Below, piece after piece: positions 1 through 64,000 of a stretch of DNA of 64,000 nucleotides. Every line of letters begins with the position of its first letter. The first letter of the stretch is position 1. The notes under the pieces are model-generated. The model did not search any database, was not told where the DNA came from, and saw only the letters and a list, made by a program, of their open reading frames with translations. The position numbers were made by a program, and so were the translations under genes. Origin of the DNA: a virus (Duplodnaviria > Caudoviricetes); IMG/VR virus record IMGVR_UViG_3300028380_000482, positions 1 to 64,000 of that record; one strand, given 5' to 3'.

Positions 1-633
1 CCCCCCCCGTCCTAATTCGCTCTGAATACCAAGGGCAAGCCACGCGCGTTTCCGCTCCTGCCAATATCCTTGACGGGCATCAAGGACAGAAAACGGGGGG
101 ACGATAAAGCGTTCGCGTAAGGTGAGGCGAGCGGCTTGGAGTGCCTCTGGCGTCGGGGGATTCGTGCCTGTGGGGAGTGACGAGCCGGACACATCGGGAG
201 CACTCGCCGCGCAGGCTGCGGCTAATTCTTCGTCGGTCCACAATGATGAGACATTCAAGTCGGTACTCAAGGCATTGAGTATCTCCGGGTCCCAGTCGAG
301 GTTCAGGCTCGCGATGCGATTGGCCCGCAAGCTAATCCGTACGGCTTGGGGATCATCAGCCGAGGCGATATCCGTCCGCTGCATCACAATCGGTTTGCGC
401 CCGTCATGTTGAAGCACGAGCACTTCGTCATCGGCAAAGGTAGCAGCGGCGGTTTCGAGGCGCGCGCTCCCGTCAATCACTTCCCCATCGGCGGCGGTGG
501 TAATTGGCGCGACATAGCCATCCTCGGTCATCGATTCGCTGAGGAGGGACATGCCACGGGCGGTGTGACGATTAGCGTTCTGCCGCTGGCGTGTGAAGTC
601 GGAAAGTTTACGAATTTGAACGGTGGGCTTCAT
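1..633 (-). CDS. ParB/Srx-like N-terminal domain fused to phage DNA methyltransferase region (runs off left edge)
   Basis: Own translation from ATG at 633: MKPTVQIRKLSDF..NANRHT.RG...APITTAADGEVIDGSARLE...RANRIASLNLDWD (ParB-like), then PPFSVLDARQGYWQERKRAWLALGIQSELGR, a motif typical of phage ParB-methylase genes near terminase. No stop before base 1. Confidence 0.75.
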   Translation of the reverse strand, partial: MKPTVQIRKLSDFTRQRQNANRHTARGMSLLSESMTEDGYVAPITTAADGEVIDGSARLETAAATFADDEVLVLQHDGRKPIVMQRTDIASADDPQAVRISLRANRIASLNLDWDPEILNALSTDLNVSSLWTDEELAAACAASAPDVSGSSLPTGTNPPTPEALQAARLTLRERFIVPPFSVLDARQGYWQERKRAWLALGIQSELGRGG

Positions 634-806
634 ACGGGCATTTTCCGACGAGGTTTCTTGGGCATTTTTGCTTTGGGCATCGACTTCGGCATCGTACTCG
701 ACATGGGCATATTCGTCATTTTCACTTTGGGAGTGTTGGCGGCACGGGTTGCGCCAGCGACGGTCTTCGGCATACGGGGCTTCATTCCCTTGGGCGGTGA
801 TTCCAT
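630..806 (-). CDS. small basic Met/Lys/Pro-rich protein
   Basis: GCAGGAG RBS before ATG 806; MESPPKGMKPRMPK...KMPKKPRRKMPV; ATGA overlap with the next gene. Confidence 0.55.
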   Translation of the reverse strand: MESPPKGMKPRMPKTVAGATRAANTPKVKMTNMPMSSTMPKSMPKAKMPKKPRRKMPV

Positions 807-855
807 AGCGGCTCCTGCAAGAAAGATGGGGGAAGTGTACCACAGGGCGAGGAAG

Positions 856-894
856 AAAAAAAAGAGCGACATCGGGGTAAGGTCGATGTCGCTC
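856..894 (-). terminator. intrinsic terminator
   Basis: Minus strand GAGCGACATCG-loop-CGATGTCGCTC followed by T8. Confidence 0.75.
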
Positions 895-941
895 AGCGGG
901 AAGGAATGGCCGCGTGGGCATCACTCCAGACGGCAGGGACA

Positions 942-1577
942 CTATGCCACGTCCGTCTGTCTCCGTATAGTCAGGTCAGTCGGTTGTACTCCGCCGACGG
1001 CGTGCGAAGCAATCTCGCTCCCGATCCAAATACTAATCTGATCCGAGTAGCGGTCTCGTTCGAGCAAGCAATACTGAGTGGCCCCTGACTCAGGCAACGG
1101 ACGGCGAAACTCCCACAACGAGAGCGCTTCAGCGGAGCGCTGTGTCGCGGTCGCTTTATGACCAAAGGCATCGGTCTTGAGTCCGACTTCAGACGGCGGA
1201 CGGACGAAGATCCACGGAATCCGCTCGGCGTAAATCTTGAGCTGCTCCCGCTTCATGAGGTCGCCAAAGTCTTTGGTCCAATCGGCAGTGGCGTACAGGT
1301 AGAACAGGACGACCCTAAAGGCACGTGCCCCCTCCCCTGGGGGGTCGCCACAGGCTGTGAGAATCGGCGTGTAACGGAGGCGGTAGAGCCGTGTGGTCTC
1401 TCTCACACTCGGCTTGGCGAGCGGGACTCTGAACAGGACATCGACCCATCCCGATCCTTTGCTTTCCATCTGGCGAGTCGCGGTGACAGGAAATTGTTTC
1501 AAGAAAAAGCCGGGCACATCCAGGGTCACAGTCTGACCCGGATGGCACGCGACATGGGGAGATGAGACGTGCGTCAT
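942..1577 (-). CDS. hypothetical protein (211 aa)
   Basis: GGAGG RBS; upstream TTGACA-18-TAACCT promoter near 1650-1680; followed by a terminator. Confidence 0.65.
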   Translation of the reverse strand: MTHVSSPHVACHPGQTVTLDVPGFFLKQFPVTATRQMESKGSGWVDVLFRVPLAKPSVRETTRLYRLRYTPILTACGDPPGEGARAFRVVLFYLYATADWTKDFGDLMKREQLKIYAERIPWIFVRPPSEVGLKTDAFGHKATATQRSAEALSLWEFRRPLPESGATQYCLLERDRYSDQISIWIGSEIASHAVGGVQPTDLTIRRQTDVA

Positions 1578-1715
1578 CTTTGACCTCCAAGCTGCATGGG
1601 GGGTGCAACGAGGTGGCGGTGGAAGTCCCCAGGTGTGCCCGACACGATAGGTTAGCCACGTTTGCTAGCAATTGTCAAGCAAAAATGTTCGCCGTCACGC
1701 GGCAAGGAGCCCGTC

Positions 1716-1982
1716 TCATGCCGTTCCTGGTTTAGGTCGTGTGCGTGACCCTCCCTTCTTCCCTGCTTTCTGACGGACTTCCGTTGCCTGATAGTCCTGA
1801 AACACAGAGAGAAAGCGGGGAGGAATAAGCAAGGCGGGGCGTTTGGCATCGGCGGGGACTTTCAGGCAGTGCTCATACATCTTCTGCTCTCGCAGAATTT
1901 GATAGACACGCTTCGCGGTCACTCCGGCAAGAGCGGCAGCAGTGGCAACGGAGAAATACTGCGTGAGGTCAGGGGGGATCAT
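1716..1982 (-). CDS. helix-turn-helix (excisionase/HTH_17-like) DNA-binding protein
   Basis: YFSVATAAALAGVTAKRVYQILRE HTH pattern. Confidence 0.7.
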   Translation of the reverse strand: MIPPDLTQYFSVATAAALAGVTAKRVYQILREQKMYEHCLKVPADAKRPALLIPPRFLSVFQDYQATEVRQKAGKKGGSRTRPKPGTA

Positions 1983-2476
1983 AAAAATACAGGGTGGAAT
2001 GCTGGAAGAAGAACGTCAATGGCAACCGGGTACTGTGGGAGCGAAATCGGGACAGTCGGAGGCATAAACTCGAATGTCTTCACCGAGATTTTCGCCCGTG
2101 GGTGATCGGCGATATAGGCCAGCCGCGTTGCCAATCCTCGTCGGATAAACCCTGGATCAAGACACAACACATCGCAGACTTGCAAGAATGAAAACCAATA
2201 CGGGGACTGGTCGTCTCCCTGTTCGTCGAACCAGGCTTGCGCTTCAGCGGCGGCATGTTGTGAAGAGAGACGAGATTTATGGGCGTGGCGAAGAAGGGTG
2301 GTGATCGCTTCTTCGAGGACGGCACGCAAGAGGCACCGTTCGGGAAAATTGTCGGTGAGTGGCTGTGGTTCCGCTTCTTCGATGTCGGTCTCGGTATCGA
2401 CAAGGACGAGCGAGAGATGTTCGACGCGAGCATGTTGCATGAGCAACCTGTTTTCTGCCAGCGGCCTAGTGTCCAC
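1979..2476 (-). CDS. conserved hypothetical protein (paralog of 15169-15621)
   Basis: ERCLLRAVLEEAI...AEAQAWF...FSFLQVCDVLCLDPGFIRRGL. Confidence 0.7.
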   Translation of the reverse strand: MDTRPLAENRLLMQHARVEHLSLVLVDTETDIEEAEPQPLTDNFPERCLLRAVLEEAITTLLRHAHKSRLSSQHAAAEAQAWFDEQGDDQSPYWFSFLQVCDVLCLDPGFIRRGLATRLAYIADHPRAKISVKTFEFMPPTVPISLPQYPVAIDVLLPAFHPVFL

Positions 2477-2737
2477 CGCACGGCGGTTATCAACGGAAAA
2501 GGTTTACATATTGTGTAGCTCCCGGATTACGCCTCAGGGTGAGGCGGTTGTCTGACAGCAGCACCCCCAAAATGCCTATAGCCCGAGATATAACGGGTTT
2601 GTGAGGAAAAAAACAAGGGAACCCGGTCTTGAATATCGTTCATTTTTGAACCTCTAAGAAAAAACATGGAAAAGGCAATAGTTCGCCGTCTTTTCTTAGG
2701 GGCCTACAAGGGAAGGAGAAAACCCTCCATTTCCCAT

Positions 2738-2766
2738 TTGACAACAGGTTCAACTTATTGTAAGAT
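2738..2766 (+). promoter_or_regulatory. sigma70 promoter with AGGTTCAACTT box in spacer
   Basis: TTGACA-acaggttcaacttattg-TAAGAT. Confidence 0.8.
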
Positions 2767-2848
2767 ATTTACAGTATTTCAGCAACTCGCCCTCGCTCTT
2801 CGCGTGCCACCTTCGTAGGGTGGGGGGCATAATCTCAAGGAGGTTCTA

Positions 2849-4951
2849 ATGATGACATACGTAGAGGTGCGAAATCAGGTGCTGCGGGCGGTCAAGTATC
2901 TTGCGAGCCGGTGTGACGGTGCCAAAGCGCAGGATGGGCAAGGTTTCAGGGGCACCGATACCGTCTTCGGTCACAGTCTCGCGCGCCAGGATTCGCTCTC
3001 GTACAATCAGTGTCAAACTGGACTCAAGATGCTCCAGACGTATCGAGGGCAGCTTGCGCGGGGAGGGATCGATCTGCCCTCTATGGCCGATCTGCCCACT
3101 CAGGCCGACCCTCCGCTTCCTGCACAGTGGCAATCGGCACAGCGCCCCGTGTATCCGAAAGAAATCACGCCGAGTTCTCTCAGTAACCAGCCTGGTTATG
3201 CCTCGCCAGCCTACACACGGCCTATTCCCGCTGGTTTGATCTCACTCCACAATGGATTGGTCTTTATTAAGTTCGGTAGCTTCCCGTCTGAAGACGATCG
3301 CTCGTTCGTCAAATCATGTGGCAAGTATCGATTTGACGGAGCCACAAAGGAGTGGTCGGTTCCGGCTGACTTTCTTGACAGGATCATTGCCCGCTTCCCC
3401 AAGATTCCGCTCGACCCGAAGTTGGCCGAATCACGTCGGGCGATGGAAGAAGAAGCGAACGCCAAGAAATCCGCGCATGAACAAGAAATCACGGCACTAC
3501 TCACCGCTGCTGGCGATCTGACGAAGATGCAGGCGAACGGACAGACGCTCTTTCCCCACCAACAAGAGGGAGTGGCGCAAATGTTGACGGAACACAAAAT
3601 GATCCTGGGGTGGGACATGGGGCTCGGGAAAACAACAGCCGCGCTCGTTGTTGCAAAGGCGTGGCAAACCGTTTATCCGGCGCTCCCGATTTTCGTCGTG
3701 TGCCCCGCCTCTCTTATGGGGATGTGGCACCGGGAAGCAGAACAGATGCGCGTAGCGCTTGAGGTGTGGTCGTGGGCAAAAATGCCGGAGCCCCTCGAAG
3801 ATCGGGAATATCTCCTCATTGCCGATGAGGCTCACTATGCGGCGGCGGGCAATAAGAGTTTGCGGGGCGAAGCCTTTCTCGCCCTGTCTACACACCCGCG
3901 TTGTAGAGCGAGCTATCCGATGACTGGTACACCGATCAAGAATGGCAGGCCGATTAACCTCCTGCCGCTCCTGCAAGCAATCGATCATCCCTTATCACAT
4001 GATGTGAAACGCTACCATGTCCGGTGGTGCGCCGCAAAGGAGACGCGCTGGTCAAAATGGGATGTGACCGGGGCCGCGTTTCTCGACGAACTCCATCTCA
4101 AAACGAAAGACAGACTCGCCCGTAAAACAAAAAGCGAGTGTCTTGATCTGCCACCAAAGATTCGTGCCTTTGTTCCTGCCGAACTCAGTGACTACGCCAT
4201 CAAACAGTATCAAGACGCGTTCAAAGAAATGCAGAGGGAGTATCAGGAACGAGTACGGAAAGGAGAGATTTCGGTAGAGGGGGAAGCGCTGGTGATGACG
4301 ACCCACTATCGACATGCGTCTTCGATTGCAAAGAGTGAATTTATCGCGGAGATGGCGCGAGAAATTCTCGATGCCGGGTATCCAGTTGGAATCTTCACCG
4401 AGTTTCATACCTCACAAGAGATGATTATTACGAGCCTGCGAACAACCCACCCGCAGATGCAGATTGAACATCTCACGGGCGAGACGCCGAAAGAAGATCG
4501 GCAGGCGATGGTAGATCGGTTTCAGGCTGGGCAGTCTCAGGTTTTCGTATCGAGTTCTCGCGCAGGCGGGGTGGGCATCACGTTGACGAAGTCGTCGCGG
4601 GTCATTCTCGGGGATCGGCCCTGGACTCCCGGCGATACGTTTCAGGTGGAGGACCGCTTTTATCGGATCGGGCAGGAGCAAACGGTGAATGTGTGGTGGG
4701 TCCAGCTCCCTGGTGGGATCGACGAAAAAATTGATCAGGTGATTATCGCCAAACAGCGCAATATCGACATCGTGCTGGAAGGCGGAAAGCCGGATTTAGA
4801 AATCGAGAAAGCCAGCATTCAAGACATCGTCTACGAAATGCTGATGCAGCAGATGGCCAAAAAGAAGGGCGGAAAGAAAAAAGTGAAAAAAGAAGATCAG
4901 GTGGGACAACTACAGGAACTAGCAGCAAGTGAGGAAGGAATAGAACAATGA
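2849..4951 (+). CDS. SNF2/SWI2-family helicase (HARP/SMARCAL1-like)
   Basis: LFPHQQEGV, DMGLGKT, DEAH, TGTPIKNGRP, GGVGITLT, QVEDRFYRIGQ. Confidence 0.93.
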   Translation: MMTYVEVRNQVLRAVKYLASRCDGAKAQDGQGFRGTDTVFGHSLARQDSLSYNQCQTGLKMLQTYRGQLARGGIDLPSMADLPTQADPPLPAQWQSAQRPVYPKEITPSSLSNQPGYASPAYTRPIPAGLISLHNGLVFIKFGSFPSEDDRSFVKSCGKYRFDGATKEWSVPADFLDRIIARFPKIPLDPKLAESRRAMEEEANAKKSAHEQEITALLTAAGDLTKMQANGQTLFPHQQEGVAQMLTEHKMILGWDMGLGKTTAALVVAKAWQTVYPALPIFVVCPASLMGMWHREAEQMRVALEVWSWAKMPEPLEDREYLLIADEAHYAAAGNKSLRGEAFLALSTHPRCRASYPMTGTPIKNGRPINLLPLLQAIDHPLSHDVKRYHVRWCAAKETRWSKWDVTGAAFLDELHLKTKDRLARKTKSECLDLPPKIRAFVPAELSDYAIKQYQDAFKEMQREYQERVRKGEISVEGEALVMTTHYRHASSIAKSEFIAEMAREILDAGYPVGIFTEFHTSQEMIITSLRTTHPQMQIEHLTGETPKEDRQAMVDRFQAGQSQVFVSSSRAGGVGITLTKSSRVILGDRPWTPGDTFQVEDRFYRIGQEQTVNVWWVQLPGGIDEKIDQVIIAKQRNIDIVLEGGKPDLEIEKASIQDIVYEMLMQQMAKKKGGKKKVKKEDQVGQLQELAASEEGIEQ

Positions 4952-5196
4952 AACGCACACAAACTATCGTTACCACATACGAATGGGTGAGCCCCACGGG
5001 TGAGCCGGTCCGACCGGAGCATGTAAATGCGCTCGAACGGCGGGCACGTGAAGTCATCGCCTCCGAGAAACAGCACGCAAAGCTAAAAGGAGAACTCACG
5101 CACTGGGTATCCGAACCAAACGGGAACAGCAAGGATGGAATCGCCTACCGTGGCTGGTGGTCCGTAACCTTACAGAGTGAGGAGAATACCGAATGA
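4948..5196 (+). CDS. hypothetical phage protein
   Basis: ATGA-coupled to the helicase; ends YRGWWS. Confidence 0.65.
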   Translation: MKRTQTIVTTYEWVSPTGEPVRPEHVNALERRAREVIASEKQHAKLKGELTHWVSEPNGNSKDGIAYRGWWSVTLQSEENTE

Positions 5197-5390
5197 ACCG
5201 CACCCATCCGTCCTTATCGCCCGCCGAACGCAATTTCTACCAGCACGTGAGAGAGAGTCACGGCGGGCACGGCAAACAGAGCAACACGTGCAAGAAGTGC
5301 CGCACGCTGAGCACCAAGATTCGCCAGTCTGACGAAGACCGGGCCGCAGCATGGCTGGCACAGAATCAGGACTCACTCGAAGTGAGATAA
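5193..5390 (+). CDS. hypothetical protein with His/CxxC motif
   Basis: GAGGAG RBS, coupled start. Confidence 0.6.
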   Translation: MNRTHPSLSPAERNFYQHVRESHGGHGKQSNTCKKCRTLSTKIRQSDEDRAAAWLAQNQDSLEVR

Positions 5391-5394
5391 CTAC

Positions 5395-5423
5395 TTGACA
5401 AAAGGTTCAACTTATTGTATTTT
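5395..5423 (+). promoter_or_regulatory. sigma70 promoter with AGGTTCAACTT box
   Basis: TTGACA-aaaggttcaacttattg-TATTTT. Confidence 0.75.
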
Positions 5424-5437
5424 ACCAGGAGGATCAC

Positions 5438-6001
5438 ATGATGCCACACAAAGAACGCGACTACCCTGGTCTGTCGGTTGACGAGATCAAAGCCATTCTC
5501 TCACGGCATGTGTCATCGGCGGCGCTCGCCGTCGCGTGGGATATGGCGGTGTCGCAAGGACGGCCTGTGTTCGAAGATGCAAATCGAGTCCAGTATGTCA
5601 AAGTACATGACGACTACATGCTCGCCGCCGTGAAAGGCTCAGCCCATAGTTCGCTCACGTTGAGCATTCTTCCTATTCCCCGTTTTTGGGTACAGGTCGC
5701 CTGGAGTCCCGTCTCTCTCACGAAGTCGCCCTATCAGGCAGCACTCCGCCCACAGCCGAGGGGCATGAGTCCGGCGTTACGGCGGGCGCGGGAACTGGCA
5801 ATCGGGCGCTATGCGGTTCCTCCATTGGCTGTGCGCTATCTCTGCCATCTCGAAGCGACGTTAGAACCCACCCAACAGACCACCCTCACCGCCTTTGCGC
5901 AGTACGCCCAATGTATCGAGGCGATGCCCTGTCACGAGCCGGACTATCAAGCCGATGAAACCGCCCGCCAGTGGTTTCGGGATCACCAAGAATGTTCATA
6001 A
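5438..6001 (+). CDS. hypothetical protein
   Basis: AGGAGG RBS directly after the promoter. Confidence 0.65.
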   Translation: MMPHKERDYPGLSVDEIKAILSRHVSSAALAVAWDMAVSQGRPVFEDANRVQYVKVHDDYMLAAVKGSAHSSLTLSILPIPRFWVQVAWSPVSLTKSPYQAALRPQPRGMSPALRRARELAIGRYAVPPLAVRYLCHLEATLEPTQQTTLTAFAQYAQCIEAMPCHEPDYQADETARQWFRDHQECS

Positions 6002-6017
6002 CAGAAAGGATCATATT

Positions 6018-6281
6018 GTGAAGAATACGCGAGACAATCTGACGCCGATGTCGACTTTGGCAGAAATTACAACGCTGCTTACTGAACTTCTTGCCTTTGA
6101 AGCGCGACTCTCAGCGGAGGCTCCGGCCACAGCTCTCCTCCTGCGCGGTGACCTGATGGCTGCGGCGGTTCGGCTGTATAACGCCGCCCACCGGCTCCGA
6201 CAGACGCCAACAATCCGATCACTCCAAGAAACCCGAATGCATCGGATGGATATTCCGCCAGCGGAACGGGAGGAGGAATAA
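6018..6281 (+). CDS. hypothetical protein
   Basis: AAGGA RBS, GTG start, operon packing. Confidence 0.5.
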   Translation: MKNTRDNLTPMSTLAEITTLLTELLAFEARLSAEAPATALLLRGDLMAAAVRLYNAAHRLRQTPTIRSLQETRMHRMDIPPAEREEE

Positions 6282-6284
6282 GCC

Positions 6285-6485
6285 ATGAACGCACCCTACA
6301 CGCCCGCTATCGGAGATTACGTGCAGTGTCGCATGTTGAGTGGTCCGAAACTGACAGGGAGAATAACGACGCTCGATACAGAGACGCACGTAGCGGTAAT
6401 CTGTATCAACGGCCAAGTCTTTGGATTTTCGTGGTGGGAGTTGCAACCGTGCGCTCCTCCCGTACCCCAAGCGGAGGAGCCATGA
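6285..6485 (+). CDS. small SH3/KOW-like hypothetical protein
   Basis: IGDYVQC...GRITTL pattern; GGAGG RBS. Confidence 0.55.
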   Translation: MNAPYTPAIGDYVQCRMLSGPKLTGRITTLDTETHVAVICINGQVFGFSWWELQPCAPPVPQAEEP

Positions 6486-6970
6486 ACCGCCCTTACACTT
6501 ACAAACCTTACACTTACAAAGACCCGACGACCAAATTCAACGAGACCAAACTGCGGGACAAGTTACGGGAGATGGTACTTGGCCCGCACTGGTGGCGCAT
6601 CGAGAATCGCTTCGGGAAAGGCGTACCTGATCTGAATGCCTGCTACAATTCCAAGGAAATTTGGGTAGAAACCAAGGTAAGACGAGGACCGTTCGCGCTC
6701 GTTACAGAGCATCAGAAGAACTGGCACCGTGACCGGATCGCCGCAGGTGGCACGACGTTCTTTCTCCTCGGGGAAAGGGTCGGGCGAGGAAAGATCCTCG
6801 TCACAATCTGGAGCGGCAGCAAAGGAACTGAGTTGATTGAGAAGCCGTACAGGGAGGTGCCTGGCTACATGGCGGAGTTATCCGCACTGTATGCGCCGTC
6901 GTTACTGCGGGTATTCTTTGAGCCGGGGTACTTTGCGGCAGCGCCGTGGTCGGAAAGGAAAACAGCGTGA
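6482..6970 (+). CDS. VRR-NUC / Holliday-junction-resolvase-like PD-(D/E)XK nuclease
   Basis: RIEN..GKGVPDL...WVETK...TEHQKNWH..IAAGG. Confidence 0.85.
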   Translation: MNRPYTYKPYTYKDPTTKFNETKLRDKLREMVLGPHWWRIENRFGKGVPDLNACYNSKEIWVETKVRRGPFALVTEHQKNWHRDRIAAGGTTFFLLGERVGRGKILVTIWSGSKGTELIEKPYREVPGYMAELSALYAPSLLRVFFEPGYFAAAPWSERKTA

Positions 6971-8412
6971 CTCCGCTACGGTCTCGCACGGAAAGTTGGT
7001 CGCATCAGCTTAGGGGGTACTCCTTTCTTGATGAACATAACGGAGGAATACTTTCTATTCATATGGGCGGGGGCAAGAGTAAAGTTAGTGTAGACTATGT
7101 AGTAAGTCACGAACTCAGCCCTGTTCTGATTATGGCGCCGCCCAGCGTGGTTGCAGTGTGGTCAAATCAGTTCAGACAACACGCCGCCTCAAACTACCAA
7201 GTGCTTGCCTTAGGCGGAGACGCCCACAAGAGGGTTTCCGTCAAGAAACGAACACTCGAAGCCGAACGCTTCGTCCGCAACATGCGCTCACAACGGCAGC
7301 CATGTGCGGTCGTCATCAATCACGAGGGGTGCTGGCGCGAGCCGTTCGCCCGCTTCGCACTGGAGGGGGGAAAGTTCCAATGCGCGATCCTTGACGAGTC
7401 GCACAGGGCACAGGATCACGGCGGCGCGTTGGGGAACTTTGTGATGGAAATGGCGAAGTGGATTCCCCATCGGATTGCGTTGACAGGAACACCGATGCCA
7501 AGGCACGAATTGAACGTCTTTAGTCAGGCCCGGTTCACGCACCCGGAGGTGTTTGGGACGCGCTATACACCCGTGCAAACGAGATATGCGCAAACGGGGG
7601 GTTGGCAAGGAAAAGGGACGATCACTATTAAGCCGGACATGCGGACAGAGTTTATCGAGAAATGTAACCGCGTGCTCTTTGTTGTGAGTAAAGAAGAACT
7701 CGATTTGTCGTTACCAGAGGAAACTCACAGTCAGAGACTCTGCACACTCGCTCCGCAGTTTCGTGCCCGCTATGAAGAGTTGCGGCGGGACTACTACACC
7801 GAACTTGCTGACGAGATCGCCCAAGGAACTATCACTGTGAAGAATGCTGGGGTGAAGCTACTGCGTCTGCATCAATTTACTTCCGGCCATGTTCGACTTG
7901 ACGATTCAGATACGGTGCAAGACTATTCTGATCACAAAGAGCGGGCGCTGATGGAGTTGCTTGAAGATGTCAATGAGCGAACGACAGTGTTTGCAAGGTT
8001 CACGCACGATTTGAAAATTATCTCCCGCGTGACGGAAAAACTCGGTCTTCGCTACGGCGAAATCAGTGGCAAGCGAAAGGACCTCGGTCCGAATGCCACC
8101 TATCCTGAGAATGTAGACGTGCTTGGGGTGCAGATCGCGAGTGGAGGGCTCGGAATTGATTTAACGCGATCATCACTTGCTGTATACTTCAGTGTCGATT
8201 TTTCTGTTATAAATTATTTACAATCTCAGGCCAGGCTTTGTCGGCCAGGGCAACGTCGTCCTGTGCGATACGTACACATTGTGACTGAGGATACAATTGA
8301 CGAAATGATCTATGCGGCCTTGGCGGATCGTCAAGATGTCATCGAAGCGTTCCTTAATGATATTCGAGAGCGGCAACCCGTGCGCGAGGAGGGAAGGGCA
8401 GTGATGCTATGA
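6967..8412 (+). CDS. SNF2-family helicase (phage type, paired with VRR-NUC)
   Basis: HMGGGKS, LDESH, LTGTP, GGLGIDLT, QSQARLCRPGQ. Confidence 0.92.
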   Translation: MTPLRSRTESWSHQLRGYSFLDEHNGGILSIHMGGGKSKVSVDYVVSHELSPVLIMAPPSVVAVWSNQFRQHAASNYQVLALGGDAHKRVSVKKRTLEAERFVRNMRSQRQPCAVVINHEGCWREPFARFALEGGKFQCAILDESHRAQDHGGALGNFVMEMAKWIPHRIALTGTPMPRHELNVFSQARFTHPEVFGTRYTPVQTRYAQTGGWQGKGTITIKPDMRTEFIEKCNRVLFVVSKEELDLSLPEETHSQRLCTLAPQFRARYEELRRDYYTELADEIAQGTITVKNAGVKLLRLHQFTSGHVRLDDSDTVQDYSDHKERALMELLEDVNERTTVFARFTHDLKIISRVTEKLGLRYGEISGKRKDLGPNATYPENVDVLGVQIASGGLGIDLTRSSLAVYFSVDFSVINYLQSQARLCRPGQRRPVRYVHIVTEDTIDEMIYAALADRQDVIEAFLNDIRERQPVREEGRAVML

Positions 8413-8414
8413 TG

Positions 8415-9107
8415 TCAACCCTTTCGCCATTCTTGATAGGGCCTACGATTGTTTGCCTGTTCTTTCGCTGTCGCCCATCGTACATTTCCAGGTTGATAAT
8501 TTCCATTTACGTTAATTCGGTCGAGGGAATGTTGGGCGCTGGGTCGTGGACCAATATAAGCATAGAACGCTTCAAAGGAGGCACGCCATTCCGCACAAAC
8601 AGTGATCCCGCGACCTCCGTAGTCTCGGAAACTTGTGGCCTGTGGATTTTCTGTCCGTTGAATCATCCTGGCCCAAGCGTAGTATTCAGGCGCAATACCA
8701 ATGCTATGGCGGCGCGACATACCGTGTGTAATCCCACGTCGCGCATTCTCTTCTTTTCCATAACAGCCACACGATTTCGTTTCGCCAGTTGTCAAATGAG
8801 TGCCTTTGACAACCTTAACCGTCCCACATTCACATTGACATTTCCACAATACGTGACCTTTGCCTGCGCTCGTGGCTCGCTCGATCACCAGATACCGATG
8901 GAATTTTTTTCCTGTGAGGTCGTGAACGCGGCTACAGCCACACGAAAATGTCGTCCCTCTCCACAGACCTTGTGCATGGGCAATCGTAATCGTTCCACAT
9001 TGGCATGTGCAGTGCCATCGAACTTGGTTAGATTTTCCGTTTTCTGCACGCCTGACTACAGTCAGGCGACCAAAAATTTGACCGGTCAAATTTCGAAATG
9101 CTGGCAT
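8415..9107 (-). CDS. free-standing HNH homing endonuclease with two Cys-rich repeats
   Basis: LTGQIFGRLTV..WHCTCQCG twice; YGGRGITVC; SLDRINVNGNYQPGNVRWAT; AGGAGG RBS before ATG 9107. Confidence 0.9.
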   Translation of the reverse strand: MPAFRNLTGQIFGRLTVVRRAENGKSNQVRWHCTCQCGTITIAHAQGLWRGTTFSCGCSRVHDLTGKKFHRYLVIERATSAGKGHVLWKCQCECGTVKVVKGTHLTTGETKSCGCYGKEENARRGITHGMSRRHSIGIAPEYYAWARMIQRTENPQATSFRDYGGRGITVCAEWRASFEAFYAYIGPRPSAQHSLDRINVNGNYQPGNVRWATAKEQANNRRPYQEWRKG

Positions 9108-9144
9108 ATAACACCTCCTATCGTGTGTATCCTTGTTGGTAAGC

Positions 9145-9202
9145 GCGGCAGCTCGCAAGGAAACGAGGATTCGGTTCAGATAGCTAGTCCGTTCCTAGCC
9201 GC
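9145..9202 (-). ncRNA. C4-antisense-like structured RNA in the HNH leader
   Basis: GCGGCTAG...AGCTA..GAACCGAA..CTCG..CGAG-CTGCCGC; terminal stem GCGGC(T)AG/CTGCCGC enclosing internal hairpins. Confidence 0.5.
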
Positions 9203-9322
9203 CCATTTAGTCTATCAAATTGCACCAGAAAAACAACCCCAGCAGCAACAGGTCCCTTGTCTTGCGCCGCCGAATATGGTACAACTTACGCAATAAGTTA
9301 CATAAAACGAAGGGAGACAGGA

Positions 9323-9868
9323 ATGGATACGCAGGCATCAGTCACAATGGAACAAGCACTCCGGTTGAAGGAGTTAGAAGCCGTAAAGGGATTTATTGCC
9401 GTTGACCTAGAAATCGAAGCGATTGAAGCGCAGCTTGAAGAACGTAAGGCAGTGTTAAAGGTCCTTGAAGATCGGGTGCAACGTTACTTTCTTACCGAGG
9501 GGATTCCGTCACAGCGGATCGGGGATCGGCTGGTGTATACGCATACCCGCTCGTTTCTGGCCTATACGGAAGGGACAACACGGGAACTGGCAACTCAAGT
9601 GCTCGCGACGATTCCCGATCTCAGCTATCTGGTGTCGCCAAATTTCAATCACAACAAGTTAAATGCGGACGTGAAGGAGATCGAACAACAGGCAAAAATG
9701 TCGATCTTCGAAAAATACCCGAAGCTGCGAGCGGTCTTCAAAGCAGACGAGGCCGTGATGATTAAGGCCAAGAAATCAGAGGCGAAGAAAGTGCCGACGC
9801 GTCCTGCTAGGTCGGCAGAAAAGGAGGACCGAGACGCAGAGTTTGCAGAATACACGCACGGCAAATAA
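9323..9868 (+). CDS. phage coiled-coil protein of the replication/recombination module
   Basis: N-terminal coiled coil; GGGAG RBS; lies before the SSB-like gene. Confidence 0.7.
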   Translation: MDTQASVTMEQALRLKELEAVKGFIAVDLEIEAIEAQLEERKAVLKVLEDRVQRYFLTEGIPSQRIGDRLVYTHTRSFLAYTEGTTRELATQVLATIPDLSYLVSPNFNHNKLNADVKEIEQQAKMSIFEKYPKLRAVFKADEAVMIKAKKSEAKKVPTRPARSAEKEDRDAEFAEYTHGK

Positions 9869-9952
9869 GCCCCCCAAAGGAGGGGGCAAGTAACCCGAAC
9901 CCCAACCCTAACCCGTCCGCATGGACGGACCACATACGAAAGGCGCAACGTT

Positions 9953-10789
9953 ATGGCTAAAGATCAAAAAACCAATTCTCCGGTAGCTACTCCCACAACG
10001 ATTTCAAATCAACTCGACACCTACGTCATCAGCGACACGGCGCAAGTCGAAGACCGGCTCGAAGCGATCCGTGAGACGCTCGGCAACCGCAAAATGACCG
10101 TCTCGGATCTGACAACCCTGAAGGTTCCTTCAGCGGGCTCGCAATTGTGGACTATCCCTAATCCGAACACGGGCGAAGTAGAAGGCAAAAGGACTATCGA
10201 GGGCGTAATTATTCATTCAGACTTAGACCCGCGCCGACTGTACATGACGCCGTTTGAAGCAACCGGCGGCGGGACTCCCCCTGACTGCCGCAGTGACGAT
10301 GGCATTACCGGCGTCGGTATTCCGGGCGGCGTCTGTCATACGTGCATGTACAACGAATGGGGGAGTGACCTGCCTGATAAGCAAGGAAATCCCACAAAGG
10401 GGAAACGCTGCAAGGAGCGAGGTGTGCTGGCGGTCGTCGTCGCGGGAGAAGTCTTCCCCGTGATTGTTCATGTACCGACTGGATCGGTAAACGACGTGCG
10501 GAAGCAACTCAGTGCAATGGTGAAGGACGGGACACGCTATCATCAGCGGCTTGTTACGTTAGGACTGAAACCCGACAAAAACGGCAACGGGCTTGACTAC
10601 AGCCAAATTGATCTGCGGCCAGGTCCCAAACTCTCGCCTGCGGATCTGGCAATCATTGCGCCCTATCGAGACCGCGTCAAGAAAATGATTGAGTTTACTG
10701 GGGCGACCGATACGGCTCTGCTGGCAATAGGAGGGGCAAATAGTGCGCCGCCGGATACTGACCCTGCCTGGCAGGATTCCCGCGAGTAG
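9953..10789 (+). CDS. phage ssDNA-binding/annealing-like protein with Zn motif
   Basis: LKVPSAG..W..IEGVII...PPDCRSDDG...CHTCMYNEWGS...GKRCKE; acidic tail. Confidence 0.65.
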   Translation: MAKDQKTNSPVATPTTISNQLDTYVISDTAQVEDRLEAIRETLGNRKMTVSDLTTLKVPSAGSQLWTIPNPNTGEVEGKRTIEGVIIHSDLDPRRLYMTPFEATGGGTPPDCRSDDGITGVGIPGGVCHTCMYNEWGSDLPDKQGNPTKGKRCKERGVLAVVVAGEVFPVIVHVPTGSVNDVRKQLSAMVKDGTRYHQRLVTLGLKPDKNGNGLDYSQIDLRPGPKLSPADLAIIAPYRDRVKKMIEFTGATDTALLAIGGANSAPPDTDPAWQDSRE

Positions 10790-10809
10790 AGAGATTCGAT
10801 GAACGACCA

Positions 10810-10848
10810 GAGGGGGGAGATGTTCGGGTCTCCCCCCTCTCTTTTTTT
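10810..10848 (+). terminator. intrinsic terminator
   Basis: GAGGGGGGAGA...TCTCCCCCCTC followed by a T-run. Confidence 0.8.
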
Positions 10849-10931
10849 CCGCTTGTTTCTTGTGCGACGATTATAGGTCTGCGGTCAGAGGAGCAGTTGC
10901 ATTTCTTACACGTGCAGGTATACTAGGAAGT

Positions 10932-11129
10932 ATGAAAATTAAATTGCCGCCTCCCCTCACGTGTCTGCGGTGTCAGTATCGATGGGTGCCACGAATAGTT
11001 GAGGTGCGTATCTGTCCACGCTGCAAATCAGCCCAATGGGATCGGCCTAAGAAACCATCGGCTCCTCTCCCCGGCTCTCTCTCGCAGGTTCCCGCCCAAC
11101 CAGCGGAAGTCTCGCAACAAACTTCGTAG
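10932..11129 (+). CDS. small zinc-ribbon protein
   Basis: CLRCQYRWVPR...CPRCKSAQW; TATACT -10 just upstream. Confidence 0.7.
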   Translation: MKIKLPPPLTCLRCQYRWVPRIVEVRICPRCKSAQWDRPKKPSAPLPGSLSQVPAQPAEVSQQTS

Positions 11130-11255
11130 CACACCCCTTAGTAGAGGGGGTAAACAGGAGGACCTAAAGCATGGGGGTATCGAAGCCGTTATCTACGGAG
11201 GTTCGCGCTCGCCTTTTTTCCGCGTGTCCGAAACATAGGAAAACGAGGTGAGCCT

Positions 11256-13220
11256 ATGCAAATAAATACAGAAATGACCGGAGCATTTTTCGACGCGGTC
11301 TTTGGGCTCCACGATCTGCGCGGGGATGACATTTTGCTCTTCTTCATCCATCCCACCTTGAACCGGAGAGAATCTGCTTTTGTCCAGACAAAAGAACAAT
11401 ATCACGAAGCACTCATTCGCTACACGGATTGGAATTCCTACTACGGAATTTGTCTTCGGCCTCACCAAGCGCACCCCAACCCCCATTGGCGAGGCAGTCG
11501 GGCGGATACAACGGGGCTCGTGCTCTTAGGTGTCGATGTCGATGTCGTCAATCCAGCTGCCCATAAATCGCACGCATTGCCTGCGAGCGAGGCGGAAGCC
11601 CTGACATTGATAGCTGCCTACCCACCCGACGTGAAACCCTCGCTCATCGTCAAATCCGGCTACGGGTTGCAGGCATTATGGTTGCTCGAAGAGCCGGAAT
11701 GGTTTGGAGAAGGCAGAGATGGAGGAACCGATCGGGCTGTTGCTGAGTGGGTGATTACCCACGTGTGGGGAGTGGCAGCAAGTGTCGCCATGAGTCGAGG
11801 ATGGAAGCTCGATGGCACCTGTGACCTCCCTCGGGTGTACCGAATACCAGGAACGATCAATTACAAAGATCCAACAAACCCAAGATACGCAAGTTGCGAG
11901 ATTCCTATTCATATCGTTCGCTATGCGAGTCTTGGCGACATCGACCGCCGATTGCCCTACGTCAAAGACATTCCTCCGTTGACTGATGCGATTCGCGGGG
12001 ATGCCCCTCCCCCACGGGGGCGAAGAGATATTCCAGCACATATCAAAGCCCTCTGTGATGCGCTTATTTTACCAGAAGAAACCGCATTCACGCTCCAGAA
12101 GGCAATTGACGCCCTCTGTGAAGCAGATAGCCGGTTTAAGCGAACCTGGGAGAAGAAGCGAACGGATTTTCCCAAGGGCGATTACTCTCCCTCTGGCTAC
12201 GATATGTCCCTCGCGATGCAGTGTTTGTATGCCGGAATGAATGCGCAGGAGGTTGTGAATATCCTCTGCGCCTATCGCCGCAAATATGACTGCAAATTCA
12301 CCTCGCACTACATGCGCTGGACGATGGAAAGCGCGTTACTCTTTTACGAGCAGAAAAAAAGTGGCGATGGGAAGGTAAACAAAGAGGGGCTCGGAGTAGT
12401 AGAAACAAAGCTCGCCATTGAACAAGCGAAAGTGGAACAGACACAAGCAGAAGTAGACGCAGCAATACAGGCAGAAGAACAGAAGCAGGCCGAGAGGGGA
12501 AGTTTGAAAGACGATCCTGAGCTAAAAAAAAGTAAACAACGAGAGTTGCTCGATCAGATTCAAGAATTCTTTGATTTCCCCCCCGATGTCAGAATCACGA
12601 CTTGCAAATATATTCTTTGCGACACCCCCTATTATCAATTCGGGATAGAGAACGGACGTGCTCCGTACCCTCCGATTAAGCTGTACTCCCACGCCTGTGA
12701 TTTCGGGAAAGTCAAGATGCTTTTTACGCCCGCGACACAGGTTCAGCTTCTCGCCAAAGGAAAGACGGCGGGGGTGGTATGGGGCACAATGTATAACCGA
12801 CTCCGTGATCTCTTCGACAAAGAAGAGAAGTCGGAGTTGCGAGCTGAGCAGGACGTATATTTCTCGCTGTGTACGTATCTCGATGTCTGCGGGTGCCCGG
12901 AATTCAAAGAAGAGACTCGCGAGACGTTTTTACGAGCAATGAAACAAAAGCAACCAGTATCGAAAGACGGGGTACTCTATTTTTCGCCAGCACACTATAG
13001 CGCGTGGGCAAAGCAAGATGGGTCGATAATCGGAGGTATCACAAAAGAGAAGATTATAGCCGTACTCGAAGCTCTAGGAGGGAGCGCGAGGGGAACCACC
13101 CTGACGATACGCCTCTCTGAGCAAAAGAAGACGCAGTCAGGATGGTACTGGGCGTTCCCCTGCGATCCGAGAGAAGCCAAATTCAGGAATAACGGCCTCG
13201 ATACTTCTCATGAAGAGTAA
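11256..13220 (+). CDS. RepB'/AEP-type DNA primase with long uncharacterised C-terminal region
   Basis: VDVDV, HKSHALP, PSLIVKSGYGLQALWLL, DLPRVYRIPGTINYK; helical-bundle motif SGYDMSLA. Confidence 0.82.
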   Translation: MQINTEMTGAFFDAVFGLHDLRGDDILLFFIHPTLNRRESAFVQTKEQYHEALIRYTDWNSYYGICLRPHQAHPNPHWRGSRADTTGLVLLGVDVDVVNPAAHKSHALPASEAEALTLIAAYPPDVKPSLIVKSGYGLQALWLLEEPEWFGEGRDGGTDRAVAEWVITHVWGVAASVAMSRGWKLDGTCDLPRVYRIPGTINYKDPTNPRYASCEIPIHIVRYASLGDIDRRLPYVKDIPPLTDAIRGDAPPPRGRRDIPAHIKALCDALILPEETAFTLQKAIDALCEADSRFKRTWEKKRTDFPKGDYSPSGYDMSLAMQCLYAGMNAQEVVNILCAYRRKYDCKFTSHYMRWTMESALLFYEQKKSGDGKVNKEGLGVVETKLAIEQAKVEQTQAEVDAAIQAEEQKQAERGSLKDDPELKKSKQRELLDQIQEFFDFPPDVRITTCKYILCDTPYYQFGIENGRAPYPPIKLYSHACDFGKVKMLFTPATQVQLLAKGKTAGVVWGTMYNRLRDLFDKEEKSELRAEQDVYFSLCTYLDVCGCPEFKEETRETFLRAMKQKQPVSKDGVLYFSPAHYSAWAKQDGSIIGGITKEKIIAVLEALGGSARGTTLTIRLSEQKKTQSGWYWAFPCDPREAKFRNNGLDTSHEE

Positions 13221-13531
13221 AGATGCCACTTTTCTCCCCCTACAGCGCGATTTTTATATAGGTTTAGGATGTTTATTCACAGGTCGTTATTTCCTAAACG
13301 CGGTAACTGTGCGTTTTCAACAGGTTAGGCATGCGTTTAGAAGTTTAGAATGTTTAGGCCACTTTTTCAGGGTACCATGAAATTTAAATAGGTGGTGTGA
13401 AATATTTCGTATAGGGAGAAAAAGTGGGGTGGAAAATCGCGAGCTTTAGTAAAAGTTATTGTGGGCCGAAGACTTGCGGGGATTTTAGGGTTTAACAGCC
13501 AAATCTAATCAACAAACACGAAGGGCATCAC
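13221..13531. other. putative replication origin
   Basis: 311-bp AT-rich gap between primase and helicase; repeated GTTTAG/GTTAGG units; flanking inverted repeat CCACTTTTCTCCC..TA / TAGGGAGAAAAAGTGG. Confidence 0.55.
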
Positions 13532-15178
13532 ATGACAAAAACAGCAAAGGTTGTGGTTATTGAAGGACCTCCGGGGACGGGTAAGACCACAGAGTTAGCC
13601 AAGAGCACGAAGAAAGCCGTTGAGCGGTATCAGGATAGGGGGTGCATGATCGTCGCCTCACTCACGAACGCGGCAGCGCACAATATCGCCGCACGGGATA
13701 CCGGCGGGCTGAATCCCCGCAATGTGGGAACTCTCCACGCGCTGTGTGCCCGGCACATGCCGGGGTTCGTATTGGCAGAGAATCACTTGGATGACTGGAA
13801 CAAGACTCACCCGGATTATCGAATGTCCGGGGTAATGGAGCAAACACAGTCGCCAGAGCAAGACCGGCCTATGGCTATGCCTATCGACGAAGATGATGGA
13901 AAGGAAACGGAAGGTGACATCCTTTTGCAGAAAATGAGCATCCTCTGGCATCAGTGCACACCGGTTGATGCGTGGCCGCAAAACGTACAGACATTTCATA
14001 CTGCCTGGGAGAGGTGGAAAGATAAAAACGGCTATACGGATTTTGACGGGATGATCGCCTTCGGTGCGACGATGGAAGAACCCCCGTTCGGCGCGCGGTT
14101 AGGGCTAGTTGATGAAGCGCAAGACTTGAGTAAGCGGGAGTGGGAGACGTGGCTCCATTGGGCGAGCATGATGGATTATGTAATGGTCGCAGGTGACTCA
14201 TATCAGGGCCTTTATAACTGGCGCGGTGGGGATTCAACGTATGTGGATCACATGGACCCGCCTCCGGTCGAACGTCGGGTTTTGCCGCAAACCTACCGAC
14301 TTCCGATCAAGGTGCAAGAATACTGCGAGACGTGGGCTGAGCAACTGAGTGACCGTACGCCGCGACTGTACGCTCCTAAAGACGAGCCTGGCATGGTGCA
14401 ACGATCACCCGACAATCTCAGGCAAATTCATTACACCTTGGATTTGATAAAAGAAGCACAAGACAAAGACAAAACCCTCATGATTTTAACGGCGTGCAAC
14501 TACCAACTGCGGGGACTGATCCGCCTATTGAAAGACCGAGGCATAGCCTTTGGAAACTCGTGGCGACCTTCACAAGGCGACTGGAATCCGCTGGGAGGTA
14601 AAGGCAAGAAAGGCAGCGTGAGCAGTGTTCAGCGGATGCTCTCATTTCTGGCCCCACGAGAGACGGGGCGACTGACGTGGACGGCAACTGAATTGAAACA
14701 GTGGGCGGCAGTGTGTCCGGTCAGTACTGTATTCAACCGAGGGGCAAAGGCAGCGATTGAGGACTTACCACAGAGTGACGAGCCGGTTGACATGGGAAGA
14801 CTCTCGCAGTGGATCAAGAGCGAGGTTTTAGAGAAGTTTTTGACAGCACCGACCGGGTATATGTTCGTCGAGTACGTGACAGAGGCAAAGAAAAAGCACC
14901 TTGGCTATATCGCCAGAGTAGAGAATAACTACGGCGTGAAAGGGATCACCGAACTGCCGCCGAAGCTAACCACAGGCACAATCCATTCAGTCAAAGGAGG
15001 AGCCTCGGAATGGGTGCTTATTTTTCCAGATATATCTCCCAAAGGCTTCAAACAGTGGATGTCGTGGGGACCAGGCCGGGATGCTGTGATCCGTCAGTTT
15101 TATGTCGGATGCTCCCGCGCCAGCGAGCGCCTCTACCTCGGCTCAGCCTCCACACGCGAGGCAATCTCATGGCTGTGA
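13532..15178 (+). CDS. UvrD/Rep superfamily-1 helicase
   Basis: GPPGTGKTT, TLHAL, VDEAQDLS, AGDSYQGLY, QTYR, TIHSVKGG, YVGCSRA. Confidence 0.93.
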   Translation: MTKTAKVVVIEGPPGTGKTTELAKSTKKAVERYQDRGCMIVASLTNAAAHNIAARDTGGLNPRNVGTLHALCARHMPGFVLAENHLDDWNKTHPDYRMSGVMEQTQSPEQDRPMAMPIDEDDGKETEGDILLQKMSILWHQCTPVDAWPQNVQTFHTAWERWKDKNGYTDFDGMIAFGATMEEPPFGARLGLVDEAQDLSKREWETWLHWASMMDYVMVAGDSYQGLYNWRGGDSTYVDHMDPPPVERRVLPQTYRLPIKVQEYCETWAEQLSDRTPRLYAPKDEPGMVQRSPDNLRQIHYTLDLIKEAQDKDKTLMILTACNYQLRGLIRLLKDRGIAFGNSWRPSQGDWNPLGGKGKKGSVSSVQRMLSFLAPRETGRLTWTATELKQWAAVCPVSTVFNRGAKAAIEDLPQSDEPVDMGRLSQWIKSEVLEKFLTAPTGYMFVEYVTEAKKKHLGYIARVENNYGVKGITELPPKLTTGTIHSVKGGASEWVLIFPDISPKGFKQWMSWGPGRDAVIRQFYVGCSRASERLYLGSASTREAISWL

Positions 15179-15621
15179 GACAAGAGCAGCCCCCCGATGT
15201 GTTGGGATTGACCCAAGGGTTGTTTAACGAAGACACGATCTTGCCGGTGCAATTTGAACTCAGTCGCAAATATACCTGCGAGCAACGGCTCTTGTACGCA
15301 GTTATGCAGGATGCACTCAAAGTTTTTTTCCGCTACCAGCAATCCACCACGTTCAGAGGGCGATCTATCTTCAAGGAAATTGTCACGTGGTTCACCGATA
15401 CGAGATCCTATCGGTACGGGTCCTGTCAGCACGTTTGCGACCATTTGGGGTTTGACTATGAACAGCTCCGGCGCGGGATTCTGAGACTGGTCCCAGAAGA
15501 GTTGCCAATGCCGAAGAAGTGCGTCCGGGGGCGAGGGAGTCAGTATGCGGTCACAGGGACGCGGAACAGGTACGAGCGGCAAGGGAAACGAGTGTCGGGC
15601 TTACAGGGAGGGAGGCTCTAG
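15169..15621 (+). CDS. conserved hypothetical protein (paralog of 1979-2476)
   Basis: EQRLLYAVMQDAL...EIVTWF...SCQHVCDHLGFDYEQLRRGI. Confidence 0.7.
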   Translation: MAVRQEQPPDVLGLTQGLFNEDTILPVQFELSRKYTCEQRLLYAVMQDALKVFFRYQQSTTFRGRSIFKEIVTWFTDTRSYRYGSCQHVCDHLGFDYEQLRRGILRLVPEELPMPKKCVRGRGSQYAVTGTRNRYERQGKRVSGLQGGRL

Positions 15622-15989
15622 TGGGCATTGCAAAAACCTATGTGCTTGAAACGATTGTCCATCAACCGTCAATTTGCTGCCGCCTCTGTGGCCAGCGGTC
15701 CTTCAACGAGAATGACATTCTCAATCGGTACTGCGCTTACTGCAGACGGTTTCACGAGGCGCCGCTGTTTGTCTTCTTTACCGATTCGCCGGATGCTGGC
15801 TCGCCGGATGCTGGCTCGCCGGATTGCCTATGCTCCTTGTGTCGTAAGAGTATTGGTGAGGAAGAGGTGCCCATTCGCATGATAGGCGGCGAGCCGGTAG
15901 TAGAGGCCCGGTTTCATCAGGCGTGCGCGGCAGTGCTCTCCCGGCAGACTACTGTTTCATGGAGTCAGCACGGGAAGGAGAAGAAATGA
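15621..15989 (+). CDS. Cys-rich zinc-finger protein
   Basis: ICCRLCG..SFNENDILNRYCAYCRRFH; CSLC..H..C; 15-bp tandem repeat (SPDAG x2). Confidence 0.65.
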   Translation: MGIAKTYVLETIVHQPSICCRLCGQRSFNENDILNRYCAYCRRFHEAPLFVFFTDSPDAGSPDAGSPDCLCSLCRKSIGEEEVPIRMIGGEPVVEARFHQACAAVLSRQTTVSWSQHGKEKK

Positions 15990-17170
15990 CCGCTACCGAG
16001 TCTCCTACACACATGGATTTGTTCAGCGGTCTTGGCGGCTTTGCTTTGGCGGCTCGTTGGACCAGATGGCAAACCATCGGATTCTCAGAAGTTGACCCCT
16101 ATTGCTGCAAACTGCTGACAAAGAACTTCCCAGGAGTTCCCAACTATGGCGACATCACGAAACTGGATGGCCGAACAATTACCGCTGATCTCATTACCGC
16201 AGGCTGGCCATGTCAGCCCTTCTCCCTTGCCGGAAAGCAACAGGGACAAGATGACGAGCGGTATCTCTGGCCGGAAGTGCTTCGCGTTATTGACGAAGCA
16301 AAGCCCGTTTTTTTCTTGGGTGAAAACGTTCCTGGTCTCATCGGTATGGCACTCGAACGTGTGTGTACTGACTTGGAAAGCCTCGGCTTTGAAGTCCAAC
16401 CGCTTATTATTCCGGCTTGTGCCGTCAATGCGCCCCACAGACGAGATCGAGTTTGGATTATTGCCTACGCCACGAGTCATGCCGGGCAACTTCAGCAGAG
16501 TGAACGGCAAGATTTACGAAACGAGTCTGCAATCTATGGCACGACGAGGACTGCTCCCAACACCGGTAGCCAACGACGACAACAAAACGCCGAGTGCACA
16601 TTTAGCAATGAAAGCCAGAATGAAGGGCGGTCCACGATATACAATTACGAGTCTTCAAGTTCTAGCAAAAGCGGGACTACTGCCGACGCCTCGCGCCACC
16701 GAGGGGAAAGACCCAAAGGGCAAGACTGGCAACCGCACGGAGGAGGCGGCGAACCGAGCGGGGTGGACGCTCTCCGAAATGGCGAAATTGTTACCAACTC
16801 CACGAGCGATTTACGGCGAGCATCCAGGGATGACCTGCCCCAGTCATCTGACTGGGGCAGTACGACTCTTACCGACAGTCAGAGCCAACAAGTGGGGGCT
16901 ACCAGACAGTCATGGCTCAACGGAAGCGTGGGAACAATTGGCGCAGACGGAGATGGGCGGCTCGCTGAACCCGGAGTTCGTGGAATTCATGATGGGCTAC
17001 CCTCCGGGCTGGACGGAATTGCCGGAGGATTTTGGGATAGAGACACAGCAATCCCCCCTCTTGCCGAAGGCGTCAGAGACCGAGTGTCCAGATTGAAGGC
17101 GTTGGGGAATGCCATAGTTCCCCAAGTTGCCGCACAAATTCTGAAAGCGATGAAAGAGGGGATGCGATGA
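15986..17170 (+). CDS. C5 cytosine DNA methyltransferase, alpha chain (motifs I-VIII and X)
   Basis: DLFSGLGG, GWPCQPFS, ENVPG, PHRRDRVWI, C-terminal RLKALGNAIVPQV. Confidence 0.92.
   Translation: MTATESPTHMDLFSGLGGFALAARWTRWQTIGFSEVDPYCCKLLTKNFPGVPNYGDITKLDGRTITADLITAGWPCQPFSLAGKQQGQDDERYLWPEVLRVIDEAKPVFFLGENVPGLIGMALERVCTDLESLGFEVQPLIIPACAVNAPHRRDRVWIIAYATSHAGQLQQSERQDLRNESAIYGTTRTAPNTGSQRRQQNAECTFSNESQNEGRSTIYNYESSSSSKSGTTADASRHRGERPKGQDWQPHGGGGEPSGVDALRNGEIVTNSTSDLRRASRDDLPQSSDWGSTTLTDSQSQQVGATRQSWLNGSVGTIGADGDGRLAEPGVRGIHDGLPSGLDGIAGGFWDRDTAIPPLAEGVRDRVSRLKALGNAIVPQVAAQILKAMKEGMR
16146..17096 (+). CDS. nested +1-frame beta chain of the C5 methyltransferase (repeated TRD-like units and motif IX)
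   Basis: 316-aa ORF inside the MTase gene; five LLPT(P/V) repeats and terminal LNPEFVEFMMGYPPGWT (motif IX-like), which is missing from the main frame. Confidence 0.8.
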   Translation: MATSRNWMAEQLPLISLPQAGHVSPSPLPESNRDKMTSGISGRKCFALLTKQSPFFSWVKTFLVSSVWHSNVCVLTWKASALKSNRLLFRLVPSMRPTDEIEFGLLPTPRVMPGNFSRVNGKIYETSLQSMARRGLLPTPVANDDNKTPSAHLAMKARMKGGPRYTITSLQVLAKAGLLPTPRATEGKDPKGKTGNRTEEAANRAGWTLSEMAKLLPTPRAIYGEHPGMTCPSHLTGAVRLLPTVRANKWGLPDSHGSTEAWEQLAQTEMGGSLNPEFVEFMMGYPPGWTELPEDFGIETQQSPLLPKASETECPD

Positions 17171-17394
17171 CCGCCACAGCGAACAAGCAAGTTCTCTGGT
17201 TGAGCCTGTGCGACCAACTCGCGACCGACGCAAACCAGCGAAAAGACGAAGCCTGGGCAGACAGTGGAGACTCCAAATTTCAGGAGTGGCGGACCATCGA
17301 AAACCAGATTCCCACCGCACGTGATGACGACGCGGTGGGCGAGAAAGAGATGCGGAGTCTGTGCATAAAACTGATGCTTATGTTCCAGGGGTGA
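17167..17394 (+). CDS. hypothetical protein
   Basis: ATGA-coupled ORF. Confidence 0.55.
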   Translation: MTATANKQVLWLSLCDQLATDANQRKDEAWADSGDSKFQEWRTIENQIPTARDDDAVGEKEMRSLCIKLMLMFQG

Positions 17395-17446
17395 CCCACC
17401 ACGCAGAGGTTGACAGGAGTAACAAGTTGTCCTATATTACCAGCCT

Positions 17447-17857
17447 ATGCCGAGCTTGCCGCAATATCTCTTATCGGACGCAGGGCGGCGTCCCATCGCG
17501 AACCTTGTTTTGGAGCGCGACGAGTACGTGTGTCAGTATTGCTTGTTCTATGCGCGGACGGTTGACCATGTCGTCCCGAAGGCGCGGGGCGGCGGCAATA
17601 TCGCCGAGAATCTCGTGGCCGCGTGTCTGGAGTGCAATCGTTTGAAAGGCGATATGCGAGTGGTGGAGTTCGTGTTTACGTATCTCGGTAAAGCTGCTCC
17701 AGTAGTGAACGAAGATCCGCACGCGATCCTCAGGCGAATTGAGAAGCAGACGAGCCGCAGCGTGTGGCGCGATACGGATACGCGGTGGCTTCGGCAATGG
17801 TTACGGAAAGAAGGCTGGCGAGGGACGGACGCTGAGCGAGACGGAATAGATATGTAA
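17447..17857 (+). CDS. HNH endonuclease (McrA-like)
   Basis: RDEYVCQYC..TVDHVVPKARGG...NLVAACLECNRLKG; own promoter TTGACA-17-TATATT at 17410. Confidence 0.88.
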   Translation: MPSLPQYLLSDAGRRPIANLVLERDEYVCQYCLFYARTVDHVVPKARGGGNIAENLVAACLECNRLKGDMRVVEFVFTYLGKAAPVVNEDPHAILRRIEKQTSRSVWRDTDTRWLRQWLRKEGWRGTDAERDGIDM

Positions 17858-17873
17858 CGATAAGGAGAGCACG

Positions 17874-18053
17874 ATGCAACTAAAACGACCGAAAAAAAGC
17901 TTCTTGTTGGGACTAACGATTGGGGTCAGTAGCATGGGGTTGGTATTCTCGTTACGAGACGGGCACTGGTGGATGGTGGCAATGAACGCCGCTGCTCTTA
18001 TGTTAGGAGCACTTCGATTTTCAGGACGACGAATCTCTGTTTCTGCATCTTGA
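17874..18053 (+). CDS. small two-TM membrane protein (59 aa)
   Basis: Own translation MQLKRPKKSFLLGLTIGVSSMGLVFSL...; AAGGAG RBS. Confidence 0.5.
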   Translation: MQLKRPKKSFLLGLTIGVSSMGLVFSLRDGHWWMVAMNAAALMLGALRFSGRRISVSAS

Positions 18054-18063
18054 AACGTACGTC

Positions 18064-18570
18064 ATGCTCCTCATGTTCACCGCTGGTCTCTGCCAACTCC
18101 TCAATCCCGACGGCGCGGCGACGTATGGTTGGAGCGCTCAGGAAGGCCCCAAAGAGATCGCCTGCGGGTGTGACTTCATCGAAGAGGGGCTCGAAGCGAC
18201 CGTGGCAAGAGCAAGCTATCACGCCATTATTCGGGCGACGGCGTGGATCTGGAAAACGGGCCGTAAAGAGGAGCCGGTGATTCTGCATTCCTCCTCACAA
18301 TTGGTAGTCAGTAATTTGAAAGGCGAATGGAGTATCACCGTACCCATTTTTGAGCCGCTACATAGCCAAGCACGGCGCGGATTGGAAGGGTTGACCCACA
18401 ATGACTGCGGCTTAGTCTGGATTCCCAAGGAACGGAATACGCGAGCAATCGAGCTGGCGAATCATGCCTATACCAAGCATACGAAAGAGCATGGCGAGGG
18501 ATGCGCGGGTTTGATTAAACCTCTGGCGCAATCTGGAGGCGGGCTCAGAGCGATGAAGGAATCTTCGTGA
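18064..18570 (+). CDS. RNase HI-fold protein lacking all catalytic carboxylates
   Basis: FTAGLC..NP.G.ATYG, ARASY.AII.A, HSSSQLVV..L.GEW.I, WIPKERNTRAIELA align with RNase HI motifs. Confidence 0.8.
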   Translation: MLLMFTAGLCQLLNPDGAATYGWSAQEGPKEIACGCDFIEEGLEATVARASYHAIIRATAWIWKTGRKEEPVILHSSSQLVVSNLKGEWSITVPIFEPLHSQARRGLEGLTHNDCGLVWIPKERNTRAIELANHAYTKHTKEHGEGCAGLIKPLAQSGGGLRAMKESS

Positions 18571-18599
18571 AACTCAGTGATCTAGTCGAGCAACCCGCA

Positions 18600-18695
18600 C
18601 CGACTCTCTGGGGCCGTAGTTACTTTTGCGCCACCGTGGGCACGGTCAGTGAGAAAACCGTGCGGCACTACATTGAAAGCCAAAAGGGCAAATAG
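18600..18695 (+). pseudogene. tnpA: C-terminal remnant of IS200/IS605 tnpA
   Basis: Translates PTLWGRSYFCATVGTVSEKTVRHYIESQKGK*; the HUH-containing N-terminus is absent. Confidence 0.8.
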
Positions 18696-19790
18696 ATGCG
18701 ACGGGCCTATCTCTACCGCCTGTATCCGACGAAGAGACAGACGCGTGCCTTGGCTGAACAAGTCGAAGAAGCCCGTTGTTTGTACAATGCCGCCTTGCAA
18801 GAACGGCGCGATGCCTATCGTAAGGCAGGCGTCTCGCTGAACTACTACACCCAAGCCGCTCAATTGAAACAGGCACGGGTGGACGGCAGTCTTGGCCTCT
18901 CTAACTTCTCTGCATGTCAGGATGTTTTGCGGAGGGTAGACAAGACGTTCCGAGCCTTCTTTCGCCGTGTGGCGCATGGGGAGAAAGCAGGCTATCCGCG
19001 ATTCAAGCCCCGCAGCCGATACGAGAGTGTGACCTTCCCGAGCTACGGCGATGGGTGCAAGCTGCTGGACACTGGACGAGTGCGGTTGCAGGGTATTGGG
19101 TGCGTGAAGGTCAAATTGCATCGCCCTATTATCGGACAAATCAAAACTGTCACAGTGAAACGCGATGCAGGACGGTGGCACGTCTGTTTTAGTGTAGAGT
19201 GCGCGCCTTCGCCTCTGCCCCACAGTGATAAGACCGGGGGTATTGATGTCGGTTTGGAAGTCTTCGCTACTCTGAGCGACGGCACGCGAATTGAGAATCC
19301 ACGCCACTTGAAACAGTCGCTGGCGCGGTTGCGCAGAGCACATCGAAAAGTAGCGAGACGAAAACGAGGAAGCACCCGCCGGAGGAAAGCTGTTCACGCA
19401 TTGCAGCGCGTCCACGCGAAGGTGCGCAACCGGCGAAAGGACTTTCACCACAAGACCGCCCACACGCTGGTAACGCAGTACGGGCGTCTTTTCTTTGAGA
19501 AGCTGAATGTCAAGGGATTGGCTCGGGGATTCCTGAGCCGTCAGGTTCATGATGTTGCATGGTCCGCATTTCTGGCAATCCTCAAGTATAAGGCTGAAAG
19601 TGCTGAGCGAGAGGCAAGAGCCGTTGAAGCGAAGGGCACGTCGCAAGAATGCCCGTGTGGTGCTCCCGTTCCTAAGCGATTGGGAGACCGCTGGCATCAC
19701 TGCAAGTCGTGCGGGCTGTCGGTTCCTCGCGATCATGCGTCCGCCCTTGTCATCAAATTACGCGGCCTGGATGAGGCCGTCAGAACATAA
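18696..19790 (+). CDS. tnpB: TnpB RNA-guided endonuclease
   Basis: AYLYRLYPT HTH, GYPRFK, GIDVG, FFEKLNVKGL, TSQECPCG..C..CG..RD. Confidence 0.95.
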   Translation: MRRAYLYRLYPTKRQTRALAEQVEEARCLYNAALQERRDAYRKAGVSLNYYTQAAQLKQARVDGSLGLSNFSACQDVLRRVDKTFRAFFRRVAHGEKAGYPRFKPRSRYESVTFPSYGDGCKLLDTGRVRLQGIGCVKVKLHRPIIGQIKTVTVKRDAGRWHVCFSVECAPSPLPHSDKTGGIDVGLEVFATLSDGTRIENPRHLKQSLARLRRAHRKVARRKRGSTRRRKAVHALQRVHAKVRNRRKDFHHKTAHTLVTQYGRLFFEKLNVKGLARGFLSRQVHDVAWSAFLAILKYKAESAEREARAVEAKGTSQECPCGAPVPKRLGDRWHHCKSCGLSVPRDHASALVIKLRGLDEAVRT

Positions 19791-19870
19791 CGGGAGTCAG
19801 TAGACTGTCCGTGTTCTGAGAAACTGTTTGCTTTAGCTGACAGAGTCATCACCTGATTAGTAAACCTGCT
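19740..19870 (+). ncRNA. putative TnpB omegaRNA/reRNA (guide expected from 19853)
   Basis: Stem TCAGAACATAACGG/CCGTGTTCTGA plus right-end hairpin; position as in known TnpB loci; boundaries approximate. Confidence 0.55.
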
Positions 19871-19932
19871 GTTATTGCTGCGCTCCTCGCTGCCCGGACC
19901 GCACGGCAGAATGGCAAACAAGGAGAAGTCCT

Positions 19933-20172
19933 ATGAAGCTGACCCCCGAAGAAGACGCGGACCTCGCTCACTACATCGATTGTGGGGTGGAGGTTTTCCA
20001 TCGTGCCTATCGCCAGCTTGAAAAGCAGGGGCACACCAAAGCCACGTGCCTGCACTTCGCCGCGTTGATGGTCACACTTCTGAGCAGTGGGCATCCAGAG
20101 GGGCCGCCAGTGCCGGACGAAGCGTTGCAAGAGATTCTGCGGCAAGCTACGTCAGGAAGAGGCGGACATTGA
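19933..20172 (+). CDS. hypothetical protein
   Basis: AAGGAG RBS. Confidence 0.6.
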   Translation: MKLTPEEDADLAHYIDCGVEVFHRAYRQLEKQGHTKATCLHFAALMVTLLSSGHPEGPPVPDEALQEILRQATSGRGGH

Positions 20173-20480
20173 GCCAGATTAGCGACGCGGCATGGAAAGC
20201 CTTCTGCGAGCGGCATCCTGAGATGACCGACACCGAACGGCACGAGTACGAGGGTGTATTTGAGGCCGAGTATCCCGTGTACCTCGAACAAGCGGGCGGA
20301 GACGAGGTGATGGCCTTTGGGCTCTATACGCTCCAGATGGTCAGGGAGGCAGCGGCAGCGGCGGGCATGACGGAGGACACGATGATGTCGCTCCTGATTG
20401 CGAATACGGAAAACCCGCGTCGAACGCTTACAGCGGTCCTTGTGGCTCGTCAGTGGGAGCAGGATCATCCAAAAGAATAG
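20169..20480 (+). CDS. hypothetical acidic protein
   Basis: TTG start overlapping the previous stop; GAGG RBS. Confidence 0.5.
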   Translation: MSQISDAAWKAFCERHPEMTDTERHEYEGVFEAEYPVYLEQAGGDEVMAFGLYTLQMVREAAAAAGMTEDTMMSLLIANTENPRRTLTAVLVARQWEQDHPKE

Positions 20481-20721
20481 GGAATCCGATTTCTTCCACC
20501 TTGCCTATCGCCTCGTCGCCCGTGGCCTGTTCGAACGCGAGATCCTCCGCTGTCAGCGTGCGGCGTAAGAACCACGCAATTTCGTAGTCTTGAAACCCAC
20601 GCACACAGGCGAACTGCCACTCCACTTGCCGCACGTCCGCAATATCCTTTGCAGGATTCGGTGTGTGGAGGAGAAGACGGGCGAGCGGCTCAGGAATGAC
20701 TACGTTCCCAAGTGGCTTCAT
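20428..20721 (-). CDS. hypothetical protein
   Basis: TAATG-coupled to the upstream RHH gene. Confidence 0.55.
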   Translation of the reverse strand: MKPLGNVVIPEPLARLLLHTPNPAKDIADVRQVEWQFACVRGFQDYEIAWFLRRTLTAEDLAFEQATGDEAIGKVEEIGFPILLDDPAPTDEPQGPL

Positions 20722-20948
20722 TACTCTATCCGCTCCCCGTAGGTCGCGAGCCCACGTTTCACCACGTGCTGCAAGAAGGTTTGCAGCGGCATTCCCTTGG
20801 CATACGCTACATCATCGAGTCCCTTCTTGAGCCTGCGTGAAAAGCGCTTCACTGCGAGCCGGATTTCTCCGCTGTCATCGAACGGCGGCGTTGGGTCCGG
20901 TCCCGGTACTGACTTGTGTGAAATTTCTGCTGCGTTTCGTCGAGCCAT
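20721..20948 (-). CDS. ribbon-helix-helix-like regulator
   Basis: IRLAVKRFSRRLKKGLDDVAYAKGMPLQTFLQHVV; AAGGAG RBS; promoter TTGACA-accgttacaacctgtta-TATCTT. Confidence 0.6.
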   Translation of the reverse strand: MARRNAAEISHKSVPGPDPTPPFDDSGEIRLAVKRFSRRLKKGLDDVAYAKGMPLQTFLQHVVKRGLATYGERIE

Positions 20949-21054
20949 ACAAACTCCTTTCATCCGCAAAAGATATAACAGGTTGTAACGGTTGTCAAGC
21001 CAATTTGAGAACCGAGGGGCAAGTGTGCTCAGATGAAAGAATTGAGGGGGAATT

Positions 21055-22602
21055 ATGAAATACTTCGTGCTGATTCTAAGCGTTCTCTTGTGTATCACAA
21101 CCGCCTACGCCCAAGGAATAGAACCCGAAGTCATGGGCTGCACAACGCCTGCCTGCATTGGCCAGTGGACCGCGCCGATGCCGTCGGGACCTCCGGGCAA
21201 TCCCACGGTGGTTGTTCACATGGCCGTGCTCCCAAATGGCAAGGTCTTTCTGTGGAGCCGTGCAGGTGCGGCGGGCGGTGGGGAGAATGGTAGCGAGCCG
21301 ACGATGACGTGGAATCCAGCAAACAATCAGTACGAAGTCGGTCCCCATATCGACGACATCTTTTGTTCCGGCCATGCGCTGCTCCCTGACGGACGGTTAC
21401 TCGTTGCAGGAGGAACGCTCGAAGGGGCGGCGGTCGTGAGTCCGTACAACGGCGTGACCAAGACGTGGGGAACTCCGGTCAAGATGAACAATGATCGTTA
21501 CTACCCGAGTAATCTCCCCTTAGCGAACGGCGAGCAACTCATGATCGCGGGCGGGGCGGGCAAGGTGAATGGGAAGAACGTCGAGAATACGATCCCGCAA
21601 GTCTGGACTACAAGTAACACGCTACGCACGCTCTCGGGCGCGAACATGAAGTTTCTTCAGTATCCGTGGCTGTCCCTCGCGCCTGATGGCCGGGTGTTCA
21701 TTTCCGGGCCGCAGCCCTCGACCTATTTCTTGAATACGACCGGCAACGGATCGCTCGTGTCAGGACCGTCCGCACACTCAGTGTGGAACACGTTTCGGGT
21801 TGCAGGCGTGCCAGTGACCTATCGGCCAGGCAAAGTCTTGATCACTGGCGGTGCTAATGGCGTTGCGGGCGGAACGGTCCCACGGCAGACAACCAATACC
21901 GCCGAGATCATCGACTTGAATCAGTCGCCTCCTCACTGGGTCAAAGTTGGGAGCATGGCGAAAGCCCGCGTGGATCACATGGCCTTCGTACTCCCGACTG
22001 GGGACGTGCTGGTTGCGGGCGGTACGACCGGCTTTGGCGGTTTTCCAGGCTTAGATGAAACAGCGGGTCACGACCCCGACGAAAGCAAGGCAGTGCTCAC
22101 ACCAGAGCTGTGGAATCCGGGGCAGCCCGGAACCTGGCAGAAAATGGCGACGATGAGCAAACCGAGGATGTATCACTCGACTGGCGCACTGCTGCCAGAT
22201 GGGAGAGTCTATGTCGGTGGGGGTGGCAAGAAGGACGGATTTACCGATCAGCGGACGGCGGAGATATTCTCCCCGCCGTATCTGTTCAAAGGCGCCCGCC
22301 CTAGCATCGGTACTATTATCAGTCAGGCGGGCAATAACCAAATTCACTACGGCGAGTCGTTCACTGTCACAACGAGTTCTACGAATATCACGAGAGCAAC
22401 GCTCGTACGGCTGCCGTCCACGACACACAGTCTTGACTTTAACCAGCGCTTCTATGAGTTTGCGCTGCCGGTTGCAGTAGCAGGGGGAGTGCGGCTCACG
22501 GCACCAGGGAGTGGAACGATTGCACCGCCGGGGCACTACTATCTCTTTGTGATAAATAGTGCGGGCGTGCCGAGCGTGGCGAAGATTATTCGGATTCAGT
22601 AG
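21055..22602 (+). CDS. secreted galactose/glyoxal oxidase-like copper radical oxidase (AA5; kelch propeller plus C-terminal Ig domain)
   Basis: Signal peptide ..TAYA/Q; FCSGH, RYYPS, RMYHS and TTHS ligand motifs; EIFSPPYL; APPGHYYLFV. Confidence 0.9.
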   Translation: MKYFVLILSVLLCITTAYAQGIEPEVMGCTTPACIGQWTAPMPSGPPGNPTVVVHMAVLPNGKVFLWSRAGAAGGGENGSEPTMTWNPANNQYEVGPHIDDIFCSGHALLPDGRLLVAGGTLEGAAVVSPYNGVTKTWGTPVKMNNDRYYPSNLPLANGEQLMIAGGAGKVNGKNVENTIPQVWTTSNTLRTLSGANMKFLQYPWLSLAPDGRVFISGPQPSTYFLNTTGNGSLVSGPSAHSVWNTFRVAGVPVTYRPGKVLITGGANGVAGGTVPRQTTNTAEIIDLNQSPPHWVKVGSMAKARVDHMAFVLPTGDVLVAGGTTGFGGFPGLDETAGHDPDESKAVLTPELWNPGQPGTWQKMATMSKPRMYHSTGALLPDGRVYVGGGGKKDGFTDQRTAEIFSPPYLFKGARPSIGTIISQAGNNQIHYGESFTVTTSSTNITRATLVRLPSTTHSLDFNQRFYEFALPVAVAGGVRLTAPGSGTIAPPGHYYLFVINSAGVPSVAKIIRIQ

Positions 22603-22852
22603 GCCGGTATCCGTCCTTCGGAATAACGAGTTCGTGCGGATCAGTAAACTCACGATCTGTGACTTCTGGTATCGGCTGCGTTTCCAATTCTTCAAGCGCA
22701 AGTTGCAAGGCTCGGACAATCACGTCATGGAATTTGCGGTGTCGTTGGATGGCGGCTTTCTTTAGGTTGTAGAGGACGACGCGCTCGTGCGGGCGCAGCC
22801 GGAAGGTCAGTTGCTCGTCGTTGCGGTCGGGGAGTTTGATCGGGCGGCCCAT
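22586..22852 (-). CDS. RHH-like DNA-binding protein
   Basis: MGRP...QLTFRL...DVIVRALQLAL. Confidence 0.55.
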   Translation of the reverse strand: MGRPIKLPDRNDEQLTFRLRPHERVVLYNLKKAAIQRHRKFHDVIVRALQLALEELETQPIPEVTDREFTDPHELVIPKDGYRPTESE

Positions 22853-23124
22853 TAGTTCCCCTCTCTTTGTATGACCCTGCCTTTTTTCTTGGACAGGCGA
22901 AGAGTCGTGTTGAGGGGCAACGTCCGTTTGCTCAATTTCTCAATCGTCTCATGCATACAGGGCAAGAATATATCCCGTAAGGTATAGCCATGTTCAACGA
23001 GTAACCCACGAAACCGGCGATAGTATTTCTTCTCTTCTTCGGTATTCAAGTCGAACCGAACTTGGTTTTCTTCCTTCGTTGTTTTTTCTCTGCGCCGACC
23101 CACGACATCCCTCCCCCTCCACAA
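22852..23124 (-). CDS. RHH-like DNA-binding protein (start uncertain)
   Basis: QVRFDL...RRFRGLLVEHGYTLRDIF; coupled to the next gene. Confidence 0.5.
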   Translation of the reverse strand: MWRGRDVVGRRREKTTKEENQVRFDLNTEEEKKYYRRFRGLLVEHGYTLRDIFLPCMHETIEKLSKRTLPLNTTLRLSKKKGRVIQREGN

Positions 23125-23127
23125 ATT

Positions 23128-23205
23128 TGTACTTTTGTATCATGCCGACACTTGCATGTATAGAATAATTCTGTTAAGTAGAAAAATAGACAGTACAAAA
23201 GTACA
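23128..23205. promoter_or_regulatory. divergent promoter with 12-bp inverted operator repeats, upstream of the T4SS operon
   Basis: TGTACTTTTGTA (23128) ... TACAAAAGTACA (23194) flanking an AT-rich core. Confidence 0.65.
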
Positions 23206-23223
23206 GAATATAGAGATCACACA

Positions 23224-23457
23224 ATGAGCGAAGCCGCCAAATATTACGCCGTTTACTCACAGAGTCAAGTTGATTGCGGCTCTGGCATGTGGGAATGGCG
23301 GGCGGCAGACGGAAAGCTGGAGGTCTGCACGCACGTTTGCCCACAGTTCAAATGTAAGCACGTGGTCTACAGCGACCGGCTGGACTTGGGCGAAGTCACA
23401 GAATGGATCAGAACACTACGGGAGCCACAGCAAAGACGGAAAGTTGTAGGAGGATAG
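23224..23457 (+). CDS. hypothetical protein
   Basis: First ORF after the divergent promoter. Confidence 0.55.
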   Translation: MSEAAKYYAVYSQSQVDCGSGMWEWRAADGKLEVCTHVCPQFKCKHVVYSDRLDLGEVTEWIRTLREPQQRRKVVGG

Positions 23458-23461
23458 CACA

Positions 23462-23839
23462 ATGAATGAAGCATCGACAGAAATAAACGGCCAATCGAGC
23501 GTAAAATCTTTACTTGATCTGCCCGCGTTTCAGGAGATGAAAGAAAAGAAAGCTGAAGCAATGAATAAAGGGGAAGAGACCATCTGTTTGTCGATCTCTG
23601 GGACGATCTCTTCTCCTCCCGAGATCGATCGGCAGCAAGAAGAATCCGTGCGCTTGGCTGGGCTCGAAATCAAGGCGCGGCGCAAGGTGGAGCAGTTGCG
23701 GGTGGACCTTATTAAGGCGGAGCAGGAACACCGGGCGGTGAGCAGCAAGCAAGCGATTGTCGCAGCGAGACTCACGGAAATCTACCAAGCGCAGGCTGGA
23801 GTCAGTGCTGTGACGAAGCGAAAAAGGAACAAGAAGTGA
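23462..23839 (+). CDS. coiled-coil hypothetical protein
   Basis: GGAGGA RBS. Confidence 0.6.
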   Translation: MNEASTEINGQSSVKSLLDLPAFQEMKEKKAEAMNKGEETICLSISGTISSPPEIDRQQEESVRLAGLEIKARRKVEQLRVDLIKAEQEHRAVSSKQAIVAARLTEIYQAQAGVSAVTKRKRNKK

Positions 23840-24201
23840 CTTCACTCTCGCCTGAAGACTTCTTTGGTCCCCTCGCCGTCATTCATTGGATCGGGCTGTT
23901 TTGTTTTGTGGCCTATCTCATTATGCCGATGCTTTCGGCCTTTGCTGAGGGATGGCTAGAGCGGAGCGCGGAACGAAAGAAGGAGCGAGAATATCAACGG
24001 GCGGCAGCGGAACGAGACCAGGAAGTGGCGGCGATACAAAGGAAGATGGAGCATGAAACGCTGAATAAGCAGTTAGATGCCCTCTATCGGAAAGAGAGAG
24101 AAGAGCAGCGCGGGATTAAGCCCTACGGCACGCTCGAAGAAGAACACCGGGCGTGGGAGGAATTTAATCGGCGGGAGGAGGAGAGGCGATGCCATTCCTA
24201 A
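23836..24201 (+). CDS. single-TM coiled-coil protein
   Basis: N-terminal hydrophobic helix, then Glu/Arg-rich coil; overlaps the trbE start. Confidence 0.6.
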   Translation: MTSLSPEDFFGPLAVIHWIGLFCFVAYLIMPMLSAFAEGWLERSAERKKEREYQRAAAERDQEVAAIQRKMEHETLNKQLDALYRKEREEQRGIKPYGTLEEEHRAWEEFNRREEERRCHS

Positions 24202-26684
24202 TTGGCCGGGCCGACTTTCCCGAAGAGAAATCCGCCTTCACACCAGGACTGCCACAGTACCTCGGCTACGAAGCCTTTGTCGGTCCCTCCATCATTCAAA
24301 TGAAGGATGGCGCCCTGCTCGTGTGTTTCGAATACGTCGGCCCGGATCAGGAATTGAACGAACACACACGGCGGGCGTGGGAAGCAGATTTACTGGCCCG
24401 CGATCTCCAATTGACGGGTGGGTGGATGTTCGAAGGTCATACCGTCATTGCCCATACCACTGTCCCGCCTCGGTCTCATTTCTGTCCTGACGCCGTGAGT
24501 GCCTTAGTCTACGAAGCCCGTGCTAAGCAGTACGCGCAAGAAAAGAAATACGTCAAGAAACGGGATGTCATGGTGCTCACGTATCTGCCTCCAGACGACG
24601 TGAAGCAAACCGTCAGTGACTTCTTTCTCGAAGAACGCACACGCACCAAACAATGGTCTCGTGTCCAATTGCTGGAACAGTACGTGCGCGAGGTGATGAA
24701 GCTGGTTGACGCGCTGGATCGCTTCCTCACGCTACGACGGTTGAGCGAGGCCGAGACGCTGCACTTTCTCCACTTCTGTGTGACCGGCGAGGATCGGGCG
24801 GTGGGTGTGCCGGAAGACGGGGGCGATCTCGATTATGCGATTGGTACGGTCGAACTCGCGCCGCATGACGGGACGGTCAACAACGAACTTCACACGCAAG
24901 CGATTGGCATTATCGGTTGGCCGGGGGATGGCACCAAGTCGCAGATGTTTGACCCGGTGTTTCAGTTAGGTATTCCGCTGCGCTTTCAGCAACGAGAAAT
25001 CTTCATTCCGACGGCGATTGCGGTGAAGTTGTTGGAGCGGCGGCGGAACTGGACGAATCAGTTGAACGACTACAACCCGTTCCGGTTGTGGTGGACGGCG
25101 GCGCAACCCAGTGGTGGTGCCGACCCAAATAACAAAAACGTGGTGCGATTCAATAAGGCAGCGGCGGAGAAAGCCAATAGTATCGAGGATGAGATTGCTT
25201 TGATTGAGAGCGGCGAGGTGGTTGCGGGCTATTACACCGGCTGCGTGATTCTGCACGATACCGACCCGGATCTACTGGCGCAGAACACGGCTCTGGTAGC
25301 GGCGCGGATTCGCAGCCTCGGATTCTCGCCGATTATTGAGAAAGATAATTTGGCTGACGCGATCGGCGGAAGCTGGCCGGGGCACGGCTCACGCAATATT
25401 CGCTTACACATTCTCAATAACCGGCAGTTCTCCCGGCTGTGGAGTACGAGCAATCCGTGGGAAGGAGAAGAGACTGCGCCGTGTCCGTTCTTCCCAGAGG
25501 GGAGCGGACCGCTCCTCCTGACGACGACGGCGGGCAAGCAAATCCATCGAGCGAACATTCATGCACACGATCTCGGGAATTTCCTCAATATTGGAATCGC
25601 GGGGCGCGGTAAGACGTTCCTGAACGGCCAAATTGCACTAGCTTACCGGCAGTATCCTAACAGCCAGATTTTTATACTGGACCGGGACGCGGCGCTGCTG
25701 CCCCCGACACTCCTGTGTGGCGGTGAATTCTTCGACGCGGATGCGCTGAGCTATGCCCCGTTCGGACAGATTCACAAAGATGCAGAGTTTGCCTGGGCGC
25801 TTACCTTTATTGAATTGCTCGCACAATTGCGGCACTGCAAGCTGTCGCCGACCGTCCAGGGCGACATTGCCAAAGCGTTGGTCTCATTGCGAGAGATGCC
25901 CGCCGAACGGCGGACCATGAGCCAGTTTTTGTGGCAGCTCCAGCCACGGGGAGGAGATCGGATTAAGGACGCGCTCAGTTTCTATACCCTGGAGAATCCG
26001 GGCGCGATTCTCGATGGTAAACCAGGCCCGGAACACACGGCCAGTTGGCAAACGTATGACATGCTCCGGCTCATTGGTGCGGGCGAGATGATTAGTACCC
26101 CGGTCATTCACTACCTGTTACACATGATGGACCGCTATGCCGATGGCCGCATGATTCTCAAAATTATTGAAGAAGGCTGGCAGGTCGCCGGGAACAAGTT
26201 GATTCAATCGAGCACCGAAGAGGACAGTGCCAACAACCGCAAACGGAACATTGCGACCGGGCTCGTACTGCATTCGCCTGCGAACCTCGATGCCTTCGAG
26301 CGGCGCAATCTCCTGACGATCAACATGGGCAGTCTCTTTCTCTTGCCCAATGAGAAGGCGATGACCACAGGTGAGAACGGTGAGATGGAGCACTATCTGA
26401 CGCTCGGTCTCACCCCCCGACATTGTCAGGCGTTAGCGCAAGAGATGGTGCCACGGCGTCACTATATGGAAGTAAAAGGTGATCTCGCGCGTGTCTTCGA
26501 ATTCGAGCCGACGGAGTGGGAACGGGCAATTCTTGGTGTGAACGGCAGGTCGCATAAAGAAGAGTTGTTGGAACTGAAGAAGCAATACGGGCCAGAGATG
26601 CCAGGTGTGTGGTTACGGAAACATAAGCACGAAGCGTTAGCGCAGGAATGGGAAACGCGGTTCAAGCAGAAGGAGGCAGCATGA
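24189..26684 (+). CDS. trbE: T4SS ATPase VirB4/TrbE
   Basis: MKDGALL..EYVGPD, FLHFCVTG, GSWPGHG.RNIR, Walker A GIAGRGKT, IIEEGW, NRKRN; 831 aa. Confidence 0.9.
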   Translation: MPFLIGRADFPEEKSAFTPGLPQYLGYEAFVGPSIIQMKDGALLVCFEYVGPDQELNEHTRRAWEADLLARDLQLTGGWMFEGHTVIAHTTVPPRSHFCPDAVSALVYEARAKQYAQEKKYVKKRDVMVLTYLPPDDVKQTVSDFFLEERTRTKQWSRVQLLEQYVREVMKLVDALDRFLTLRRLSEAETLHFLHFCVTGEDRAVGVPEDGGDLDYAIGTVELAPHDGTVNNELHTQAIGIIGWPGDGTKSQMFDPVFQLGIPLRFQQREIFIPTAIAVKLLERRRNWTNQLNDYNPFRLWWTAAQPSGGADPNNKNVVRFNKAAAEKANSIEDEIALIESGEVVAGYYTGCVILHDTDPDLLAQNTALVAARIRSLGFSPIIEKDNLADAIGGSWPGHGSRNIRLHILNNRQFSRLWSTSNPWEGEETAPCPFFPEGSGPLLLTTTAGKQIHRANIHAHDLGNFLNIGIAGRGKTFLNGQIALAYRQYPNSQIFILDRDAALLPPTLLCGGEFFDADALSYAPFGQIHKDAEFAWALTFIELLAQLRHCKLSPTVQGDIAKALVSLREMPAERRTMSQFLWQLQPRGGDRIKDALSFYTLENPGAILDGKPGPEHTASWQTYDMLRLIGAGEMISTPVIHYLLHMMDRYADGRMILKIIEEGWQVAGNKLIQSSTEEDSANNRKRNIATGLVLHSPANLDAFERRNLLTINMGSLFLLPNEKAMTTGENGEMEHYLTLGLTPRHCQALAQEMVPRRHYMEVKGDLARVFEFEPTEWERAILGVNGRSHKEELLELKKQYGPEMPGVWLRKHKHEALAQEWETRFKQKEAA

Positions 26685-26884
26685 AACAAAAAATTATTTT
26701 CGGTTTGTGTATGTGGTGGTTCTTCATGTTGGGGGACAATCCGCAGACGGTCGGCTCGTTCTGGAATCAGGATCAATGTGAGGGGATTCGGGTGTGGATA
26801 CAAGAAAAGCAAGCTAATTGGACCATTAGAACGCCTACCTCTCCGTGCTGGTCTGATCAACAAGTACCGCCTGAGAAAGAATAA
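26681..26884 (+). CDS. small exported hypothetical protein
   Basis: AGGAGG RBS; VGSFWNQDQCE motif. Confidence 0.55.
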   Translation: MKQKIIFGLCMWWFFMLGDNPQTVGSFWNQDQCEGIRVWIQEKQANWTIRTPTSPCWSDQQVPPEKE

Positions 26885-26897
26885 GGAGGCAGTATAC

Positions 26898-27803
26898 ATG
26901 GGACCATACGTGCAACCACAGATCATCACAGACGTGCAATGTTTAGAGGGCGTAACCTACGCATATACAACCGGAATTGTTCTTGGGCTTGTTCTGGGAT
27001 TAGCAATCGCCCTGTGGATTATCCCGCTCATGGAAGTGACCATGAAAGCGCTCATGTTCGGCGGGCGATGGCTCTGGAGCAAACGAAAGCGGGTATTTAC
27101 CGCCTCTGCACTAGGAGTTTTCATTCTCTGGACTGTTCCGGCCCAGGCGTGGTTTTTCCCGTGCGGGGGCAACGTCTGCGAGGCGGAAGAGATACCTGTC
27201 AAGGATCAGAAGACCCGTACTGAAACCGCGCTGACTGCCTTGAAGGCTACAGCACTACTGATAGACGCCTTAAAGCAGGCACTCACCAAAGACGGCATTT
27301 GGGATCATCGTACGGGCAATCTGCTGAACGAGATTGCGAACTATACAGCCGGTGAGGGAAGTATCCTCTACGGCCAAGATGGGAGCGGGATGTGGCCGGA
27401 GGTCTATCAGTATGATTCGACGTGGGTTGAAGGTGGCTGGCTCGAAGCGGAGTTAGCGCGAGACCGGGCTTCGTTGTGGACCCAGCGTAGTCTCATGCAT
27501 CACTTAGAATTGATGCGCGCGGAAGACGCGGTAGACGAAGAAGAAATTGACGCACTACAGAGACGGGTGGATGAGTGCGAGGGCCGCAATTGCGCGATCC
27601 AAGCCGGGGCGGCGGTAAACGCCAAGCTGCTGCACGAACAACGCAAAACGCGGGCGCTTATTGCAACGGTAGCAAACGCACAAATAGTGCAGAATGGCTA
27701 TGTCGTAAACAAGGACGCGGCCAATAAAGCGCAGGAACGGTTATTCATTACGAATAACGGCCAAGAACCACAGATGCCCGTATTTCGGGATTGGGGGCTT
27801 TAA
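26898..27803 (+). CDS. trbJ: TrbJ/VirB5-like minor pilin
   Basis: PAQA signal cleavage site; IDALQ....EGRNCAIQAG..N..LLHEQRKTRALIA resembles the TrbJ C-terminus; between trbE and trbL. Confidence 0.7.
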   Translation: MGPYVQPQIITDVQCLEGVTYAYTTGIVLGLVLGLAIALWIIPLMEVTMKALMFGGRWLWSKRKRVFTASALGVFILWTVPAQAWFFPCGGNVCEAEEIPVKDQKTRTETALTALKATALLIDALKQALTKDGIWDHRTGNLLNEIANYTAGEGSILYGQDGSGMWPEVYQYDSTWVEGGWLEAELARDRASLWTQRSLMHHLELMRAEDAVDEEEIDALQRRVDECEGRNCAIQAGAAVNAKLLHEQRKTRALIATVANAQIVQNGYVVNKDAANKAQERLFITNNGQEPQMPVFRDWGL

Positions 27804-27810
27804 TACCCCA

Positions 27811-28050
27811 ATGGCCCTAGGAGGCCACAAGAGGAGGGTACACGTGTCGTACATTATTCTCACATTAGTCTTCATCGGCGGGGCGTTCATTGGCAGTATT
27901 GGGACACTCACTTTAAGTGACTCTTGTCACGAACTGGTTGCGATTGAGAAAGCCCGGGATGCGAAAGAACAAGAACGCGAGGCGAAACTGAAGCAGTTTT
28001 TCGGCGAATCTTCGCCAGAAAAACCAGAATTTAAGGATCGTGGCCTGTAA
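27811..28050 (+). CDS. small membrane protein at the TrbK/entry-exclusion position
   Basis: One TM plus short charged tail, between trbJ and trbL. Confidence 0.5.
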   Translation: MALGGHKRRVHVSYIILTLVFIGGAFIGSIGTLTLSDSCHELVAIEKARDAKEQEREAKLKQFFGESSPEKPEFKDRGL

Positions 28051-29051
28051 TGGAACCCGCACTACTTAGCCAAATTACGCAGCTCTTTAAGAACGGGGCG
28101 CTCGTCTGGGGACCAACCATCTCAGGCATTGTCGAGCCGTGGTACTTCGACACTTTACTGATTGCCTGGTTCTTCGCTTTTTTTGGAATCGCTTTCAATA
28201 TTGGGGTAGACTTTTTTCCTGCGCTGTTCTTATTCTTTATTCGAAACGGGTTCTTTTTGAGTATGATCCGGTTTGGGCCTGAGTGGATTAACCAACTGTT
28301 TGATAGCATCAAGAATCTTGGGTATCGGATGGGGATGCCAAACTTGGACCCCTCGGCGATTGCGGCAATGGGACCTGTCGTGGCCGATCCGATTATGAAA
28401 AGCCTCGCAGACCAGGGGATGTTATCGTATCTCTTTAGCCCTTCGACCTACATTTTTAGTTTTGCTGGTGTCGCCGTCGAGTTCGCGTTTCTCGCGCTCG
28501 CCTTTATGACGATGGCAACTCTGATTCTCAGTTATGTATTGACGGCGGGCTGTCCCTTCTTTTTTGTCTTCGCGGCGATCCCGTTCACACGCGGGATGAC
28601 GATGGGCTATGTCCGACTCGTCTTCGGGACTCTCGCTACATTATTTACCATTCTCCTCATTACGGCGAACGTCGTTGAGGTCGGGGAGTTGATACAGGTA
28701 TGGGAACGAGCGGTTTTTCTCAATCCTGCGGTGACACTCACTGCAAGTGATTACGCGCTGCCGCTTGGCGTAGCGATCGTACTGACCTGCATGTTCATTT
28801 GGTTGCCGATCAAGGTCGGGCGGGAGATGTACGGATTCGTACCGGAGTGGAGTGGCGGGCGGGCGGCAGGGTTTGCGCTTGGCGGGGTTCGTGCCGCCGG
28901 TGGTGCGGCACAGGACGCCTTTCAGAAGATGACGGGCGGCGGCGGGAGTCACAGCAGTTCAGGCGGCGGAGGAAGCCCAAGCCGCACTGGTGGGGGCGGT
29001 AGTCCCAAAGGGACACTCGGGACAACGCCGTGGGGGTTTGCAAAACCATGA
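28050..29051 (+). CDS. trbL: TrbL/VirB6 polytopic membrane protein
   Basis: WINQLFDSIKNLG...DPSAIAAMG, several TMs, Gly/Ser-rich tail. Confidence 0.82.
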   Translation: MEPALLSQITQLFKNGALVWGPTISGIVEPWYFDTLLIAWFFAFFGIAFNIGVDFFPALFLFFIRNGFFLSMIRFGPEWINQLFDSIKNLGYRMGMPNLDPSAIAAMGPVVADPIMKSLADQGMLSYLFSPSTYIFSFAGVAVEFAFLALAFMTMATLILSYVLTAGCPFFFVFAAIPFTRGMTMGYVRLVFGTLATLFTILLITANVVEVGELIQVWERAVFLNPAVTLTASDYALPLGVAIVLTCMFIWLPIKVGREMYGFVPEWSGGRAAGFALGGVRAAGGAAQDAFQKMTGGGGSHSSSGGGGSPSRTGGGGSPKGTLGTTPWGFAKP

Positions 29052-29070
29052 TCTCAGGAGGTGCTCGCAC

Positions 29071-29295
29071 ATGAGTGGTACAAGCTACCGATCGCGCTTT
29101 TCACAGAGCGCATGGGGGTCAATACCCGATGACGACGATGACGGTGGCGGGGGGCAGCGGTGGATGTCCTGGCCTCCGCCTCCCAAGCCCCGGCTGGGAG
29201 TGAAGGCCCCGTTGCAAATCCCCTTTCGAGAAACGCTGAGCGAGAAATTCGAACAAGCGTTCGACCGGGCATTCTCTAGAAGGAAAAACAAATGA
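29071..29295 (+). CDS. hypothetical low-complexity protein
   Basis: AGGAGG RBS. Confidence 0.45.
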   Translation: MSGTSYRSRFSQSAWGSIPDDDDDGGGGQRWMSWPPPPKPRLGVKAPLQIPFRETLSEKFEQAFDRAFSRRKNK

Positions 29296-29717
29296 TTAAC
29301 TCCGGCCAATGGCACGAGTGCCCGGTCTGTGGTGCAACGGTACGGCTTGGGTTTGAGACCTGTCGGCGCGAACGACAGACGATGGTCGTCACGTATGAAA
29401 ACTCTCTTGGTTGGCTGAGCTGGACGGTCGGACGACAACGCAACTTTGAAGTGCAAACATTGTGTGTGTGGTGCGGGGAGCAGGAGGACGCGGCAATCGC
29501 TGCACGGAAGCAGCAGAGGCTCCTCCTGCTTGGTGGGTACGGAGTGGGTTTTTACGGCTGGTTCAAGTACGGAATGGTAGGGTTGTATGGGGCAGGGGGG
29601 GCGGTGGTTGCGTTCATACTTGCGAGCTGGTTGTGGCGGCGACATCGCGCAGGACGAATGCAGGAACAGAAGCAACTCTATCTAGAGATAATGGACCGGG
29701 AGAGGAGGGCGGAATGA
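29292..29717 (+). CDS. zinc-finger membrane protein
   Basis: CPVC...CVWC and two C-terminal TMs; coupled at both ends. Confidence 0.55.
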   Translation: MINSGQWHECPVCGATVRLGFETCRRERQTMVVTYENSLGWLSWTVGRQRNFEVQTLCVWCGEQEDAAIAARKQQRLLLLGGYGVGFYGWFKYGMVGLYGAGGAVVAFILASWLWRRHRAGRMQEQKQLYLEIMDRERRAE

Positions 29718-30472
29718 ATAGCATCTTATCTTGGTTTCGACGATCAAAACCGAATCCAGTTGACCTGAGCACGCCACACGTTCGCGCGCAAGTCAAACTA
29801 GATTCCAAGGAACGGAACCATCAACGACTTGTTCGGGCATGGCAGACCGCAGCGGCGGGAGCGTTCCTTCTGGCGTGCGGATCAGGCTACGGCAACTACT
29901 GGCAGTTGAACCGAGCGGAGGTCGAGTATCAGTTTACTGTCTACAGTAATACCTATCAGCCGGTCCCATTTCTTGTTCGCCGGGCCAGTGTCATTTCAAA
30001 CCTCGACCCGCAGAAGCAAGGCATCGTGGGCATGGTACTGAATCGTTATATCGAGTTATGGCGGCTCCGTATCATGGAAGGCAACTTTCTGATTCGCCAG
30101 TTGAACCAAGCGAGGAGCATGATTGCTGGACCTGCGCTTGGGAAGTTCGACGCCTGGTACAAAGATACCGATCCGGTGAACAAGAGCGAACGAGAGAAAG
30201 TGGTTGTGCGGGTGAGCGAATCCCCACCGATGCCAGTATCACAGATGCCGTCAGAGAATACATGGGAAGCGGCATGGACAGAGGAACTCCAAGATCGCAA
30301 TGGCGTGGTGCTAGGAACACAAAATTGCACTGGTCATTTTCGCATTAAGTATGATCCGAAGTTTGCCGATCCGCTCAATGTATTTGGCGCGGTCGTGATC
30401 GATCAGACGGAACAATGTGGGAAAGGAGCACCCCAGGGGAGGGTACAAGGGGGGAATTATGCCTCTAAGTAA
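29714..30472 (+). CDS. trbF: TrbF/VirB8
   Basis: RAWQ + TM; SENTWEAAWTEE...G.F.I....NVFGAVV. Confidence 0.8.
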   Translation: MNSILSWFRRSKPNPVDLSTPHVRAQVKLDSKERNHQRLVRAWQTAAAGAFLLACGSGYGNYWQLNRAEVEYQFTVYSNTYQPVPFLVRRASVISNLDPQKQGIVGMVLNRYIELWRLRIMEGNFLIRQLNQARSMIAGPALGKFDAWYKDTDPVNKSEREKVVVRVSESPPMPVSQMPSENTWEAAWTEELQDRNGVVLGTQNCTGHFRIKYDPKFADPLNVFGAVVIDQTEQCGKGAPQGRVQGGNYASK

Positions 30473-31388
30473 AGATACGAAATACGGACTATTTTTGGTT
30501 CTTTTCTTAGGGGGGTGTGCGGTTCCCCCGGTCAGACAGACGCCAGTTGACGTATCAACGCCACACCTGGCAGCCACGCCAGCAGCACCTCCGGCTATCG
30601 CAGGGAGTGTGATACCGGCAGTGCAACTGCATCCTCAGATGGCCGAGGCTCCCATTCCTAGGGCGCGCATTACTCCCGCCGTTGATGTAATTGGTAAGAC
30701 CGCAGCAACCCTGATTTTCGATCCTGATCGGCAATATCCGCTCGTCTGCCCCATGTGGCGACAGGTGATTGTCAGGCTTCTTCCTGGCGAGATTCTGCGG
30801 GATTATGGGGCACCAAACGGAGAAGAGTGGATTATTCAACCCTCCTCTTCGTCGGTGAACGGAGAAGAGGTGGTAGTGTTCTTCATCAAAAGCACGCCGC
30901 TCGCTCCGGTGACTGACTTCACGGTAACGACCGACAAGAACATCTACATGATGCAGCTTTTACCCAGTGGTAAGGGTGTGAATCGCAATGTGCGGCTCGT
31001 GCGGTTCCGCGATCCAAACGCCGAACTCCTCCGAGAAGAAGCCCGGATTGCTAAAGAAGAACGACGGCGACAACGAGCGCTAGAGCCCAAGATACCGACG
31101 CTGAACACAGTGACAGCGCGCACGTATCAGGTCAGCGGGCCTGCGGTGGTGTGGCATCCGGTGAGTGTGACAGGAGACGATGTGCATACCTTTATTAAGC
31201 TGCCATCTGAGACCGGGGCAGAGTTGCCGATCCTCACAGTCATGCGAGACGGCGAGTATGAGCAACCAAATTATCGGACAGTACGGGACACAGATGGGCG
31301 GGTTGTGCTGGTAGTTGATGGGCCGGTACGACAGCAAGCGAAGCTGACCGGCATGGATGGTGAAGTGCTGATTTCAGGAGGGAATTAA
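30459..31388 (+). CDS. trbG: TrbG/VirB9 core-complex lipoprotein
   Basis: Lipobox LGGC; LLPGE, VTTDKNIY, WHPVSV..D..HTFIKLP, PNYR, LVVD. Confidence 0.85.
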   Translation: MPLSKDTKYGLFLVLFLGGCAVPPVRQTPVDVSTPHLAATPAAPPAIAGSVIPAVQLHPQMAEAPIPRARITPAVDVIGKTAATLIFDPDRQYPLVCPMWRQVIVRLLPGEILRDYGAPNGEEWIIQPSSSSVNGEEVVVFFIKSTPLAPVTDFTVTTDKNIYMMQLLPSGKGVNRNVRLVRFRDPNAELLREEARIAKEERRRQRALEPKIPTLNTVTARTYQVSGPAVVWHPVSVTGDDVHTFIKLPSETGAELPILTVMRDGEYEQPNYRTVRDTDGRVVLVVDGPVRQQAKLTGMDGEVLISGGN

Positions 31389-31389
31389 G

Positions 31390-31839
31390 ATGGACATGTC
31401 ATTATTCAGCTTTTTGTGTGCCTGGGCGCTAATTGTGCTGACTATTATCGGAGTCTTTATTTTAGGGGCTGTTGTATTCGGAATTGCGGCGTGGTTAGAG
31501 CAACAAGGGCCGATCTTGCGGCTTAAATTTTGGGCGTATGTTGCGACCAAACCACGACTAGAAAAGGCGGTTCCACTGCTCTTTTCCGGGCTAGGAATTG
31601 GCGTCCTTTTTACTCTACCTGCGAGCTTCTTCTGGCTGCTAACTGTTGTCGCATTTCCTGAGGGATTACTTACCGAACCCGCGCCTTCTGTTCCTAACTC
31701 GGAGGTTGCCTTAGCAATCACCCTTGTTCTTATGAGCATTGTCTCTGTGTGTGCGATTGGCGTTGTCAGTCCAAAGCCAGAAGCGAAAGAATCGGCAGAG
31801 AAAGACATGCAATCTAGTCAGTTAGTGAGGGGGAGCTAA
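31390..31839 (+). CDS. three-TM membrane protein
   Basis: Hydrophobic segments; inserted between trbG and trbI. Confidence 0.6.
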   Translation: MDMSLFSFLCAWALIVLTIIGVFILGAVVFGIAAWLEQQGPILRLKFWAYVATKPRLEKAVPLLFSGLGIGVLFTLPASFFWLLTVVAFPEGLLTEPAPSVPNSEVALAITLVLMSIVSVCAIGVVSPKPEAKESAEKDMQSSQLVRGS

Positions 31840-33023
31840 TGGCTGGGCCAGCAATCAATAATCCTACTCCACAACCCAGGAAACGGGGCGCGTCACCTCG
31901 CTTCTTTAAGCTCGCAGTGGGTCTCCTGGTAGCGATGGCAGTCGGGCTTTTTTGGGTGCGGTGGACCGATATACGGCATCGGGGGGGAGAGGCTTCCGCC
32001 TCTCCAACGTTACTCAATCGAGCACAAACTGACCTGACCTTACCGGATAAGAAAAAAGAAGAAGTCAAAACACCGCCTGTACAAAACAAGGAACCGAAGA
32101 CACAAGACAAGCACGAAGCGCGGCAGCCTAGGAAAAAAACTAAGTTTGAAGAGATGCAGGAAGAGAAGCGGTTAGCGGCGATTTGGGGGAATCCAATCTT
32201 GGGACGAAACACCCCAAAGGAGGGTGCAAGGGACGGACAAGAACGTAACAACGCGCAACACGCGGCCCGCTCGCAAGAGCCATATAATGACCGAAACACT
32301 TTGGAAGTGGGGTCAACAGGCAGCAATGGGCGCGGCAATCGCGCAGACGCAAGCCTCTGGAACACCAGCTTTGACAAGCGCGGGCGGGGGCAAGTTGGGG
32401 TGCTGCAAGCACCGCTCTCGCCGTTCACGGTATGGCCGGGGTGGAAGATTCCGGTCAAGTTAGTGGATGGAATAGATACGGATACGCCCGGTCAGATTAG
32501 CGCAGTAGTGGTGGAAGATGTGATGGACTCGGCAACCGGAATGCACAAGTTAGCACCTGCGGGCACGCGCATTCTCGGCTCATACGACGACCAAATTCAG
32601 CGGAGTCAGGAGCGATTACCAAATGCTTGGCATACGCTGATCTTGCCGAATGGGCGACCAATGGCACTCGGCGGAATGCCGGGGGCCGACCGGCGTGGGG
32701 TGTCAGGCATCCCGATTGAGACTGACAATCACACATGGGAAATCGCAGGCCAAGCCTTGCTAATGACGGTCACAGGGGCAGCGGGTCAGATGGCGACACG
32801 AGGTGGGTACAGCGGCAACGACGTTGACCCAGGCGATGCGTTACAGATGGAAGCGGGGCGCGAGATTCGCCGATCGGGGCGGCAGGTAGCGGGGCGCGGG
32901 TATCGGCAGCCGACCGGGAAAGCGGAGAGTGGGGAAGTCTTCTTTGTGGTTGTGACGGCCCCATTGGATTTTAAGCAGCCTTATCAAGAAGAGACTGACG
33001 TTGCATTTGGAGAAGAGGAATGA
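31839..33023 (+). CDS. trbI: TrbI/VirB10
   Basis: SPFTV.PG..IP..L..GIDTDTPGQISA.V..DV.DS.TG..L.P.GTRILG.YD, DNH. Confidence 0.92.
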   Translation: MAGPAINNPTPQPRKRGASPRFFKLAVGLLVAMAVGLFWVRWTDIRHRGGEASASPTLLNRAQTDLTLPDKKKEEVKTPPVQNKEPKTQDKHEARQPRKKTKFEEMQEEKRLAAIWGNPILGRNTPKEGARDGQERNNAQHAARSQEPYNDRNTLEVGSTGSNGRGNRADASLWNTSFDKRGRGQVGVLQAPLSPFTVWPGWKIPVKLVDGIDTDTPGQISAVVVEDVMDSATGMHKLAPAGTRILGSYDDQIQRSQERLPNAWHTLILPNGRPMALGGMPGADRRGVSGIPIETDNHTWEIAGQALLMTVTGAAGQMATRGGYSGNDVDPGDALQMEAGREIRRSGRQVAGRGYRQPTGKAESGEVFFVVVTAPLDFKQPYQEETDVAFGEEE

Positions 33024-33544
33024 CCTTCTTTCTTCGCATAATCGGTGCGTTCTGTCTGCTCGTGCTACTGAGCGGGTCGGCAATCAACTCGTTCGGGTAT
33101 CACGTCAACATTACGAACTCGCTCCCTCGCGGTATCTATAAGATAGCCCACGGTCCAGTAGTTCGGGGAGCTTTAGTAGTTGAGTGTTTGTTGCCGCAAC
33201 TCTCCAAATTGGGCAAAGATCGAGAATGGATCGGGCGCGGCTCGTGTCCAAGCGGCACTATGCCGATCCTCAAGCGCGTAGTCGGAGTGCCGGGTGATAC
33301 GGTGACGGCGACACGGGACTACATCCAGATAAATAGTTTCATTCTGCTTAATACGGCGTCTCTGTTTCTGGACTCACAGGGGCGGGAAATCCCCCGTGTC
33401 GGAGATCACACCTACACGTTACAGCCCGGACAAGTGTTATTGTTGGCCGACAATCCGCAGTCGTGGGATAGTCGGTACATGGGGTCAGTGGACATGACAA
33501 CGATCCTCGCAACGGCGGAGCCGGTCTGGTTATGGGAGGACTAA
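33020..33544 (+). CDS. traF: conjugal pilin-processing S26 peptidase TraF
   Basis: NITNSLPRGIY, G.CPSG..PILKRVVGVPGD, SWDSRYMG. Confidence 0.9.
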   Translation: MTFFLRIIGAFCLLVLLSGSAINSFGYHVNITNSLPRGIYKIAHGPVVRGALVVECLLPQLSKLGKDREWIGRGSCPSGTMPILKRVVGVPGDTVTATRDYIQINSFILLNTASLFLDSQGREIPRVGDHTYTLQPGQVLLLADNPQSWDSRYMGSVDMTTILATAEPVWLWED

Positions 33545-33546
33545 TT

Positions 33547-33732
33547 ATGAAGTTTCCATTAGTAATCGCGGTAATTCTTATTGCAACAATTGCATTTAAT
33601 GTTGGGTATGAATTAGGCCAAGAAAAGGCTGTGATGTCGCAGTTTGAGCACCCACGGCAACATCTTGTAGACGTGTTTCCTGGTCATAAATTTGAGTTGC
33701 GAATAGATAAACTGCCCGCCGAGAAAGAATAA
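33547..33732 (+). CDS. small membrane-anchored protein
   Basis: N-terminal TM; GGAGG RBS. Confidence 0.5.
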   Translation: MKFPLVIAVILIATIAFNVGYELGQEKAVMSQFEHPRQHLVDVFPGHKFELRIDKLPAEKE

Positions 33733-33734
33733 GA

Positions 33735-34703
33735 GTGAACACGAATCGTCGCCAACAAGAGCGCATTCTTGACGATTACGAGACCGGGCTGGGGCCGGAG
33801 ATTCGGGCTGCGATCCGCAAACCGGGAGTCACGGGGATCAAGGTTGCGGGCGAAGACGGGAAGCTCTTTGTCAAAGAACACAGCACGAAATGGGTCGATA
33901 CGTTGCATGTGGTTCCGTTAGCGGTCCGGCGATCGACGCTCAATATGATCTCTTCCGAGTTGCAGAAGTCATTCAACGAAGAACAACCAAGCCTCTCCGG
34001 CGAGCTGCCGTTGACCGGAGATCGGGTGCAGGCGTGGTGCCCACCGATCGCAGACTACAGTCTCGTGATTCGCCGCCACAGCTCACAAGTCTTTTCATTG
34101 GAAGACTATGTTGACGCGCAGATCATGACCCAACAGCAGGCAAATACACTGCGGCGGTACGTACATGAGCATAAGAACATGGTGTGGTGTGGCGCAGTCG
34201 ATAGTGGCAAAACCACTGCCTGTAACGCCTGTCTAGCAGAAATCGAGGGAACCGAGCACGTCTTTATTGTTGAGGATACCAAGGAACTAAAGTTTCTCGG
34301 TGCAAACGTCACGCGACTCCAGACCGCCAATTCAGTCGCCACATTACAGAGTCTTGCGCGTGATTCGTTGCGTGGCGATTACGACCGCTTAGTGATCGGC
34401 GAGACACGCGGTGCGGAGGGGGTTGAGGTCATCAAGATATGGAACGCTGGGCGGCGGGGTGGATTTACCACGGTGCACGCGGAGAGTGCGGCGGGTGCGT
34501 TTGTGCGGTTTGCGATGTTCTGCCAGGAGGCAAGGTTGCCGCCTTTGTGGATGCAGATCGAGGCAGCGATTGACGTTGTGATACATATCGCCATGACGCA
34601 AGAAGGACGGAAAATTACCGAGATCAGGGAGGTGCAGCATGAAGACATAGACATACCAATTAAGTTCAAGCGGCAAGAAGAGATGTACACAACAACACAT
34701 TAA
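33735..34703 (+). CDS. trbB: T4SS ATPase TrbB/VirB11
   Basis: PSLSGELP..G.R, GAVDSGKTT, VEDTKEL, LR...DRLVIGETRG.E, TVHA. Confidence 0.92.
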   Translation: MNTNRRQQERILDDYETGLGPEIRAAIRKPGVTGIKVAGEDGKLFVKEHSTKWVDTLHVVPLAVRRSTLNMISSELQKSFNEEQPSLSGELPLTGDRVQAWCPPIADYSLVIRRHSSQVFSLEDYVDAQIMTQQQANTLRRYVHEHKNMVWCGAVDSGKTTACNACLAEIEGTEHVFIVEDTKELKFLGANVTRLQTANSVATLQSLARDSLRGDYDRLVIGETRGAEGVEVIKIWNAGRRGGFTTVHAESAAGAFVRFAMFCQEARLPPLWMQIEAAIDVVIHIAMTQEGRKITEIREVQHEDIDIPIKFKRQEEMYTTTH

Positions 34704-34715
34704 AACAGCGAAAGG

Positions 34716-35051
34716 ATGGACGGTATGGTGCGTAGGGGACGGTTGATGTGGCTGGTTTTAATTGCGGTCGCGGCGATGGTCGGACTAGACGCCGGTGGGG
34801 CGATGGCCTCAGGAACAAACACGCTGGCGGAGATGAGTGCGGGCGTGTTAGCGGTTGGTGACACGTTACAGAGCACGGAAATCCTGGGGAGCATTGGATT
34901 CTGGCTGGTGGCGATTGGGGCGGTGGGGTTGCTGCGTGGGGATCTTGGTGCGGGGTGGGTGGGGTTCTTTATTCTGTTTATTGTCGTTGGCGTGCTGTTC
35001 AATGGACAGAATATCGTGGAGGCAATCGGCTGGTCGGCGGCGGTGGTATAG
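34716..35051 (+). CDS. trbC: TrbC/VirB2 major pilin
   Basis: Signal peptide (AMA/S) plus two hydrophobic helices; follows trbB. Confidence 0.7.
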   Translation: MDGMVRRGRLMWLVLIAVAAMVGLDAGGAMASGTNTLAEMSAGVLAVGDTLQSTEILGSIGFWLVAIGAVGLLRGDLGAGWVGFFILFIVVGVLFNGQNIVEAIGWSAAVV

Positions 35052-35056
35052 CTGCT

Positions 35057-35090
35057 TCCCCTCTGCCCTCTTGGCCGGAGGGCAGAGGGG
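35057..35090 (+). promoter_or_regulatory. strong intercistronic hairpin after the pilin gene
   Basis: CCCCTCTGCCCTC-loop-GAGGGCAGAGGGG, no U-tract. Confidence 0.6.
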
Positions 35091-35105
35091 CAACCTGGAG
35101 TAACT

Positions 35106-35474
35106 ATGAACGATTCATCATACCAAGACACTCCGATTATTCTACCCTTAGCGCAGGGTGTGTTGAGTCCTATCAAGCGGTGTGGAGCAGAACGCGCCCC
35201 TGCCGATTTGGGGTTTCTCCTTGCCTTTCTCATGTTCATGACAGCCATGTATGGACAGTGGAAAGCGCTCTACTTTCTTATTTTCCCGATCGCGTGGCAC
35301 ATCGCCTGGATGATCGTTTTCAGTCGAGACCCGCAGTATTGGGCGATCATGATGCGACAATGTGTGTGGTATCCGTGGCCGGAGTGGGTGCAAGCATGGC
35401 CGGGCCTTGGGGCAAAGCCAGTGAAGATCGAGGCAAGCGTGCCATTCAGGGGTGAGGCGGCGTATTCGGCATAA
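35106..35474 (+). CDS. trbD: TrbD/VirB3
   Basis: P....GAER + two TMs + RDPQ signature. Confidence 0.8.
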   Translation: MNDSSYQDTPIILPLAQGVLSPIKRCGAERAPADLGFLLAFLMFMTAMYGQWKALYFLIFPIAWHIAWMIVFSRDPQYWAIMMRQCVWYPWPEWVQAWPGLGAKPVKIEASVPFRGEAAYSA

Positions 35475-35623
35475 GAAAGTGTCGGACTTAAAATCGAGAG
35501 TTTTCATGCGGACAGAAATTTCGATTTTAACCCAGAGACGCCAGCGGTTTGGGGATTGTAGACGGCGATTGCATAATCTGGAAATAAGAATCAGCATTAA
35601 CGCGGAGTTACGGGGAGGGATGG

Positions 35624-35818
35624 ATGTCTACCGGGGTAAAAATAGGGATTGGACTGTTGACGCTTTTGTTGACGGGGTGCGCACAGAGTACGAGTTACCC
35701 ACGGAACACACGAAGCGGGTACTACGGGACGACTCGGAGCCCCACGTATGAAGTAACCCGCCAGATACAAGAGGTAGCGAGAATGCGGCGGGCATGGGAG
35801 CAGCTACGGAGATACTGA
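35624..35818 (+). CDS. small lipoprotein (possible VirB7/TrbH or exclusion protein)
   Basis: Lipobox LLTGC. Confidence 0.6.
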   Translation: MSTGVKIGIGLLTLLLTGCAQSTSYPRNTRSGYYGTTRSPTYEVTRQIQEVARMRRAWEQLRRY

Positions 35819-35819
35819 A

Positions 35820-36221
35820 ATGCCGTTTCGCAAAGCGGATTACGGCCCCGAGTGGGACCGGATTAAGAAACGGATACTTGAGCGCGAGGGGTATCGGTGT
35901 CGCATGTGTGGAGTGAAGCGGTACTCAGTCGGGGTGCGGCATAAGGATGGCAGATTCACGTTACACATTGAAGCAGCGAGTTACGAAGAAGCCCGCCGCT
36001 ACGCCAGAGACGGCGGGGGATTGATCGTTGTCAAGCTCGCCGTTGCTCACTTAAATCATGACTTAAGTAATCACGAACAATTCTTGACGGCCTTATGCGA
36101 TTATCACCACCTAAAACACGATCAGCCACAGCACACGGAGAATTCCAAGAAGACACGGGCCGCGAAACGGGAGCGGATACAATCGGAGTTATGGGATGAG
36201 CAATACGGTGTACTCATTTAG
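35820..36221 (+). CDS. phage HNH-like protein
   Basis: W..IKKRILEREGYRCRMCG...LAVAHLNHD..N...L.ALCDYHHLKHD. Confidence 0.8.
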   Translation: MPFRKADYGPEWDRIKKRILEREGYRCRMCGVKRYSVGVRHKDGRFTLHIEAASYEEARRYARDGGGLIVVKLAVAHLNHDLSNHEQFLTALCDYHHLKHDQPQHTENSKKTRAAKRERIQSELWDEQYGVLI

Positions 36222-36585
36222 GTTAAGCGACGAGATGGAAGTACGGGCGGAAGTACAGGCCAAACAGCGAGGGCTGAAGAGCGGGCACGCGCTCATGAAA
36301 GAGATCGTCGAGAACTATTTTAATGGAGAGGGAGACAAGCGCCAGAAGAACATGGACCTTTTGTTGGCCGAGATTGCAGGGTTGAAGGGTGAGGTAGGCG
36401 AGCTGACGTATGAAGTGATGCGGACGCGGGCGATGGTGGCGCGGGTGATTGATCCGAAGGGCGGAGAGCAAGGGGAGAAGGGAAAGCTGTTGATGGAGGT
36501 GGCGGGGAAGGATGTGGCAGCGTACGTGAACGGAGAGAATGGAGGAGCAGCATGTCAGACAAACGGACGAGAGAAGATTACATAG
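36196..36585 (+). CDS. RHH protein, TrwA/MobC-like relaxosome accessory candidate
   Basis: VYSFRLSDE...A..RG.....LMKEIVENYF followed by a helical oligomerisation segment. Confidence 0.6.
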   Translation: MSNTVYSFRLSDEMEVRAEVQAKQRGLKSGHALMKEIVENYFNGEGDKRQKNMDLLLAEIAGLKGEVGELTYEVMRTRAMVARVIDPKGGEQGEKGKLLMEVAGKDVAAYVNGENGGAACQTNGREKIT

Positions 36586-36986
36586 CAGAACACGGGACGC
36601 TAGCGGCAGTAATCGGGCAAATGATTACGGACCTGAGCGCGGGCGAGATTTCTCAGGAAGAAGCACGGAGACGCTTTCTCGACTACACCATAGAATACGA
36701 GTCGCTTCCACAGCGCGAGGGCTTCATTCAAACGTCCTCGATTGTGTCAGGACGGACCGGCAAGCCGCTGGTGGATTACCGATGGGATGACAAGCGGGTT
36801 CAGTGGACACCGGAAGAGGCACAGGCTCATGCGTTAGTGATTCTCGCGTGTGCTGAGGCGGCGATCATGGACGCGGCAGTGGTGGAGTTTTTGAAGGTGC
36901 GGATGGATCTTGATTGGGAAAAAGCGGCAGCGTTCGTGCATGACTTGCGGAACTTCAGAGAGGACATGAAAAAGGAATGGCAGTAA
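36552..36986 (+). CDS. hypothetical phage protein
   Basis: SIVSGRTGKPLV...QWTPEEA..HAL..L..AEAA..DA. Confidence 0.7.
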   Translation: MSDKRTREDYIAEHGTLAAVIGQMITDLSAGEISQEEARRRFLDYTIEYESLPQREGFIQTSSIVSGRTGKPLVDYRWDDKRVQWTPEEAQAHALVILACAEAAIMDAAVVEFLKVRMDLDWEKAAAFVHDLRNFREDMKKEWQ

Positions 36987-37186
36987 CCCCCGCTCGCCTT
37001 ACGGCGGTCCTTCGAGTGGCGAACTTTGTCCGCCGACTCTCAGACCCGCACGCTCGGCTTCGCTACGTTCACACCCTCTGTTGGGGTGACGCTGCTTAAA
37101 CTACCAGCGGCAGTCCTTCAGTTAGTGACCTCCGGCCACATAACTTCAGACCTGCACGCTTAGGCCCGTATCGAAAGGAATTCAAA

Positions 37187-37438
37187 ATGTGGACTCGACT
37201 GACGGACGAGATGGTCCTGACCGAGATTGTGTTGCTGCACGGGTGGGCGACGGCGTATACCGTGCAGCAGTTGGTTGAGGATCGGCTTGGTCGCAGAGTG
37301 AGGATGGGAGAGATTGGCAGGCGAGTACGGCGACTGTTTGCTGAACGGAAGATCAAAGTCATCGAGCACCGGGGCGGGGCGCCGTGGCGGTACGAGCCGT
37401 GGGGCTATGCGCTGGTGCGGGATGAATGCCACCCCTGA
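37187..37438 (+). CDS. winged-helix-like small protein
   Basis: AAGGA RBS; shares LTD(E/D)(M/L)V start motif with 38460-38804. Confidence 0.55.
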   Translation: MWTRLTDEMVLTEIVLLHGWATAYTVQQLVEDRLGRRVRMGEIGRRVRRLFAERKIKVIEHRGGAPWRYEPWGYALVRDECHP

Positions 37439-37465
37439 GAAGGGTGCAAGCGGAAGGGGTAGCCA

Positions 37466-37933
37466 ATGCGAGCATGGGTTGTGTGGCTGGTGTTGTGTGT
37501 GACGGTCGCGTTCGTGGTAAAGCAATTCCTACTGGCACCCCAGTGCCAGGGAGAGGGGTGGCAGAGTATGGAGACCGCGCCACGACAACCACCAACCGAG
37601 GGGACAGCGGCGATTCCGATTGAGTTGTGTTATGCACGCAAGGGAGGGAAGCCTTGGTATGGGCTCTTTGCGTGGACAAATAGAGTACAGGTTGGACCGT
37701 CTGCTGACGAAGCAATTCCTCGTATTTACCCACAAGAGAAAGTTGCAGTCTCTAGATGTTTAGGAACGGCGAACGAATGCAGTCAAGCCCTTGTAGTGAA
37801 ACTGAAAGAATCAGAGTGGGTGAATCTGACCAAGCCAGGACACGGAATTGGGGATGAGAAGTTTTTCCTATGGCGAGTACCAGAGACAACGGACCCGAAG
37901 GAGTATGAAGCACTCAATCTAAATAAGGAATAG
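37466..37933 (+). CDS. membrane-anchored hypothetical protein
   Basis: N-terminal TM; WQSMETAP phage motif. Confidence 0.6.
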   Translation: MRAWVVWLVLCVTVAFVVKQFLLAPQCQGEGWQSMETAPRQPPTEGTAAIPIELCYARKGGKPWYGLFAWTNRVQVGPSADEAIPRIYPQEKVAVSRCLGTANECSQALVVKLKESEWVNLTKPGHGIGDEKFFLWRVPETTDPKEYEALNLNKE

Positions 37934-37936
37934 ATC

Positions 37937-38230
37937 ATGCCACTGGGGAACCGCTGTTCACGCTGCGGGCGGGGGCTTGGGCCGGGGGCACAAGAGGCGC
38001 TCTTTGGGGGCCACGAGATTTGCTACGCGTGTTTGAATACCCCCGCCTATGAAGAGATGCTCAGTGAATTGCCAACGGACGAGAGAGCGGACTGGGACCG
38101 ACTGTCGTTATGGGAGAAGGGGTTTATTCGCTCGATTCGGGAGCAATACGAAGAGCGGGGGACGTTGAGCGATTTGCAGGCAGAGAAGGTCGAACAGGTA
38201 TGGGAACGGTGGCAACGGAGACGGAGATAG
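37937..38230 (+). CDS. zinc-finger hypothetical protein
   Basis: CSRC..CYAC; LSLWEKGFI.SI..Q....LSD.Q motif. Confidence 0.65.
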   Translation: MPLGNRCSRCGRGLGPGAQEALFGGHEICYACLNTPAYEEMLSELPTDERADWDRLSLWEKGFIRSIREQYEERGTLSDLQAEKVEQVWERWQRRRR

Positions 38231-38232
38231 GC

Positions 38233-38472
38233 GTGCCTTGGAAATACTTTTTGCTTGTGTTGCCGGTGTGGGGGATGTTCACTGCGGCGGTTGGGATGGT
38301 GTTTCATGATTTGGGGTACAAGGAAGGGCTGGTTGTTTGTGAGCATCCGAAGCAAAGTAAACTACAGGAATGGCGGTATGCAGGTGACTGTGTTTGCCTT
38401 GACCCGACCGGCAATCTTGTGTCTTCATCGTGCGAAGCAAAGGGGAGTGGGGGGATCGCATGTCAAAAATAG
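38233..38472 (+). CDS. small membrane protein
   Basis: TM followed by a Cys-rich tail. Confidence 0.45.
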   Translation: MPWKYFLLVLPVWGMFTAAVGMVFHDLGYKEGLVVCEHPKQSKLQEWRYAGDCVCLDPTGNLVSSSCEAKGSGGIACQK

Positions 38473-38804
38473 GGAGTTGGGTTTTCGACAAGATATTCGG
38501 ACGGAAGCTCCTGACCGACGATCTGGTGTTTGCGGTCATTGCCGAGATGACCCCCAGGCCCGCGCATGCAGAAGATGTAGGAGAAATCATCGCGAACCGC
38601 GTAGGGCGGGACATCAGCAAGCGGGTGCTACTCACACACTTTGATAATCTCTTAGAGGCTGGGCGGATTGTCGCGGTGTGGGGTGGGGAGGGGCAGGAAG
38701 GGATACACAGACGCAAGTACGCCCCGTTCTTTGCGGTGTTACGGCCCGAACTCCGCCCTCCTGGGAAAGGCGTGCTGCTGACACCGGCCAGGGAGAAGAA
38801 GTGA
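38460..38804 (+). CDS. winged-helix-like protein
   Basis: Coupled to the coupling-protein gene; wHTH-like pattern. Confidence 0.55.
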   Translation: MSKIGSWVFDKIFGRKLLTDDLVFAVIAEMTPRPAHAEDVGEIIANRVGRDISKRVLLTHFDNLLEAGRIVAVWGGEGQEGIHRRKYAPFFAVLRPELRPPGKGVLLTPAREKK

Positions 38805-40606
38805 CAAAGACAAACGCGCTTCTCTGGAAGCTCGAACAACTCAAGACGTGGTCTCAAATCCAAGCCTCCGCCATGCAGTATTGGTTCCGGTGGGGCATTG
38901 TTGTGTGGCTGGTCAGCGCTGTGATTATTCTCGCGATGGGACTGACGATCGAGCCGGAACGGAAACAGAACGCAGTCACGTGGATAATCGCTAGCGTCGG
39001 TGCCAAGGCGCGGATCAAGACCATAGGACTCAAGACAGTCTGGTGGAAAGGCGACCCCTACGAGCCGCAGGTATTGGCAGAGTGGATGGACAAGCATGTG
39101 TACGGCGGGGCGCGGTTAAGTCAGTGGCTCGCGTGGGCGGCGGTGATGGGAATTGGACCAGTGAGTCTGATTGGCAGTATTGGGTTGTGGCGGGTACGAA
39201 AGAAGGCCGCGAAGGATGGAGAGCAACACATCAGAGGGGCGCAGATTCACACAGTTGAGGAGCTACAGAAACGAATAGGAATCAGCAGAGGAGACGGAGT
39301 TTTTGTTGGCGAGGTCTTCGTGCCGAGGGAGCAGATCAACGCCCACACCGGGATTGTCGGCTCGACTGGGGCAGGGAAATCGACGCTGATGGAGGGGATA
39401 CTTGAGCAGATCGAAGCGAGGGGAGAGCGGGTGGCGCTGGTTGATGTGGAGGGAACGTTTACGGCGAAGTTTTTCAATCCCAAGCGCGGGGATGTGATTC
39501 TGAATCCCTTGGACCGACGCTGGCAAGGGTTTGACATCAGCGCCGAGTGCGAACGGTTAGAAGACTGCGAAGCGATTGCGACGAGCCTGTTTCCGATTAC
39601 CGGACGGATGCGCGGGACGACCGGAGAGTATTTTGCTCGCGTCGGGCGGCGCGTGATCCGGGATGTGCTCAATGTGATGCGACAGCAGGGCAATGCCGAC
39701 CTGCGTGTGATTCCCGAACTCCTCCGGCATCCGAAAGCCCTGCTGGAGATGCTCGGAGACACGGAGGCAGCGGCGGAGCTGGGGTACAAAGACAGCAGAG
39801 AACGGCGGCAATTTCTTTCGGGCATTCGCACGGCGACAGACAGCTTTCGGTATCTCGATCCACAGCCAGGCGACTTGGCGAGAGACACTGTCCCGTGGAG
39901 TGCCCGGCAATGGGTCACACAAGGGGAAGGCTGGTGCTTCTTTACGGTGAGTGAATCGCAAAAAGCAGCGGTGTTGCCGTTTATTGGCTTAGCGCTTGAC
40001 CTCCTCGGACGGCAATTGTTAGAACAACCGCTTCGTCCTGAGAAACTCCTGTGGCTCTATTTTGACGAACTCGGAGACTTGCCCGCGCTAGCGACGTTGC
40101 CACGGATTGCCACACGAGTACGGAAGCGCGGTGGGGCGATCGTTTACTCGATCCCGGACCGGAGCAAGTTAGAATCGGTGTACGGAGAACACGAGACTGA
40201 TTCGATTCTGAACGCGGCGGCGGTGCGCGTATATATGCAAACTAATGACCCCAAGACCCAGGAGTGGGTTGCGGCCAGTATCGGGCGGCATGATGTGGCA
40301 CGGCAGGTCGAGAGCCACACGATGGGGAGTAAAGATGGACGGGATGCGGTGCATCTCAATCCCAACCTGAGCCGAGAAGAATACGCGATCACGCCCTCAC
40401 AGGCCGGGCAGATTCCGGTCGGGCGTGCCTACTTGAAGGTGGGCGCCTTTGGCACGGCGTATATTCGGATTCCCCTGGTGGAGCGGGAGGAGCAGGAGTC
40501 CGGCTTTCTGCCTCGCGCTGAAGCCGAAGAACTAAGAGAGGCTGAACAAGAGGAAGCGGCAGATTGGCAAGCGGACGCGCTGGCGGATGTCAGGCGAGCG
40601 ATTTAA
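38801..40606 (+). CDS. trwB: type IV coupling protein, TrwB/TraD family
   Basis: Two N-terminal TMs; HIRGA; GSTGAGKS; ILNPLDRR; WSARQWV; WLYFDELGDL; RKRGG; L..VYG. Confidence 0.92.
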   Translation: MTKTNALLWKLEQLKTWSQIQASAMQYWFRWGIVVWLVSAVIILAMGLTIEPERKQNAVTWIIASVGAKARIKTIGLKTVWWKGDPYEPQVLAEWMDKHVYGGARLSQWLAWAAVMGIGPVSLIGSIGLWRVRKKAAKDGEQHIRGAQIHTVEELQKRIGISRGDGVFVGEVFVPREQINAHTGIVGSTGAGKSTLMEGILEQIEARGERVALVDVEGTFTAKFFNPKRGDVILNPLDRRWQGFDISAECERLEDCEAIATSLFPITGRMRGTTGEYFARVGRRVIRDVLNVMRQQGNADLRVIPELLRHPKALLEMLGDTEAAAELGYKDSRERRQFLSGIRTATDSFRYLDPQPGDLARDTVPWSARQWVTQGEGWCFFTVSESQKAAVLPFIGLALDLLGRQLLEQPLRPEKLLWLYFDELGDLPALATLPRIATRVRKRGGAIVYSIPDRSKLESVYGEHETDSILNAAAVRVYMQTNDPKTQEWVAASIGRHDVARQVESHTMGSKDGRDAVHLNPNLSREEYAITPSQAGQIPVGRAYLKVGAFGTAYIRIPLVEREEQESGFLPRAEAEELREAEQEEAADWQADALADVRRAI

Positions 40607-40886
40607 GAAGGCTGCCATGAAAATCACCGCGCATGATCGACCTGTGAGTTTGCATGTCATGGTGTTTCTCAACGGCAAACTCTGTTCCCGGCACATCTTC
40701 TCAGCCGATGAAGACCGGGGAGAAATCGTCGCGTATGCCGACAGTCACGAAAGAAGATTCCGGTTGAATCCTCAGACGCAAGAGCCGGAAACTGACATCC
40801 TGACAGGGACGGTGGAAATTGTGTTGAAGCCTAATGCAGGCCCCCTGATCGAACGGCTCTATGCAAAGATGCGCAAGCAGAGGTGA
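40587..40886 (+). CDS. hypothetical phage protein
   Basis: VFLNG......ADEDRG.I......G.VEI motif. Confidence 0.65.
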   Translation: MSGERFKKAAMKITAHDRPVSLHVMVFLNGKLCSRHIFSADEDRGEIVAYADSHERRFRLNPQTQEPETDILTGTVEIVLKPNAGPLIERLYAKMRKQR

Positions 40887-40889
40887 GTC

Positions 40890-41204
40890 ATGAAACTTCT
40901 CGTCGTACTCTTGTTGTTGATGACGGCCAGTGTGTGTGACGCCGCCACACTGGCGTGGACCGACAAATCTAATAACGAGCAGGGGTTTATCGTCGAGAAG
41001 AAAGTCGGGCCGAAATGGACCGAGATTGGCCGCCCGATCGCCAACAGCACCATGTTTCTTGTGAAGATTCCGCCGAACACCTACCCCTGTTTCCGGGTGC
41101 GGGCCTATAACGCGACGGGGAAAAGTACACCGAGCAACGTCGCGTGCACCCCCAAAAAGGGTGCGAGCAAGAAAAAGCCAGGCCCCTCGAATGTGGGAGA
41201 ATAA
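40890..41204 (+). CDS. secreted fibronectin type III domain protein
   Basis: Signal peptide; LAWTDKSNNEQGFIVE...FRVRAYN..G.S..SN. Confidence 0.8.
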   Translation: MKLLVVLLLLMTASVCDAATLAWTDKSNNEQGFIVEKKVGPKWTEIGRPIANSTMFLVKIPPNTYPCFRVRAYNATGKSTPSNVACTPKKGASKKKPGPSNVGE

Positions 41205-41566
41205 TGCCGCGAACCTTCGGCCAACACTACATTTTAGTGGGCGGCGAACCGCAGCCGGTCGCCTTCGAAGAGTTCATGGCGTGGGTTCGCGAGCATATTG
41301 ACGAGACCAGAGTAGCGTACACCCAACTCGGAGAAGTGCTCGTGTCAACGATCTTTCTCGGGATGGATCACAATTTCCATAGCCGTGATACTCCGCCGCT
41401 CCTGTTCGAAACGATGGTGTTCGGCGGCCCACTCGATCACAAGTTCTTTCGTTCTCGCACGCGGGCCGAAGCCCTGCGCGCCCCAGGTCTCCCCTTCCTG
41501 AGGGGATTCCTGATGGGGTGTGAACACGAGCGTGTCTGTTCACTAGTCCGAAACTCCCAAGCATAA
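41204..41566 (+). CDS. conserved phage protein
   Basis: VSTIFLGMDHNF...PLLFETMVFGG. Confidence 0.75.
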   Translation: MPRTFGQHYILVGGEPQPVAFEEFMAWVREHIDETRVAYTQLGEVLVSTIFLGMDHNFHSRDTPPLLFETMVFGGPLDHKFFRSRTRAEALRAPGLPFLRGFLMGCEHERVCSLVRNSQA

Positions 41567-41604
41567 ATAATTTTCAGAGTCTTCCTTTTTCTTCTCCTTC
41601 TCTC

Positions 41605-41633
41605 TTGACATTAGGTTCAACCTGATGTATATA
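41605..41633 (+). promoter_or_regulatory. sigma70 promoter with palindromic AGGTTCAACCT box
   Basis: TTGACA-ttaggttcaacctgatg-TATATA. Confidence 0.75.
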
Positions 41634-41640
41634 TAGAAAC

Positions 41641-41919
41641 ATGAACACCGAAGAACTGAAGAAGATTGAAAAAGAGGGCATCGTTCCTGACCGCGCACCG
41701 CAAGAAGGGGACTGCGTTTTTACCCCTCGGTATGTACAGATTTTTGGAGTTCACAAAGCGCGCAAGCAGTATTCCTGCGATAACGGGCGGTGTACGACCG
41801 TTATTGAGAAGGGGCAGCTACATGCTTCGTCGCCGGTCAGTCGGGATCACTACTGTTTGAACTGCGCGACGTTTGAGAATGGGACCCCAGCCGGGCGGGC
41901 GCGAGAATGGGCGAAGTGA
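41641..41919 (+). CDS. zinc-binding hypothetical protein (probably leaderless mRNA)
   Basis: KARKQYSCD..C...IEKG...YCLNC; ATG 7 nt after the -10 box. Confidence 0.65.
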   Translation: MNTEELKKIEKEGIVPDRAPQEGDCVFTPRYVQIFGVHKARKQYSCDNGRCTTVIEKGQLHASSPVSRDHYCLNCATFENGTPAGRAREWAK

Positions 41920-42114
41920 TGGCCCCACCCCACGGCGTCACTTGCCTGCATGGGTCCGGCGTTCACCCCCTAGTTGGTGGCTCGCCCCCTCCGTTGTCGG
42001 GTGCTCACACTCTCTCTCTTAATAAGAGGATGACGAAGGCAAGTAAAAACAGGTTGTGAGAGGGAAGGACGAGGGGGGAAACGGGCAGCGGGATGGAAAG
42101 CATGGGCGGGCGCA

Positions 42115-42130
42115 TGTTTTACGTGGAACA
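42115..42130. other. chromosomal-type parS-like site
   Basis: TGTTTTACGTGGAACA (reverse TGTTCCACGTAAAACA), one mismatch to TGTTNCACGTGAAACA; intergenic. Confidence 0.6.
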
Positions 42131-42176
42131 CTATTGACATATTCCCCTTTCTATTGCTATACTCCAATACTATAAA

Positions 42177-42398
42177 ATGAAATATCTCACAGTCAAAATA
42201 GCGGCGCAGCAGTTAGGGATCTCTACCAAGCGGGTTTCCAAGCTCTGTAACGAAGGAACAATCAAAGCCGAACGTGCAGGCGCACGAGTGTACATTATCG
42301 ATCCAGACTCACTTGCTCAGTACAAACACAGCGAATCCCGCAAACATACACCACACACCTTCTCTGGTGGCCGTCCACCGGCCACGAAAAAAAAATAA
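42177..42398 (+). CDS. HTH_17/excisionase-like regulator
   Basis: YLTVKIAAQQLGISTKRVSKLC.EG.IKAER.G..Y.I. Confidence 0.85.
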   Translation: MKYLTVKIAAQQLGISTKRVSKLCNEGTIKAERAGARVYIIDPDSLAQYKHSESRKHTPHTFSGGRPPATKKK

Positions 42399-42497
42399 GA
42401 AATATTTTCATTTGCTCTCTTTTATCTATTGACATATGCGCCTTCTATTGCTATAAGTAAATACATGAGAGCGAACCAAGGAAAGGAAGAAAAGAAC

Positions 42498-43952
42498 ATG
42501 GAAGATCAGGCAACCGCAACGGGGTTTCAGAGTATGCTCACCACGATCTGTTTGACGCCAGAACAGCGCCAATCGGACTATGACCGCTTTCTGTTGAAGA
42601 AGGCGCAAGACACGAGCATGACGGGTTTTGAACCCACGTTCATGCCAGACTTTCTGTTTGACTTTCAGCGAGCATTGGTCGCATGGGCGGTGAATAAAGG
42701 CAGAGCAGCGTTATACGTCGATACGGGTTTGGGCAAGACGATCATGCAACTAGTATGGGCGCAGAATGTCATTGAACGAACGAACAAGCCCGTATTGATC
42801 TTGACCCCTTTGGCGGTTTCATTTCAGACGGTGACAGAGGCGGAGAAGTTTGGCATTGACGCGCAGCGGTCACGCGCTGGCAAATGGACCGGGACACGAG
42901 TGATTGTCACGAACTACGAGCAGTTGCATTTCTACAAGCCGGAAGATTTTGGCGGCGTGGTGTGTGATGAATCTGGCTGTATCAAAGCCTTTTCTAGTGT
43001 GACTCGCAAATCAGTGACCGAGTTCATGAAGAAGATTTCCTATCGATTGCTGTGTACGGCTACCCCTTCTCCAAACGATTATATCGAGCTTGGCACCTCC
43101 AGTGAGGCACTCGGAGAACTCGGTTACATCGATATGCTTAACCGCTTCTTCAAGAACGATTTGAACAATTCTAGCCAGGGGCGTTTTCATGGGCAGCAGG
43201 TCAAGTGGCGGTTCAAAGGGCATGCGCAGCTTCCCTTTTGGCGGTGGGTGTGTTCGTGGGCACGAGCGGTACGCAAACCCTCCGACCTCGGGTTTGACGA
43301 TAGTCGATTCACCCTCCCGCCATTGATTGAGAACGAGCACAAGGTGGTCAGCCGCAAAGCACCAGATGGGATGCTGTTTACCCTGCCAGCGGTGGGGTTG
43401 AAGGAGGAGCGGGAGGAACGGCGGCGGACGATTGAAGAGCGGTGCGAATTGGCTGCGGCACTGGTCAACAAGACTGGCAAACCTGCGATTACGTGGTGCC
43501 AATTGAATGACGAAGGCGATCTCCTGAAGGGGTTGATACCGGATAGTGAGCAAGTGAGCGGAGCGGATGAAGATGAGGAGAAGGAAGCGAAACTCATGCG
43601 GTTCATTACAGGGGAAACGCGGGTGCTCGTCACGAAGCCTGTTTTGTTTGGGTGGGGCTTAAATCTGCAGCACTGCAATCACATGACTGTCTTCCCCTCG
43701 CATAGCTACGAGCAACTTTATCAAGCTATCAGAAGGTGCCACCGCTTTGGTCAAACACAGTCAGTGACCGTAGATATGATTACGACCGAGGGAGAGCAAC
43801 GGGTGATGACAAACGTACAGCGGAAGTCAAAGCAGGCCGATGCAATGTTCGCTACGCTCGTGGCGGAGATGAACGCAGCGGCTCCAGTAGCACGAAGCTA
43901 TCACGCGACGCGAGATATTACGGTGCCGACATGGCTATTAGGAAATGGATAA
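42498..43952 (+). CDS. SNF2-family helicase (methylase-associated phage type)
   Basis: LFDFQ, DTGLGKT, CDES, TATPSPND, GLNLQH, QAIRRCHRFGQ. Confidence 0.92.
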   Translation: MEDQATATGFQSMLTTICLTPEQRQSDYDRFLLKKAQDTSMTGFEPTFMPDFLFDFQRALVAWAVNKGRAALYVDTGLGKTIMQLVWAQNVIERTNKPVLILTPLAVSFQTVTEAEKFGIDAQRSRAGKWTGTRVIVTNYEQLHFYKPEDFGGVVCDESGCIKAFSSVTRKSVTEFMKKISYRLLCTATPSPNDYIELGTSSEALGELGYIDMLNRFFKNDLNNSSQGRFHGQQVKWRFKGHAQLPFWRWVCSWARAVRKPSDLGFDDSRFTLPPLIENEHKVVSRKAPDGMLFTLPAVGLKEEREERRRTIEERCELAAALVNKTGKPAITWCQLNDEGDLLKGLIPDSEQVSGADEDEEKEAKLMRFITGETRVLVTKPVLFGWGLNLQHCNHMTVFPSHSYEQLYQAIRRCHRFGQTQSVTVDMITTEGEQRVMTNVQRKSKQADAMFATLVAEMNAAAPVARSYHATRDITVPTWLLGNG

Positions 43953-43958
43953 TTAACT

Positions 43959-44798
43959 ATGGATGTTCAAGGGCAGTGCGAATTTTGTCATCAACCAGTA
44001 AAGAGGAAGCAACAATCGGTATCGGCGAATGTACGAATGCATTTCTGTAACAACCAGTGCAAGGGCGAATACCAACGGCTAGCCAAACCTGTCACGAAAG
44101 AATGGCTTGAGCAGAAATATCTCGTAGAGAAATTAGACACGAGTATCATTGGAAGGCTCGTCTCTCGCGACCCTAAATCAGTATGGAATTGGTTAAAAGA
44201 TTTTCACATTCCCACGAGAGGGCGAGGTGGGCACAACAAAAGAGTTGGCGGGCCTAAATGGGTGCCGTGTCATATTGAAGTCATGCGACCTGCTCAAATT
44301 GATCTTGAGCGATGGTACCGAGAAGAATGGCAAAGTCTTGCTACCATCGCAGAAAGATTACAAGTCGGAGAAACTACGGTAGGTCGATGGTTAAATCATT
44401 ATCAAATCCCCTTACGTTCAATAAAGGAGTATCGCGCACGAGATGGCCGTGTTCCCTATCTTAAAAATGGTGTTCATCATTTGAAGGGGAAGCGCGGGGT
44501 TGAAACTCCCAATTGGAAAGGCGGCATTACACCGGAGCGGCAAGCCTTCTATCGATCCGAAGAATGGAGAATGGCGTGTATTACGGTGTGGAGAAGAGCA
44601 AAAGCGTATTGCGAACGGTGTGGAGAGAAGCAACGTAAGAAAGATCGCGGCACTTATCATATTCACCACGTCATTTCATTCAAGGTTCGGGAGTTGCGAG
44701 GAGTGCCAACAAACTTACTCCTCCTCTGTAGCCCCTGTCATCGATTCGTTCATAGCAAAGTAAATGTTCATAAAGAATATCTAGGAGAAGTATCATGA
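43959..44798 (+). CDS. HNH homing endonuclease with Zn finger and HTH repeats
   Basis: FCNNQC; NWKGGIT; CERC..HIHHV...NLLLLCSPCH..VH. Confidence 0.85.
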   Translation: MDVQGQCEFCHQPVKRKQQSVSANVRMHFCNNQCKGEYQRLAKPVTKEWLEQKYLVEKLDTSIIGRLVSRDPKSVWNWLKDFHIPTRGRGGHNKRVGGPKWVPCHIEVMRPAQIDLERWYREEWQSLATIAERLQVGETTVGRWLNHYQIPLRSIKEYRARDGRVPYLKNGVHHLKGKRGVETPNWKGGITPERQAFYRSEEWRMACITVWRRAKAYCERCGEKQRKKDRGTYHIHHVISFKVRELRGVPTNLLLLCSPCHRFVHSKVNVHKEYLGEVS

Positions 44799-45778
44799 AA
44801 ACGAACACTCAAGTTATCACTGATAGTTATGCTCTGTACAATAACGATTGCTTAGAGATTCTACCTACATTACCTAGTAAAAGCGTGGGCTTATCGGTGT
44901 ACTCACCTCCATTCGCGACATCCTCGGGGGCGTTATACACATATTCATCCTCAGACCGGGACCTGTCTAACAGTAAGGATTACGGTCAGTTTTTCGACCA
45001 CTACCGTTTCCTCGTGAAAGAGATAGCGCGGGTAACAATGCCGGGAAGAGCAAGTGCGGTTCATTGTATTGACATTCCCTCTGGCAATAGTGGGACGGAT
45101 TATTTGATCGATTTTCCCGGCGATATTATCCGCCTGCATCAAGAGGAGGGGTGGAAATACGTTGCGCGTTATTCGATCTGGAAAGAGCCCCTTGCCGTCA
45201 GAAATCGCACGATGGCGAAGAATCTGGCACACAAAACCATTGTGGATGATTCCTCGCGATGCAGTGCAGCAGGGGCAGACTATCTGTTAGTGTTTCGGCG
45301 GGAGGGGGAGAACACGATCCCGATTGCGCACCCCAACGGATTGTTGACCTATGCCGGATCACGGCAGATGCCCGCCGATGTATTGCGCTATCGTGGCTGG
45401 ACCGGCAACCAGATTGAGAACAAGTTCTCACATTGGATTTGGCGACAATACGCCAGCGCCTTTTGGGATGACGTGCGGATCGAACGCGTACTCCCCTACA
45501 AAGAATCACGGGAGGAAGAAGACGAAAAGCACGTCCATCCGTTACAACTCGATGTGATCGAGCGGGCGTTGGTCTTGTGGAGCAATCCTGGGGAAACCGT
45601 CTTAAGTCCCTTTGCCGGGGTTGGAAGTGAAATTTTTGGAGCGGTCCAGAACGGACGGAAGGGCATCGGCATTGAACTCAAGCACAGTTATTTTCGCCAG
45701 ATGGTGAAGAACCTCGCTTCTGTTCAGACCTCGCAGCACGAGCAAGGCTCACTCCTGTTCAAAGAGAGCGTCGCGTGA
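44795..45778 (+). CDS. N6A/N4C DNA methyltransferase (beta class)
   Basis: YSPPF; KHVHPLQL; VLSPFAGVGS; GIELK. Confidence 0.92.
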   Translation: MKTNTQVITDSYALYNNDCLEILPTLPSKSVGLSVYSPPFATSSGALYTYSSSDRDLSNSKDYGQFFDHYRFLVKEIARVTMPGRASAVHCIDIPSGNSGTDYLIDFPGDIIRLHQEEGWKYVARYSIWKEPLAVRNRTMAKNLAHKTIVDDSSRCSAAGADYLLVFRREGENTIPIAHPNGLLTYAGSRQMPADVLRYRGWTGNQIENKFSHWIWRQYASAFWDDVRIERVLPYKESREEEDEKHVHPLQLDVIERALVLWSNPGETVLSPFAGVGSEIFGAVQNGRKGIGIELKHSYFRQMVKNLASVQTSQHEQGSLLFKESVA

Positions 45779-46017
45779 ATGTCGATACTGATTCTCGGGG
45801 CCGCCGCTTCGATACCCGCCTCCGGCGGTCCCTGGCGGGAAAGAGACGCACGCTGTTGACGACACTCAGAGCAATGCATGAGGCCGGGATTGCAGATGAG
45901 GATATTCTCGCGTTGCTCGCACGGTTCGGGGCACGACCGGAGATGCTCACCTACCGACTAGCGGTCATTTTGTTAGACACCTGGGGAAAGTTTGTCAAAG
46001 ACGGAAGGGGCTATTAA
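45775..46017 (+). CDS. hypothetical protein
   Basis: GTGA-coupled ORF. Confidence 0.45.
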   Translation: MNVDTDSRGRRFDTRLRRSLAGKRRTLLTTLRAMHEAGIADEDILALLARFGARPEMLTYRLAVILLDTWGKFVKDGRGY

Positions 46018-46042
46018 CATTAGGTTCAACTTATTGTAGTAT
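46014..46042 (+). promoter_or_regulatory. promoter with AGGTTCAACTT box
   Basis: TTAACA-ttaggttcaacttattg-TAGTAT. Confidence 0.7.
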
Positions 46043-46076
46043 ATAAGAAGATCACACAAGAGAGGAGAGAACAAAG

Positions 46077-46319
46077 ATGCAATATTTACCCTCAGGCAAA
46101 GTGTCGGTGTTCATCAACGGGAAGTGGTCAGCGCCGATGACGGTGGAGGAGGGACAGGCGGTGGAGAACGCGGCGCGCTACGGGGCGGACTGGCGTGAGC
46201 AGCTCACAAGGCGGATCGAGGAGGCGGCAGGGGATGGGTGGAGTTGGTGGGAGGAGTTGGACGAAGCGGGGCGGCGGATGCTGGTCCGGGGGCTGTGGCG
46301 GCGGCGGTGGGCGGTGTGA
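46077..46319 (+). CDS. hypothetical Trp-rich protein
   Basis: GAGGAG RBS after the promoter. Confidence 0.6.
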   Translation: MQYLPSGKVSVFINGKWSAPMTVEEGQAVENAARYGADWREQLTRRIEEAAGDGWSWWEELDEAGRRMLVRGLWRRRWAV

Positions 46320-46320
46320 T

Positions 46321-46350
46321 TTGACTTCAGGTACAACTTTTTGCTACTAT
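46321..46350 (+). promoter_or_regulatory. promoter with AGGTACAACTT box
   Basis: TTGACT-tcaggtacaactttttgc-TACTAT. Confidence 0.7.
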
Positions 46351-46521
46351 AGAAAAAGTAACAGAGAGTGAAGGGAGGACAGCCTATGCAACACAACTGA
46401 GGTGGTGTGGAGTAGGGGATGGGATTCGGTAGGGGCTCTGAGCAAGTCCCTACCGATATGGGCAAAAACACTACACACAGAGCACTATACCTGCCCTGTG
46501 TCTAACCGCAACCCTATCAAC

Positions 46522-46677
46522 GGGTGCAAGCACCCCGACAGAGGGTGCAAGCACCCCGACAGAGGGTGCAAGCACCCCGACAGAGGGTGCAAGCACCCCG
46601 ACAGAGGGTGCAAGCACCCCGACAGAGGGTGCAAGCACCCCGACAGAGGGTGCAAGCACCCCGACAGAGGGTGCAAG
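46522..46677. repeat. perfect tandem array, 7 x 21 bp plus a 9-bp partial copy (GGGTGCAAGCACCCCGACAGA)
   Basis: Units start at 46522, 46543, 46564, 46585, 46606, 46627, 46648, 46669; each holds the dyad GGGTGC-AA-GCACCC. Confidence 0.97.
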
Positions 46678-46691
46678 GAGCTACGTCAGGT

Positions 46692-47096
46692 ATGCGATCG
46701 TTTATTGTTCGTTCTGCTTTGGCATTGGTCACTATTCTCAGTCTTAATCTTACCGTTACGTCGGGCGTTGAAGCCAAGGGCTGTCCTAATTGGTTTGCAC
46801 CCACCTCGACCCAGTGGGCCACGTGGCGGCCTGAGCTTGGGCTGGTCAATTTCTGGATTGATGTCATCGATCGGGACCAACCAAATACCTCCGCACCGCT
46901 GCGAATCTACGTGAATGGGCAGCACTACACCGACATTCCAAGCAGGCCGGGGGTCGATCTCAACGTCAACGTGCAGCCGAACACGGGTCTGGTTGAGTTC
47001 TATTATTTGGACCTCAATCAGTGCGTGGCGGTCCCGAACCCATTGCCGCCAATTTCTAGTTTACAGTGGAAGCGGATGTTCGCGTATTGGTTCTAA
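46692..47096 (+). CDS. secreted hypothetical protein
   Basis: AAGGAG RBS formed at the array end; signal peptide MRSFIVRSALALVTILSL...VEA/K. Confidence 0.65.
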   Translation: MRSFIVRSALALVTILSLNLTVTSGVEAKGCPNWFAPTSTQWATWRPELGLVNFWIDVIDRDQPNTSAPLRIYVNGQHYTDIPSRPGVDLNVNVQPNTGLVEFYYLDLNQCVAVPNPLPPISSLQWKRMFAYWF

Positions 47097-47242
47097 CATG
47101 CTGTTCGCTACGCTCATTCTTTTTACCCTGACGATGGTGTGTGTTGATGTCCTGACCGCGTACATCGCACGGCACCGCTCATAGTCACACAAATAACAAA
47201 CGGCCCCAAATACTGGGGCCTCTCGACAATAGGAGAAGCACA

Positions 47243-47836
47243 TTGAAAGCATTTATCTATACGTCAGCAATTGCTCTTACGCTCTTCACCGGGTCTGCCT
47301 TCGGTCAGACCTACAATCCCACTAAAAGCGACGAGGCTACGCGCAATACGGCCTCGGGTACATTCGCAGTGCCGAACAACAGCGGCAAGGACAACACCGG
47401 AATCGGCCACCGCACAATGCCAGTCCTGACTACAGGTATCCGTGATACGGCGACGGGAAGTGGGGCAGGGGCGGGGCTCACTACGGGACAAGAAAACAGC
47501 TTGTACGGCTATCGGGCGGGAACCTCGCTCAAGTTCGGGTCGGCCAATACGATGATGGGCGCCGACGCGGGCTGGAGGATGACCAACGGCACCAGCAATA
47601 CTATTCTCGGTTACTCCGCCTGTAATATGCTGACGACTGGAGCGAACAACACCTGCATCGGCGCGGGGGCGGGGGCAGCGGTCACCGGGATCGGCAATGT
47701 GATCATCGAGCATCCCGGGAAGGTGGGTGAGTCCTACGGTGTTCACATTGGCAGTGCAGCCCACACCAAAGTGACGGTCGGGGCGTACGATTTGGCAGAC
47801 TTCGATGCACGCTTAAAGGCGTGCGAAGCGAAGTAA
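47243..47836 (+). CDS. secreted beta-roll (NT.G repeat) adhesin/fibre-like protein
   Basis: Signal peptide SAFG/Q; ~14-aa NT..G..A repeats; C-terminal DARLKACE coil. Confidence 0.75.
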   Translation: MKAFIYTSAIALTLFTGSAFGQTYNPTKSDEATRNTASGTFAVPNNSGKDNTGIGHRTMPVLTTGIRDTATGSGAGAGLTTGQENSLYGYRAGTSLKFGSANTMMGADAGWRMTNGTSNTILGYSACNMLTTGANNTCIGAGAGAAVTGIGNVIIEHPGKVGESYGVHIGSAAHTKVTVGAYDLADFDARLKACEAK

Positions 47837-47906
47837 TTTCACACTGTAACCCCCCTACAAAGGGGGCTAGCAAGGGGCCTCGCGGCCCCTGAAAGAAGAA
47901 CGAATC

Positions 47907-48728
47907 ATGAAAGCATTTACGTCCTCCGTCCTTGCACTCACGTTGTGTAGCCTCACGAATCTTGCTCTGGCGCAGACGAGTGCGCAGCTTGCAACCCCAA
48001 CCTATAATCCCACCGCCAGTAGCATGAATAATAACACCGCAGGCGGGACCGGAGCCGTACCGGCAAATAAAGGGGGGAACAATACCGCCTTCGGACGAAA
48101 TGCGTTAGCCGTGACGACCGGTAATGGCAATGTGGGGATGGGAGTTGGCGCGTTACAAGCCTTGACGACGGGCAAGTGGAACACAGCCATCGGAACGAGC
48201 GCGGGCCGGATCATGACCACCCCTGCCGAAAATACCGTGGTCGGATTTCACGCGGGCTATTTTACCACCGAAGGGGTCGGAAATACTTTTGTCGGATCAC
48301 AAGCAGGCTTTGCCAATGCGACCGGCCTGAATAACACGTATCTCGGGGCGGGCGCGGGCAGCGGCTCGCGAGGAGATCGCAACGTCTTCCTCGGGGTCGC
48401 AGCGGGCAACAGTAATCTCTCCGGGTCGGGGAATATCTATATTAACCATGTCGGAGGAGAGCAAGCGGAATCGAACACCATGCGTTTAGGACAGCCCGAT
48501 GGGATTTTTGAGACCTATATTGCTGGGATTTGGGGCACGTCGGTGTTGGGTGCCCTCCCCGTCGTGATCAATGCCGAAGGGCAACTCGGCGTGGCGATGC
48601 CATCGCTGAACGAGCAGGCCGAAGGGGCCACGGTCGATCCACAAACCGCCGCGCTGATTGCGACCCTCATGCAGCGCATTGACCAGTTGGAAGCGCGGGT
48701 GGCGGAACTGGAAGCAGCGGGACAGTAA
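47907..48728 (+). CDS. secreted beta-roll adhesin/fibre-like protein (paralog of 47243)
   Basis: Signal peptide ALA/Q; NTAFG/NTAIG/NTFVG repeats; ESNTMRLG...TYIAGI; LEARVAELE coil. Confidence 0.8.
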   Translation: MKAFTSSVLALTLCSLTNLALAQTSAQLATPTYNPTASSMNNNTAGGTGAVPANKGGNNTAFGRNALAVTTGNGNVGMGVGALQALTTGKWNTAIGTSAGRIMTTPAENTVVGFHAGYFTTEGVGNTFVGSQAGFANATGLNNTYLGAGAGSGSRGDRNVFLGVAAGNSNLSGSGNIYINHVGGEQAESNTMRLGQPDGIFETYIAGIWGTSVLGALPVVINAEGQLGVAMPSLNEQAEGATVDPQTAALIATLMQRIDQLEARVAELEAAGQ

Positions 48729-48830
48729 GCAATGGTTACAAACTATGAGCCGAGTGTCAGCCCGATTCATAGCCAACCAATAGACCACCACAAGAACCTC
48801 CACTAAAGGGGCGAACGAAAAGGAACAAAT

Positions 48831-49433
48831 ATGTCATACGAGAATTTCAGAACTGAGGCAATTATTGCAAATTGGCGAGTCGGAACCGATAAGACGACGG
48901 CGCGCTTTACGGTCGAGCATCACAACAAGTTTGGTCAGCGGGTGGTCCGCACGGTGAAACATCCGTTTCGGGATGAGTGGCTCAAGCCAAGCGTAACGCG
49001 CTGGTGTACGCAAGCTGCCGTTGCTGACGATGAGAGCGGTGCACTCGTTGTGGTACTCATGCACGAAGAATGTTTGGTCGTGGTTCTCAATGCCCGCGAT
49101 TTTACGAAACAACTTTTTTGTTTTTATCCGAGCGATGAAGGAACAGGCTCCCTCATGTGCCAATTGCAAGATTTAGCCGATCAAACTCCGCGTGCTGAGA
49201 CCCGGACGATTGCCATTGAGACGCCCCTAGATGTGACCTTGCGCGCGGCTATTCATCGGCACTTGCGCCGCATTGCCGACATGCCGGGAGGCACGACGGG
49301 CGCATTAGCGAAACAGACAATCACGATCTTTTCACCGAAGGATTCACAGGCCGTGGAGACGGAGACGGCCCATACGTTAGCAGACCTGCTCCAGTCCGCC
49401 AGTGGTCGTGAATTTCAGTATTCAGTACGATAA
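48831..49433 (+). CDS. hypothetical protein
   Basis: AAGGA RBS; 200 aa. Confidence 0.65.
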   Translation: MSYENFRTEAIIANWRVGTDKTTARFTVEHHNKFGQRVVRTVKHPFRDEWLKPSVTRWCTQAAVADDESGALVVVLMHEECLVVVLNARDFTKQLFCFYPSDEGTGSLMCQLQDLADQTPRAETRTIAIETPLDVTLRAAIHRHLRRIADMPGGTTGALAKQTITIFSPKDSQAVETETAHTLADLLQSASGREFQYSVR

Positions 49434-49679
49434 ACTAATCAGACTGTTTCTCTGTTCCATAAGGGCTTTCTCTGACTCTATTGACTGCGTTGATAACATT
49501 CAGTGAAGTCGTGAGAGTGTCTGACCGAGTACAAGCGGTCGAGCGGCAGAGAAACCACAGGCCGGGGCGCCGCATCACCCTTCGCGGCACCGATCATAAA
49601 GTCAGCCCCGGCTTTGTGACCTTCCCCCATAACAAGACCTTTTTTCTTTACAGCAGGTACATTTTTATTATCTCCCCTC

Positions 49680-49708
49680 TTGTCAACAGGTACAATTTAA
49701 TGTATTAT
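49680..49708 (+). promoter_or_regulatory. promoter with AGGTACAATTT box
   Basis: TTGTCA-acaggtacaatttaatg-TATTAT. Confidence 0.7.
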
Positions 49709-49733
49709 TAGCCAAAGGAAGGAAGATCACAGC

Positions 49734-49997
49734 ATGTGCGTCTGTACGGTCGATGTTCTGTGTGAAGAAGCGAAAGAAGATTGGATTGCGTTGAACGAAT
49801 ACCGGGAAACGCCACAGAAGCAGCGCATATTGAATAACCGATGGTATGAGGAAACAAAAGCGGCGTTCGTTAAACATCGGACCTTTGCCCTACACATCAA
49901 GCAGAGGACCGGCGGGAGCACAGGCTACGCGTATTACCCCGACTGGCGCGAGCGATTGAAACCAGACTGGAAACCAACAAAGGAGCAGAAATCATGA
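49734..49997 (+). CDS. hypothetical protein
   Basis: First ORF after the promoter. Confidence 0.55.
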   Translation: MCVCTVDVLCEEAKEDWIALNEYRETPQKQRILNNRWYEETKAAFVKHRTFALHIKQRTGGSTGYAYYPDWRERLKPDWKPTKEQKS

Positions 49998-50557
49998 CAC
50001 CTGCCGAACGTGACTTTTTGTGCAGTATCCGCAAGGCCGAGGGACTCGAACCGGTCTTGCGCGTGTTACTGGATAATGGACAAACCAACAACGACACGGC
50101 ACCAGGAAAACTGACACCGGAAGTGACAGCGCGCATCTTTGCTCTCCGAGGACAGGGGAAGTCCGCTCGTGAAATTGCGGACATGGTGAAGCGGTCGAAA
50201 ACCTCGATTGACTCACTCTTTGCGGCAGAGCGGCAGAGATCGGCGTTACGGGCGGCGAAGGCCACGGACGGACAACGCGACCCGCACGACCACAGGGTGT
50301 TGCCCGAGGTTCTTCCACGTGACCCTCGCATTGGCCGATTGCCGCTCGTCAAAGGTATGTCTCCCTTCGGCAAGAAGCAACCTAAACCACGCCGCCCGAT
50401 CACGCCGAAGGAAGAATCTTTGATCCTCAGTCTTACGCGCCAAGGAACCAGCGTGGCCGACATCTCCGACCAGCTAGAGCGATCAGAAACCGGCATTCGT
50501 CATGTCTTAGAGCGCAACGGATTGCAACCACAAAAGAGGAAAGGAACTTCCAAATGA
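49994..50557 (+). CDS. tandem-HTH DNA-binding protein
   Basis: RGQGKSAREIADMVKRSKTSI and RQGTSVADISDQLERSETGIRH. Confidence 0.75.
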   Translation: MTPAERDFLCSIRKAEGLEPVLRVLLDNGQTNNDTAPGKLTPEVTARIFALRGQGKSAREIADMVKRSKTSIDSLFAAERQRSALRAAKATDGQRDPHDHRVLPEVLPRDPRIGRLPLVKGMSPFGKKQPKPRRPITPKEESLILSLTRQGTSVADISDQLERSETGIRHVLERNGLQPQKRKGTSK

Positions 50558-51234
50558 ATACTCACCATGAAGTGTTTAGCGTAACGGTCAGAGACGGAGA
50601 ACTCGCGTTCGGTGTCCGAGAAATAACCGGCAAGGAAGTCTTTCGGGCGATTTTCACCAAACCGGCAGCGGAGGAGCTAGCAAAACTCTGTGACAAGTGG
50701 CCGGGGCGCGACTGGCCCTTTTATCGAGGTCTGCTGAGCACAGAGCGGTTCATTCTTCCGTGTGAGAGCGAAGATCCGACGCCCCTCGCAGAGCCACGAT
50801 CAGAACAAGAGAAGACCGGATTGCAAGAGGTGCTCTCCAAACTGGAATCTTTAATCCAGACGATGGAGGACATCGGCGTCGCGCGAGACTTCCTACCCCA
50901 AGAAGACTGGCTTGCCATCTTCTATGATCCCTCCGATCCGAGTTTTGATGATGTCGCGGAGCTACTACATGCGTGGCAAGACAAAGCAGAGCAGCGCGTT
51001 GCTGAGGAAACGGCAAAGAAGGACGCGGCGAAACATGTTGATCGAGCGGCAGAAATCCTCAGGTTCTATCGGGGACTAACGCCGGGCGAGCTGCAAGAAA
51101 CCGAAGGAACGATCACTTCGTTACTCGCCGATCTGCTGCACTACGTACAAGAAGACATGACTGAAAAACCGCAGGACGTGCTTGCTGAAGCGGTGGACAA
51201 TGCCGTTCGGTACTTTGAGAGCGAATCCAAATAA
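50554..51234 (+). CDS. acidic hypothetical phage protein
   Basis: ITSLLADLLHY...A.RYFE motif. Confidence 0.7.
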   Translation: MNTHHEVFSVTVRDGELAFGVREITGKEVFRAIFTKPAAEELAKLCDKWPGRDWPFYRGLLSTERFILPCESEDPTPLAEPRSEQEKTGLQEVLSKLESLIQTMEDIGVARDFLPQEDWLAIFYDPSDPSFDDVAELLHAWQDKAEQRVAEETAKKDAAKHVDRAAEILRFYRGLTPGELQETEGTITSLLADLLHYVQEDMTEKPQDVLAEAVDNAVRYFESESK

Positions 51235-51284
51235 GCAACCCGGCTCCCCCGGACCGGGGAGCCGTACACAAGAAGGGAGGCGAG

Positions 51285-51671
51285 GTGGTACAGAAGCAAA
51301 AGAAGATACTTTCGCTTGAGGAAGTCAAAACCCGGACCGATGGTTGGGAATCGGCGCCCGTCCAGACAGAGACGTGGTGTGTCGATGTTCGCCCGCCGAA
51401 ACCAATATTTAGGTTTATTGCAGGCGAACAGCATATTGCGATCCAGAGTCGCACACTGCTTGATGCGTGGAACGCGCTGACCATTAAAGCAAAGCAGCAA
51501 CCGCTCCCCATTGAATTTTCCCGGCAGGTTATCACTGCCTATGATACAGAGGGAACCGTGCTTGGCGCACGTTCGTGGATTAAATGGCAAGAGTTATTGT
51601 GGGAGGATACCTACGGCCCAAACTGGCGCGAAATTATGGATCATGCCGACAGTCTACGGAAAGGAGAATAA
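51285..51671 (+). CDS. hypothetical protein
   Basis: GGAGG RBS. Confidence 0.6.
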   Translation: MVQKQKKILSLEEVKTRTDGWESAPVQTETWCVDVRPPKPIFRFIAGEQHIAIQSRTLLDAWNALTIKAKQQPLPIEFSRQVITAYDTEGTVLGARSWIKWQELLWEDTYGPNWREIMDHADSLRKGE

Positions 51672-51672
51672 C

Positions 51673-52026
51673 ATGCTGCCCAGTGTCAAACCCGCCCACC
51701 CTACAAAGGTGGCAAGCGAATGCTATGGGTCGTTCGTAGCAGCTATGCTTATCTTTGTGACGGCGTTCGCGGCGGGCTATCTGTTCCCGACCCCGGAACC
51801 TGCCGCGCAGGCCGCAGAACGTCACTTCTGTGTGTATTCGTGGCAGCAGGCCGCAAGCATTGCTCGAAACTTCTCGCCTTCAGTTTCAGAGTTTGAATAC
51901 CGCACGCCCGAGGGAGGAACGGTCATTTGCACGGAAGTCTGTTTGCAGGAAGGCTGCCCTGAGAACACATTTAGTGATAAAGTGAATCAGGGGGAAGTAA
52001 CAGGCTGGCTGCGAAACTCGGAATAG
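51673..52026 (+). CDS. membrane-anchored hypothetical protein
   Basis: AAGGAG RBS; TM segment. Confidence 0.6.
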   Translation: MLPSVKPAHPTKVASECYGSFVAAMLIFVTAFAAGYLFPTPEPAAQAAERHFCVYSWQQAASIARNFSPSVSEFEYRTPEGGTVICTEVCLQEGCPENTFSDKVNQGEVTGWLRNSE

Positions 52027-52035
52027 GAGCCACAC

Positions 52036-52302
52036 ATGCCCGCAATAGTTTTCATTCTTTTCACTTTGTATCTTACGTTATCTTTTGAGCCGCCGTTCGG
52101 AGATCCCTTCTTGTCGGACCAGCCAAGAAAATCCCCGCAAGAAATCGCAGCCTATCACATCCAAGTCTGCAATGATTTGTGGCGAGAGCATCCCGATAAT
52201 ACCCTGCTCGATGGTGAAATGTGTTCTGAATGGCGTCGGCGAAAAATTGCCGAAGGCGGCTTTATTGCCGAGAAGGAGGACCCCCATGCTCACATCAACT
52301 GA
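52036..52302 (+). CDS. membrane-anchored hypothetical protein
   Basis: AGGAG RBS; N-terminal hydrophobic segment. Confidence 0.55.
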   Translation: MPAIVFILFTLYLTLSFEPPFGDPFLSDQPRKSPQEIAAYHIQVCNDLWREHPDNTLLDGEMCSEWRRRKIAEGGFIAEKEDPHAHIN

Positions 52303-52633
52303 AGCCTTATTCGTCGCCGATGCCGCCGAGAAATACCCAGTCGGCTGGGGCAAATATTGGCTCAAAAGCAACCCGTCGCATTATACAGCCGAGGACATTG
52401 CCAATCGGCAACCGGCATTCCTGAGCCGCTACGGCTGACCGGCTGTGCAACTCGCTCTGTATCGGGCGGGATCACGGAAACTGATAGAGGACGACCTTGT
52501 CAAAGCCATGACTGACATTAGCCGGACCGGGGGGTGGAAACATCCCGAGCATTACGCAGAGGCACTGAATGAAAATCCATACGGCGTGGCAACCGTACTC
52601 CGCGCATACGCCGTGAAACAGTGAGGAAGAACA

Positions 52634-52834
52634 GTGAACACCTCGAAATACGTGCGCGCCTTAGAGAAGCATCGCCGCGAAACGCATAGCTGGCTCGTCA
52701 TCTCCGGCATGGTGCGGATCTATTCTTCAACCAAGATTGAGCCGCAACTCATGTGCAATGAGTGCCAGCAGATTATTATAGTAGAGGAACCAAAAGAACC
52801 CGAAGATAAACCAGAAGGAAACGAACCACAATGA
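52634..52834 (+). CDS. small Zn-ribbon-like protein
   Basis: CNEC; GAGGA RBS. Confidence 0.45.
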   Translation: MNTSKYVRALEKHRRETHSWLVISGMVRIYSSTKIEPQLMCNECQQIIIVEEPKEPEDKPEGNEPQ

Positions 52835-53040
52835 AACAATCAACACGGACAAAGCAGAAAGCAAAACCATTTGCTGATCTGATGGAAATTAAAACTGAGA
52901 CGGTCGCGCAATGTGGACTGTGTCTATGGCATCATATAAGTGCGTATCCCATGTCCGCGTGCAGCGAGGCGCTCAGTCATTTGCAGAATAGTCATCCGCT
53001 TGAATCGTCCCATCTGTCATTTTTTACAGGGGAATTCTAG
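52831..53040 (+). CDS. small C2H2-like protein
   Basis: CGLC...HLQNSH. Confidence 0.45.
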   Translation: MKQSTRTKQKAKPFADLMEIKTETVAQCGLCLWHHISAYPMSACSEALSHLQNSHPLESSHLSFFTGEF

Positions 53041-53340
53041 GCCGCTATTGCCGTGTGATTTTTTCGTAGTGAAGCGGAAGTGGGCGGAATCTTTCATCGC
53101 AGCTTCCCTAAAGAAAAACCCCCTACGCAATCGACCTGTTAGGATCGAATATCGAATAGGGGGAATTTTCTTACAGCTTCCTCTCGCCGGTTCGCATTCG
53201 CTGTTCGTGCCGCCGGACGGAAAGGGTCTCCGAGCCCCGCGAGCGTCCCTTTCAGGGCGACTTATTACGGGGGAAGGATAGGCATTCTTCTACGCTGTTC
53301 GTGAAATCTGTCAAGCCTGCACCCTTGGTCGGAATGCGCC

Positions 53341-53379
53341 AAAAGAAAGAGCCCTCGGCGGGGTGGGCAGGGGGCTCTT
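53341..53379 (-). terminator. intrinsic terminator ending the late/lysis transcript
   Basis: Minus strand AAGAGCCC...GGGCTCTT-TCTTTT. Confidence 0.7.
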
Positions 53380-53442
53380 ACAATGGGAATGGATATGTTG
53401 AGTACGGCGAGTATACGCTCGCTGTTGGCTGCATGTCAAATT

Positions 53443-53754
53443 TTACTGCGGAGCAACGTCGGGATGGGGAGAGGGTTGCGGCGGGGCCGTCTCAGCGGGG
53501 GACGGGGCAGGAGTAGGGGCGGGCGGTGGTGTAGTGTCTTTGGTAATCCCTTCAAGCCGCGCTTTTTCTTGCATCGCCTGACGGAATTGCTGCTGCGCAA
53601 CCGCAACATTGAGTTGCGCATTTTGTTGCAATAGGTTTTGCACCTGCAATTTTTCCTGCACACACTCCTCGGCCTGCGCCGGAAGGAGATGAATCAGGAA
53701 AGCAAACAATAACCCGACGACTACCCCCGCCCCTGCTTGAATCAGTTTGTTCAT
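53443..53754 (-). CDS. spanin-like/exported coiled-coil lysis accessory protein
   Basis: N-terminal TM, Gln-rich coil, Pro-rich tail; immediately after the endolysin. Confidence 0.5.
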   Translation of the reverse strand: MNKLIQAGAGVVVGLLFAFLIHLLPAQAEECVQEKLQVQNLLQQNAQLNVAVAQQQFRQAMQEKARLEGITKDTTPPPAPTPAPSPAETAPPQPSPHPDVAPQ

Positions 53755-54368
53755 ATTTCTTTCCTCCCTCTCGGCATTATACTCGCAGTGAGTATGTGGT
53801 CAAATTGTTGCGCAAGTCCTGCAATCTTGGCCGCCTGATCGGTCCCATTCACACAGCGGCGGGCGTCATAATAACTCCACGTCTTCCCATCAAGATACTG
53901 CCCGAGCCGTTTGCCAGTAAACAACCCTTCACACATCCCGAGCGAGGCAATGCGATAGCTATGTTCTGCCTCAAGCGCTAATTCAGGGGTAGTAAGGAGA
54001 TCCACGCCCAAGAGGCCAGAGAACGTCTCAAAATGTCCCCGCCCAGTAATCTGCACGTACCCATGCCCACAGTAGGTGTATGCGTCGGAGAGGGACTGAT
54101 TCCCGAGCACGTTGCAAATCTTTTTGTTGTGCCAGTAGCGCCGCACGAAGTATTCCTTGCCGCCCCGTTCCCGGATCGGCTGCCAGGTATCCGCAGTTTC
54201 GTGTTTGGTTGTCGCTAGGAAGTAGCTCACATACCGAGGATTTGCAGTGAGGACTTGGTCTGACTCGATGCAGGACAGGAGAGTCGTGAGGCCGTCGACT
54301 TGTGATTGCGAGAGCGAACCGAACGCCCGCCGATAGCCTGCGAAGAATTTTGCCCGGTCGATTTTCAC
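53751..54368 (-). CDS. endolysin, glycoside hydrolase family 19
   Basis: LSQSQVDG, YFLATTKHETA.TWQPIRE.G, GHGYVQITG, FTGKRL..Y, ARRCVNGTDQA..IA. Confidence 0.9.
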   Translation of the reverse strand: MKIDRAKFFAGYRRAFGSLSQSQVDGLTTLLSCIESDQVLTANPRYVSYFLATTKHETADTWQPIRERGGKEYFVRRYWHNKKICNVLGNQSLSDAYTYCGHGYVQITGRGHFETFSGLLGVDLLTTPELALEAEHSYRIASLGMCEGLFTGKRLGQYLDGKTWSYYDARRCVNGTDQAAKIAGLAQQFDHILTASIMPRGRKEI

Positions 54369-54369
54369 G

Positions 54370-54717
54370 TTACGGCCCTTCCCCCCCGAACACTTTTGCC
54401 GCCACGGCGCGAATCAACAAGGCACCAATCACTGCGGCCACCACTTGCCACACGCGGGCGTTACTACTGGCTTTCTCCGTCACCAGTTTCTTCACCTCGT
54501 TTTCGATAGCGGCAATACGACTCGTAAATCCTCCACTGCCTTTCTCGTCGCCGCGTAACGTCTTGAGAATGTAGAATATCAGGTCGTGATCCTTCGCCTG
54601 TTCGGCTTCCATGTGTTTGGTATTGGCAGCGAGGATGGCGACCTGCTCCTTGAGGCTATCAATGGCGACATGGAGCCGCTCGACATGGGCCTCAAGCCGA
54701 GCATCTCCGTTACTCAC
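54370..54717 (-). CDS. holin-like/hemolysin XhlA-like coiled-coil protein with C-terminal TM
   Basis: Coil plus C-terminal TM directly upstream of the endolysin. Confidence 0.6.
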   Translation of the reverse strand: MSNGDARLEAHVERLHVAIDSLKEQVAILAANTKHMEAEQAKDHDLIFYILKTLRGDEKGSGGFTSRIAAIENEVKKLVTEKASSNARVWQVVAAVIGALLIRAVAAKVFGGEGP

Positions 54718-54718
54718 G

Positions 54719-55081
54719 TTACCTCCGCATCCAGGGCGGGAGCCCTTCGGGCGGAGGTTGGAGGAGTAAGCTATCCGGGGTGGGTTTCAACACGCCGACC
54801 ACCATCCGAGGATGAGCGGTTTTCAGTGGCTGTGTGGTGAGGCGACGAAGAATGATATTGATAAACGCGGTCACTGTGGTGATAGTCCCAGGGGGAACGA
54901 TGCCAAGGGTGCCGATAAGCTGGAGTGCTTCCAAGCTCGCCGCGCTGACGTTGAACCACACGGTTTTCGATTTCCACCATTCTTTGCCGACCACTTCGAT
55001 TTCGACGGTATTGGTAGGCAGGTCCGTTCCTAACGGGGGTATCAGCGACCCTAACACAAAGGGCGGAGTCGGTTCGGTCAT
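54719..55081 (-). CDS. putative holin
   Basis: KEWWKSKTVWFN...INIILRRLTTQP motif. Confidence 0.65.
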   Translation of the reverse strand: MTEPTPPFVLGSLIPPLGTDLPTNTVEIEVVGKEWWKSKTVWFNVSAASLEALQLIGTLGIVPPGTITTVTAFINIILRRLTTQPLKTAHPRMVVGVLKPTPDSLLLQPPPEGLPPWMRR

Positions 55082-55236
55082 AGCCAGACCCCAAGCAATC
55101 GAAGGAGGTAAATAATGACCGCAACCGCGACCACCACACGAAAGATGTTCTTGAGCTGGGCATCGGAGACAAGGGTCTCAATCACATAGAGGACAAGGGC
55201 CAAAACCAGGATGAGAATGAGCAGTTGCATAATCAT
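55078..55236 (-). CDS. small two-TM membrane protein (52 aa)
   Basis: Own translation MIMQLLILILVLALVLYVIETL...IFRVVVAVAVIIYLLRLLGVWL; ATGA-coupled at both ends. Confidence 0.65.
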   Translation of the reverse strand: MIMQLLILILVLALVLYVIETLVSDAQLKNIFRVVVAVAVIIYLLRLLGVWL

Positions 55237-55520
55237 GGCTTATCTCCCCTCTTCTTCTCTTCACGTTCGATCTTGGTAAACAGATCAGGAGTTGGGAGCG
55301 GATCGAACTGCCCCTCTTCCTCTGGCGGCGGGGCCGAGAAGAAGTTCCGTGCCACTGCCGTCGCCTCTTCATTATCTTTAGCCGCAAGTCCAATCACCGC
55401 TGTTCCTGCGGCTTGGATCGCCCCCCCAAGCACCGGATTGAATGCGACACTGACCACATAGCCCGCGATGTTGGTAATTCCCCCGACGGTCGTCCAGAGG
55501 TTCTTGCGTTTCTTCTTCAT
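55233..55520 (-). CDS. holin-like membrane protein
   Basis: KNLWTTVGG...IGLAAKD motif; GGAGG RBS. Confidence 0.6.
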   Translation of the reverse strand: MKKKRKNLWTTVGGITNIAGYVVSVAFNPVLGGAIQAAGTAVIGLAAKDNEEATAVARNFFSAPPPEEEGQFDPLPTPDLFTKIEREEKKRGDKP

Positions 55521-55537
55521 GTGATGCCCTCCTTCCC

Positions 55538-58500
55538 TTACTGGTAATACCGGGCGGACGCCCGCCGTCGCACCGTTGCTGCCGTCACAGGATTGAAGCT
55601 CGCTCCCATTTGCGCCCAACTCGCCGTGGTATTCCCAACCGTCCAATTCATCGTAACACTCGATCCCGTCGACGGTTCAGTCGACATGCTCCCTTCGACG
55701 TTACTTGATTCATTCGGATTCGCGGCAGTGGTTTGATTGACGCCAATCCCGGTTTGGAGCGGTCCGACGGCGAGGTTGGTCAGCGAGTTCAGCGCCGTCA
55801 CACAATCGACCACGAGGTCTCCGCTGGCACTTCCAGTGACAGTGATGCCGGGGGGCGTGCTGCTCGTGCCCGTGCCGATCACCGCCGTATCGAACGGGGT
55901 GGTTGGGCTCACGTCTTTGAGAAAGAGAATCCCGCCGACGAGAAACTGATTAGTCGTGTTGGCCTGCATGGTAAAGGCATGTGGGCTGCCGTCACAGGTC
56001 GGATTGAGTTGATAGTACAGTTGGGCAAAGGTGCCGTTGTTCCCGGCCTCTTGAGCTGGTCCCCCAGGAACTACGGTCATATTCACACTATTCCACTGCG
56101 GCAGATTGAGTGTGATCGCCGAGGCCCCCGCCTTGCGGGTCGACAGACACGCCACGGCGACGACATTGGTACTGCCACTGGGGCAGGTCGCGTTCACCGT
56201 CTGGAGGGCCATCGTCGCGGTTACGCCGCTATTCATCGTGACTGGCGTCCCGATCACAGAGGGGCTGGTGAGCGTCGTTGTCACGTACTCATAGGCACCG
56301 ATGTCATAGGTGCCGTTTTGCGGACGCGTGGTGCCGACGAAATCGGTGGTCACGACCGATGATACGAGACTCGATCCTTGATCGATCGCGGGTGAGCCGA
56401 CGAGGAGCGCAAAATTCCCCACCGCCGCATTGGCAAACGTCGGATTTCCCACCACGGCGCAGCCCGTGCCTGCGACCCCACAGAGATTCTGCGTGAACAC
56501 TGTTCCTGTCCCCGTGTTTACGTTGGTCGTGGTGTTCTGATAGCAAATATTGTTGCGGATGAGCGCGGCACTTTGCGGGCTCTCAATCAGCATACAGCGT
56601 CCCCCGCCCGACTTCAGATTGTTCCAGATGGTATTGTTATAGATTTGATTATTGGTCCCGCCAAAGGCCAGCCAGAGTCCGTCGCCATTGGTATTATAGA
56701 TCAGATTGTTATAGAACTGGCTGTTATCTCCAGACCCCAGGAGGATGCCATAATCAATATTATTGCGAATGGTATTATAACGATAGATATTTCCGCTCAC
56801 GCCACCCGTACCGAGGTAGGTATCAATCCCCGCCCGCCCGTTATCGTGGATGTCGTTATACTCGACAATCGAGTTGGAGGCGGTGATCCACAGTCCTGGC
56901 ACGGTCGTGCGCGCATGGTGAATGTTGCAATGATCGATGAGGATCTCGGTCCCATTAGCGTAGATCAAGCCGGTCGGGCTGGCGGTGACCCCGCCGTTCA
57001 TAATTTCGGCATTGGTAATCTGCATGTGGCCGCTGGTGGCATTGAAGCCGCCGAGTTTATACCCCTCGCCGGTGGCAGCGGTCGCATCGCAGTTGATCCC
57101 GTCAAAAATAACGTACTGCTTGACACTGGTCGTGCCTAATGTCACACAGCGCGTGCCCGCCCCACCGCTCGGCTTGAGCCACACCGAAGCGCCAGGGGCG
57201 GCGCGGACTTGTAAGGCATTCGCCCAACTGGTGCCGCCGTTGACGCTCTCATTTAAGTGTTCGGCATAATCGCCCGCCGCAATCTGTACGATCGAGCTTG
57301 ACCCGGCTCCGCTGCCGGTGCCGATACAACCAAAGGCAGCAGTGATCGTCTGTTTAGGAGTGCCCGGATTCTGCGCCGCCGTACAGTCATTGCTATTACT
57401 CCCAGTTGTGGCGACATACAACGTCAGCGGCCCGCCCGTGCCCGTGGTAAACGACCAGACGGCGTCCGCCACCAGCGCATTCCCAGCAGAATCCTTAACC
57501 CCACTCGCCCCGCTCAGCACCGTCACGGTGTAGACCGTGCTGGCCGCAAGCGGACTATTCGGCGTAAGCAGTGCCGTGACCTGCCCCCCAGTATAGGATA
57601 CCGTTGCTGGAATGGTCGTGAGCGCCGGATTTTTCAGCAGGATCTTGGTATTGGTGATGGTGGCGCTATCCATCGTCTCACTAAAGGTGACGGTCACGGC
57701 TGCCGTCAGGGGAACGCCAGTGGCGCCGTTGACTGGCGCTTGCCCGGTCACGGTGGGCGGCGTCGTGTCCGCCGTAGTAAATTCATAGGCCCCAATGTCG
57801 AACGCGGAGCCTTGGGGTCGGAACGTCCCTTCGAAATCACTCGTCAAGCCAAGCGACGTGAGATTAAACCCCTGATTCACGGCGGCAGTGGAGGAGGCTT
57901 GCAAATGGAAGTCATCCGCAGCGGCGTTGACAAAATTGGGGTTGGTAGAAGAGTTATTACTCTGGGTAATGGTCGCAGAACTTCCACCGTTCACCACGCT
58001 ATTCGATCCGGCATTGTTCCAACAGATATTGTTGCGCACCAGTGCGGTTCCCGAAGTCCCAGCCCCAATGTGAATACAGGCCCCATTCACGTACTGATCG
58101 CCCACCGTCCCGTAAATGGTATTGTTATAGATGGAGATATTCGACACGTCATAGTTGCTGGCAATGCCTGCGCCGGTATTCCCATAGACCAAATTGTTAT
58201 GGACCAGGGTGCCGCTGCCTTTGGTGATCATAATGCCGACGCCAACCTTGCCACCGGGAATTCCATTCGCCCACACGCTGTTATAGCGGGCAATCACGTT
58301 ATTGGTGTATCCGGCAACACTGGAATTCCAAATGTCGATGCCGACGCTGGCGCTGTGATGGACATTGTTATACTCAAACAGATTGTTCGCGGCGCTGACG
58401 TAAAGCGCGGGCGGAAAATCCGCACCAGCGGGGAAATTTGCCCAGTTCCCATTGTTCCCGATTTCGTTGTTCAGATATTCATTGCAGCAGCCAGAGAGCG

Positions 58501-59053
58501 GATCAGTGGTGTTGGTGGTATTGAGCACGGCGCTCATCCGCGCCCGTTTCAGCGTATTGTTCTGTATGCGAATATGATCGGCCCGGTTGAAAATTCCGTC
58601 AATTTTAATCAAATGCGAGCCGTAGTTCGGGTCGCCCAACGAGTGCCCGCCAAGACCATCAAGGGTGAGATTCTGCAAAATAATATAGCGCTGCGCGGTC
58701 GCCCCCTGACCAAAGGTGAAGATTGCACTCTCGACCGTCGGGTGTTGGGTGAGGGTGGCGGTCTCTCCGGGATACGACATAATCGTGACGGGCGTGCTCC
58801 ACGAGGTCCCGGTCGGGACATTTTCAAGATGTTCGGCGTAAGTCCCCTGCCGAATGTAGAGGGTATCTCCGGGTGCGAGACACGTGACACCGGACGCGAC
58901 GGTCAGCTTGGGCGTTGCGAGGGTTTGTGCCGTCGCGCAGCTCCGCGCATCGCTGCCTCCAGTTTGCGCCACATAATAGTTGGCCGCTTGCGCAGAATGT
59001 CCCCACAACAGAGAGAACAGGACGAACACCCAGACGAGTGTGAATTTTGTCAT
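55538..59053 (-). CDS. large parallel beta-helix protein (two beta-helix/choice-of-anchor-Q units, Big_5 Ig domain, phage-type C-terminal domain) with signal peptide
   Basis: SAQA/ANYYVA; two (N/L)YVA..GS units each ending RPQ...DIGAYE; DTTPPTV...VTFSE.M Ig domain. Confidence 0.85.
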   Translation of the reverse strand: MTKFTLVWVFVLFSLLWGHSAQAANYYVAQTGGSDARSCATAQTLATPKLTVASGVTCLAPGDTLYIRQGTYAEHLENVPTGTSWSTPVTIMSYPGETATLTQHPTVESAIFTFGQGATAQRYIILQNLTLDGLGGHSLGDPNYGSHLIKIDGIFNRADHIRIQNNTLKRARMSAVLNTTNTTDPLSGCCNEYLNNEIGNNGNWANFPAGADFPPALYVSAANNLFEYNNVHHSASVGIDIWNSSVAGYTNNVIARYNSVWANGIPGGKVGVGIMITKGSGTLVHNNLVYGNTGAGIASNYDVSNISIYNNTIYGTVGDQYVNGACIHIGAGTSGTALVRNNICWNNAGSNSVVNGGSSATITQSNNSSTNPNFVNAAADDFHLQASSTAAVNQGFNLTSLGLTSDFEGTFRPQGSAFDIGAYEFTTADTTPPTVTGQAPVNGATGVPLTAAVTVTFSETMDSATITNTKILLKNPALTTIPATVSYTGGQVTALLTPNSPLAASTVYTVTVLSGASGVKDSAGNALVADAVWSFTTGTGGPLTLYVATTGSNSNDCTAAQNPGTPKQTITAAFGCIGTGSGAGSSSIVQIAAGDYAEHLNESVNGGTSWANALQVRAAPGASVWLKPSGGAGTRCVTLGTTSVKQYVIFDGINCDATAATGEGYKLGGFNATSGHMQITNAEIMNGGVTASPTGLIYANGTEILIDHCNIHHARTTVPGLWITASNSIVEYNDIHDNGRAGIDTYLGTGGVSGNIYRYNTIRNNIDYGILLGSGDNSQFYNNLIYNTNGDGLWLAFGGTNNQIYNNTIWNNLKSGGGRCMLIESPQSAALIRNNICYQNTTTNVNTGTGTVFTQNLCGVAGTGCAVVGNPTFANAAVGNFALLVGSPAIDQGSSLVSSVVTTDFVGTTRPQNGTYDIGAYEYVTTTLTSPSVIGTPVTMNSGVTATMALQTVNATCPSGSTNVVAVACLSTRKAGASAITLNLPQWNSVNMTVVPGGPAQEAGNNGTFAQLYYQLNPTCDGSPHAFTMQANTTNQFLVGGILFLKDVSPTTPFDTAVIGTGTSSTPPGITVTGSASGDLVVDCVTALNSLTNLAVGPLQTGIGVNQTTAANPNESSNVEGSMSTEPSTGSSVTMNWTVGNTTASWAQMGASFNPVTAATVRRRASARYYQ

Positions 59054-59853
59054 TACCGCCCTACTCCTAAGAGCATGAACTGTGGCACAGCGAGGGACGG
59101 CGGGATTTCTACAATCACGGGCGGCTGGTACCGCCGAAATTCCAAGAAGGGATCGCGGTAGAGACTCTGAATTTCCTGGGCATCGAGCGCCCGGTTGTAA
59201 ATCCGTACGTCGTCCAGCTTACCTTTGTAGAAATCCCCCAAATTTTCCGAGCCGAGATAGACCGGCGTTGTGCTGTCAAACATGGTTGCTGGCGTTGAGC
59301 CAGTCACAGTCCCCGGAAGCGGTGCGCCATCCCGATAGATGAGCTGAATCTGTGGGGTCGCCCCTCTCCAGACCCCCACAATGTGATGCCACACGCCTAT
59401 CGTATCAGTCGTGAACGCTGCCGTACTGCCAAACCACACGTCCCCCGTGCTGGTGGCAGTGACGGATAAGTAATACTTGTTATCTGTGGAGCGCAGCAAT
59501 TCAAATGATCGTTGAGCGCCAGCAGAGAGAGACCATTTTGTCACGTAAGGTTGTATGACCCCATTCTCTGCTTCATTGACCCATACGGAGACCGTCAACT
59601 CTTGGATTGGAAAGGGACGATCAGGAATGGTCACGTAATCATTGGTCCCATCAAAATTGATCGCGCCCCCAAACTGCCCCACATCCCAGGTCGGACCACC
59701 CGTCAGTACCCCGGTCCAGCCGTTGCCGCTCACATCATAGGCATTGAGGCCCGCGCCTTCGTTGCACATCCAGTGACCCATACAGCCCCGGTAGCGGGGG
59801 TGGCCGCGATGCCCGCCGCCCGAAATTTGCGCCAGTGAGGGCTTATACAGCAC
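59053..59853 (-). CDS. LamG/concanavalin-like tail-associated protein
   Basis: GHW..NEG.G..AYD.SGNG, FDGTNDYV, WHHIVG, GKLDDVRIYNRAL. Confidence 0.9.
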   Translation of the reverse strand: MLYKPSLAQISGGGHRGHPRYRGCMGHWMCNEGAGLNAYDVSGNGWTGVLTGGPTWDVGQFGGAINFDGTNDYVTIPDRPFPIQELTVSVWVNEAENGVIQPYVTKWSLSAGAQRSFELLRSTDNKYYLSVTATSTGDVWFGSTAAFTTDTIGVWHHIVGVWRGATPQIQLIYRDGAPLPGTVTGSTPATMFDSTTPVYLGSENLGDFYKGKLDDVRIYNRALDAQEIQSLYRDPFLEFRRYQPPVIVEIPPSLAVPQFMLLGVGR

Positions 59854-60344
59854 TAGAGGCTTACTCCCGTGTAGTTGAGGACGTGGTCGCCCGCCGTCGC
59901 ACTGAGTGCCACGTTACTATCATGCACGACAAAGAGGCCATGAAATTTGGGCATCTGCCCACCGAAGGCTTGCGCGAGCGAAACTGGACCAAACCAGTAC
60001 ACTCGGCTTGCAGTCGTATCGACAAACAGCCGATCCACAAGCCGGAGGGCCCCGCGCTTGATATTGGCGCTGGTAATCGTGCGGTTACCGGAAGTCCCGG
60101 TGAGGACATCAGGATAGGTCGGGGTGTCGTTCACGCTGCCGAACGCCCAAATCTCAATAGTACGGTCCGCCGTCGCGGCGCTGCTGCCCATCGTGATCCT
60201 GCCGCCCACCAGGAAATCATTGTAGGTCGTCGTGGTATTATCAACCGTCGTGCTCTGCGTGCCCGCTAACAACACCCCAGCGGTCGTCGATGCCAAGCTA
60301 GTGAGCGTGATCGTGTAGGCTGCCGATGCCCCGTAGGTACTCAT
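59853..60344 (-). CDS. phage virion-associated protein
   Basis: TITLTSLAS...; family often paired with LamG genes in tail operons. Confidence 0.7.
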   Translation of the reverse strand: MSTYGASAAYTITLTSLASTTAGVLLAGTQSTTVDNTTTTYNDFLVGGRITMGSSAATADRTIEIWAFGSVNDTPTYPDVLTGTSGNRTITSANIKRGALRLVDRLFVDTTASRVYWFGPVSLAQAFGGQMPKFHGLFVVHDSNVALSATAGDHVLNYTGVSL

Positions 60345-60361
60345 TTAGGATCTCCTTGGGG

Positions 60362-60874
60362 TCATGGTAACTGCCACGCATTCAAGACATCGTCGTAGCT
60401 GAACGTGCCTTCAAAGGTCAGCGTGGAAGGGCTCGACGTACTGGCAGGGGATTGCGGCGTGGCATAAATCTTCTCGCCGCGATTGGCGAGACGCCGTGCC
60501 ATTGCCAGCAAATGTGTCCGTTGCGCCGTGCCTGGCCCCCCACTAAAGATGTCGGCCCAGCCTTGCCGGACGTTGGGCAGCGAGGGATTCACGCCCGCCC
60601 GATCCGAGAACATATCGCCCCAACAATCACGCTCCCCCTGCGAACGGGCAATGTAGATCGTATAATTCCACGTCGTGCCATCGACCGAGGTACTACTAAC
60701 AATCTCCGCTTTCGTGAGTGACGTGCGCCACACCCAGAAATCGGGCTGGGCAGGCAAGGCATACATCGCCGCAATCATCGCGGCATTCTCGGTCGTGTGT
60801 TCGAGCGCATTCATGACCGGGTTCTTTGCCATATCCGCTTTGAGGGCGGACCATTGTTCTGGGGTCAGTGCCAT
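60362..60874 (-). CDS. phage virion-associated protein
   Basis: MALTPEQ..ALKAD...VWRT...NPS..NVRQG.ADIFSG. Confidence 0.7.
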   Translation of the reverse strand: MALTPEQWSALKADMAKNPVMNALEHTTENAAMIAAMYALPAQPDFWVWRTSLTKAEIVSSTSVDGTTWNYTIYIARSQGERDCWGDMFSDRAGVNPSLPNVRQGWADIFSGGPGTAQRTHLLAMARRLANRGEKIYATPQSPASTSSPSTLTFEGTFSYDDVLNAWQLP

Positions 60875-61023
60875 TGGTTCCTCCTCTAACTCTTCACGAG
60901 AGGCTGCCTCACAAACTGTGTGGCATTTGAAAAATGGTGGGGATGGGTTATAGTAGAGGGAGTCGTCTTACCGATGCTGACAACACCGGTAAGACAAGCA
61001 CCACCATGAAAGGATACTTCACG

Positions 61024-61800
61024 ATGGAACCTTCCTCTCGTTCTAGCAAATCCAATCCCGAATTGACAGGTTTGACAAATCGCATGAAGGCTATCAAAGC
61101 CTACAATGCGAAAAAGTTGGCCGTGCCTGCCTATGTTCTGTCTAAGATCCCGGTTCCCCCTAAACAGTGTATTGCTGAAGGATGCGAGAAGACGCGGTTT
61201 GCACGTGGGTTGTGTAGTACACACTACACCCGCGCCGTGCGTCGAGAAACTCTTCCGACCATCAGGGTTCGTCACGTTGATCCTACCGCCATTGTTATTG
61301 ATCCTATGGAAGCCTCGTGGCTGGCCGGGTTCTTCGATGGGGAAGGGTCGATTTCTATTACCAAATGCGAACCAGGAAACTCGTTTCGACGTACTCCGGC
61401 GTTCAACTTGGTTGTGGCGATGGGAAACACAGACGAAACCGCTGTCCGGGCATACTGTTGTAGTTTTGGCGGGGCCGTTATTCCCCGACAAAGTGCGACC
61501 CCTAGTCGCCGAAAAATGTGGTATTGGAGCGCAGGACAGTGGAACGCCTTGCGATTTCTCAACACTCTTCGTCCTTATTTGCGAGTTAAACATCAACAGG
61601 CTGACGTTGCCGGACTTTTTATGGCAACCTTTCTTCCTTCGGGTTGGGGATGGGCTAAGCCCGTACCGCCAGATCTCATCGAACAGCGCCGTTGTTTGTA
61701 TTTCCGTATGATGGAACTGAATAACGGTGTTGCGTGGCGTAAGCATATAGATTCACAAAAAGTTATCAACTCTTCACTACGACATACTCCGCGCTCATAA
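61024..61800 (+). CDS. free-standing LAGLIDADG homing endonuclease with N-terminal Zn finger (start uncertain; ORF open from 60934)
   Basis: WLAGFFDGEGSISI, LRPYLRVKHQQA; CIAEGC....ARGLCSTHY. Confidence 0.88.
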   Translation: MEPSSRSSKSNPELTGLTNRMKAIKAYNAKKLAVPAYVLSKIPVPPKQCIAEGCEKTRFARGLCSTHYTRAVRRETLPTIRVRHVDPTAIVIDPMEASWLAGFFDGEGSISITKCEPGNSFRRTPAFNLVVAMGNTDETAVRAYCCSFGGAVIPRQSATPSRRKMWYWSAGQWNALRFLNTLRPYLRVKHQQADVAGLFMATFLPSGWGWAKPVPPDLIEQRRCLYFRMMELNNGVAWRKHIDSQKVINSSLRHTPRS

Positions 61801-62761
61801 ACACGCTCGAAACCCCTACGCTGAGCGCCCCATTAAAGGCGGTGTTTTCTGAGATGATTCTTCGCGACGGGCTGTAGTTCTCTCCACCACCGTTCGCTGC
61901 TGCCGCGAGGTAGGCAAACGTGGTCGCGCCGTCTTTCAAATCTACCCGTGTGAGCGTCGCGCTCGTGTTATAGGACTTGACCGTGCGGAGCATGATCGAC
62001 TTATTTGCTCCTGGCGCCGCGACAATCGCGACATCCCCCGTGCCAGTGAGAGTTGCCACGGCCGGCAGCGACGGGGCATTAGAGCGTGAGCCATCGAGCA
62101 CGGGTAACGGCCAGGGGTTCTTTTTACACTCAATGCGCAGTGTGGTCGTCAATGTTCCGCCGTTCACATACAGGACCCGGAAGAACTCACCAAACAAGTT
62201 GACGCTAAAAGAGGCGGCTTGTCCGGCGGCGACGTTCCGGTAATCGGCAATGTCCCAGTTGGTACCGTCCACACTTTGTTCCACCGCCAGTCCATCGGCA
62301 GCCGAGGCGTGCGAAGACAGCACCATCACAGTGACACTGGCGTAACTGAGCGTACTCTCGCCCGTGCCGGTGAAGGTGGCCCCGCCCGCTAAGTTTGTGG
62401 TACTGCTATTCGCCGTTGAGATTACTGCTGGTGCCACTATATCTATCCAACTTGGGTTTTGACTGCTTCCGTTTGTACTGAGCACCTGCCCAGCACTGCC
62501 GGGACCGAGCGGCACCCATGCACTTGCACTGCGGTAGAGAATCGATCCTTGGGTTGCAGAGAGCGTATCCAAAATGGCAGACGCCGCCGCGTTGATCGTC
62601 GCATCCCCTGTACCCGCATCGGCACCCGTAGCACTGATTGTGATGCCAGTTCCTTGAATAACTTTCGCCAGTACGGCAGAGCCGGACGTGGTGACATCGA
62701 GGTCAGACCGTTTGACTTCTCCCGCGCCAATTTGGGGTGAGCGAACCTGTGTAATTGCCAC
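61766..62761 (-). CDS. tail fibre-associated protein
   Basis: QGSILYR.ASAW..LGPG.AGQVL; NSSTT.L..GATFTG.GE; FRV.Y.NG. Confidence 0.75.
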   Translation of the reverse strand: MAITQVRSPQIGAGEVKRSDLDVTTSGSAVLAKVIQGTGITISATGADAGTGDATINAAASAILDTLSATQGSILYRSASAWVPLGPGSAGQVLSTNGSSQNPSWIDIVAPAVISTANSSTTNLAGGATFTGTGESTLSYASVTVMVLSSHASAADGLAVEQSVDGTNWDIADYRNVAAGQAASFSVNLFGEFFRVLYVNGGTLTTTLRIECKKNPWPLPVLDGSRSNAPSLPAVATLTGTGDVAIVAAPGANKSIMLRTVKSYNTSATLTRVDLKDGATTFAYLAAAANGGGENYSPSRRIISENTAFNGALSVGVSSVFMSAEYVVVKS

Positions 62762-62777
62762 AATGGAGTGTGCCCCT

Positions 62778-63929
62778 CTACGCGACCGCGTAGCTCACGC
62801 GGATTTTATCCCCGGTCTGCAACACAACGAGTGACGTGATTACTGCCGCCGCAATGGTATAGTCATTCCCTGCCCCTGGTTCCATGAGCAAACCGTTGAC
62901 GAACACCTCCTCACTCCCGGCAATCGGCGTATTCGCTAGCGTGTAAGAAGTATTTGATCCATTCACTAATCCTGTGGGCGTTTCCCGCACAATGCGGCGT
63001 CCCGAGGTCACTTTCAGCCCGGTCGAACTACTTGTGAGTGAGGTGCCGTCGAGCTTCACCTGCAACGCGTCAGTGACAATTTCTATACCGCCCGCCGCCG
63101 CCACATTCACAGAAAGTGCAGTACCTGCGCCACCGGCGAGACCATTCCCCGCTACGGCGGCGGCAATCTGCGTAGCCGTGATTCCGGCGTCGGCGACTTT
63201 CGCACCGGTCCCACTCGTTGTGAGAGTCGTGCCATCGAGCTTGATTCTGACGCCGGTCGAAGTTTCTAATCCCCCCGTAGTATTGAGATTCACTGAGACG
63301 GCATCGGCAGCCACGGTCAGCGAGGTATCCGCAGTGACTACATCAAACGTCGAGCCCGTGAGGGTGAGCCCCGCCCCGGCTGAATAGGACGTTCCGCCTG
63401 CGAACAGCGTGAAGACGAGGGGAGTTGTACCAAGGGTAATCGGATCATTGGTAGTGAGGATGAACTGCTTGTCGCCGTTCGTCGTCCCTTCGTTCACCCA
63501 CATCATCATCCCGCCTTTGACTTCGGCGGACACATCGGCATCAAGAGCACGGGTCCACGCGCCCGAGGCCACGAGATAAATGCCGTTATTCTGACCTGTG
63601 CTTTGGTCTTTGACTAAACACCGATCATTGACGCTGAGGGCGACGCCATCAACCGTTTGCGTGCCCGAGAGGGTAATGTTCGCCGTGGTGGCTGCCCGCA
63701 CCGGATCTTTGACAAGCACACCTTGCCGAGCAGCATCGACCTGGGCGACGGTTGCGGCATCGGTCCCCGCAACGCCTGCCAGCAGGTTAGTAATCTTAAA
63801 CCCACCGTGTGACTGATCGGCGGTGAAGGCGTTGACACCGTCCCCTCTGATAATGCCACTATCCACGCGGGTCTTATCAATCGAGGCAGATTGTATCTGT
63901 CTGTTCCCATTTATTTGGCTGAGCGCCAT
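62778..63929 (-). CDS. tail fibre / virion fibre protein
   Basis: KDPVRAATTANITLSGTQTVDGVAL...LVKDQ.....NGIY...WTRA.DAD; RETPTG.VNGSNT.YTLA..P...SE.VFVNG. Confidence 0.85.
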   Translation of the reverse strand: MALSQINGNRQIQSASIDKTRVDSGIIRGDGVNAFTADQSHGGFKITNLLAGVAGTDAATVAQVDAARQGVLVKDPVRAATTANITLSGTQTVDGVALSVNDRCLVKDQSTGQNNGIYLVASGAWTRALDADVSAEVKGGMMMWVNEGTTNGDKQFILTTNDPITLGTTPLVFTLFAGGTSYSAGAGLTLTGSTFDVVTADTSLTVAADAVSVNLNTTGGLETSTGVRIKLDGTTLTTSGTGAKVADAGITATQIAAAVAGNGLAGGAGTALSVNVAAAGGIEIVTDALQVKLDGTSLTSSSTGLKVTSGRRIVRETPTGLVNGSNTSYTLANTPIAGSEEVFVNGLLMEPGAGNDYTIAAAVITSLVVLQTGDKIRVSYAVA

Positions 63930-64000
63930 ATTCTATTTTCCTTCTGAAGAAGAACCTGTTACACTGATTAGGCGGCTAGAGAAGGCCTCTCGAACACTCA

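Follow-up and report, generated by a model that had tools for sequence, protein, structure and literature searches.

The analysed window covers the initial 64 kb of an IMG/VR virus record of 107,563 bp, which represents a siphovirus-like tailed phage of ~107.5 kb that occurs in many soil and rhizosphere metagenomes. IMG/VR and CheckV rate this record as a virus that is 93% complete. A T4SS module of co-oriented, tightly packed, intact ORFs is located at 22.6–41.9 kb of the window, and the following features were distinguished (strand in brackets; E-values refer to the named profile).

2849..22602 (+): left flank, phage early and replication region
18696-19790: IS605-type TnpB, 3.3 kb left of the T4SS block
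22586..23124 (−): pair of small RHH-like genes (88 and 90 aa) that diverge from the T4SS operon
23224..24201 (+): three small leader ORFs (77, 125 and 121 aa) with Shine-Dalgarno sequences
24189..26684 (+): VirB4/TrbE ATPase; PF03135, PF27097; Walker A GIAGRGKT
26681..26884 (+): 67-aa ORF after VirB4; 36–45% identical to same-position ORFs in the related loci L034 and L035
26898..27803 (+): TrbJ/VirB5-like protein; TIGR02780 TrbJ, E 2.8e-4, under the cut-off
27844..28050 (+): 68-aa membrane ORF with one TM segment in the TrbK position, assigned by position only
28050..29051 (+): TrbL/VirB6 polytopic membrane protein with several TM segments; PF04610, 8.3e-8, above the cut-off
29071..29717 (+): 74-aa ORF and 141-aa Zn-ribbon/TM protein; CxxC pairs and a TM segment seen in the sequence
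29714..30472 (+): VirB8/TrbF; PF04335, 3.5e-9
30459..31388 (+): VirB9/TrbG (CagX), outer-membrane core component; PF03524, 9.3e-16
31390..31839 (+): 149-aa protein in the TrbH position, three predicted TM segments
31839..33023 (+): VirB10/TrbI; PF03743, 8.5e-36
33020..33544 (+): TraF-like S26 peptidase; PF10502, 3.1e-14; NSLP, KRVVGVPGD and SWDSRYMG boxes
33735..34703 (+): VirB11/TrbB ATPase; PF00437, 1e-27; Walker A GAVDSGKT, Walker B VFIVED
34725..35051 (+): candidate VirB2/TrbC pilin; signal peptide and two hydrophobic helices
35106..35474 (+): VirB3/TrbD-like protein; PF05101, E 0.019; hhalign, E 0.0065
35820..36221 (+): HNH nuclease, conserved shortly before the coupling protein; CxxC and HH motifs seen
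36196..36585 (+): RHH-like DNA-binding protein in a TrwA/TraY-like position; N-terminal strand-helix-helix pattern
36552..38804 (+): seven small lineage-specific ORFs and a non-coding gap
38801..40606 (+): TrwB/TraD-type coupling protein (T4CP); PF10412, 4.4e-69, PF12696; Walker A GSTGAGKS; two N-terminal TM segments
40617..41919 (+): four small ORFs at the operon end, the 104-aa one secreted
42177..53281 (+): right flank; HTH_17 protein, helicase, HNH, N6 methylase, repeat array, small regulators
53443..64000 (−): start of the late lysis/tail-fibre/virion operon, which continues to ~105 kb of the genome

The flanks confirm that the T4SS genes lie between phage replication genes and lysis/tail-fibre genes, as a first-pass annotation of this DNA had stated. 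The left flank encodes two SNF2 helicases, a Pam3 gp34-like protein, a primase-polymerase, a UvrD helicase, a C5 methylase, TnpB, and a secreted galactose-oxidase-like protein. On the right, a strong promoter-like site (42134-42163) opens the unit that follows the T4SS operon, and this flank carries a perfect 21-bp × 7.4 repeat array. The late operon within the window contains the endolysin (phrog_181, 1.3e-24) as well as tail-fibre and structural proteins. Whether capsid and terminase genes are present on the contig had been raised as a question, and it is answered by the record beyond the window. The TMP (2005 aa), MCP (phrog_1005 at 2e-83; 40–43% to cultured siphophages), portal (1e-55), and TerL (phrog_675 at 1e-72) share one genome with the endolysin and the T4SS, and the virion module spans ~50 kb. 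Genomes of the MCP relatives measure 58–64 kb.

Components of the T4SS module

The module encodes a complete, very divergent P-type (Ti-trb-like; Trb/VirB-like) T4SS, together with a peptidase for pilin maturation and a coupling protein of the TrwB type. Pfam matches above curated cut-offs identify VirB4, TrbL, VirB8, VirB9, VirB10, the TraF peptidase, VirB11, and the coupling protein. Thus, most of the Trb/VirB ORFs initially listed as intact are now Pfam-backed and have defined coordinates, with weaker evidence for the TrbJ, TrbD (VirB3), and TrbC (pilin) calls. About 30 consecutive ORFs of the block are intact and preceded by Shine-Dalgarno sequences, and nucleotide-binding motifs are kept in all three ATPases, as are the S26 boxes in TraF. 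TraF-like S26 peptidases are pilin maturation/cyclisation enzymes in P-type systems.

Several components were compared with related T4SS loci. The TrbJ-like protein is 24–38% identical to the gene following VirB4 in L023, L026, L028, L033, L034, and L035, and the candidate pilin, for which HMM and hhalign comparisons gave no support, is 31–37% identical to same-position ORFs in L028, L033, and L035. The VirB3/TrbD-like protein, whose hhalign partner was a Pfam-annotated VirB3, is 43–53% identical in relatives; the ORF at 35106-35474 replaces the TrbD originally placed at 35452-35751. Family searches returned no matches for the 149-aa protein in the TrbH position or for the three leader ORFs. 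The latter were predicted as genes in independent assemblies too, and the last of them (121 aa), which overlaps the start of VirB4, contains a TM segment. Both divergently transcribed RHH-like genes show an N-terminal beta-strand and helix pattern and are candidate regulators, and the 88-aa gene is 39% identical to an L035 gene that matches it in orientation and in its position ahead of VirB4. The small interleaved ORFs had been described as phage-like, which does not hold for several of them: the HNH nuclease, the 141-aa Zn-ribbon protein (kept in L023 and L034), the 67-aa ORF, and the divergent 88-aa gene recur in relatives as conserved members of the T4SS module.

The component set matches that of the P-type Trb systems (Ti/Ri and rhizobial plasmids; RP4 Tra2 with TraF), with VirB4/TrbE, a TrbJ-like protein, TrbL, TrbF/VirB8, TrbG/VirB9, TrbI/VirB10, TrbB/VirB11, a small pilin, a VirB3-like protein, and the S26 peptidase TraF in common. 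We take the gene order, E-J-(K)-L-F-G-(H)-I followed by B-C-D, to be a rotation of the Ti-plasmid order (trbB-C-D-E-J-K-L-F-G-H-I). In contrast to the plasmid-borne systems, the carrier is a phage, the operon includes a conserved HNH nuclease, no relaxase was found, and the coupling protein resembles TrwB/TraD instead of TraG. The phage VirB4 is only 28–29% identical to TrbE of Rhizobiaceae plasmids (Agrobacterium, Rhizobium, Sinorhizobium), which have trbJ adjoining, and falls in a separate clade.

Among solved structures, the T4CP best matches, distantly, TrwB of R388 (1e9r; 3e-33, residues 143-549); the profile match takes in the all-alpha domain region, and the protein is 39% identical to the T4CP of L033. 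TrwB of R388 works with the TrwC relaxase and with TrwA, whereas the phage has only an RHH (TrwA-like) candidate and no TrwC. Searches of the whole 107.5 kb with six MOB families of the MOBP, MOBF, MOBQ, MOBH, MOBV, and MOBT types (PF03432, PF08751, PF03389, PF07514, PF01076, PF02486) gave nothing at E ≤ 1, and no relaxase 3-His motif was found across this length. Candidates for DNA processing lie directly upstream of the T4CP. They include the HNH nuclease (38–39% to the same-position gene in L033 and L035) and the RHH-like protein, which is 32% identical to an L035 ORF that comes after the HNH gene. The seven small ORFs that follow have no homologues on the contigs of relatives, and the AlphaFold model of the 144-aa one is poor. 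The block's largest non-coding gap (36987-37186, 200 bp) also falls in this region and holds a CACCC-N7-GGGTG palindrome; palindromes are located at 37072 and 37430, and the gap and palindrome are a candidate oriT or operator.

Relatives and residence in the phage genome

In the VirB4 tree, the phage copy belongs to a rare nine-member clade set apart by a branch of 0.8. Within it, a subclade with 100/99 support unites the phage copy with L023 and L035. The L023 contig reads N6 MTase, TerL, portal, MuF, then VirB4, TrbJ, TrbL, and VirB8, and its head genes (terminase, portal) are unrelated to those of our phage by BLASTP. The linkage of T4SS and phage genes recurs within this VirB4 subclade. 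Gene order is kept for thirteen genes in relatives at 24–53% identity, and the nearest T4SS relatives are 36–48% identical. Three same-clade loci in a non-phage context (L028, L029, and L033, the last from a Myxococcota MAG) likewise have an operon from VirB4 to VirB11, pilin, VirB3, HNH, and T4CP (29–53% identity). They differ from the phage locus in having a PAS-HTH regulator and cellular genes upstream and in lacking the ~2.6 kb of small ORFs between HNH and T4CP, and no phage genes are present on their short contigs.

The T4SS block is an integral, long-resident part of the phage early arm and not a recent ICE or plasmid insertion. Its tetranucleotide composition correlates with that of other phage parts (r 0.84–0.85), and its GC content of 54.9% compares with 53–57% elsewhere in the phage. 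No integrase, serine recombinase, resolvase, att or flanking direct repeats were found when searched for. The initial observation that the borders are free of att sites, integrase, and IS ends therefore stands for direct repeats and recombinases, with the qualification that the IS605-type TnpB lies nearby. No lysogeny or plasmid-maintenance genes were detected in the phage genome, and a framing as a phage-plasmid is without support, because neither ParA nor a recognisable plasmid Rep was found there. The T4SS genes are nearly invariant over at least 10 samples, with an identical VirB4 sequence and with ORFs intact in all variants. The sole real polymorphism seen in the block, between the T4CP and the variant L022, comprises 19 synonymous and 9 nonsynonymous differences and is mostly synonymous.

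The contig is not chimeric, because the two junctions of the T4SS block (at 23 kb and 40.6 kb) are both covered by contigs from soil and rhizosphere samples that were assembled independently. Independent contigs cover 14.2–36.7 kb, 32.3–45.9 kb, and ~41.7–70.6 kb, reproducing the left junction as well as the right one with its link to the tail genes, and a single sample yielded a pair of contigs (44.9 and 62.5 kb) that together make 107.4 kb.

Possible function of the phage-borne T4SS

We tentatively propose, at somewhat less than even confidence, that the T4SS and its coupling protein are a long-resident phage module for contact-dependent transfer, most likely of the phage's own DNA. The module would build an envelope-spanning channel and a pilus in a diderm host that is infected or acts as a carrier, and the coupling protein would pass its substrate, most likely phage DNA, via the channel into neighbouring cells. 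Since no canonical relaxase was found, DNA processing would be non-canonical, and could employ the conserved HNH and RHH proteins upstream of the T4CP, perhaps with the phage UvrD-like helicase, at the 200-bp gap or a CACCC-N7-GGGTG palindrome. The TrwB-like T4CP and the conservation of HNH and RHH next to it point toward a DNA substrate. Against it stand the lack of a relaxase, the absence of HMM-level support for pilin, VirB3, and TrbJ, the negative result for lysogeny and plasmid-maintenance genes, and the genome size of the MCP relatives. An HNH enzyme is not known to form a covalent 5' adduct of the kind that pilots DNA in known conjugation. The original suggestion of a virion-forming element that may also spread, or deliver proteins, by cell contact is thus partly supported: T4SS and virion genes share one genome that was assembled independently several times, whereas simple conjugation would lack a recognisable relaxase. 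If DNA transfer occurs, the virus would gain a second route of spread that needs neither virions nor a receptor; more generally, the phage may own a second, contact-dependent way of sending DNA or proteins to neighbours. We found no cultured-phage or literature precedent for a T4SS carried by a tailed phage.

A working T4SS that does not transfer phage DNA, and instead exports proteins or makes only a pilus for gathering cells or biofilm near the infected cell, is a realistic though rather unlikely alternative. MPF and T4CP genes without a relaxase are the usual signature of protein-secreting T4SS and are commonly read in this way. Moreover, unusually many phage proteins are Sec-exported (the galactose-oxidase-like enzyme adjoining the operon, beta-helix, and fibre proteins), and the phage therefore already acts at the cell surface. 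However, no large effector-like protein or toxin-immunity pair was found in or adjoining the block, the T4CP is nearest to conjugative TrwB, both the TraF-type peptidase and the top matches among plasmids are of a kind typical for conjugative P-type systems, and the conserved HNH and RHH genes next to the T4CP hint at a DNA step. The exported proteins would be toxins directed at competitors, or factors for anti-defence or priming that are delivered into neighbouring cells.

The record could instead be a conjugative plasmid or ICE-like replicon with a prophage or a defective phage on it, or else a phage-plasmid cointegrate of recent date, and the T4SS would then be part of a plasmid backbone instead of a virus; we consider this improbable. 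The cellular-type genes adjoining the close T4SS relatives L028, L029, and L033, the repeat array, which could represent iterons, and the ~60-kb genomes of the MCP relatives would fit such an origin. Yet the searches for plasmid Rep, ParA, relaxase, integrase, and att gave nothing, both flanks carry phage-type genes on the same strand, the composition is uniform, and the ~50-kb virion module with its long TMP fits a large phage, as does the rating of the record by IMG/VR and CheckV. Given the low identity of even the nearest T4SS relatives, any fusion must be ancient. Known cointegrates between phage-plasmids and conjugative plasmids (P1/pMT1-type fusions; E. coli p1002-1) speak for such a reading and likewise combine virion and mating-pair genes on one replicon, but they arose recently from recognisable plasmids, whose Rep, Par, and relaxase genes they carry along, and the authors of these studies expect them to package poorly (bioRxiv 10.1101/2025.03.14.643293; 10.1101/2025.08.29.673033). 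Our phage differs in its lack of a plasmid backbone or relaxase, its ancient divergence, its uniform composition, and the recurrence of the linkage in the VirB4 subclade. Phage and conjugation functions also travel together in conjugative megaplasmids and ICEs that contain or adjoin prophages; in the available parts of these reports, the elements are separable and >300 kb (PMC12934698), or tandem integrated units with integrases (phage-ICE tandems, PMC13651849), whereas the phage T4SS lies inside the early arm and no recombinase was found.

Still less credence is given to an inert cargo or decaying relic without present function. The long VirB4 branch (0.93) and several unrecognisable accessory components could be seen as decay, but the intact ORFs with their Shine-Dalgarno sequences, the retained catalytic motifs, and the almost unchanging genes with a mostly synonymous T4CP polymorphism argue for maintenance, and 17.5 kb of dead weight would be unlikely to last in a capsid-limited genome. 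A chimeric assembly of a phage and a conjugative element, conceivable for a metagenomic contig with homopolymer ends, is largely refuted and has a negligible probability, as the left and right junctions, together with the connection to the tail genes, recur across independent assemblers and samples and the composition is uniform along the genome.

Secretion genes on a tailed-phage genome

The virus record is a single sequence of 107,563 bp, which IMG/VR classes as virus and 'linear' and for which CheckV gives a completeness of 93%. Genes for the large terminase (TerL), portal, HK97-type major capsid protein (MCP), tail and lysis share this molecule with a type IV secretion system (T4SS) and its coupling protein (T4CP).

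Regions outside the T4SS block
Window 1–942, −: ParB-like gene of the phage ParB-nuclease/methylase kind, running off the left end (N-terminal part of phrog_498)
Left flank, same strand as the block: two SNF2 helicases, Pam3 gp34-like protein, primase-polymerase, UvrD helicase, C5 methylase, TnpB, secreted galactose-oxidase-like protein
Right flank: HTH_17 protein downstream of a strong promoter-like site, helicase, HNH nuclease, N6 methylase, small regulators
From 53.4 kb, −: late operon with endolysin, fibre and beta-helix proteins, continuing past the window
Beyond the window: TerL (phrog_675, 1e-72)
Beyond the window: portal (phrog_113, 1e-55)
Beyond the window: HK97-type MCP (phrog_1005, 2e-83; 40–43% identical to Arthrobacter and Roseobacter siphophages)
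Beyond the window, late operon: tape measure protein (2005 aa), minor tail protein, head-morphogenesis protein
Genome 105412–107563, right end: small ORF, then methyltransferase (C-terminal part of phrog_498)

Matches to phrog_290 and phrog_181 (endolysin) were also obtained among the virion and lysis genes. Given the late-operon virion genes, including the MCP match, the element is by gene content a tailed phage, and the capsid and terminase genes which the first-pass annotation had expected on the contig are indeed on the record. Both contig ends consist of poly-C, and the ParB-like and methyltransferase genes, which both match phrog_498, adjoin across them. This suggests that the genome is circular or circularly permuted and was broken at the homopolymer. 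A single fused ParB-methylase gene across the contig ends was considered and rejected, as the ORFs stay separate at any poly-C length. The record shows no recognisable genes for lysogeny or plasmid maintenance, and the window contains no tRNA genes.

T4SS components encoded in the block
24189–26684, +: VirB4/TrbE ATPase (PF03135, 28.2 bits, cut-off 21; PF27097; Walker A intact)
26898–27803, +: TrbJ/VirB5-like protein (TIGR02780, E 2.8e-4, 20.4 bits, below the cut-off of 100.55; position kept in relatives)
28050–29051, +: TrbL/VirB6 (PF04610, above curated cut-off)
29714–30472, +: VirB8/TrbF (PF04335, above curated cut-off)
30459–31388, +: VirB9/TrbG (PF03524, above curated cut-off)
31839–33023, +: VirB10/TrbI (PF03743, above curated cut-off)
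33020–33544, +: TraF-type S26 peptidase, pilin maturation (PF10502, 3.1e-14; Ser and Lys catalytic boxes present)
33735–34703, +: VirB11/TrbB ATPase (PF00437, 1e-27; Walker A and Walker B present)
34725–35051, +: candidate VirB2/TrbC pilin (signal peptide, two hydrophobic helices; conserved in relatives)
35106–35474, +: VirB3/TrbD-like protein (Pfam E 0.019; hhalign E 0.0065)
38801–40606, +: TrwB-type T4CP (PF10412, 4.4e-69; best solved structure R388 TrwB, 1e9r, 3e-33; Walker A intact)

Most of the near-complete Trb/VirB set described in the first-pass annotation was borne out, with Pfam matches above curated cut-offs for the core ORFs VirB4, TrbL, TrbF, TrbG, TrbI, TraF, TrbB and T4CP, and unbroken Walker A motifs in all three ATPases (VirB4, VirB11 and T4CP). 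Three assignments are weaker: TrbJ stays below the TIGR02780 cut-off, the TrbC pilin is recognised by its topology and its conservation in relatives, the hhalign comparison of this family with a TrbC being non-significant, and VirB3/TrbD reaches only Pfam E 0.019 and hhalign E 0.0065. The ORF previously named TrbD/VirB3 was the wrong one, and the gene at 35106–35474 is the candidate in its place. The block order E-J-(K)-L-F-G-(H)-I, TraF, B-C-D resembles the Ti-plasmid trb order in rotated form. The closest plasmid proteins to the phage VirB4 are TrbE of Rhizobiaceae plasmids, at an identity of only 28–29%. Channel, pilus maturation and coupling are each encoded by conserved genes, from which we infer that the T4SS is a functional machine. 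Single-sequence AlphaFold models of a 144-aa ORF (36552–36986; pLDDT 51) and of a 295-aa ORF (8409–9296; pLDDT 32) were too poor for use.

Residence of the block and its relatives

An identical VirB4 was found on 17 contigs from at least 10 samples (JGI, ENA, Logan), all with the same left junction, and the right junction, traced via a 104-aa gene neighbouring the T4CP (whose start codon differs), was reproduced in at least four assemblies. A 29-kb contig from a further sample joins the right flank with tail-fibre genes, and one other sample yielded the genome as two contigs (44.9 + 62.5 kb = 107.4 kb); the fetched contigs were 98.5–100% identical to the window. The GC content of the block is like that of the rest of the phage, and its tetranucleotide correlation (r 0.84–0.85) lies within the range among phage parts (0.73–0.91). 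Tyrosine (PF00589) and serine (PF00239) recombinase searches gave no match, and no att-like direct repeats above chance flank the block, in agreement with the earlier remark that its borders show neither integrase nor att sites. The block is neither an assembly artefact nor a recent insertion.

None of the variants examined has a disrupted T4SS ORF, and their differences are concentrated at 20.0–22.25 kb and, within the T4CP, at 39.0–39.25 kb. For the latter patch, the selection analysis proposed in the first-pass annotation gave 19 synonymous versus 9 nonsynonymous differences (pN/pS ~0.13). In one population variant (L022), this patch is a mosaic with 34 mismatches per 250 bp (39000–39250) in the T4CP's N-terminal membrane region, and the block is otherwise invariant there.

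A VirB4 profile search across 1.84 billion representatives retrieved a high-scoring group (907–1480 bits, plus fragments), which was separated by a gap from ordinary VirB4/TrbE (≤580 bits). Together with earlier VirB4 hits, this group makes up nine clade members; the T4SS relatives are known from short contigs. In the maximum-likelihood tree the nine VirB4 form a 100/100 clade, and the phage copy groups with those of two relatives, L023 and L035 (100/99), so that the phage-linked copies do cluster, as the first-pass annotation had asked, nested among copies with a cellular- or plasmid-like context.

Gene context of the relatives
L023: N6 methylase, terminase, portal, MuF, then directly VirB4, TrbJ, TrbL, VirB8
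L035: some 25 small ORFs on the same strand, among them a phage-type polynucleotide kinase, then the same divergent 88-aa gene as in the present phage, VirB4 through VirB11, VirB3, HNH, RHH
L034: operon containing a sigma-70 region-4 (ECF-like) gene (L034:12311–12826) between TraF and VirB11; VirB4 37% identical
L028, L029, L033: full operon including HNH and T4CP, adjoining a PAS-HTH regulator and cellular genes

Conservation of the module extends beyond the classical genes to a divergent ribbon-helix-helix (RHH)-like gene, an ORF of 67 aa, a protein with a Zn ribbon and a TM segment, an HNH nuclease and an RHH protein. The small ORFs that fill about 2.6 kb from HNH to T4CP are peculiar to the present phage. 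The TerL and portal of L023 have no BLASTP similarity to those of the present phage. A megablast comparison of the block with plasmids and phages gave no match, and the IMG/VR relatives with a Trb set, for which the first-pass annotation proposed a search, did not emerge from VirB4 scans with either a single sequence or a profile. TerL relatives in IMG/VR are one 4-kb fragment (85% identity) or distant 41–47-kb phages, and VirB4 is absent from five of these (two complete), so that the T4SS does not characterise the wider TerL family. In the 4-kb fragment (IMGVR_UViG_3300002244_000100), the mosaic junction between two neighbouring head genes is sharp, the portal being 98% and the terminase only 85% identical to those of the present phage.

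The source of L033 is a Myxococcota MAG, which contains only a distant MCP homologue. Among 401 genomes of its class, a VirB4 clade member occurred only in that MAG, and neither a prophage form nor a host was found. Our guess, which rests only on the T4SS phylogeny, is a diderm and possibly Myxococcota-like host.

Candidate substrates and comparison with known elements

The search for a relaxase with six MOB Pfam families (MOBP, MOBF, MOBQ, MOBH, MOBV and MOBT types) in six frames of the whole 107.5-kb record gave no match at E ≤ 1, and a scan of the record found no 3-His relaxase motif. By the usual definition (mating-pair formation, T4CP and relaxase), the element as sequenced is on these grounds not a self-transmissible conjugative element. 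Of the conjugation-type system claimed in the first-pass annotation, mating-pair formation and coupling genes are thus present, but a relaxase of these families is not.

The T4SS may nevertheless move DNA by means of a non-canonical initiator, a reading we regard as quite possible, if short of probable. Candidates for the initiator would be the HNH and RHH proteins conserved next to the TrwB-like T4CP, the phage UvrD helicase could be a further player in DNA processing, and candidate oriT sites are the palindromes and a 200-bp non-coding gap (36987–37186), in which the palindrome at 37072 lies. Alternatively, the system might export proteins or make cell contact through its pilus rather than transfer DNA, which we consider somewhat less likely. 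We prefer DNA transfer because the closest systems are conjugative and the nuclease is conserved within the operon. A more far-reaching and doubtful extension of DNA transfer is a "conjugative virus", a tailed-phage lineage with a long-kept mating-pair apparatus and T4CP, whose genome would pass from an infected or carrier cell straight to neighbouring cells through an HNH/RHH processing step in place of a canonical relaxase. If true, receptor-independent cell-to-cell spread would be added to virion spread.

Mobile elements are taken to spread by either conjugation or virion transfer, as alternatives that exclude one another. The two are set against each other point by point in a 2025 review on plasmid mobility (PMC12282955), and a T4SS review of the same year nowhere mentions phages (PMC12857230). 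Phage-plasmids count as non-conjugative, and the exceptions known are recent cointegrates with conjugative plasmids, which are expected to be packaging-impaired (bioRxiv 10.1101/2025.03.14.643293; 10.1101/2025.08.29.673033). Prophage-carrying megaplasmids and phage-ICE tandems are described as separable units (PMC12934698; PMC13651849). Unlike phage-plasmids, the present genome has no recognised plasmid Rep or partition gene (a PF01656 search matched only the T4CP P-loop), and unlike ICEs, its block is devoid of integrase, recombinase and att repeats. Among 50,697 GenBank phage records, no homologue of the present T4CP was found, and a VirB4 homologue was found in no cultured phage. The sole VirB4 matches (MT836029.1, MT836721.1 and MT838700.1; 25–28% identity, 5–16 kb) are unannotated, uncultured 'Bacteriophage sp.' records from human faeces, which may be plasmid or ICE fragments under a wrong label, or further cases of a phage linked to a T4SS. 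Based on the literature comparison and these negative results, we rate the block as a known machine of a divergent new clade, which is carried stably inside a virus and, as far as the six MOB families show, lacks the relaxase that defines conjugative elements.

Should the module prove functional, a stable lineage of phages equipped with a full T4SS would represent a third type of vehicle, which could bypass receptor specificity, broaden the range of hosts or condition neighbouring cells in advance. It would also be a natural model in which to study the entry of DNA or proteins into a T4SS that has no known relaxase. Classifiers that decide between plasmid and virus will mislabel such elements.

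Repeats, exported proteins and variable regions

A perfect tandem array of 7.4 units of 21 bp occupies non-coding DNA at window 46522–46677, just before an RBS and the ATG at 46693, and each unit contains the palindrome CACCCC-N5-AGGGTG. Single CACCC-N7-GGGTG copies lie inside the T4SS block at 32210, 37072, 37430 and 41147; the pattern has 11 matches versus 0.03 expected. The array is a candidate iteron set, and array and single palindromes together may serve one DNA-binding protein as iterons or operators. In another sample, the array is a breakpoint of the assembly.

An IS605-type TnpB (OrfB_IS605 and Cas12f1-like TNB) is encoded at 18696–19790, and a 42-aa Y1 transposase remnant is called in some assemblies. 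A second TnpB-like gene near 49.5 kb in the population variants L036 and ERZ27251975 is absent from the present genome.

Many large beta-helix, Ig-like and fibre-like late proteins and several early-arm proteins are Cys-rich and carry Sec signal peptides (window 55538–59053, −; 47243–48728, +; 21055–22602, +; genome 65449–74476, −), which is odd for virion parts that are put together in the cytoplasm. Among otherwise near-identical metagenome copies, 20000–22250 is a hot spot of variation, with about 200 of the 247 mismatches of one variant (L017). The hot spot spans small ORFs on the minus strand as well as the Sec-exported galactose/glyoxal-oxidase-like gene at 21055–22602. This gene also has indels and, beside the T4SS operon, resembles a secreted enzyme that has been swapped or evolves fast.

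Follow-up and report, generated by a model that had tools for sequence, protein, structure and literature searches.

The window, i.e. the whole stretch of DNA analysed here, represents the first 64 kb of the genome of a tailed phage of soil origin and carries a full VirB/Trb-type T4SS at approximately 24.2–35.5 kb. The features described below lie on the plus strand unless stated otherwise. The mating-pair-formation (MPF) inventory of the phage consists of VirB2, 3, 4, 5-like, 6, 8, 9, 10 and 11 plus a TraF peptidase. It starts with a VirB4/TrbE-like ATPase of 831 aa (24189..26684; Pfam CagE_TrbE_VirB, 2.2e-6; Walker A GIAGRGKT), whose position matches that of the 820-aa VirB4 in L007, a related element from Acidobacteriota. 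The following 341-aa ORF with one TM segment (26778..27803) probably encodes a TrbJ/VirB5-like protein, judging from its TM profile and from an NCBIfam TrbJ_Ti match (3.6e-4), which belongs to one member of an ORF set and was given to this one by position only. VirB6/TrbL (28050..29051; Pfam TrbL, 8.3e-8), VirB8 (29462..30472; Pfam VirB8, 3.5e-9), VirB9/CagX (30417..31388; Pfam CagX, 9.3e-16) and VirB10/TrbI (31839..33023; Pfam TrbI, 8.5e-36) were all recognised by their families. A TraF-like S26 signal peptidase of the pilin maturation type (33020..33544; Peptidase_S26 annotation on the record, 3.1e-14) occupies the same position as in L007, and the VirB11 ATPase (33735..34703; Pfam T2SSE, 1e-27) contains the P-loop GAVDSGKT and the Walker B motif VFIVED. 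The ORF at 34716..35051 had no family match, but its signal-like N-terminus, two hydrophobic segments and location after VirB11, where TrbC of L007 is likewise placed, suggest a VirB2/TrbC-like pilin. Similarly, the ORF at 35106..35474 is a putative VirB3-like membrane protein, based on one TM segment and its position relative to VirB3 of L007. All eleven MPF genes and the coupling protein gene are full length, the ATPase motifs are intact, and the codon-usage scores of the module are in line with those of the rest of the phage. Selfish elements also occur within the block or close to it: HNH genes and a TnpB of the IS605 type.

The phage nature of the genome is evident from genes for terminase, portal, head-morphogenesis protein, major capsid protein and tail protein. 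The record is estimated by CheckV to be 93 % complete and bears the IMG/VR topology label linear, but an independent assembly yielded a circular genome of about 107,555 bp. The closing contig (L024) follows the genome from position 1148 to 1 and then from 107562 to 95416, with an 8-nt overlap inside an 11-nt homopolymer, and the gene order across the junction is repeated in a 34-kb ENA contig. Logan contigs extend 25.9 kb and 4.1 kb beyond the left end of the phage contig, a single Logan contig of 72 kb spans from the T4SS region to some 26 kb past this end, and over the tra region and the adjoining phage genes, JGI contigs from three samples show no difference (100 % identity). Because the independent assembly closes the circle, the genome is complete; the remainder has been read, and the earlier expectation that a missing part would be mostly structural is moot. 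The window edges had been described as entering morphogenesis-type genes, yet the gene at the left edge is ParB/methylase-like by eye, and a 345-aa gene spans the contig junction. The latter is one of the exceptions to the statement of the first-pass annotation that the unassigned ORFs are all under about 230 aa, the others being 9953–10789 (278 aa), 26778–27803 (341 aa) and the primase C-terminus. Family searches recovered no ParB, integrase or resolvase from the phage genome, which leaves maintenance as a plasmid unproven, and recombinases of the tyrosine or serine type were likewise absent. The host probably belongs to Acidobacteriota of rhizosphere soil. Our evidence covers one sequence type of the phage together with 5 kb of sequence from a second lineage (L112).

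Downstream of the MPF genes lies a free-standing HNH endonuclease gene (35820..36221; phrog_1571, 5.7e-15). Its product is 91 % identical between the phage and L112, although it lies at a mosaic boundary with neighbouring genes that share only 26–58 %, and it probably represents a homing endonuclease. It is followed by an RHH gene (36196..36585), whose product has a C-terminal coiled coil and appears TrwA/NikA-like by position and profile. This protein had no match in Pfam, PHROG or NCBIfam. Its residues 1–70 were aligned by hhalign (E 1.6e-4, probability 50 %) with a set of four small proteins encoded upstream of the coupling protein in relatives, two of which carry the NikA-like PF21983; the control, the 114-aa protein adjoining the coupling protein of the phage, gave E 0.26 and is not NikA-like. 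The low-confidence structure model (pLDDT 55) contains helices at 12–25, 29–41 and 46–85, and its Foldseek list consists almost entirely of RHH proteins (CopG, Arc, PutA, NikA), although every E-value is at least 0.7. The RHH gene reported in the first-pass annotation is thus supported, but less firmly than the coupling protein.

Translationally coupled to the RHH gene is a 144-aa ORFan (36552..36986; phrog_23845, 2.9e-5), whose closest ESM Atlas clusters are viral hypotheticals. The protein is acidic (net −8) and its model (pLDDT 65) had no fold match. The next gene (37187..37438) encodes an 83-aa protein without a family match, whose resemblance to a winged-helix fold was judged by eye only; it is a paralogue of the 114-aa protein mentioned above (BLASTP, 24 % identity over full length, E 0.005). 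Three small ORFs at 37466..38472 had no family match: 155 aa with an N-terminal TM/signal segment, 97 aa with a Cys-rich N-terminus and 90 aa with one TM segment. The gene for the 114-aa protein (38460..38804; gene call) overlaps the start of the coupling protein gene. The RHH gene of the phage lies 2.2 kb from the coupling protein gene, whereas in relatives the two adjoin.

The type IV coupling protein (T4CP) of the TrwB/TraD/VirD4 family had been proposed at 38801 and is real. The ORF 38678–40606 matches TrwB_AAD_bind (4.4e-69) and TraG-D_C (1.5e-15), and independent gene calls place the start at 38801, giving a protein of 601 aa (38801..40606) with the Walker A motif GSTGAGKS, the Walker B-like motif WLYFDE and two N-terminal TM segments. 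All 16 residues invariant in an 11-sequence alignment of its clade are present (16/16). The nearest relatives, mostly from Acidobacteriota, are only 23–31 % identical. We examined the gene order in 80 GTDB loci, of which 73 have a MOBF TrwC directly downstream of the T4CP, five are short of flank, one carries TrwC at another place in the locus and one is without it; this corresponds to 73 of 75 loci with enough flank. The same arrangement was found in 7/7 other relatives with an identifiable downstream gene (L007, L008, L022, L023, the P0006 contig, L029 and L030). Since the synteny holds in 80 of the 82 informative relatives, TrwC truly belongs in the slot after the T4CP. Several relatives also possess an RHH gene upstream of the T4CP, and at least 591 tblastn-confirmed relatives of the T4CP-TrwC pair clade occur in the likely host phylum.

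In the phage, this slot (40617..41919) contains four small ORFs of 89, 104, 120 and 92 aa, as the first-pass annotation had indicated. The 89-aa ORF matches the phage families phrog_24619 (2.4e-6) and phrog_3540, and the 104-aa ORF has a signal-like N-terminus. Searches for PF08751, PF03432, PF07514, PF03389, PF01076, PF02486 and PF13814 in six frames gave no match at E<=10 in the window or the rest of the genome. An HMM of TrwC built from the clade of T4CP relatives returned only noise from the phage genome and nothing from 40617..41919, where the best tblastn match was also noise (E 0.92). The HxD/E..HxH motif is absent from every plausible ORF and the H-U-H-U motif from all 117 called genes. 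The closed phage genome is without a recognisable relaxase; what had been claimed for the window holds and extends to the whole genome, and the seven families and the clade HMM gave no relaxase elsewhere on the contig that would have spoken against it. The primase C-terminus and UvrD had been suggested as pilots, but we found no supporting evidence for either. A relaxase of a new kind may exist among the phage ORFans, because many of them were not placed by any tool, and a MOBC-type enzyme may have gone unrecognised. As the relaxase is absent here, yet adjoins the T4CP in nearly all related systems, the machine probably serves a purpose different from ordinary plasmid-style DNA transfer.

The palindrome CACCCC-N5-AGGGTG is present in more than 11 copies in the phage, three of them 18–41 nt before start codons. 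One intergenic copy after the RHH operon (37072..37088, minus strand) is conserved in L112, another one (37430..37446) precedes the start of the 155-aa gene by 20 nt, and seven tandem 21-bp copies of CACCCCGACAGAGGGTGCAAG form an array at 46531..46673. The independent assemblies break at this array. In 34 of 79 relatives, exactly one copy of CACCCC-N4-RGGGT was found approximately 560–1190 nt upstream of the T4CP, compared with 0.4 copies in total in the shuffled-sequence control, and in L044 it sits in a 168-nt gap immediately before the RHH gene. Relatives have a conserved block ahead of their RHH gene that is probably an oriT. Its CGGTGC-TTC-GCACCG hairpin and GAAGAATTTTGACACTC spacer are absent from the phage, where the best matches were no better than in shuffled sequence, and the flanks of the phage palindromes do not resemble this spacer. 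We infer that TrwC was lost from the phage along with the greater part of the probable oriT block, of which one palindrome is kept in multiple copies. The palindrome is likely a candidate operator of the RHH protein, but it could instead form an RNA hairpin or be the site of another protein.

In the comparison with L112, the alleles share 26 % identity for the pilin, 47 % for VirB3, 58 % for the RHH protein and 78 % for the 144-aa protein, while the stretch from the 83-aa gene through the N-terminus of the T4CP is 100 % identical. The dN/dS values are 0.30 for the RHH gene, 0.14 for the 144-aa gene and 0.34 for the HNH gene. Judged from sequence, the module looks functional, because the ATPase motifs and clade-invariant T4CP residues are kept, dN/dS is low and the pilin allele is divergent.

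We tentatively favour, with a probability of about 0.42, a relaxase-independent T4SS that serves protein export and/or cell contact. A tailed phage would have captured a MOBF-type conjugation module, which in related elements is ordered as MPF genes, RHH gene, T4CP and TrwC. It would have kept the complete MPF machine, the coupling ATPase and the RHH protein, and lost TrwC together with the hairpin-plus-spacer of the putative oriT. Because of these losses, and because the closed genome has no other recognisable relaxase, phage DNA would not be launched by canonical relaxase-piloted conjugation. Instead, the T4CP may deliver proteins encoded by the phage to the channel as substrates, and/or the pilus may contact neighbouring cells. 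Protein export was also one of the three routes proposed in the first-pass annotation, which are unequally supported. The RHH protein has probably turned into a transcription factor, and the palindrome, its likely operator, which is single upstream of the RHH gene in relatives, would have spread before several phage genes and into the seven-copy array. Pfam scans of the phage revealed no effector-type domain that would mark a protein substrate of the T4SS, and a DNA substrate would explain just as well why a DNA-binding accessory protein of the relaxosome type has been retained.

Transfer of phage DNA by the T4SS, with a non-canonical initiator (an ORFan, the HNH, a VRR-NUC-like protein or the prim-pol) that nicks and pilots it, seems unlikely to us. 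The T4CP and the relaxosome-type RHH protein are kept under purifying selection, the palindrome from the probable oriT region is not only kept but amplified, many ORFans are unplaced, and cell-to-cell spread would suit a soil phage. However, the called genes contain no HUH motif and the genome no tyrosine or serine recombinase, the palindrome flanks differ from the spacer of relatives, and no nuclease-like structure matched the model of the 144-aa partner. The first-pass annotation considered an HNH nickase as a pilot, but the HNH enzyme adjoining the RHH gene behaves like a homing endonuclease (phrog_1571, conserved across the mosaic boundary), and no HNH enzyme is known to make the covalent 5′ adduct required of a pilot.

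Quite unlikely is the explanation that the module is recently captured, non-working cargo, with the loss of the relaxase as the first step of decay. The absence of the relaxase and of most of the probable oriT block would agree with it, as would the presence of the HNH genes and the IS605-type TnpB mentioned above, but the MPF and T4CP genes are full length with motifs and clade-invariant residues intact, and their codon usage is like that of the rest of the phage. The dN/dS values are well below 1 and the second lineage has very different pilin and VirB3 alleles. As the closest non-phage relatives are only 23–31 % identical, the capture was not recent. Moreover, decaying conjugative elements usually shed the MPF genes and retain the relaxase.

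The first-pass annotation also considered a relaxase borrowed in trans. In such a scenario, TrwC of a host-resident ICE would nick the phage DNA, and the T4CP and T4SS of the phage would export it. The likely host phylum abounds in elements with T4CP-TrwC (at least 591 relatives) and one palindrome of their block is kept, but we regard this scenario as improbable. The phage lacks the hairpin and spacer, and cross-recognition is doubtful because its T4CP is only 23–31 % identical to the T4CPs of those elements. Borrowing a relaxase while bearing the cost of a full MPF set would invert the arrangement seen in known mobilisable elements. Just as improbable in our view is that the RHH and 144-aa genes act together as a regulatory or toxin-antitoxin-like pair that has nothing to do with the T4SS, which would make TrwA-like a misnomer. 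The top Foldseek matches of the RHH model are indeed antitoxin RHH domains (CopA_SO, VapB, MazE), the two genes overlap and co-diverge in L112 (58 % and 78 %) between more conserved flanks, and the distance of the RHH gene from the T4CP is unlike that in relatives. On the other hand, the hhalign result ties the RHH protein to the small upstream proteins of relatives, the phage contains the palindrome that precedes the RHH gene of these relatives, and the acidic 144-aa protein matches no toxin family and no toxin-like fold. Finally, that a canonical relaxase was missed in an unassembled part, or that phage and conjugative-element sequences were wrongly joined in the contig, is very improbable despite the CheckV and topology labels, given the closed assembly, the second contig repeating the junction gene order, the 72-kb Logan contig, the identical JGI contigs from three samples and the negative six-frame searches with seven families and the clade HMM.

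Among known systems, the module most resembles the R388-type MOBF Dtr module (trwA RHH, trwB T4CP, trwC relaxase) combined with a VirB/Trb (MPF_T-like) T4SS, found here in L007, L044 and other Acidobacteriota elements. Its MPF gene set corresponds almost one-for-one to that of L007, including the TraF-type S26 peptidase, and both sides share the RHH accessory protein, the TrwB-family T4CP and the CACCCC-loop-GGGT palindrome upstream of the RHH gene. Unlike these relatives, the phage lacks TrwC, the first hairpin and the spacer of the conserved block, has VirB11, the pilin and VirB3 relocated behind the peptidase, and carries six small phage ORFs and the HNH gene between or beside the RHH and T4CP genes; its replicon is a tailed phage and the identity is only 23–31 %. 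Phage-plasmids (P1, N15, SSU5 and others; PMC7969092, PMC12282955) likewise unite tailed-phage genes and plasmid-type functions in one element, but we found no mention in these two papers of a phage-plasmid with a mating-pair apparatus, and conjugation and virion transfer are handled as alternatives in the review among them. In the present phage, no ParB, integrase or resolvase accompanies these functions. For the streptococcal 'conjugative prophage' Phi1207.3, conjugal transfer and 58 ORFs are reported, and the title and opening of the abstract do not mention a T4SS (PMC4260502); its genome, too, is reported there to spread by cell contact. Phi1207.3 is a Gram-positive prophage, unlike this phage. 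To our knowledge, no VirB-type T4SS or T4CP has been described for it. The Xanthomonas X-T4SS and Bartonella VirB/D4 systems translocate effectors or kill bacteria and possess a full VirB set and a VirD4-type T4CP with no relaxase gene. The phage differs from them in that family scans detected no effector-type domain or effector-immunity pair, in keeping the relaxosome-type RHH accessory protein, and in being phage-borne instead of chromosomal. Because it shares with them a full VirB set and a T4CP without a relaxase, protein substrates would be the expected cargo.

The record comprises 107,563 bases, of which the window covers bases 1-64000. It belongs to a tailed phage, because the minus strand beyond the window encodes a large terminase (TerL), a portal, a Mu-F-like head protein, a major capsid protein and tail genes including a minor tail protein. 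The record starts with eight C and finishes with twelve. In an independent ENA contig of the same phage (L024), the sequence runs from genome position 1148 to 1 and then directly from 107562 to 95416, the two alignments overlapping by 8 nt within an 11-nt homopolymer. A 34-kb ENA contig has the identical gene order over the contig junction, and Logan contigs from two runs reach 25.9 kb and 4.1 kb beyond the left end. These contigs close the genome at a length of about 107,555 bp, as a circle or circularly permuted, and no part of it is missing. Closure was reached by protein look-up; pattern scans for the junction in viral and metagenome contigs gave no match, and a repeat sought close to the expected far end of a 72-kb Logan contig was not found. 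The phage is present in at least 14 rhizosphere metagenome runs and its tra region is 100% identical among JGI contigs of three samples, and a chimeric assembly is excluded. A near-DNA search of the phage collection returned no matches, IMG/VR scans with the phage coupling protein and VirB4 recovered no relatives, and a TerL relative (85% identity) was found on one 4-kb contig only.

Compared with phage-plasmids, the genome has the structural and packaging genes of a tailed phage. On the plasmid side, the Pfam scans showed no Rep family of replication initiators. Neither a tyrosine nor a serine recombinase was found in the genome, and Rfam and tRNA scans of the window returned nothing. Plasmid partition was searched with ParB_N, which had no match, including in a 345-aa gene that spans the circular junction (window 1-942, minus strand, into genome 107460-107555) and that by eye has a ParB-like N-terminal half followed by the start of a DNA methylase. 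The poly-C tract in the 3′ part of this gene counts 11 C in L024 and 12 in our record, which shifts the frame (326 aa vs 345 aa). The difference may reflect a phase-variable switch that acts on the 586-aa methylase downstream, or it may have arisen by a slip in assembly or sequencing.

The plus strand carries a set of secretion genes for VirB4, a probable TrbJ-like protein, VirB6, VirB8, VirB9, VirB10, a TraF-type S26 maturation peptidase and VirB11. VirB4 (831 aa vs 820 aa in the related locus L007) matches CagE_TrbE_VirB at 2.2e-6 and has a Walker A motif. Matches to TrbL (VirB6), VirB8, CagX (VirB9), TrbI (VirB10) and T2SSE (VirB11) are all over the Pfam cut-offs, and the peptidase also has its family match. 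The P-loops are intact in all three ATPases, including VirB11. The pilin (VirB2/TrbC) and VirB3 have no family match and were assigned solely from where they sit in comparison with L007 and from their hydrophobic profiles. On gene content and synteny, we classify the machine as a VirB/Trb-type (MPF_T-like) type IV secretion system (T4SS). Just upstream of it (21055-22602) lies a gene for a galactose-oxidase/glyoxal-oxidase-like protein with Kelch repeats (GO-like_E_set 1e-22), an unusual phage cargo.

The coupling protein (T4CP, 38801-40606) has matches to TrwB_AAD_bind (4.4e-69) and TraG-D_C (1.5e-15), the Walker A motif GSTGAGKS, the Walker B motif WLYFDE and two N-terminal transmembrane segments. 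The domain matches make it an unambiguous coupling protein, and by gene content and synteny it is a member of the TrwB family. It is also strongly divergent, with about 25% identity to plasmid TraD and at most 29% to anything else among 5.8 billion proteins. Two small proteins nearby, of 83 aa (37187-37438, after the RHH operon) and 114 aa (38460-38804, overlapping the T4CP start), are paralogous, with 24% identity over the full length; neither has a family match, and inspection by eye suggests a winged-helix fold.

The first-pass annotation had expected trwC directly after the T4CP gene, and the synteny of related loci agrees. A MOBF TrwC lies directly downstream of the T4CP in every close relative with an identifiable next gene (L007, L008, L022, L023, the P0006 contig and two IMG/VR contigs); the relative P0003 is not among them, as its contig stops within the downstream ORF. 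L007 has the MPF set of the phage, ending with the S26 peptidase. Two small ORFs follow in L007, and after them come genes for a NikA-like RHH protein, the T4CP and TrwC. We also analysed the best 80 of at least 591 tblastn-confirmed relatives in GTDB species genomes. These 80 are nearly all from Acidobacteriota, and in 73 of them TrwC follows directly downstream on the same strand; five have too little flank, one has TrwC elsewhere in the locus and one has none. From this synteny, trwC belongs after the T4CP, and the phage is a clear exception: its slot is occupied by ORFs of 89, 104, 120 and 92 aa, the first of which falls in phage families. The two IMG/VR contigs with TrwC downstream of the T4CP, L029 and L030 (IMGVR_UViG_3300045141_000181, 72.8 kb), are themselves filed as viral, the latter with VirB10 and S26 peptidase as well; they may be real phages or misfiled conjugative elements.

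The claim that trwA- and trwB-like genes are present here without a relaxase, made on the window, held for the closed genome. Searches in six frames with seven Pfam families (TrwC, PF08751; Relaxase; TraI_2; MobA_MobL; Mob_Pre; Rep_trans; Replic_Relax) gave no match at E≤10. We also made an HMM from four TrwC proteins of the closest relatives and used it, with filters off, to search every six-frame ORF of at least 40 aa; it found only noise (best E 0.48). The HxD/E..HxH (3H) motif was found in no plausible ORF, and the H-U-H-U motif in none of the 117 called genes. For the restriction-endonuclease-like MOBC relaxases, a crude phmmer search used ORFs read from the CloDF13 record, in which the mob region has poor annotation, and no match fell below E 0.07. 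The closed genome thus shows no relaxase of the MOBF, P, Q, V, H, T or Replic_Relax types that would mark a self-transmissible conjugative element. With no recognised relaxase and with the probable nic region absent, the phage carries no complete MOBF Dtr module and does not qualify as a self-transmissible element.

Several further candidates were considered. A tblastn search with a relative's TrwC aligned to the 89-aa ORF at 40638-40763 (E 0.92, 28% identity over 39 aa), but this is a chance match and not a TrwC remnant, because the clade HMM misses the ORF and it belongs to phage families. The sole Y1_Tnp match (E 2.6e-7), considered as an HUH enzyme elsewhere, is a 29-residue C-terminal remnant (18597-18683) and not a relaxase. 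It is the TnpA remnant of an IS200/IS605-type insertion (18597-19790) and precedes a TnpB-like ORF of 364 aa (18696-19790, plus strand) which by eye begins with YRLYPTKRQ, contains a GIDVG motif and has CxxC pairs at its C-terminus, and for which a simple longest-ORF call selects the antisense frame. An IcmJ/DotN-like T4CP adaptor, indicated by NCBIfam (8.5e-6), was rejected: the match covers the zinc-finger/HNH region of 17447-17857 and 35820-36221, reaches 23.6 bits where the cut-off is 100, and recurs in 7 of 14 control genomes. Sequence searches of the PDB returned no match for the junction gene, the primase or the proteins of 278 and 144 aa, and the 211-aa protein had no usable match in the ESM Atlas. 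The only PD-(D/E)xK-like motif seen by eye, of the VRR-NUC type (GVPDL...EIWVETK), is 30 kb away, in the C-terminal half of 6326-6970, which has no Pfam match and lies between two SNF2 helicase genes. The proposal that DNA is nevertheless transferred by an initiator of an unrecognised kind appears unlikely.

That the module is a non-functional relic is less likely still. Every MPF gene and the T4CP are full length when measured against L007, the T4CP holds every clade-invariant residue, and dN/dS is low (HNH 0.34, RHH 0.30, 144-aa gene 0.14). These ratios come from a second lineage of the block, found in JGI rhizosphere metagenomes (L112, 1-5014, and L113), which matches window 34.2-39.3 kb in the same gene order. 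The stretch that starts with the 83-aa gene and reaches into the T4CP is 100% identical; outside it, identity is 91% for the HNH gene, 78% for the 144-aa gene, 58% for the RHH gene, 47% for VirB3 and 26% for the pilin. We read this pattern as mosaic exchange between living relatives, under purifying selection and with a strongly diversified pilin, and not as decay; the alignments suggest that pilus and regulator alleles are swapped between lineages. The HNH gene (35820-36221) appears to behave like a homing endonuclease, since it is conserved better than its neighbours. Selfish endonucleases are numerous in the phage (17447-17857, 35820-36221, 43959-44798 and 60934-61800): HNH genes number at least three, one of which also encodes HTH domains, and a weak LAGLIDADG match lies on the strand opposite the tail genes.

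Immediately ahead of the RHH gene, the relatives have a short gap that contains a hairpin (CGGTGC-TTC-GCACCG), a spacer GAAGAATTTTGACACTC and a palindrome (CACCCC-N4-RGGGT). The block was located at 4931-5099 of L044, one of the GTDB loci, and at the equivalent place in at least 34 others, with a sequence nearly invariant across many species. Exactly one copy of the palindrome lies 560-1190 nt upstream of the T4CP in 34 of 79 loci, when shuffles give 0.4 copies in total. As the oriT of R388 lies upstream of trwA, we infer that the block is probably an oriT with a promoter region. Its hairpin and spacer are absent from the phage, where the closest match by Hamming distance does not improve on that in shuffled sequence; if the block is the oriT, the phage lacks the nic-proximal hairpin of a MOBF oriT. 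As the phage does not have the cognate block, a relaxase borrowed from a resident ICE is improbable.

Of the relatives' block, the phage shares the second palindrome only. The phage has many copies of the form CACCCC-N5-AGGGTG(CAAG), mostly on the coding strand. Single copies are at 30429, 32210, 37072 (minus), 37430, 41147 and genome 104205 (minus), and a 21-bp unit, CACCCCGACAGAGGGTGCAAG, is repeated seven times in tandem at 46531-46673, an array that is iteron-like by resemblance alone. Two copies lie just after the RHH operon, and the start codons at 37466, 41204 and about 46692 have a copy 18-41 nt in front of them. With the hairpin and spacer gone and the palindrome multiplied, one protein-binding or structural element would have been kept, and the stretch where the nic site is expected would have been lost. 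Right after the tandem array, two proteins (47243-47836 and 47907-48728) have signal-like N-termini and Gly/Asn/Thr-rich repeats, and the second has a coiled coil at its end. Both may be fibre- or adhesin-like.

The 129-aa ORF at 36196 has no family match, including PF21983. It aligned with the relatives' small proteins upstream of the T4CP (hhalign E 1.6e-4, probability 50%), and a neighbouring ORF used as a control gave no alignment. A low-confidence model predicts a strand-helix-helix followed by a long helix, and the Foldseek list is almost purely RHH, all at E≥0.7. Taken together, these make the label of a TrwA/NikA-like RHH gene reasonable but not proven. A different possibility is that the gene and its 144-aa partner (36552-36986) form a pair unrelated to the T4SS. 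The partner is acidic, with no toxin family and no toxin-like fold match, so that no recognisable toxin of a type II toxin-antitoxin system lies downstream of the RHH gene, and we consider this possibility improbable too; it concerns the RHH label alone and overlaps the other readings, and our probabilities do not sum to 1. The model of the 144-aa protein has no recognisable fold. A BglII-like nuclease was rejected for it, as the E-value of 0.0096 fell short of the cut-off and the model had no nuclease-like match; in the ESM Atlas its nearest clusters, at 0.82, consist of viral hypotheticals and provide no more than a lead.

That a canonical relaxase was missed, or that the assembly is an artefact, is very unlikely in view of the six-frame searches and the closed genome. 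The reading we favour, with a probability of about 0.4, is that the T4SS works independently of a relaxase. The T4CP would recruit phage-encoded proteins into the T4SS, and/or the pilus would contact neighbouring cells, and the RHH protein may act as a regulator on the palindrome, its putative operator. Family scans found no T4SS protein substrate. We further propose, as a speculative and rather unlikely extension, that the relaxase-less system is used in infection or carriage, either passing the genome to neighbours by a new kind of initiation or injecting phage proteins so that neighbouring cells are prepared or tethered ahead of lysis. If true, the phage would have a second means of spreading or of manipulating hosts, one that depends on cell contact. 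Phage use of a T4SS in any case becomes a testable question, and the genome offers a natural case for what a T4CP recruits without a relaxase. By-products of the analysis are the definition of a large clade of T4CP-TrwC elements in Acidobacteriota, whose candidate oriT is conserved, and a link between a dispersed phage palindrome and that candidate oriT region.

Gene mobility by conjugation and gene mobility in virions are treated as alternatives (PMC12282955). Our full-text literature searches recovered no paper with terms for a phage-encoded T4SS or conjugation system, and within the literature searched we found no relaxase-less, conjugation-derived T4SS on a tailed phage with the RHH accessory retained. 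The closed phage genome has a whole mating machine and coupling ATPase, apparently under selection, minus exactly the part that defines DNA conjugation. Relaxase-less VirB/D4 systems are known to export proteins.
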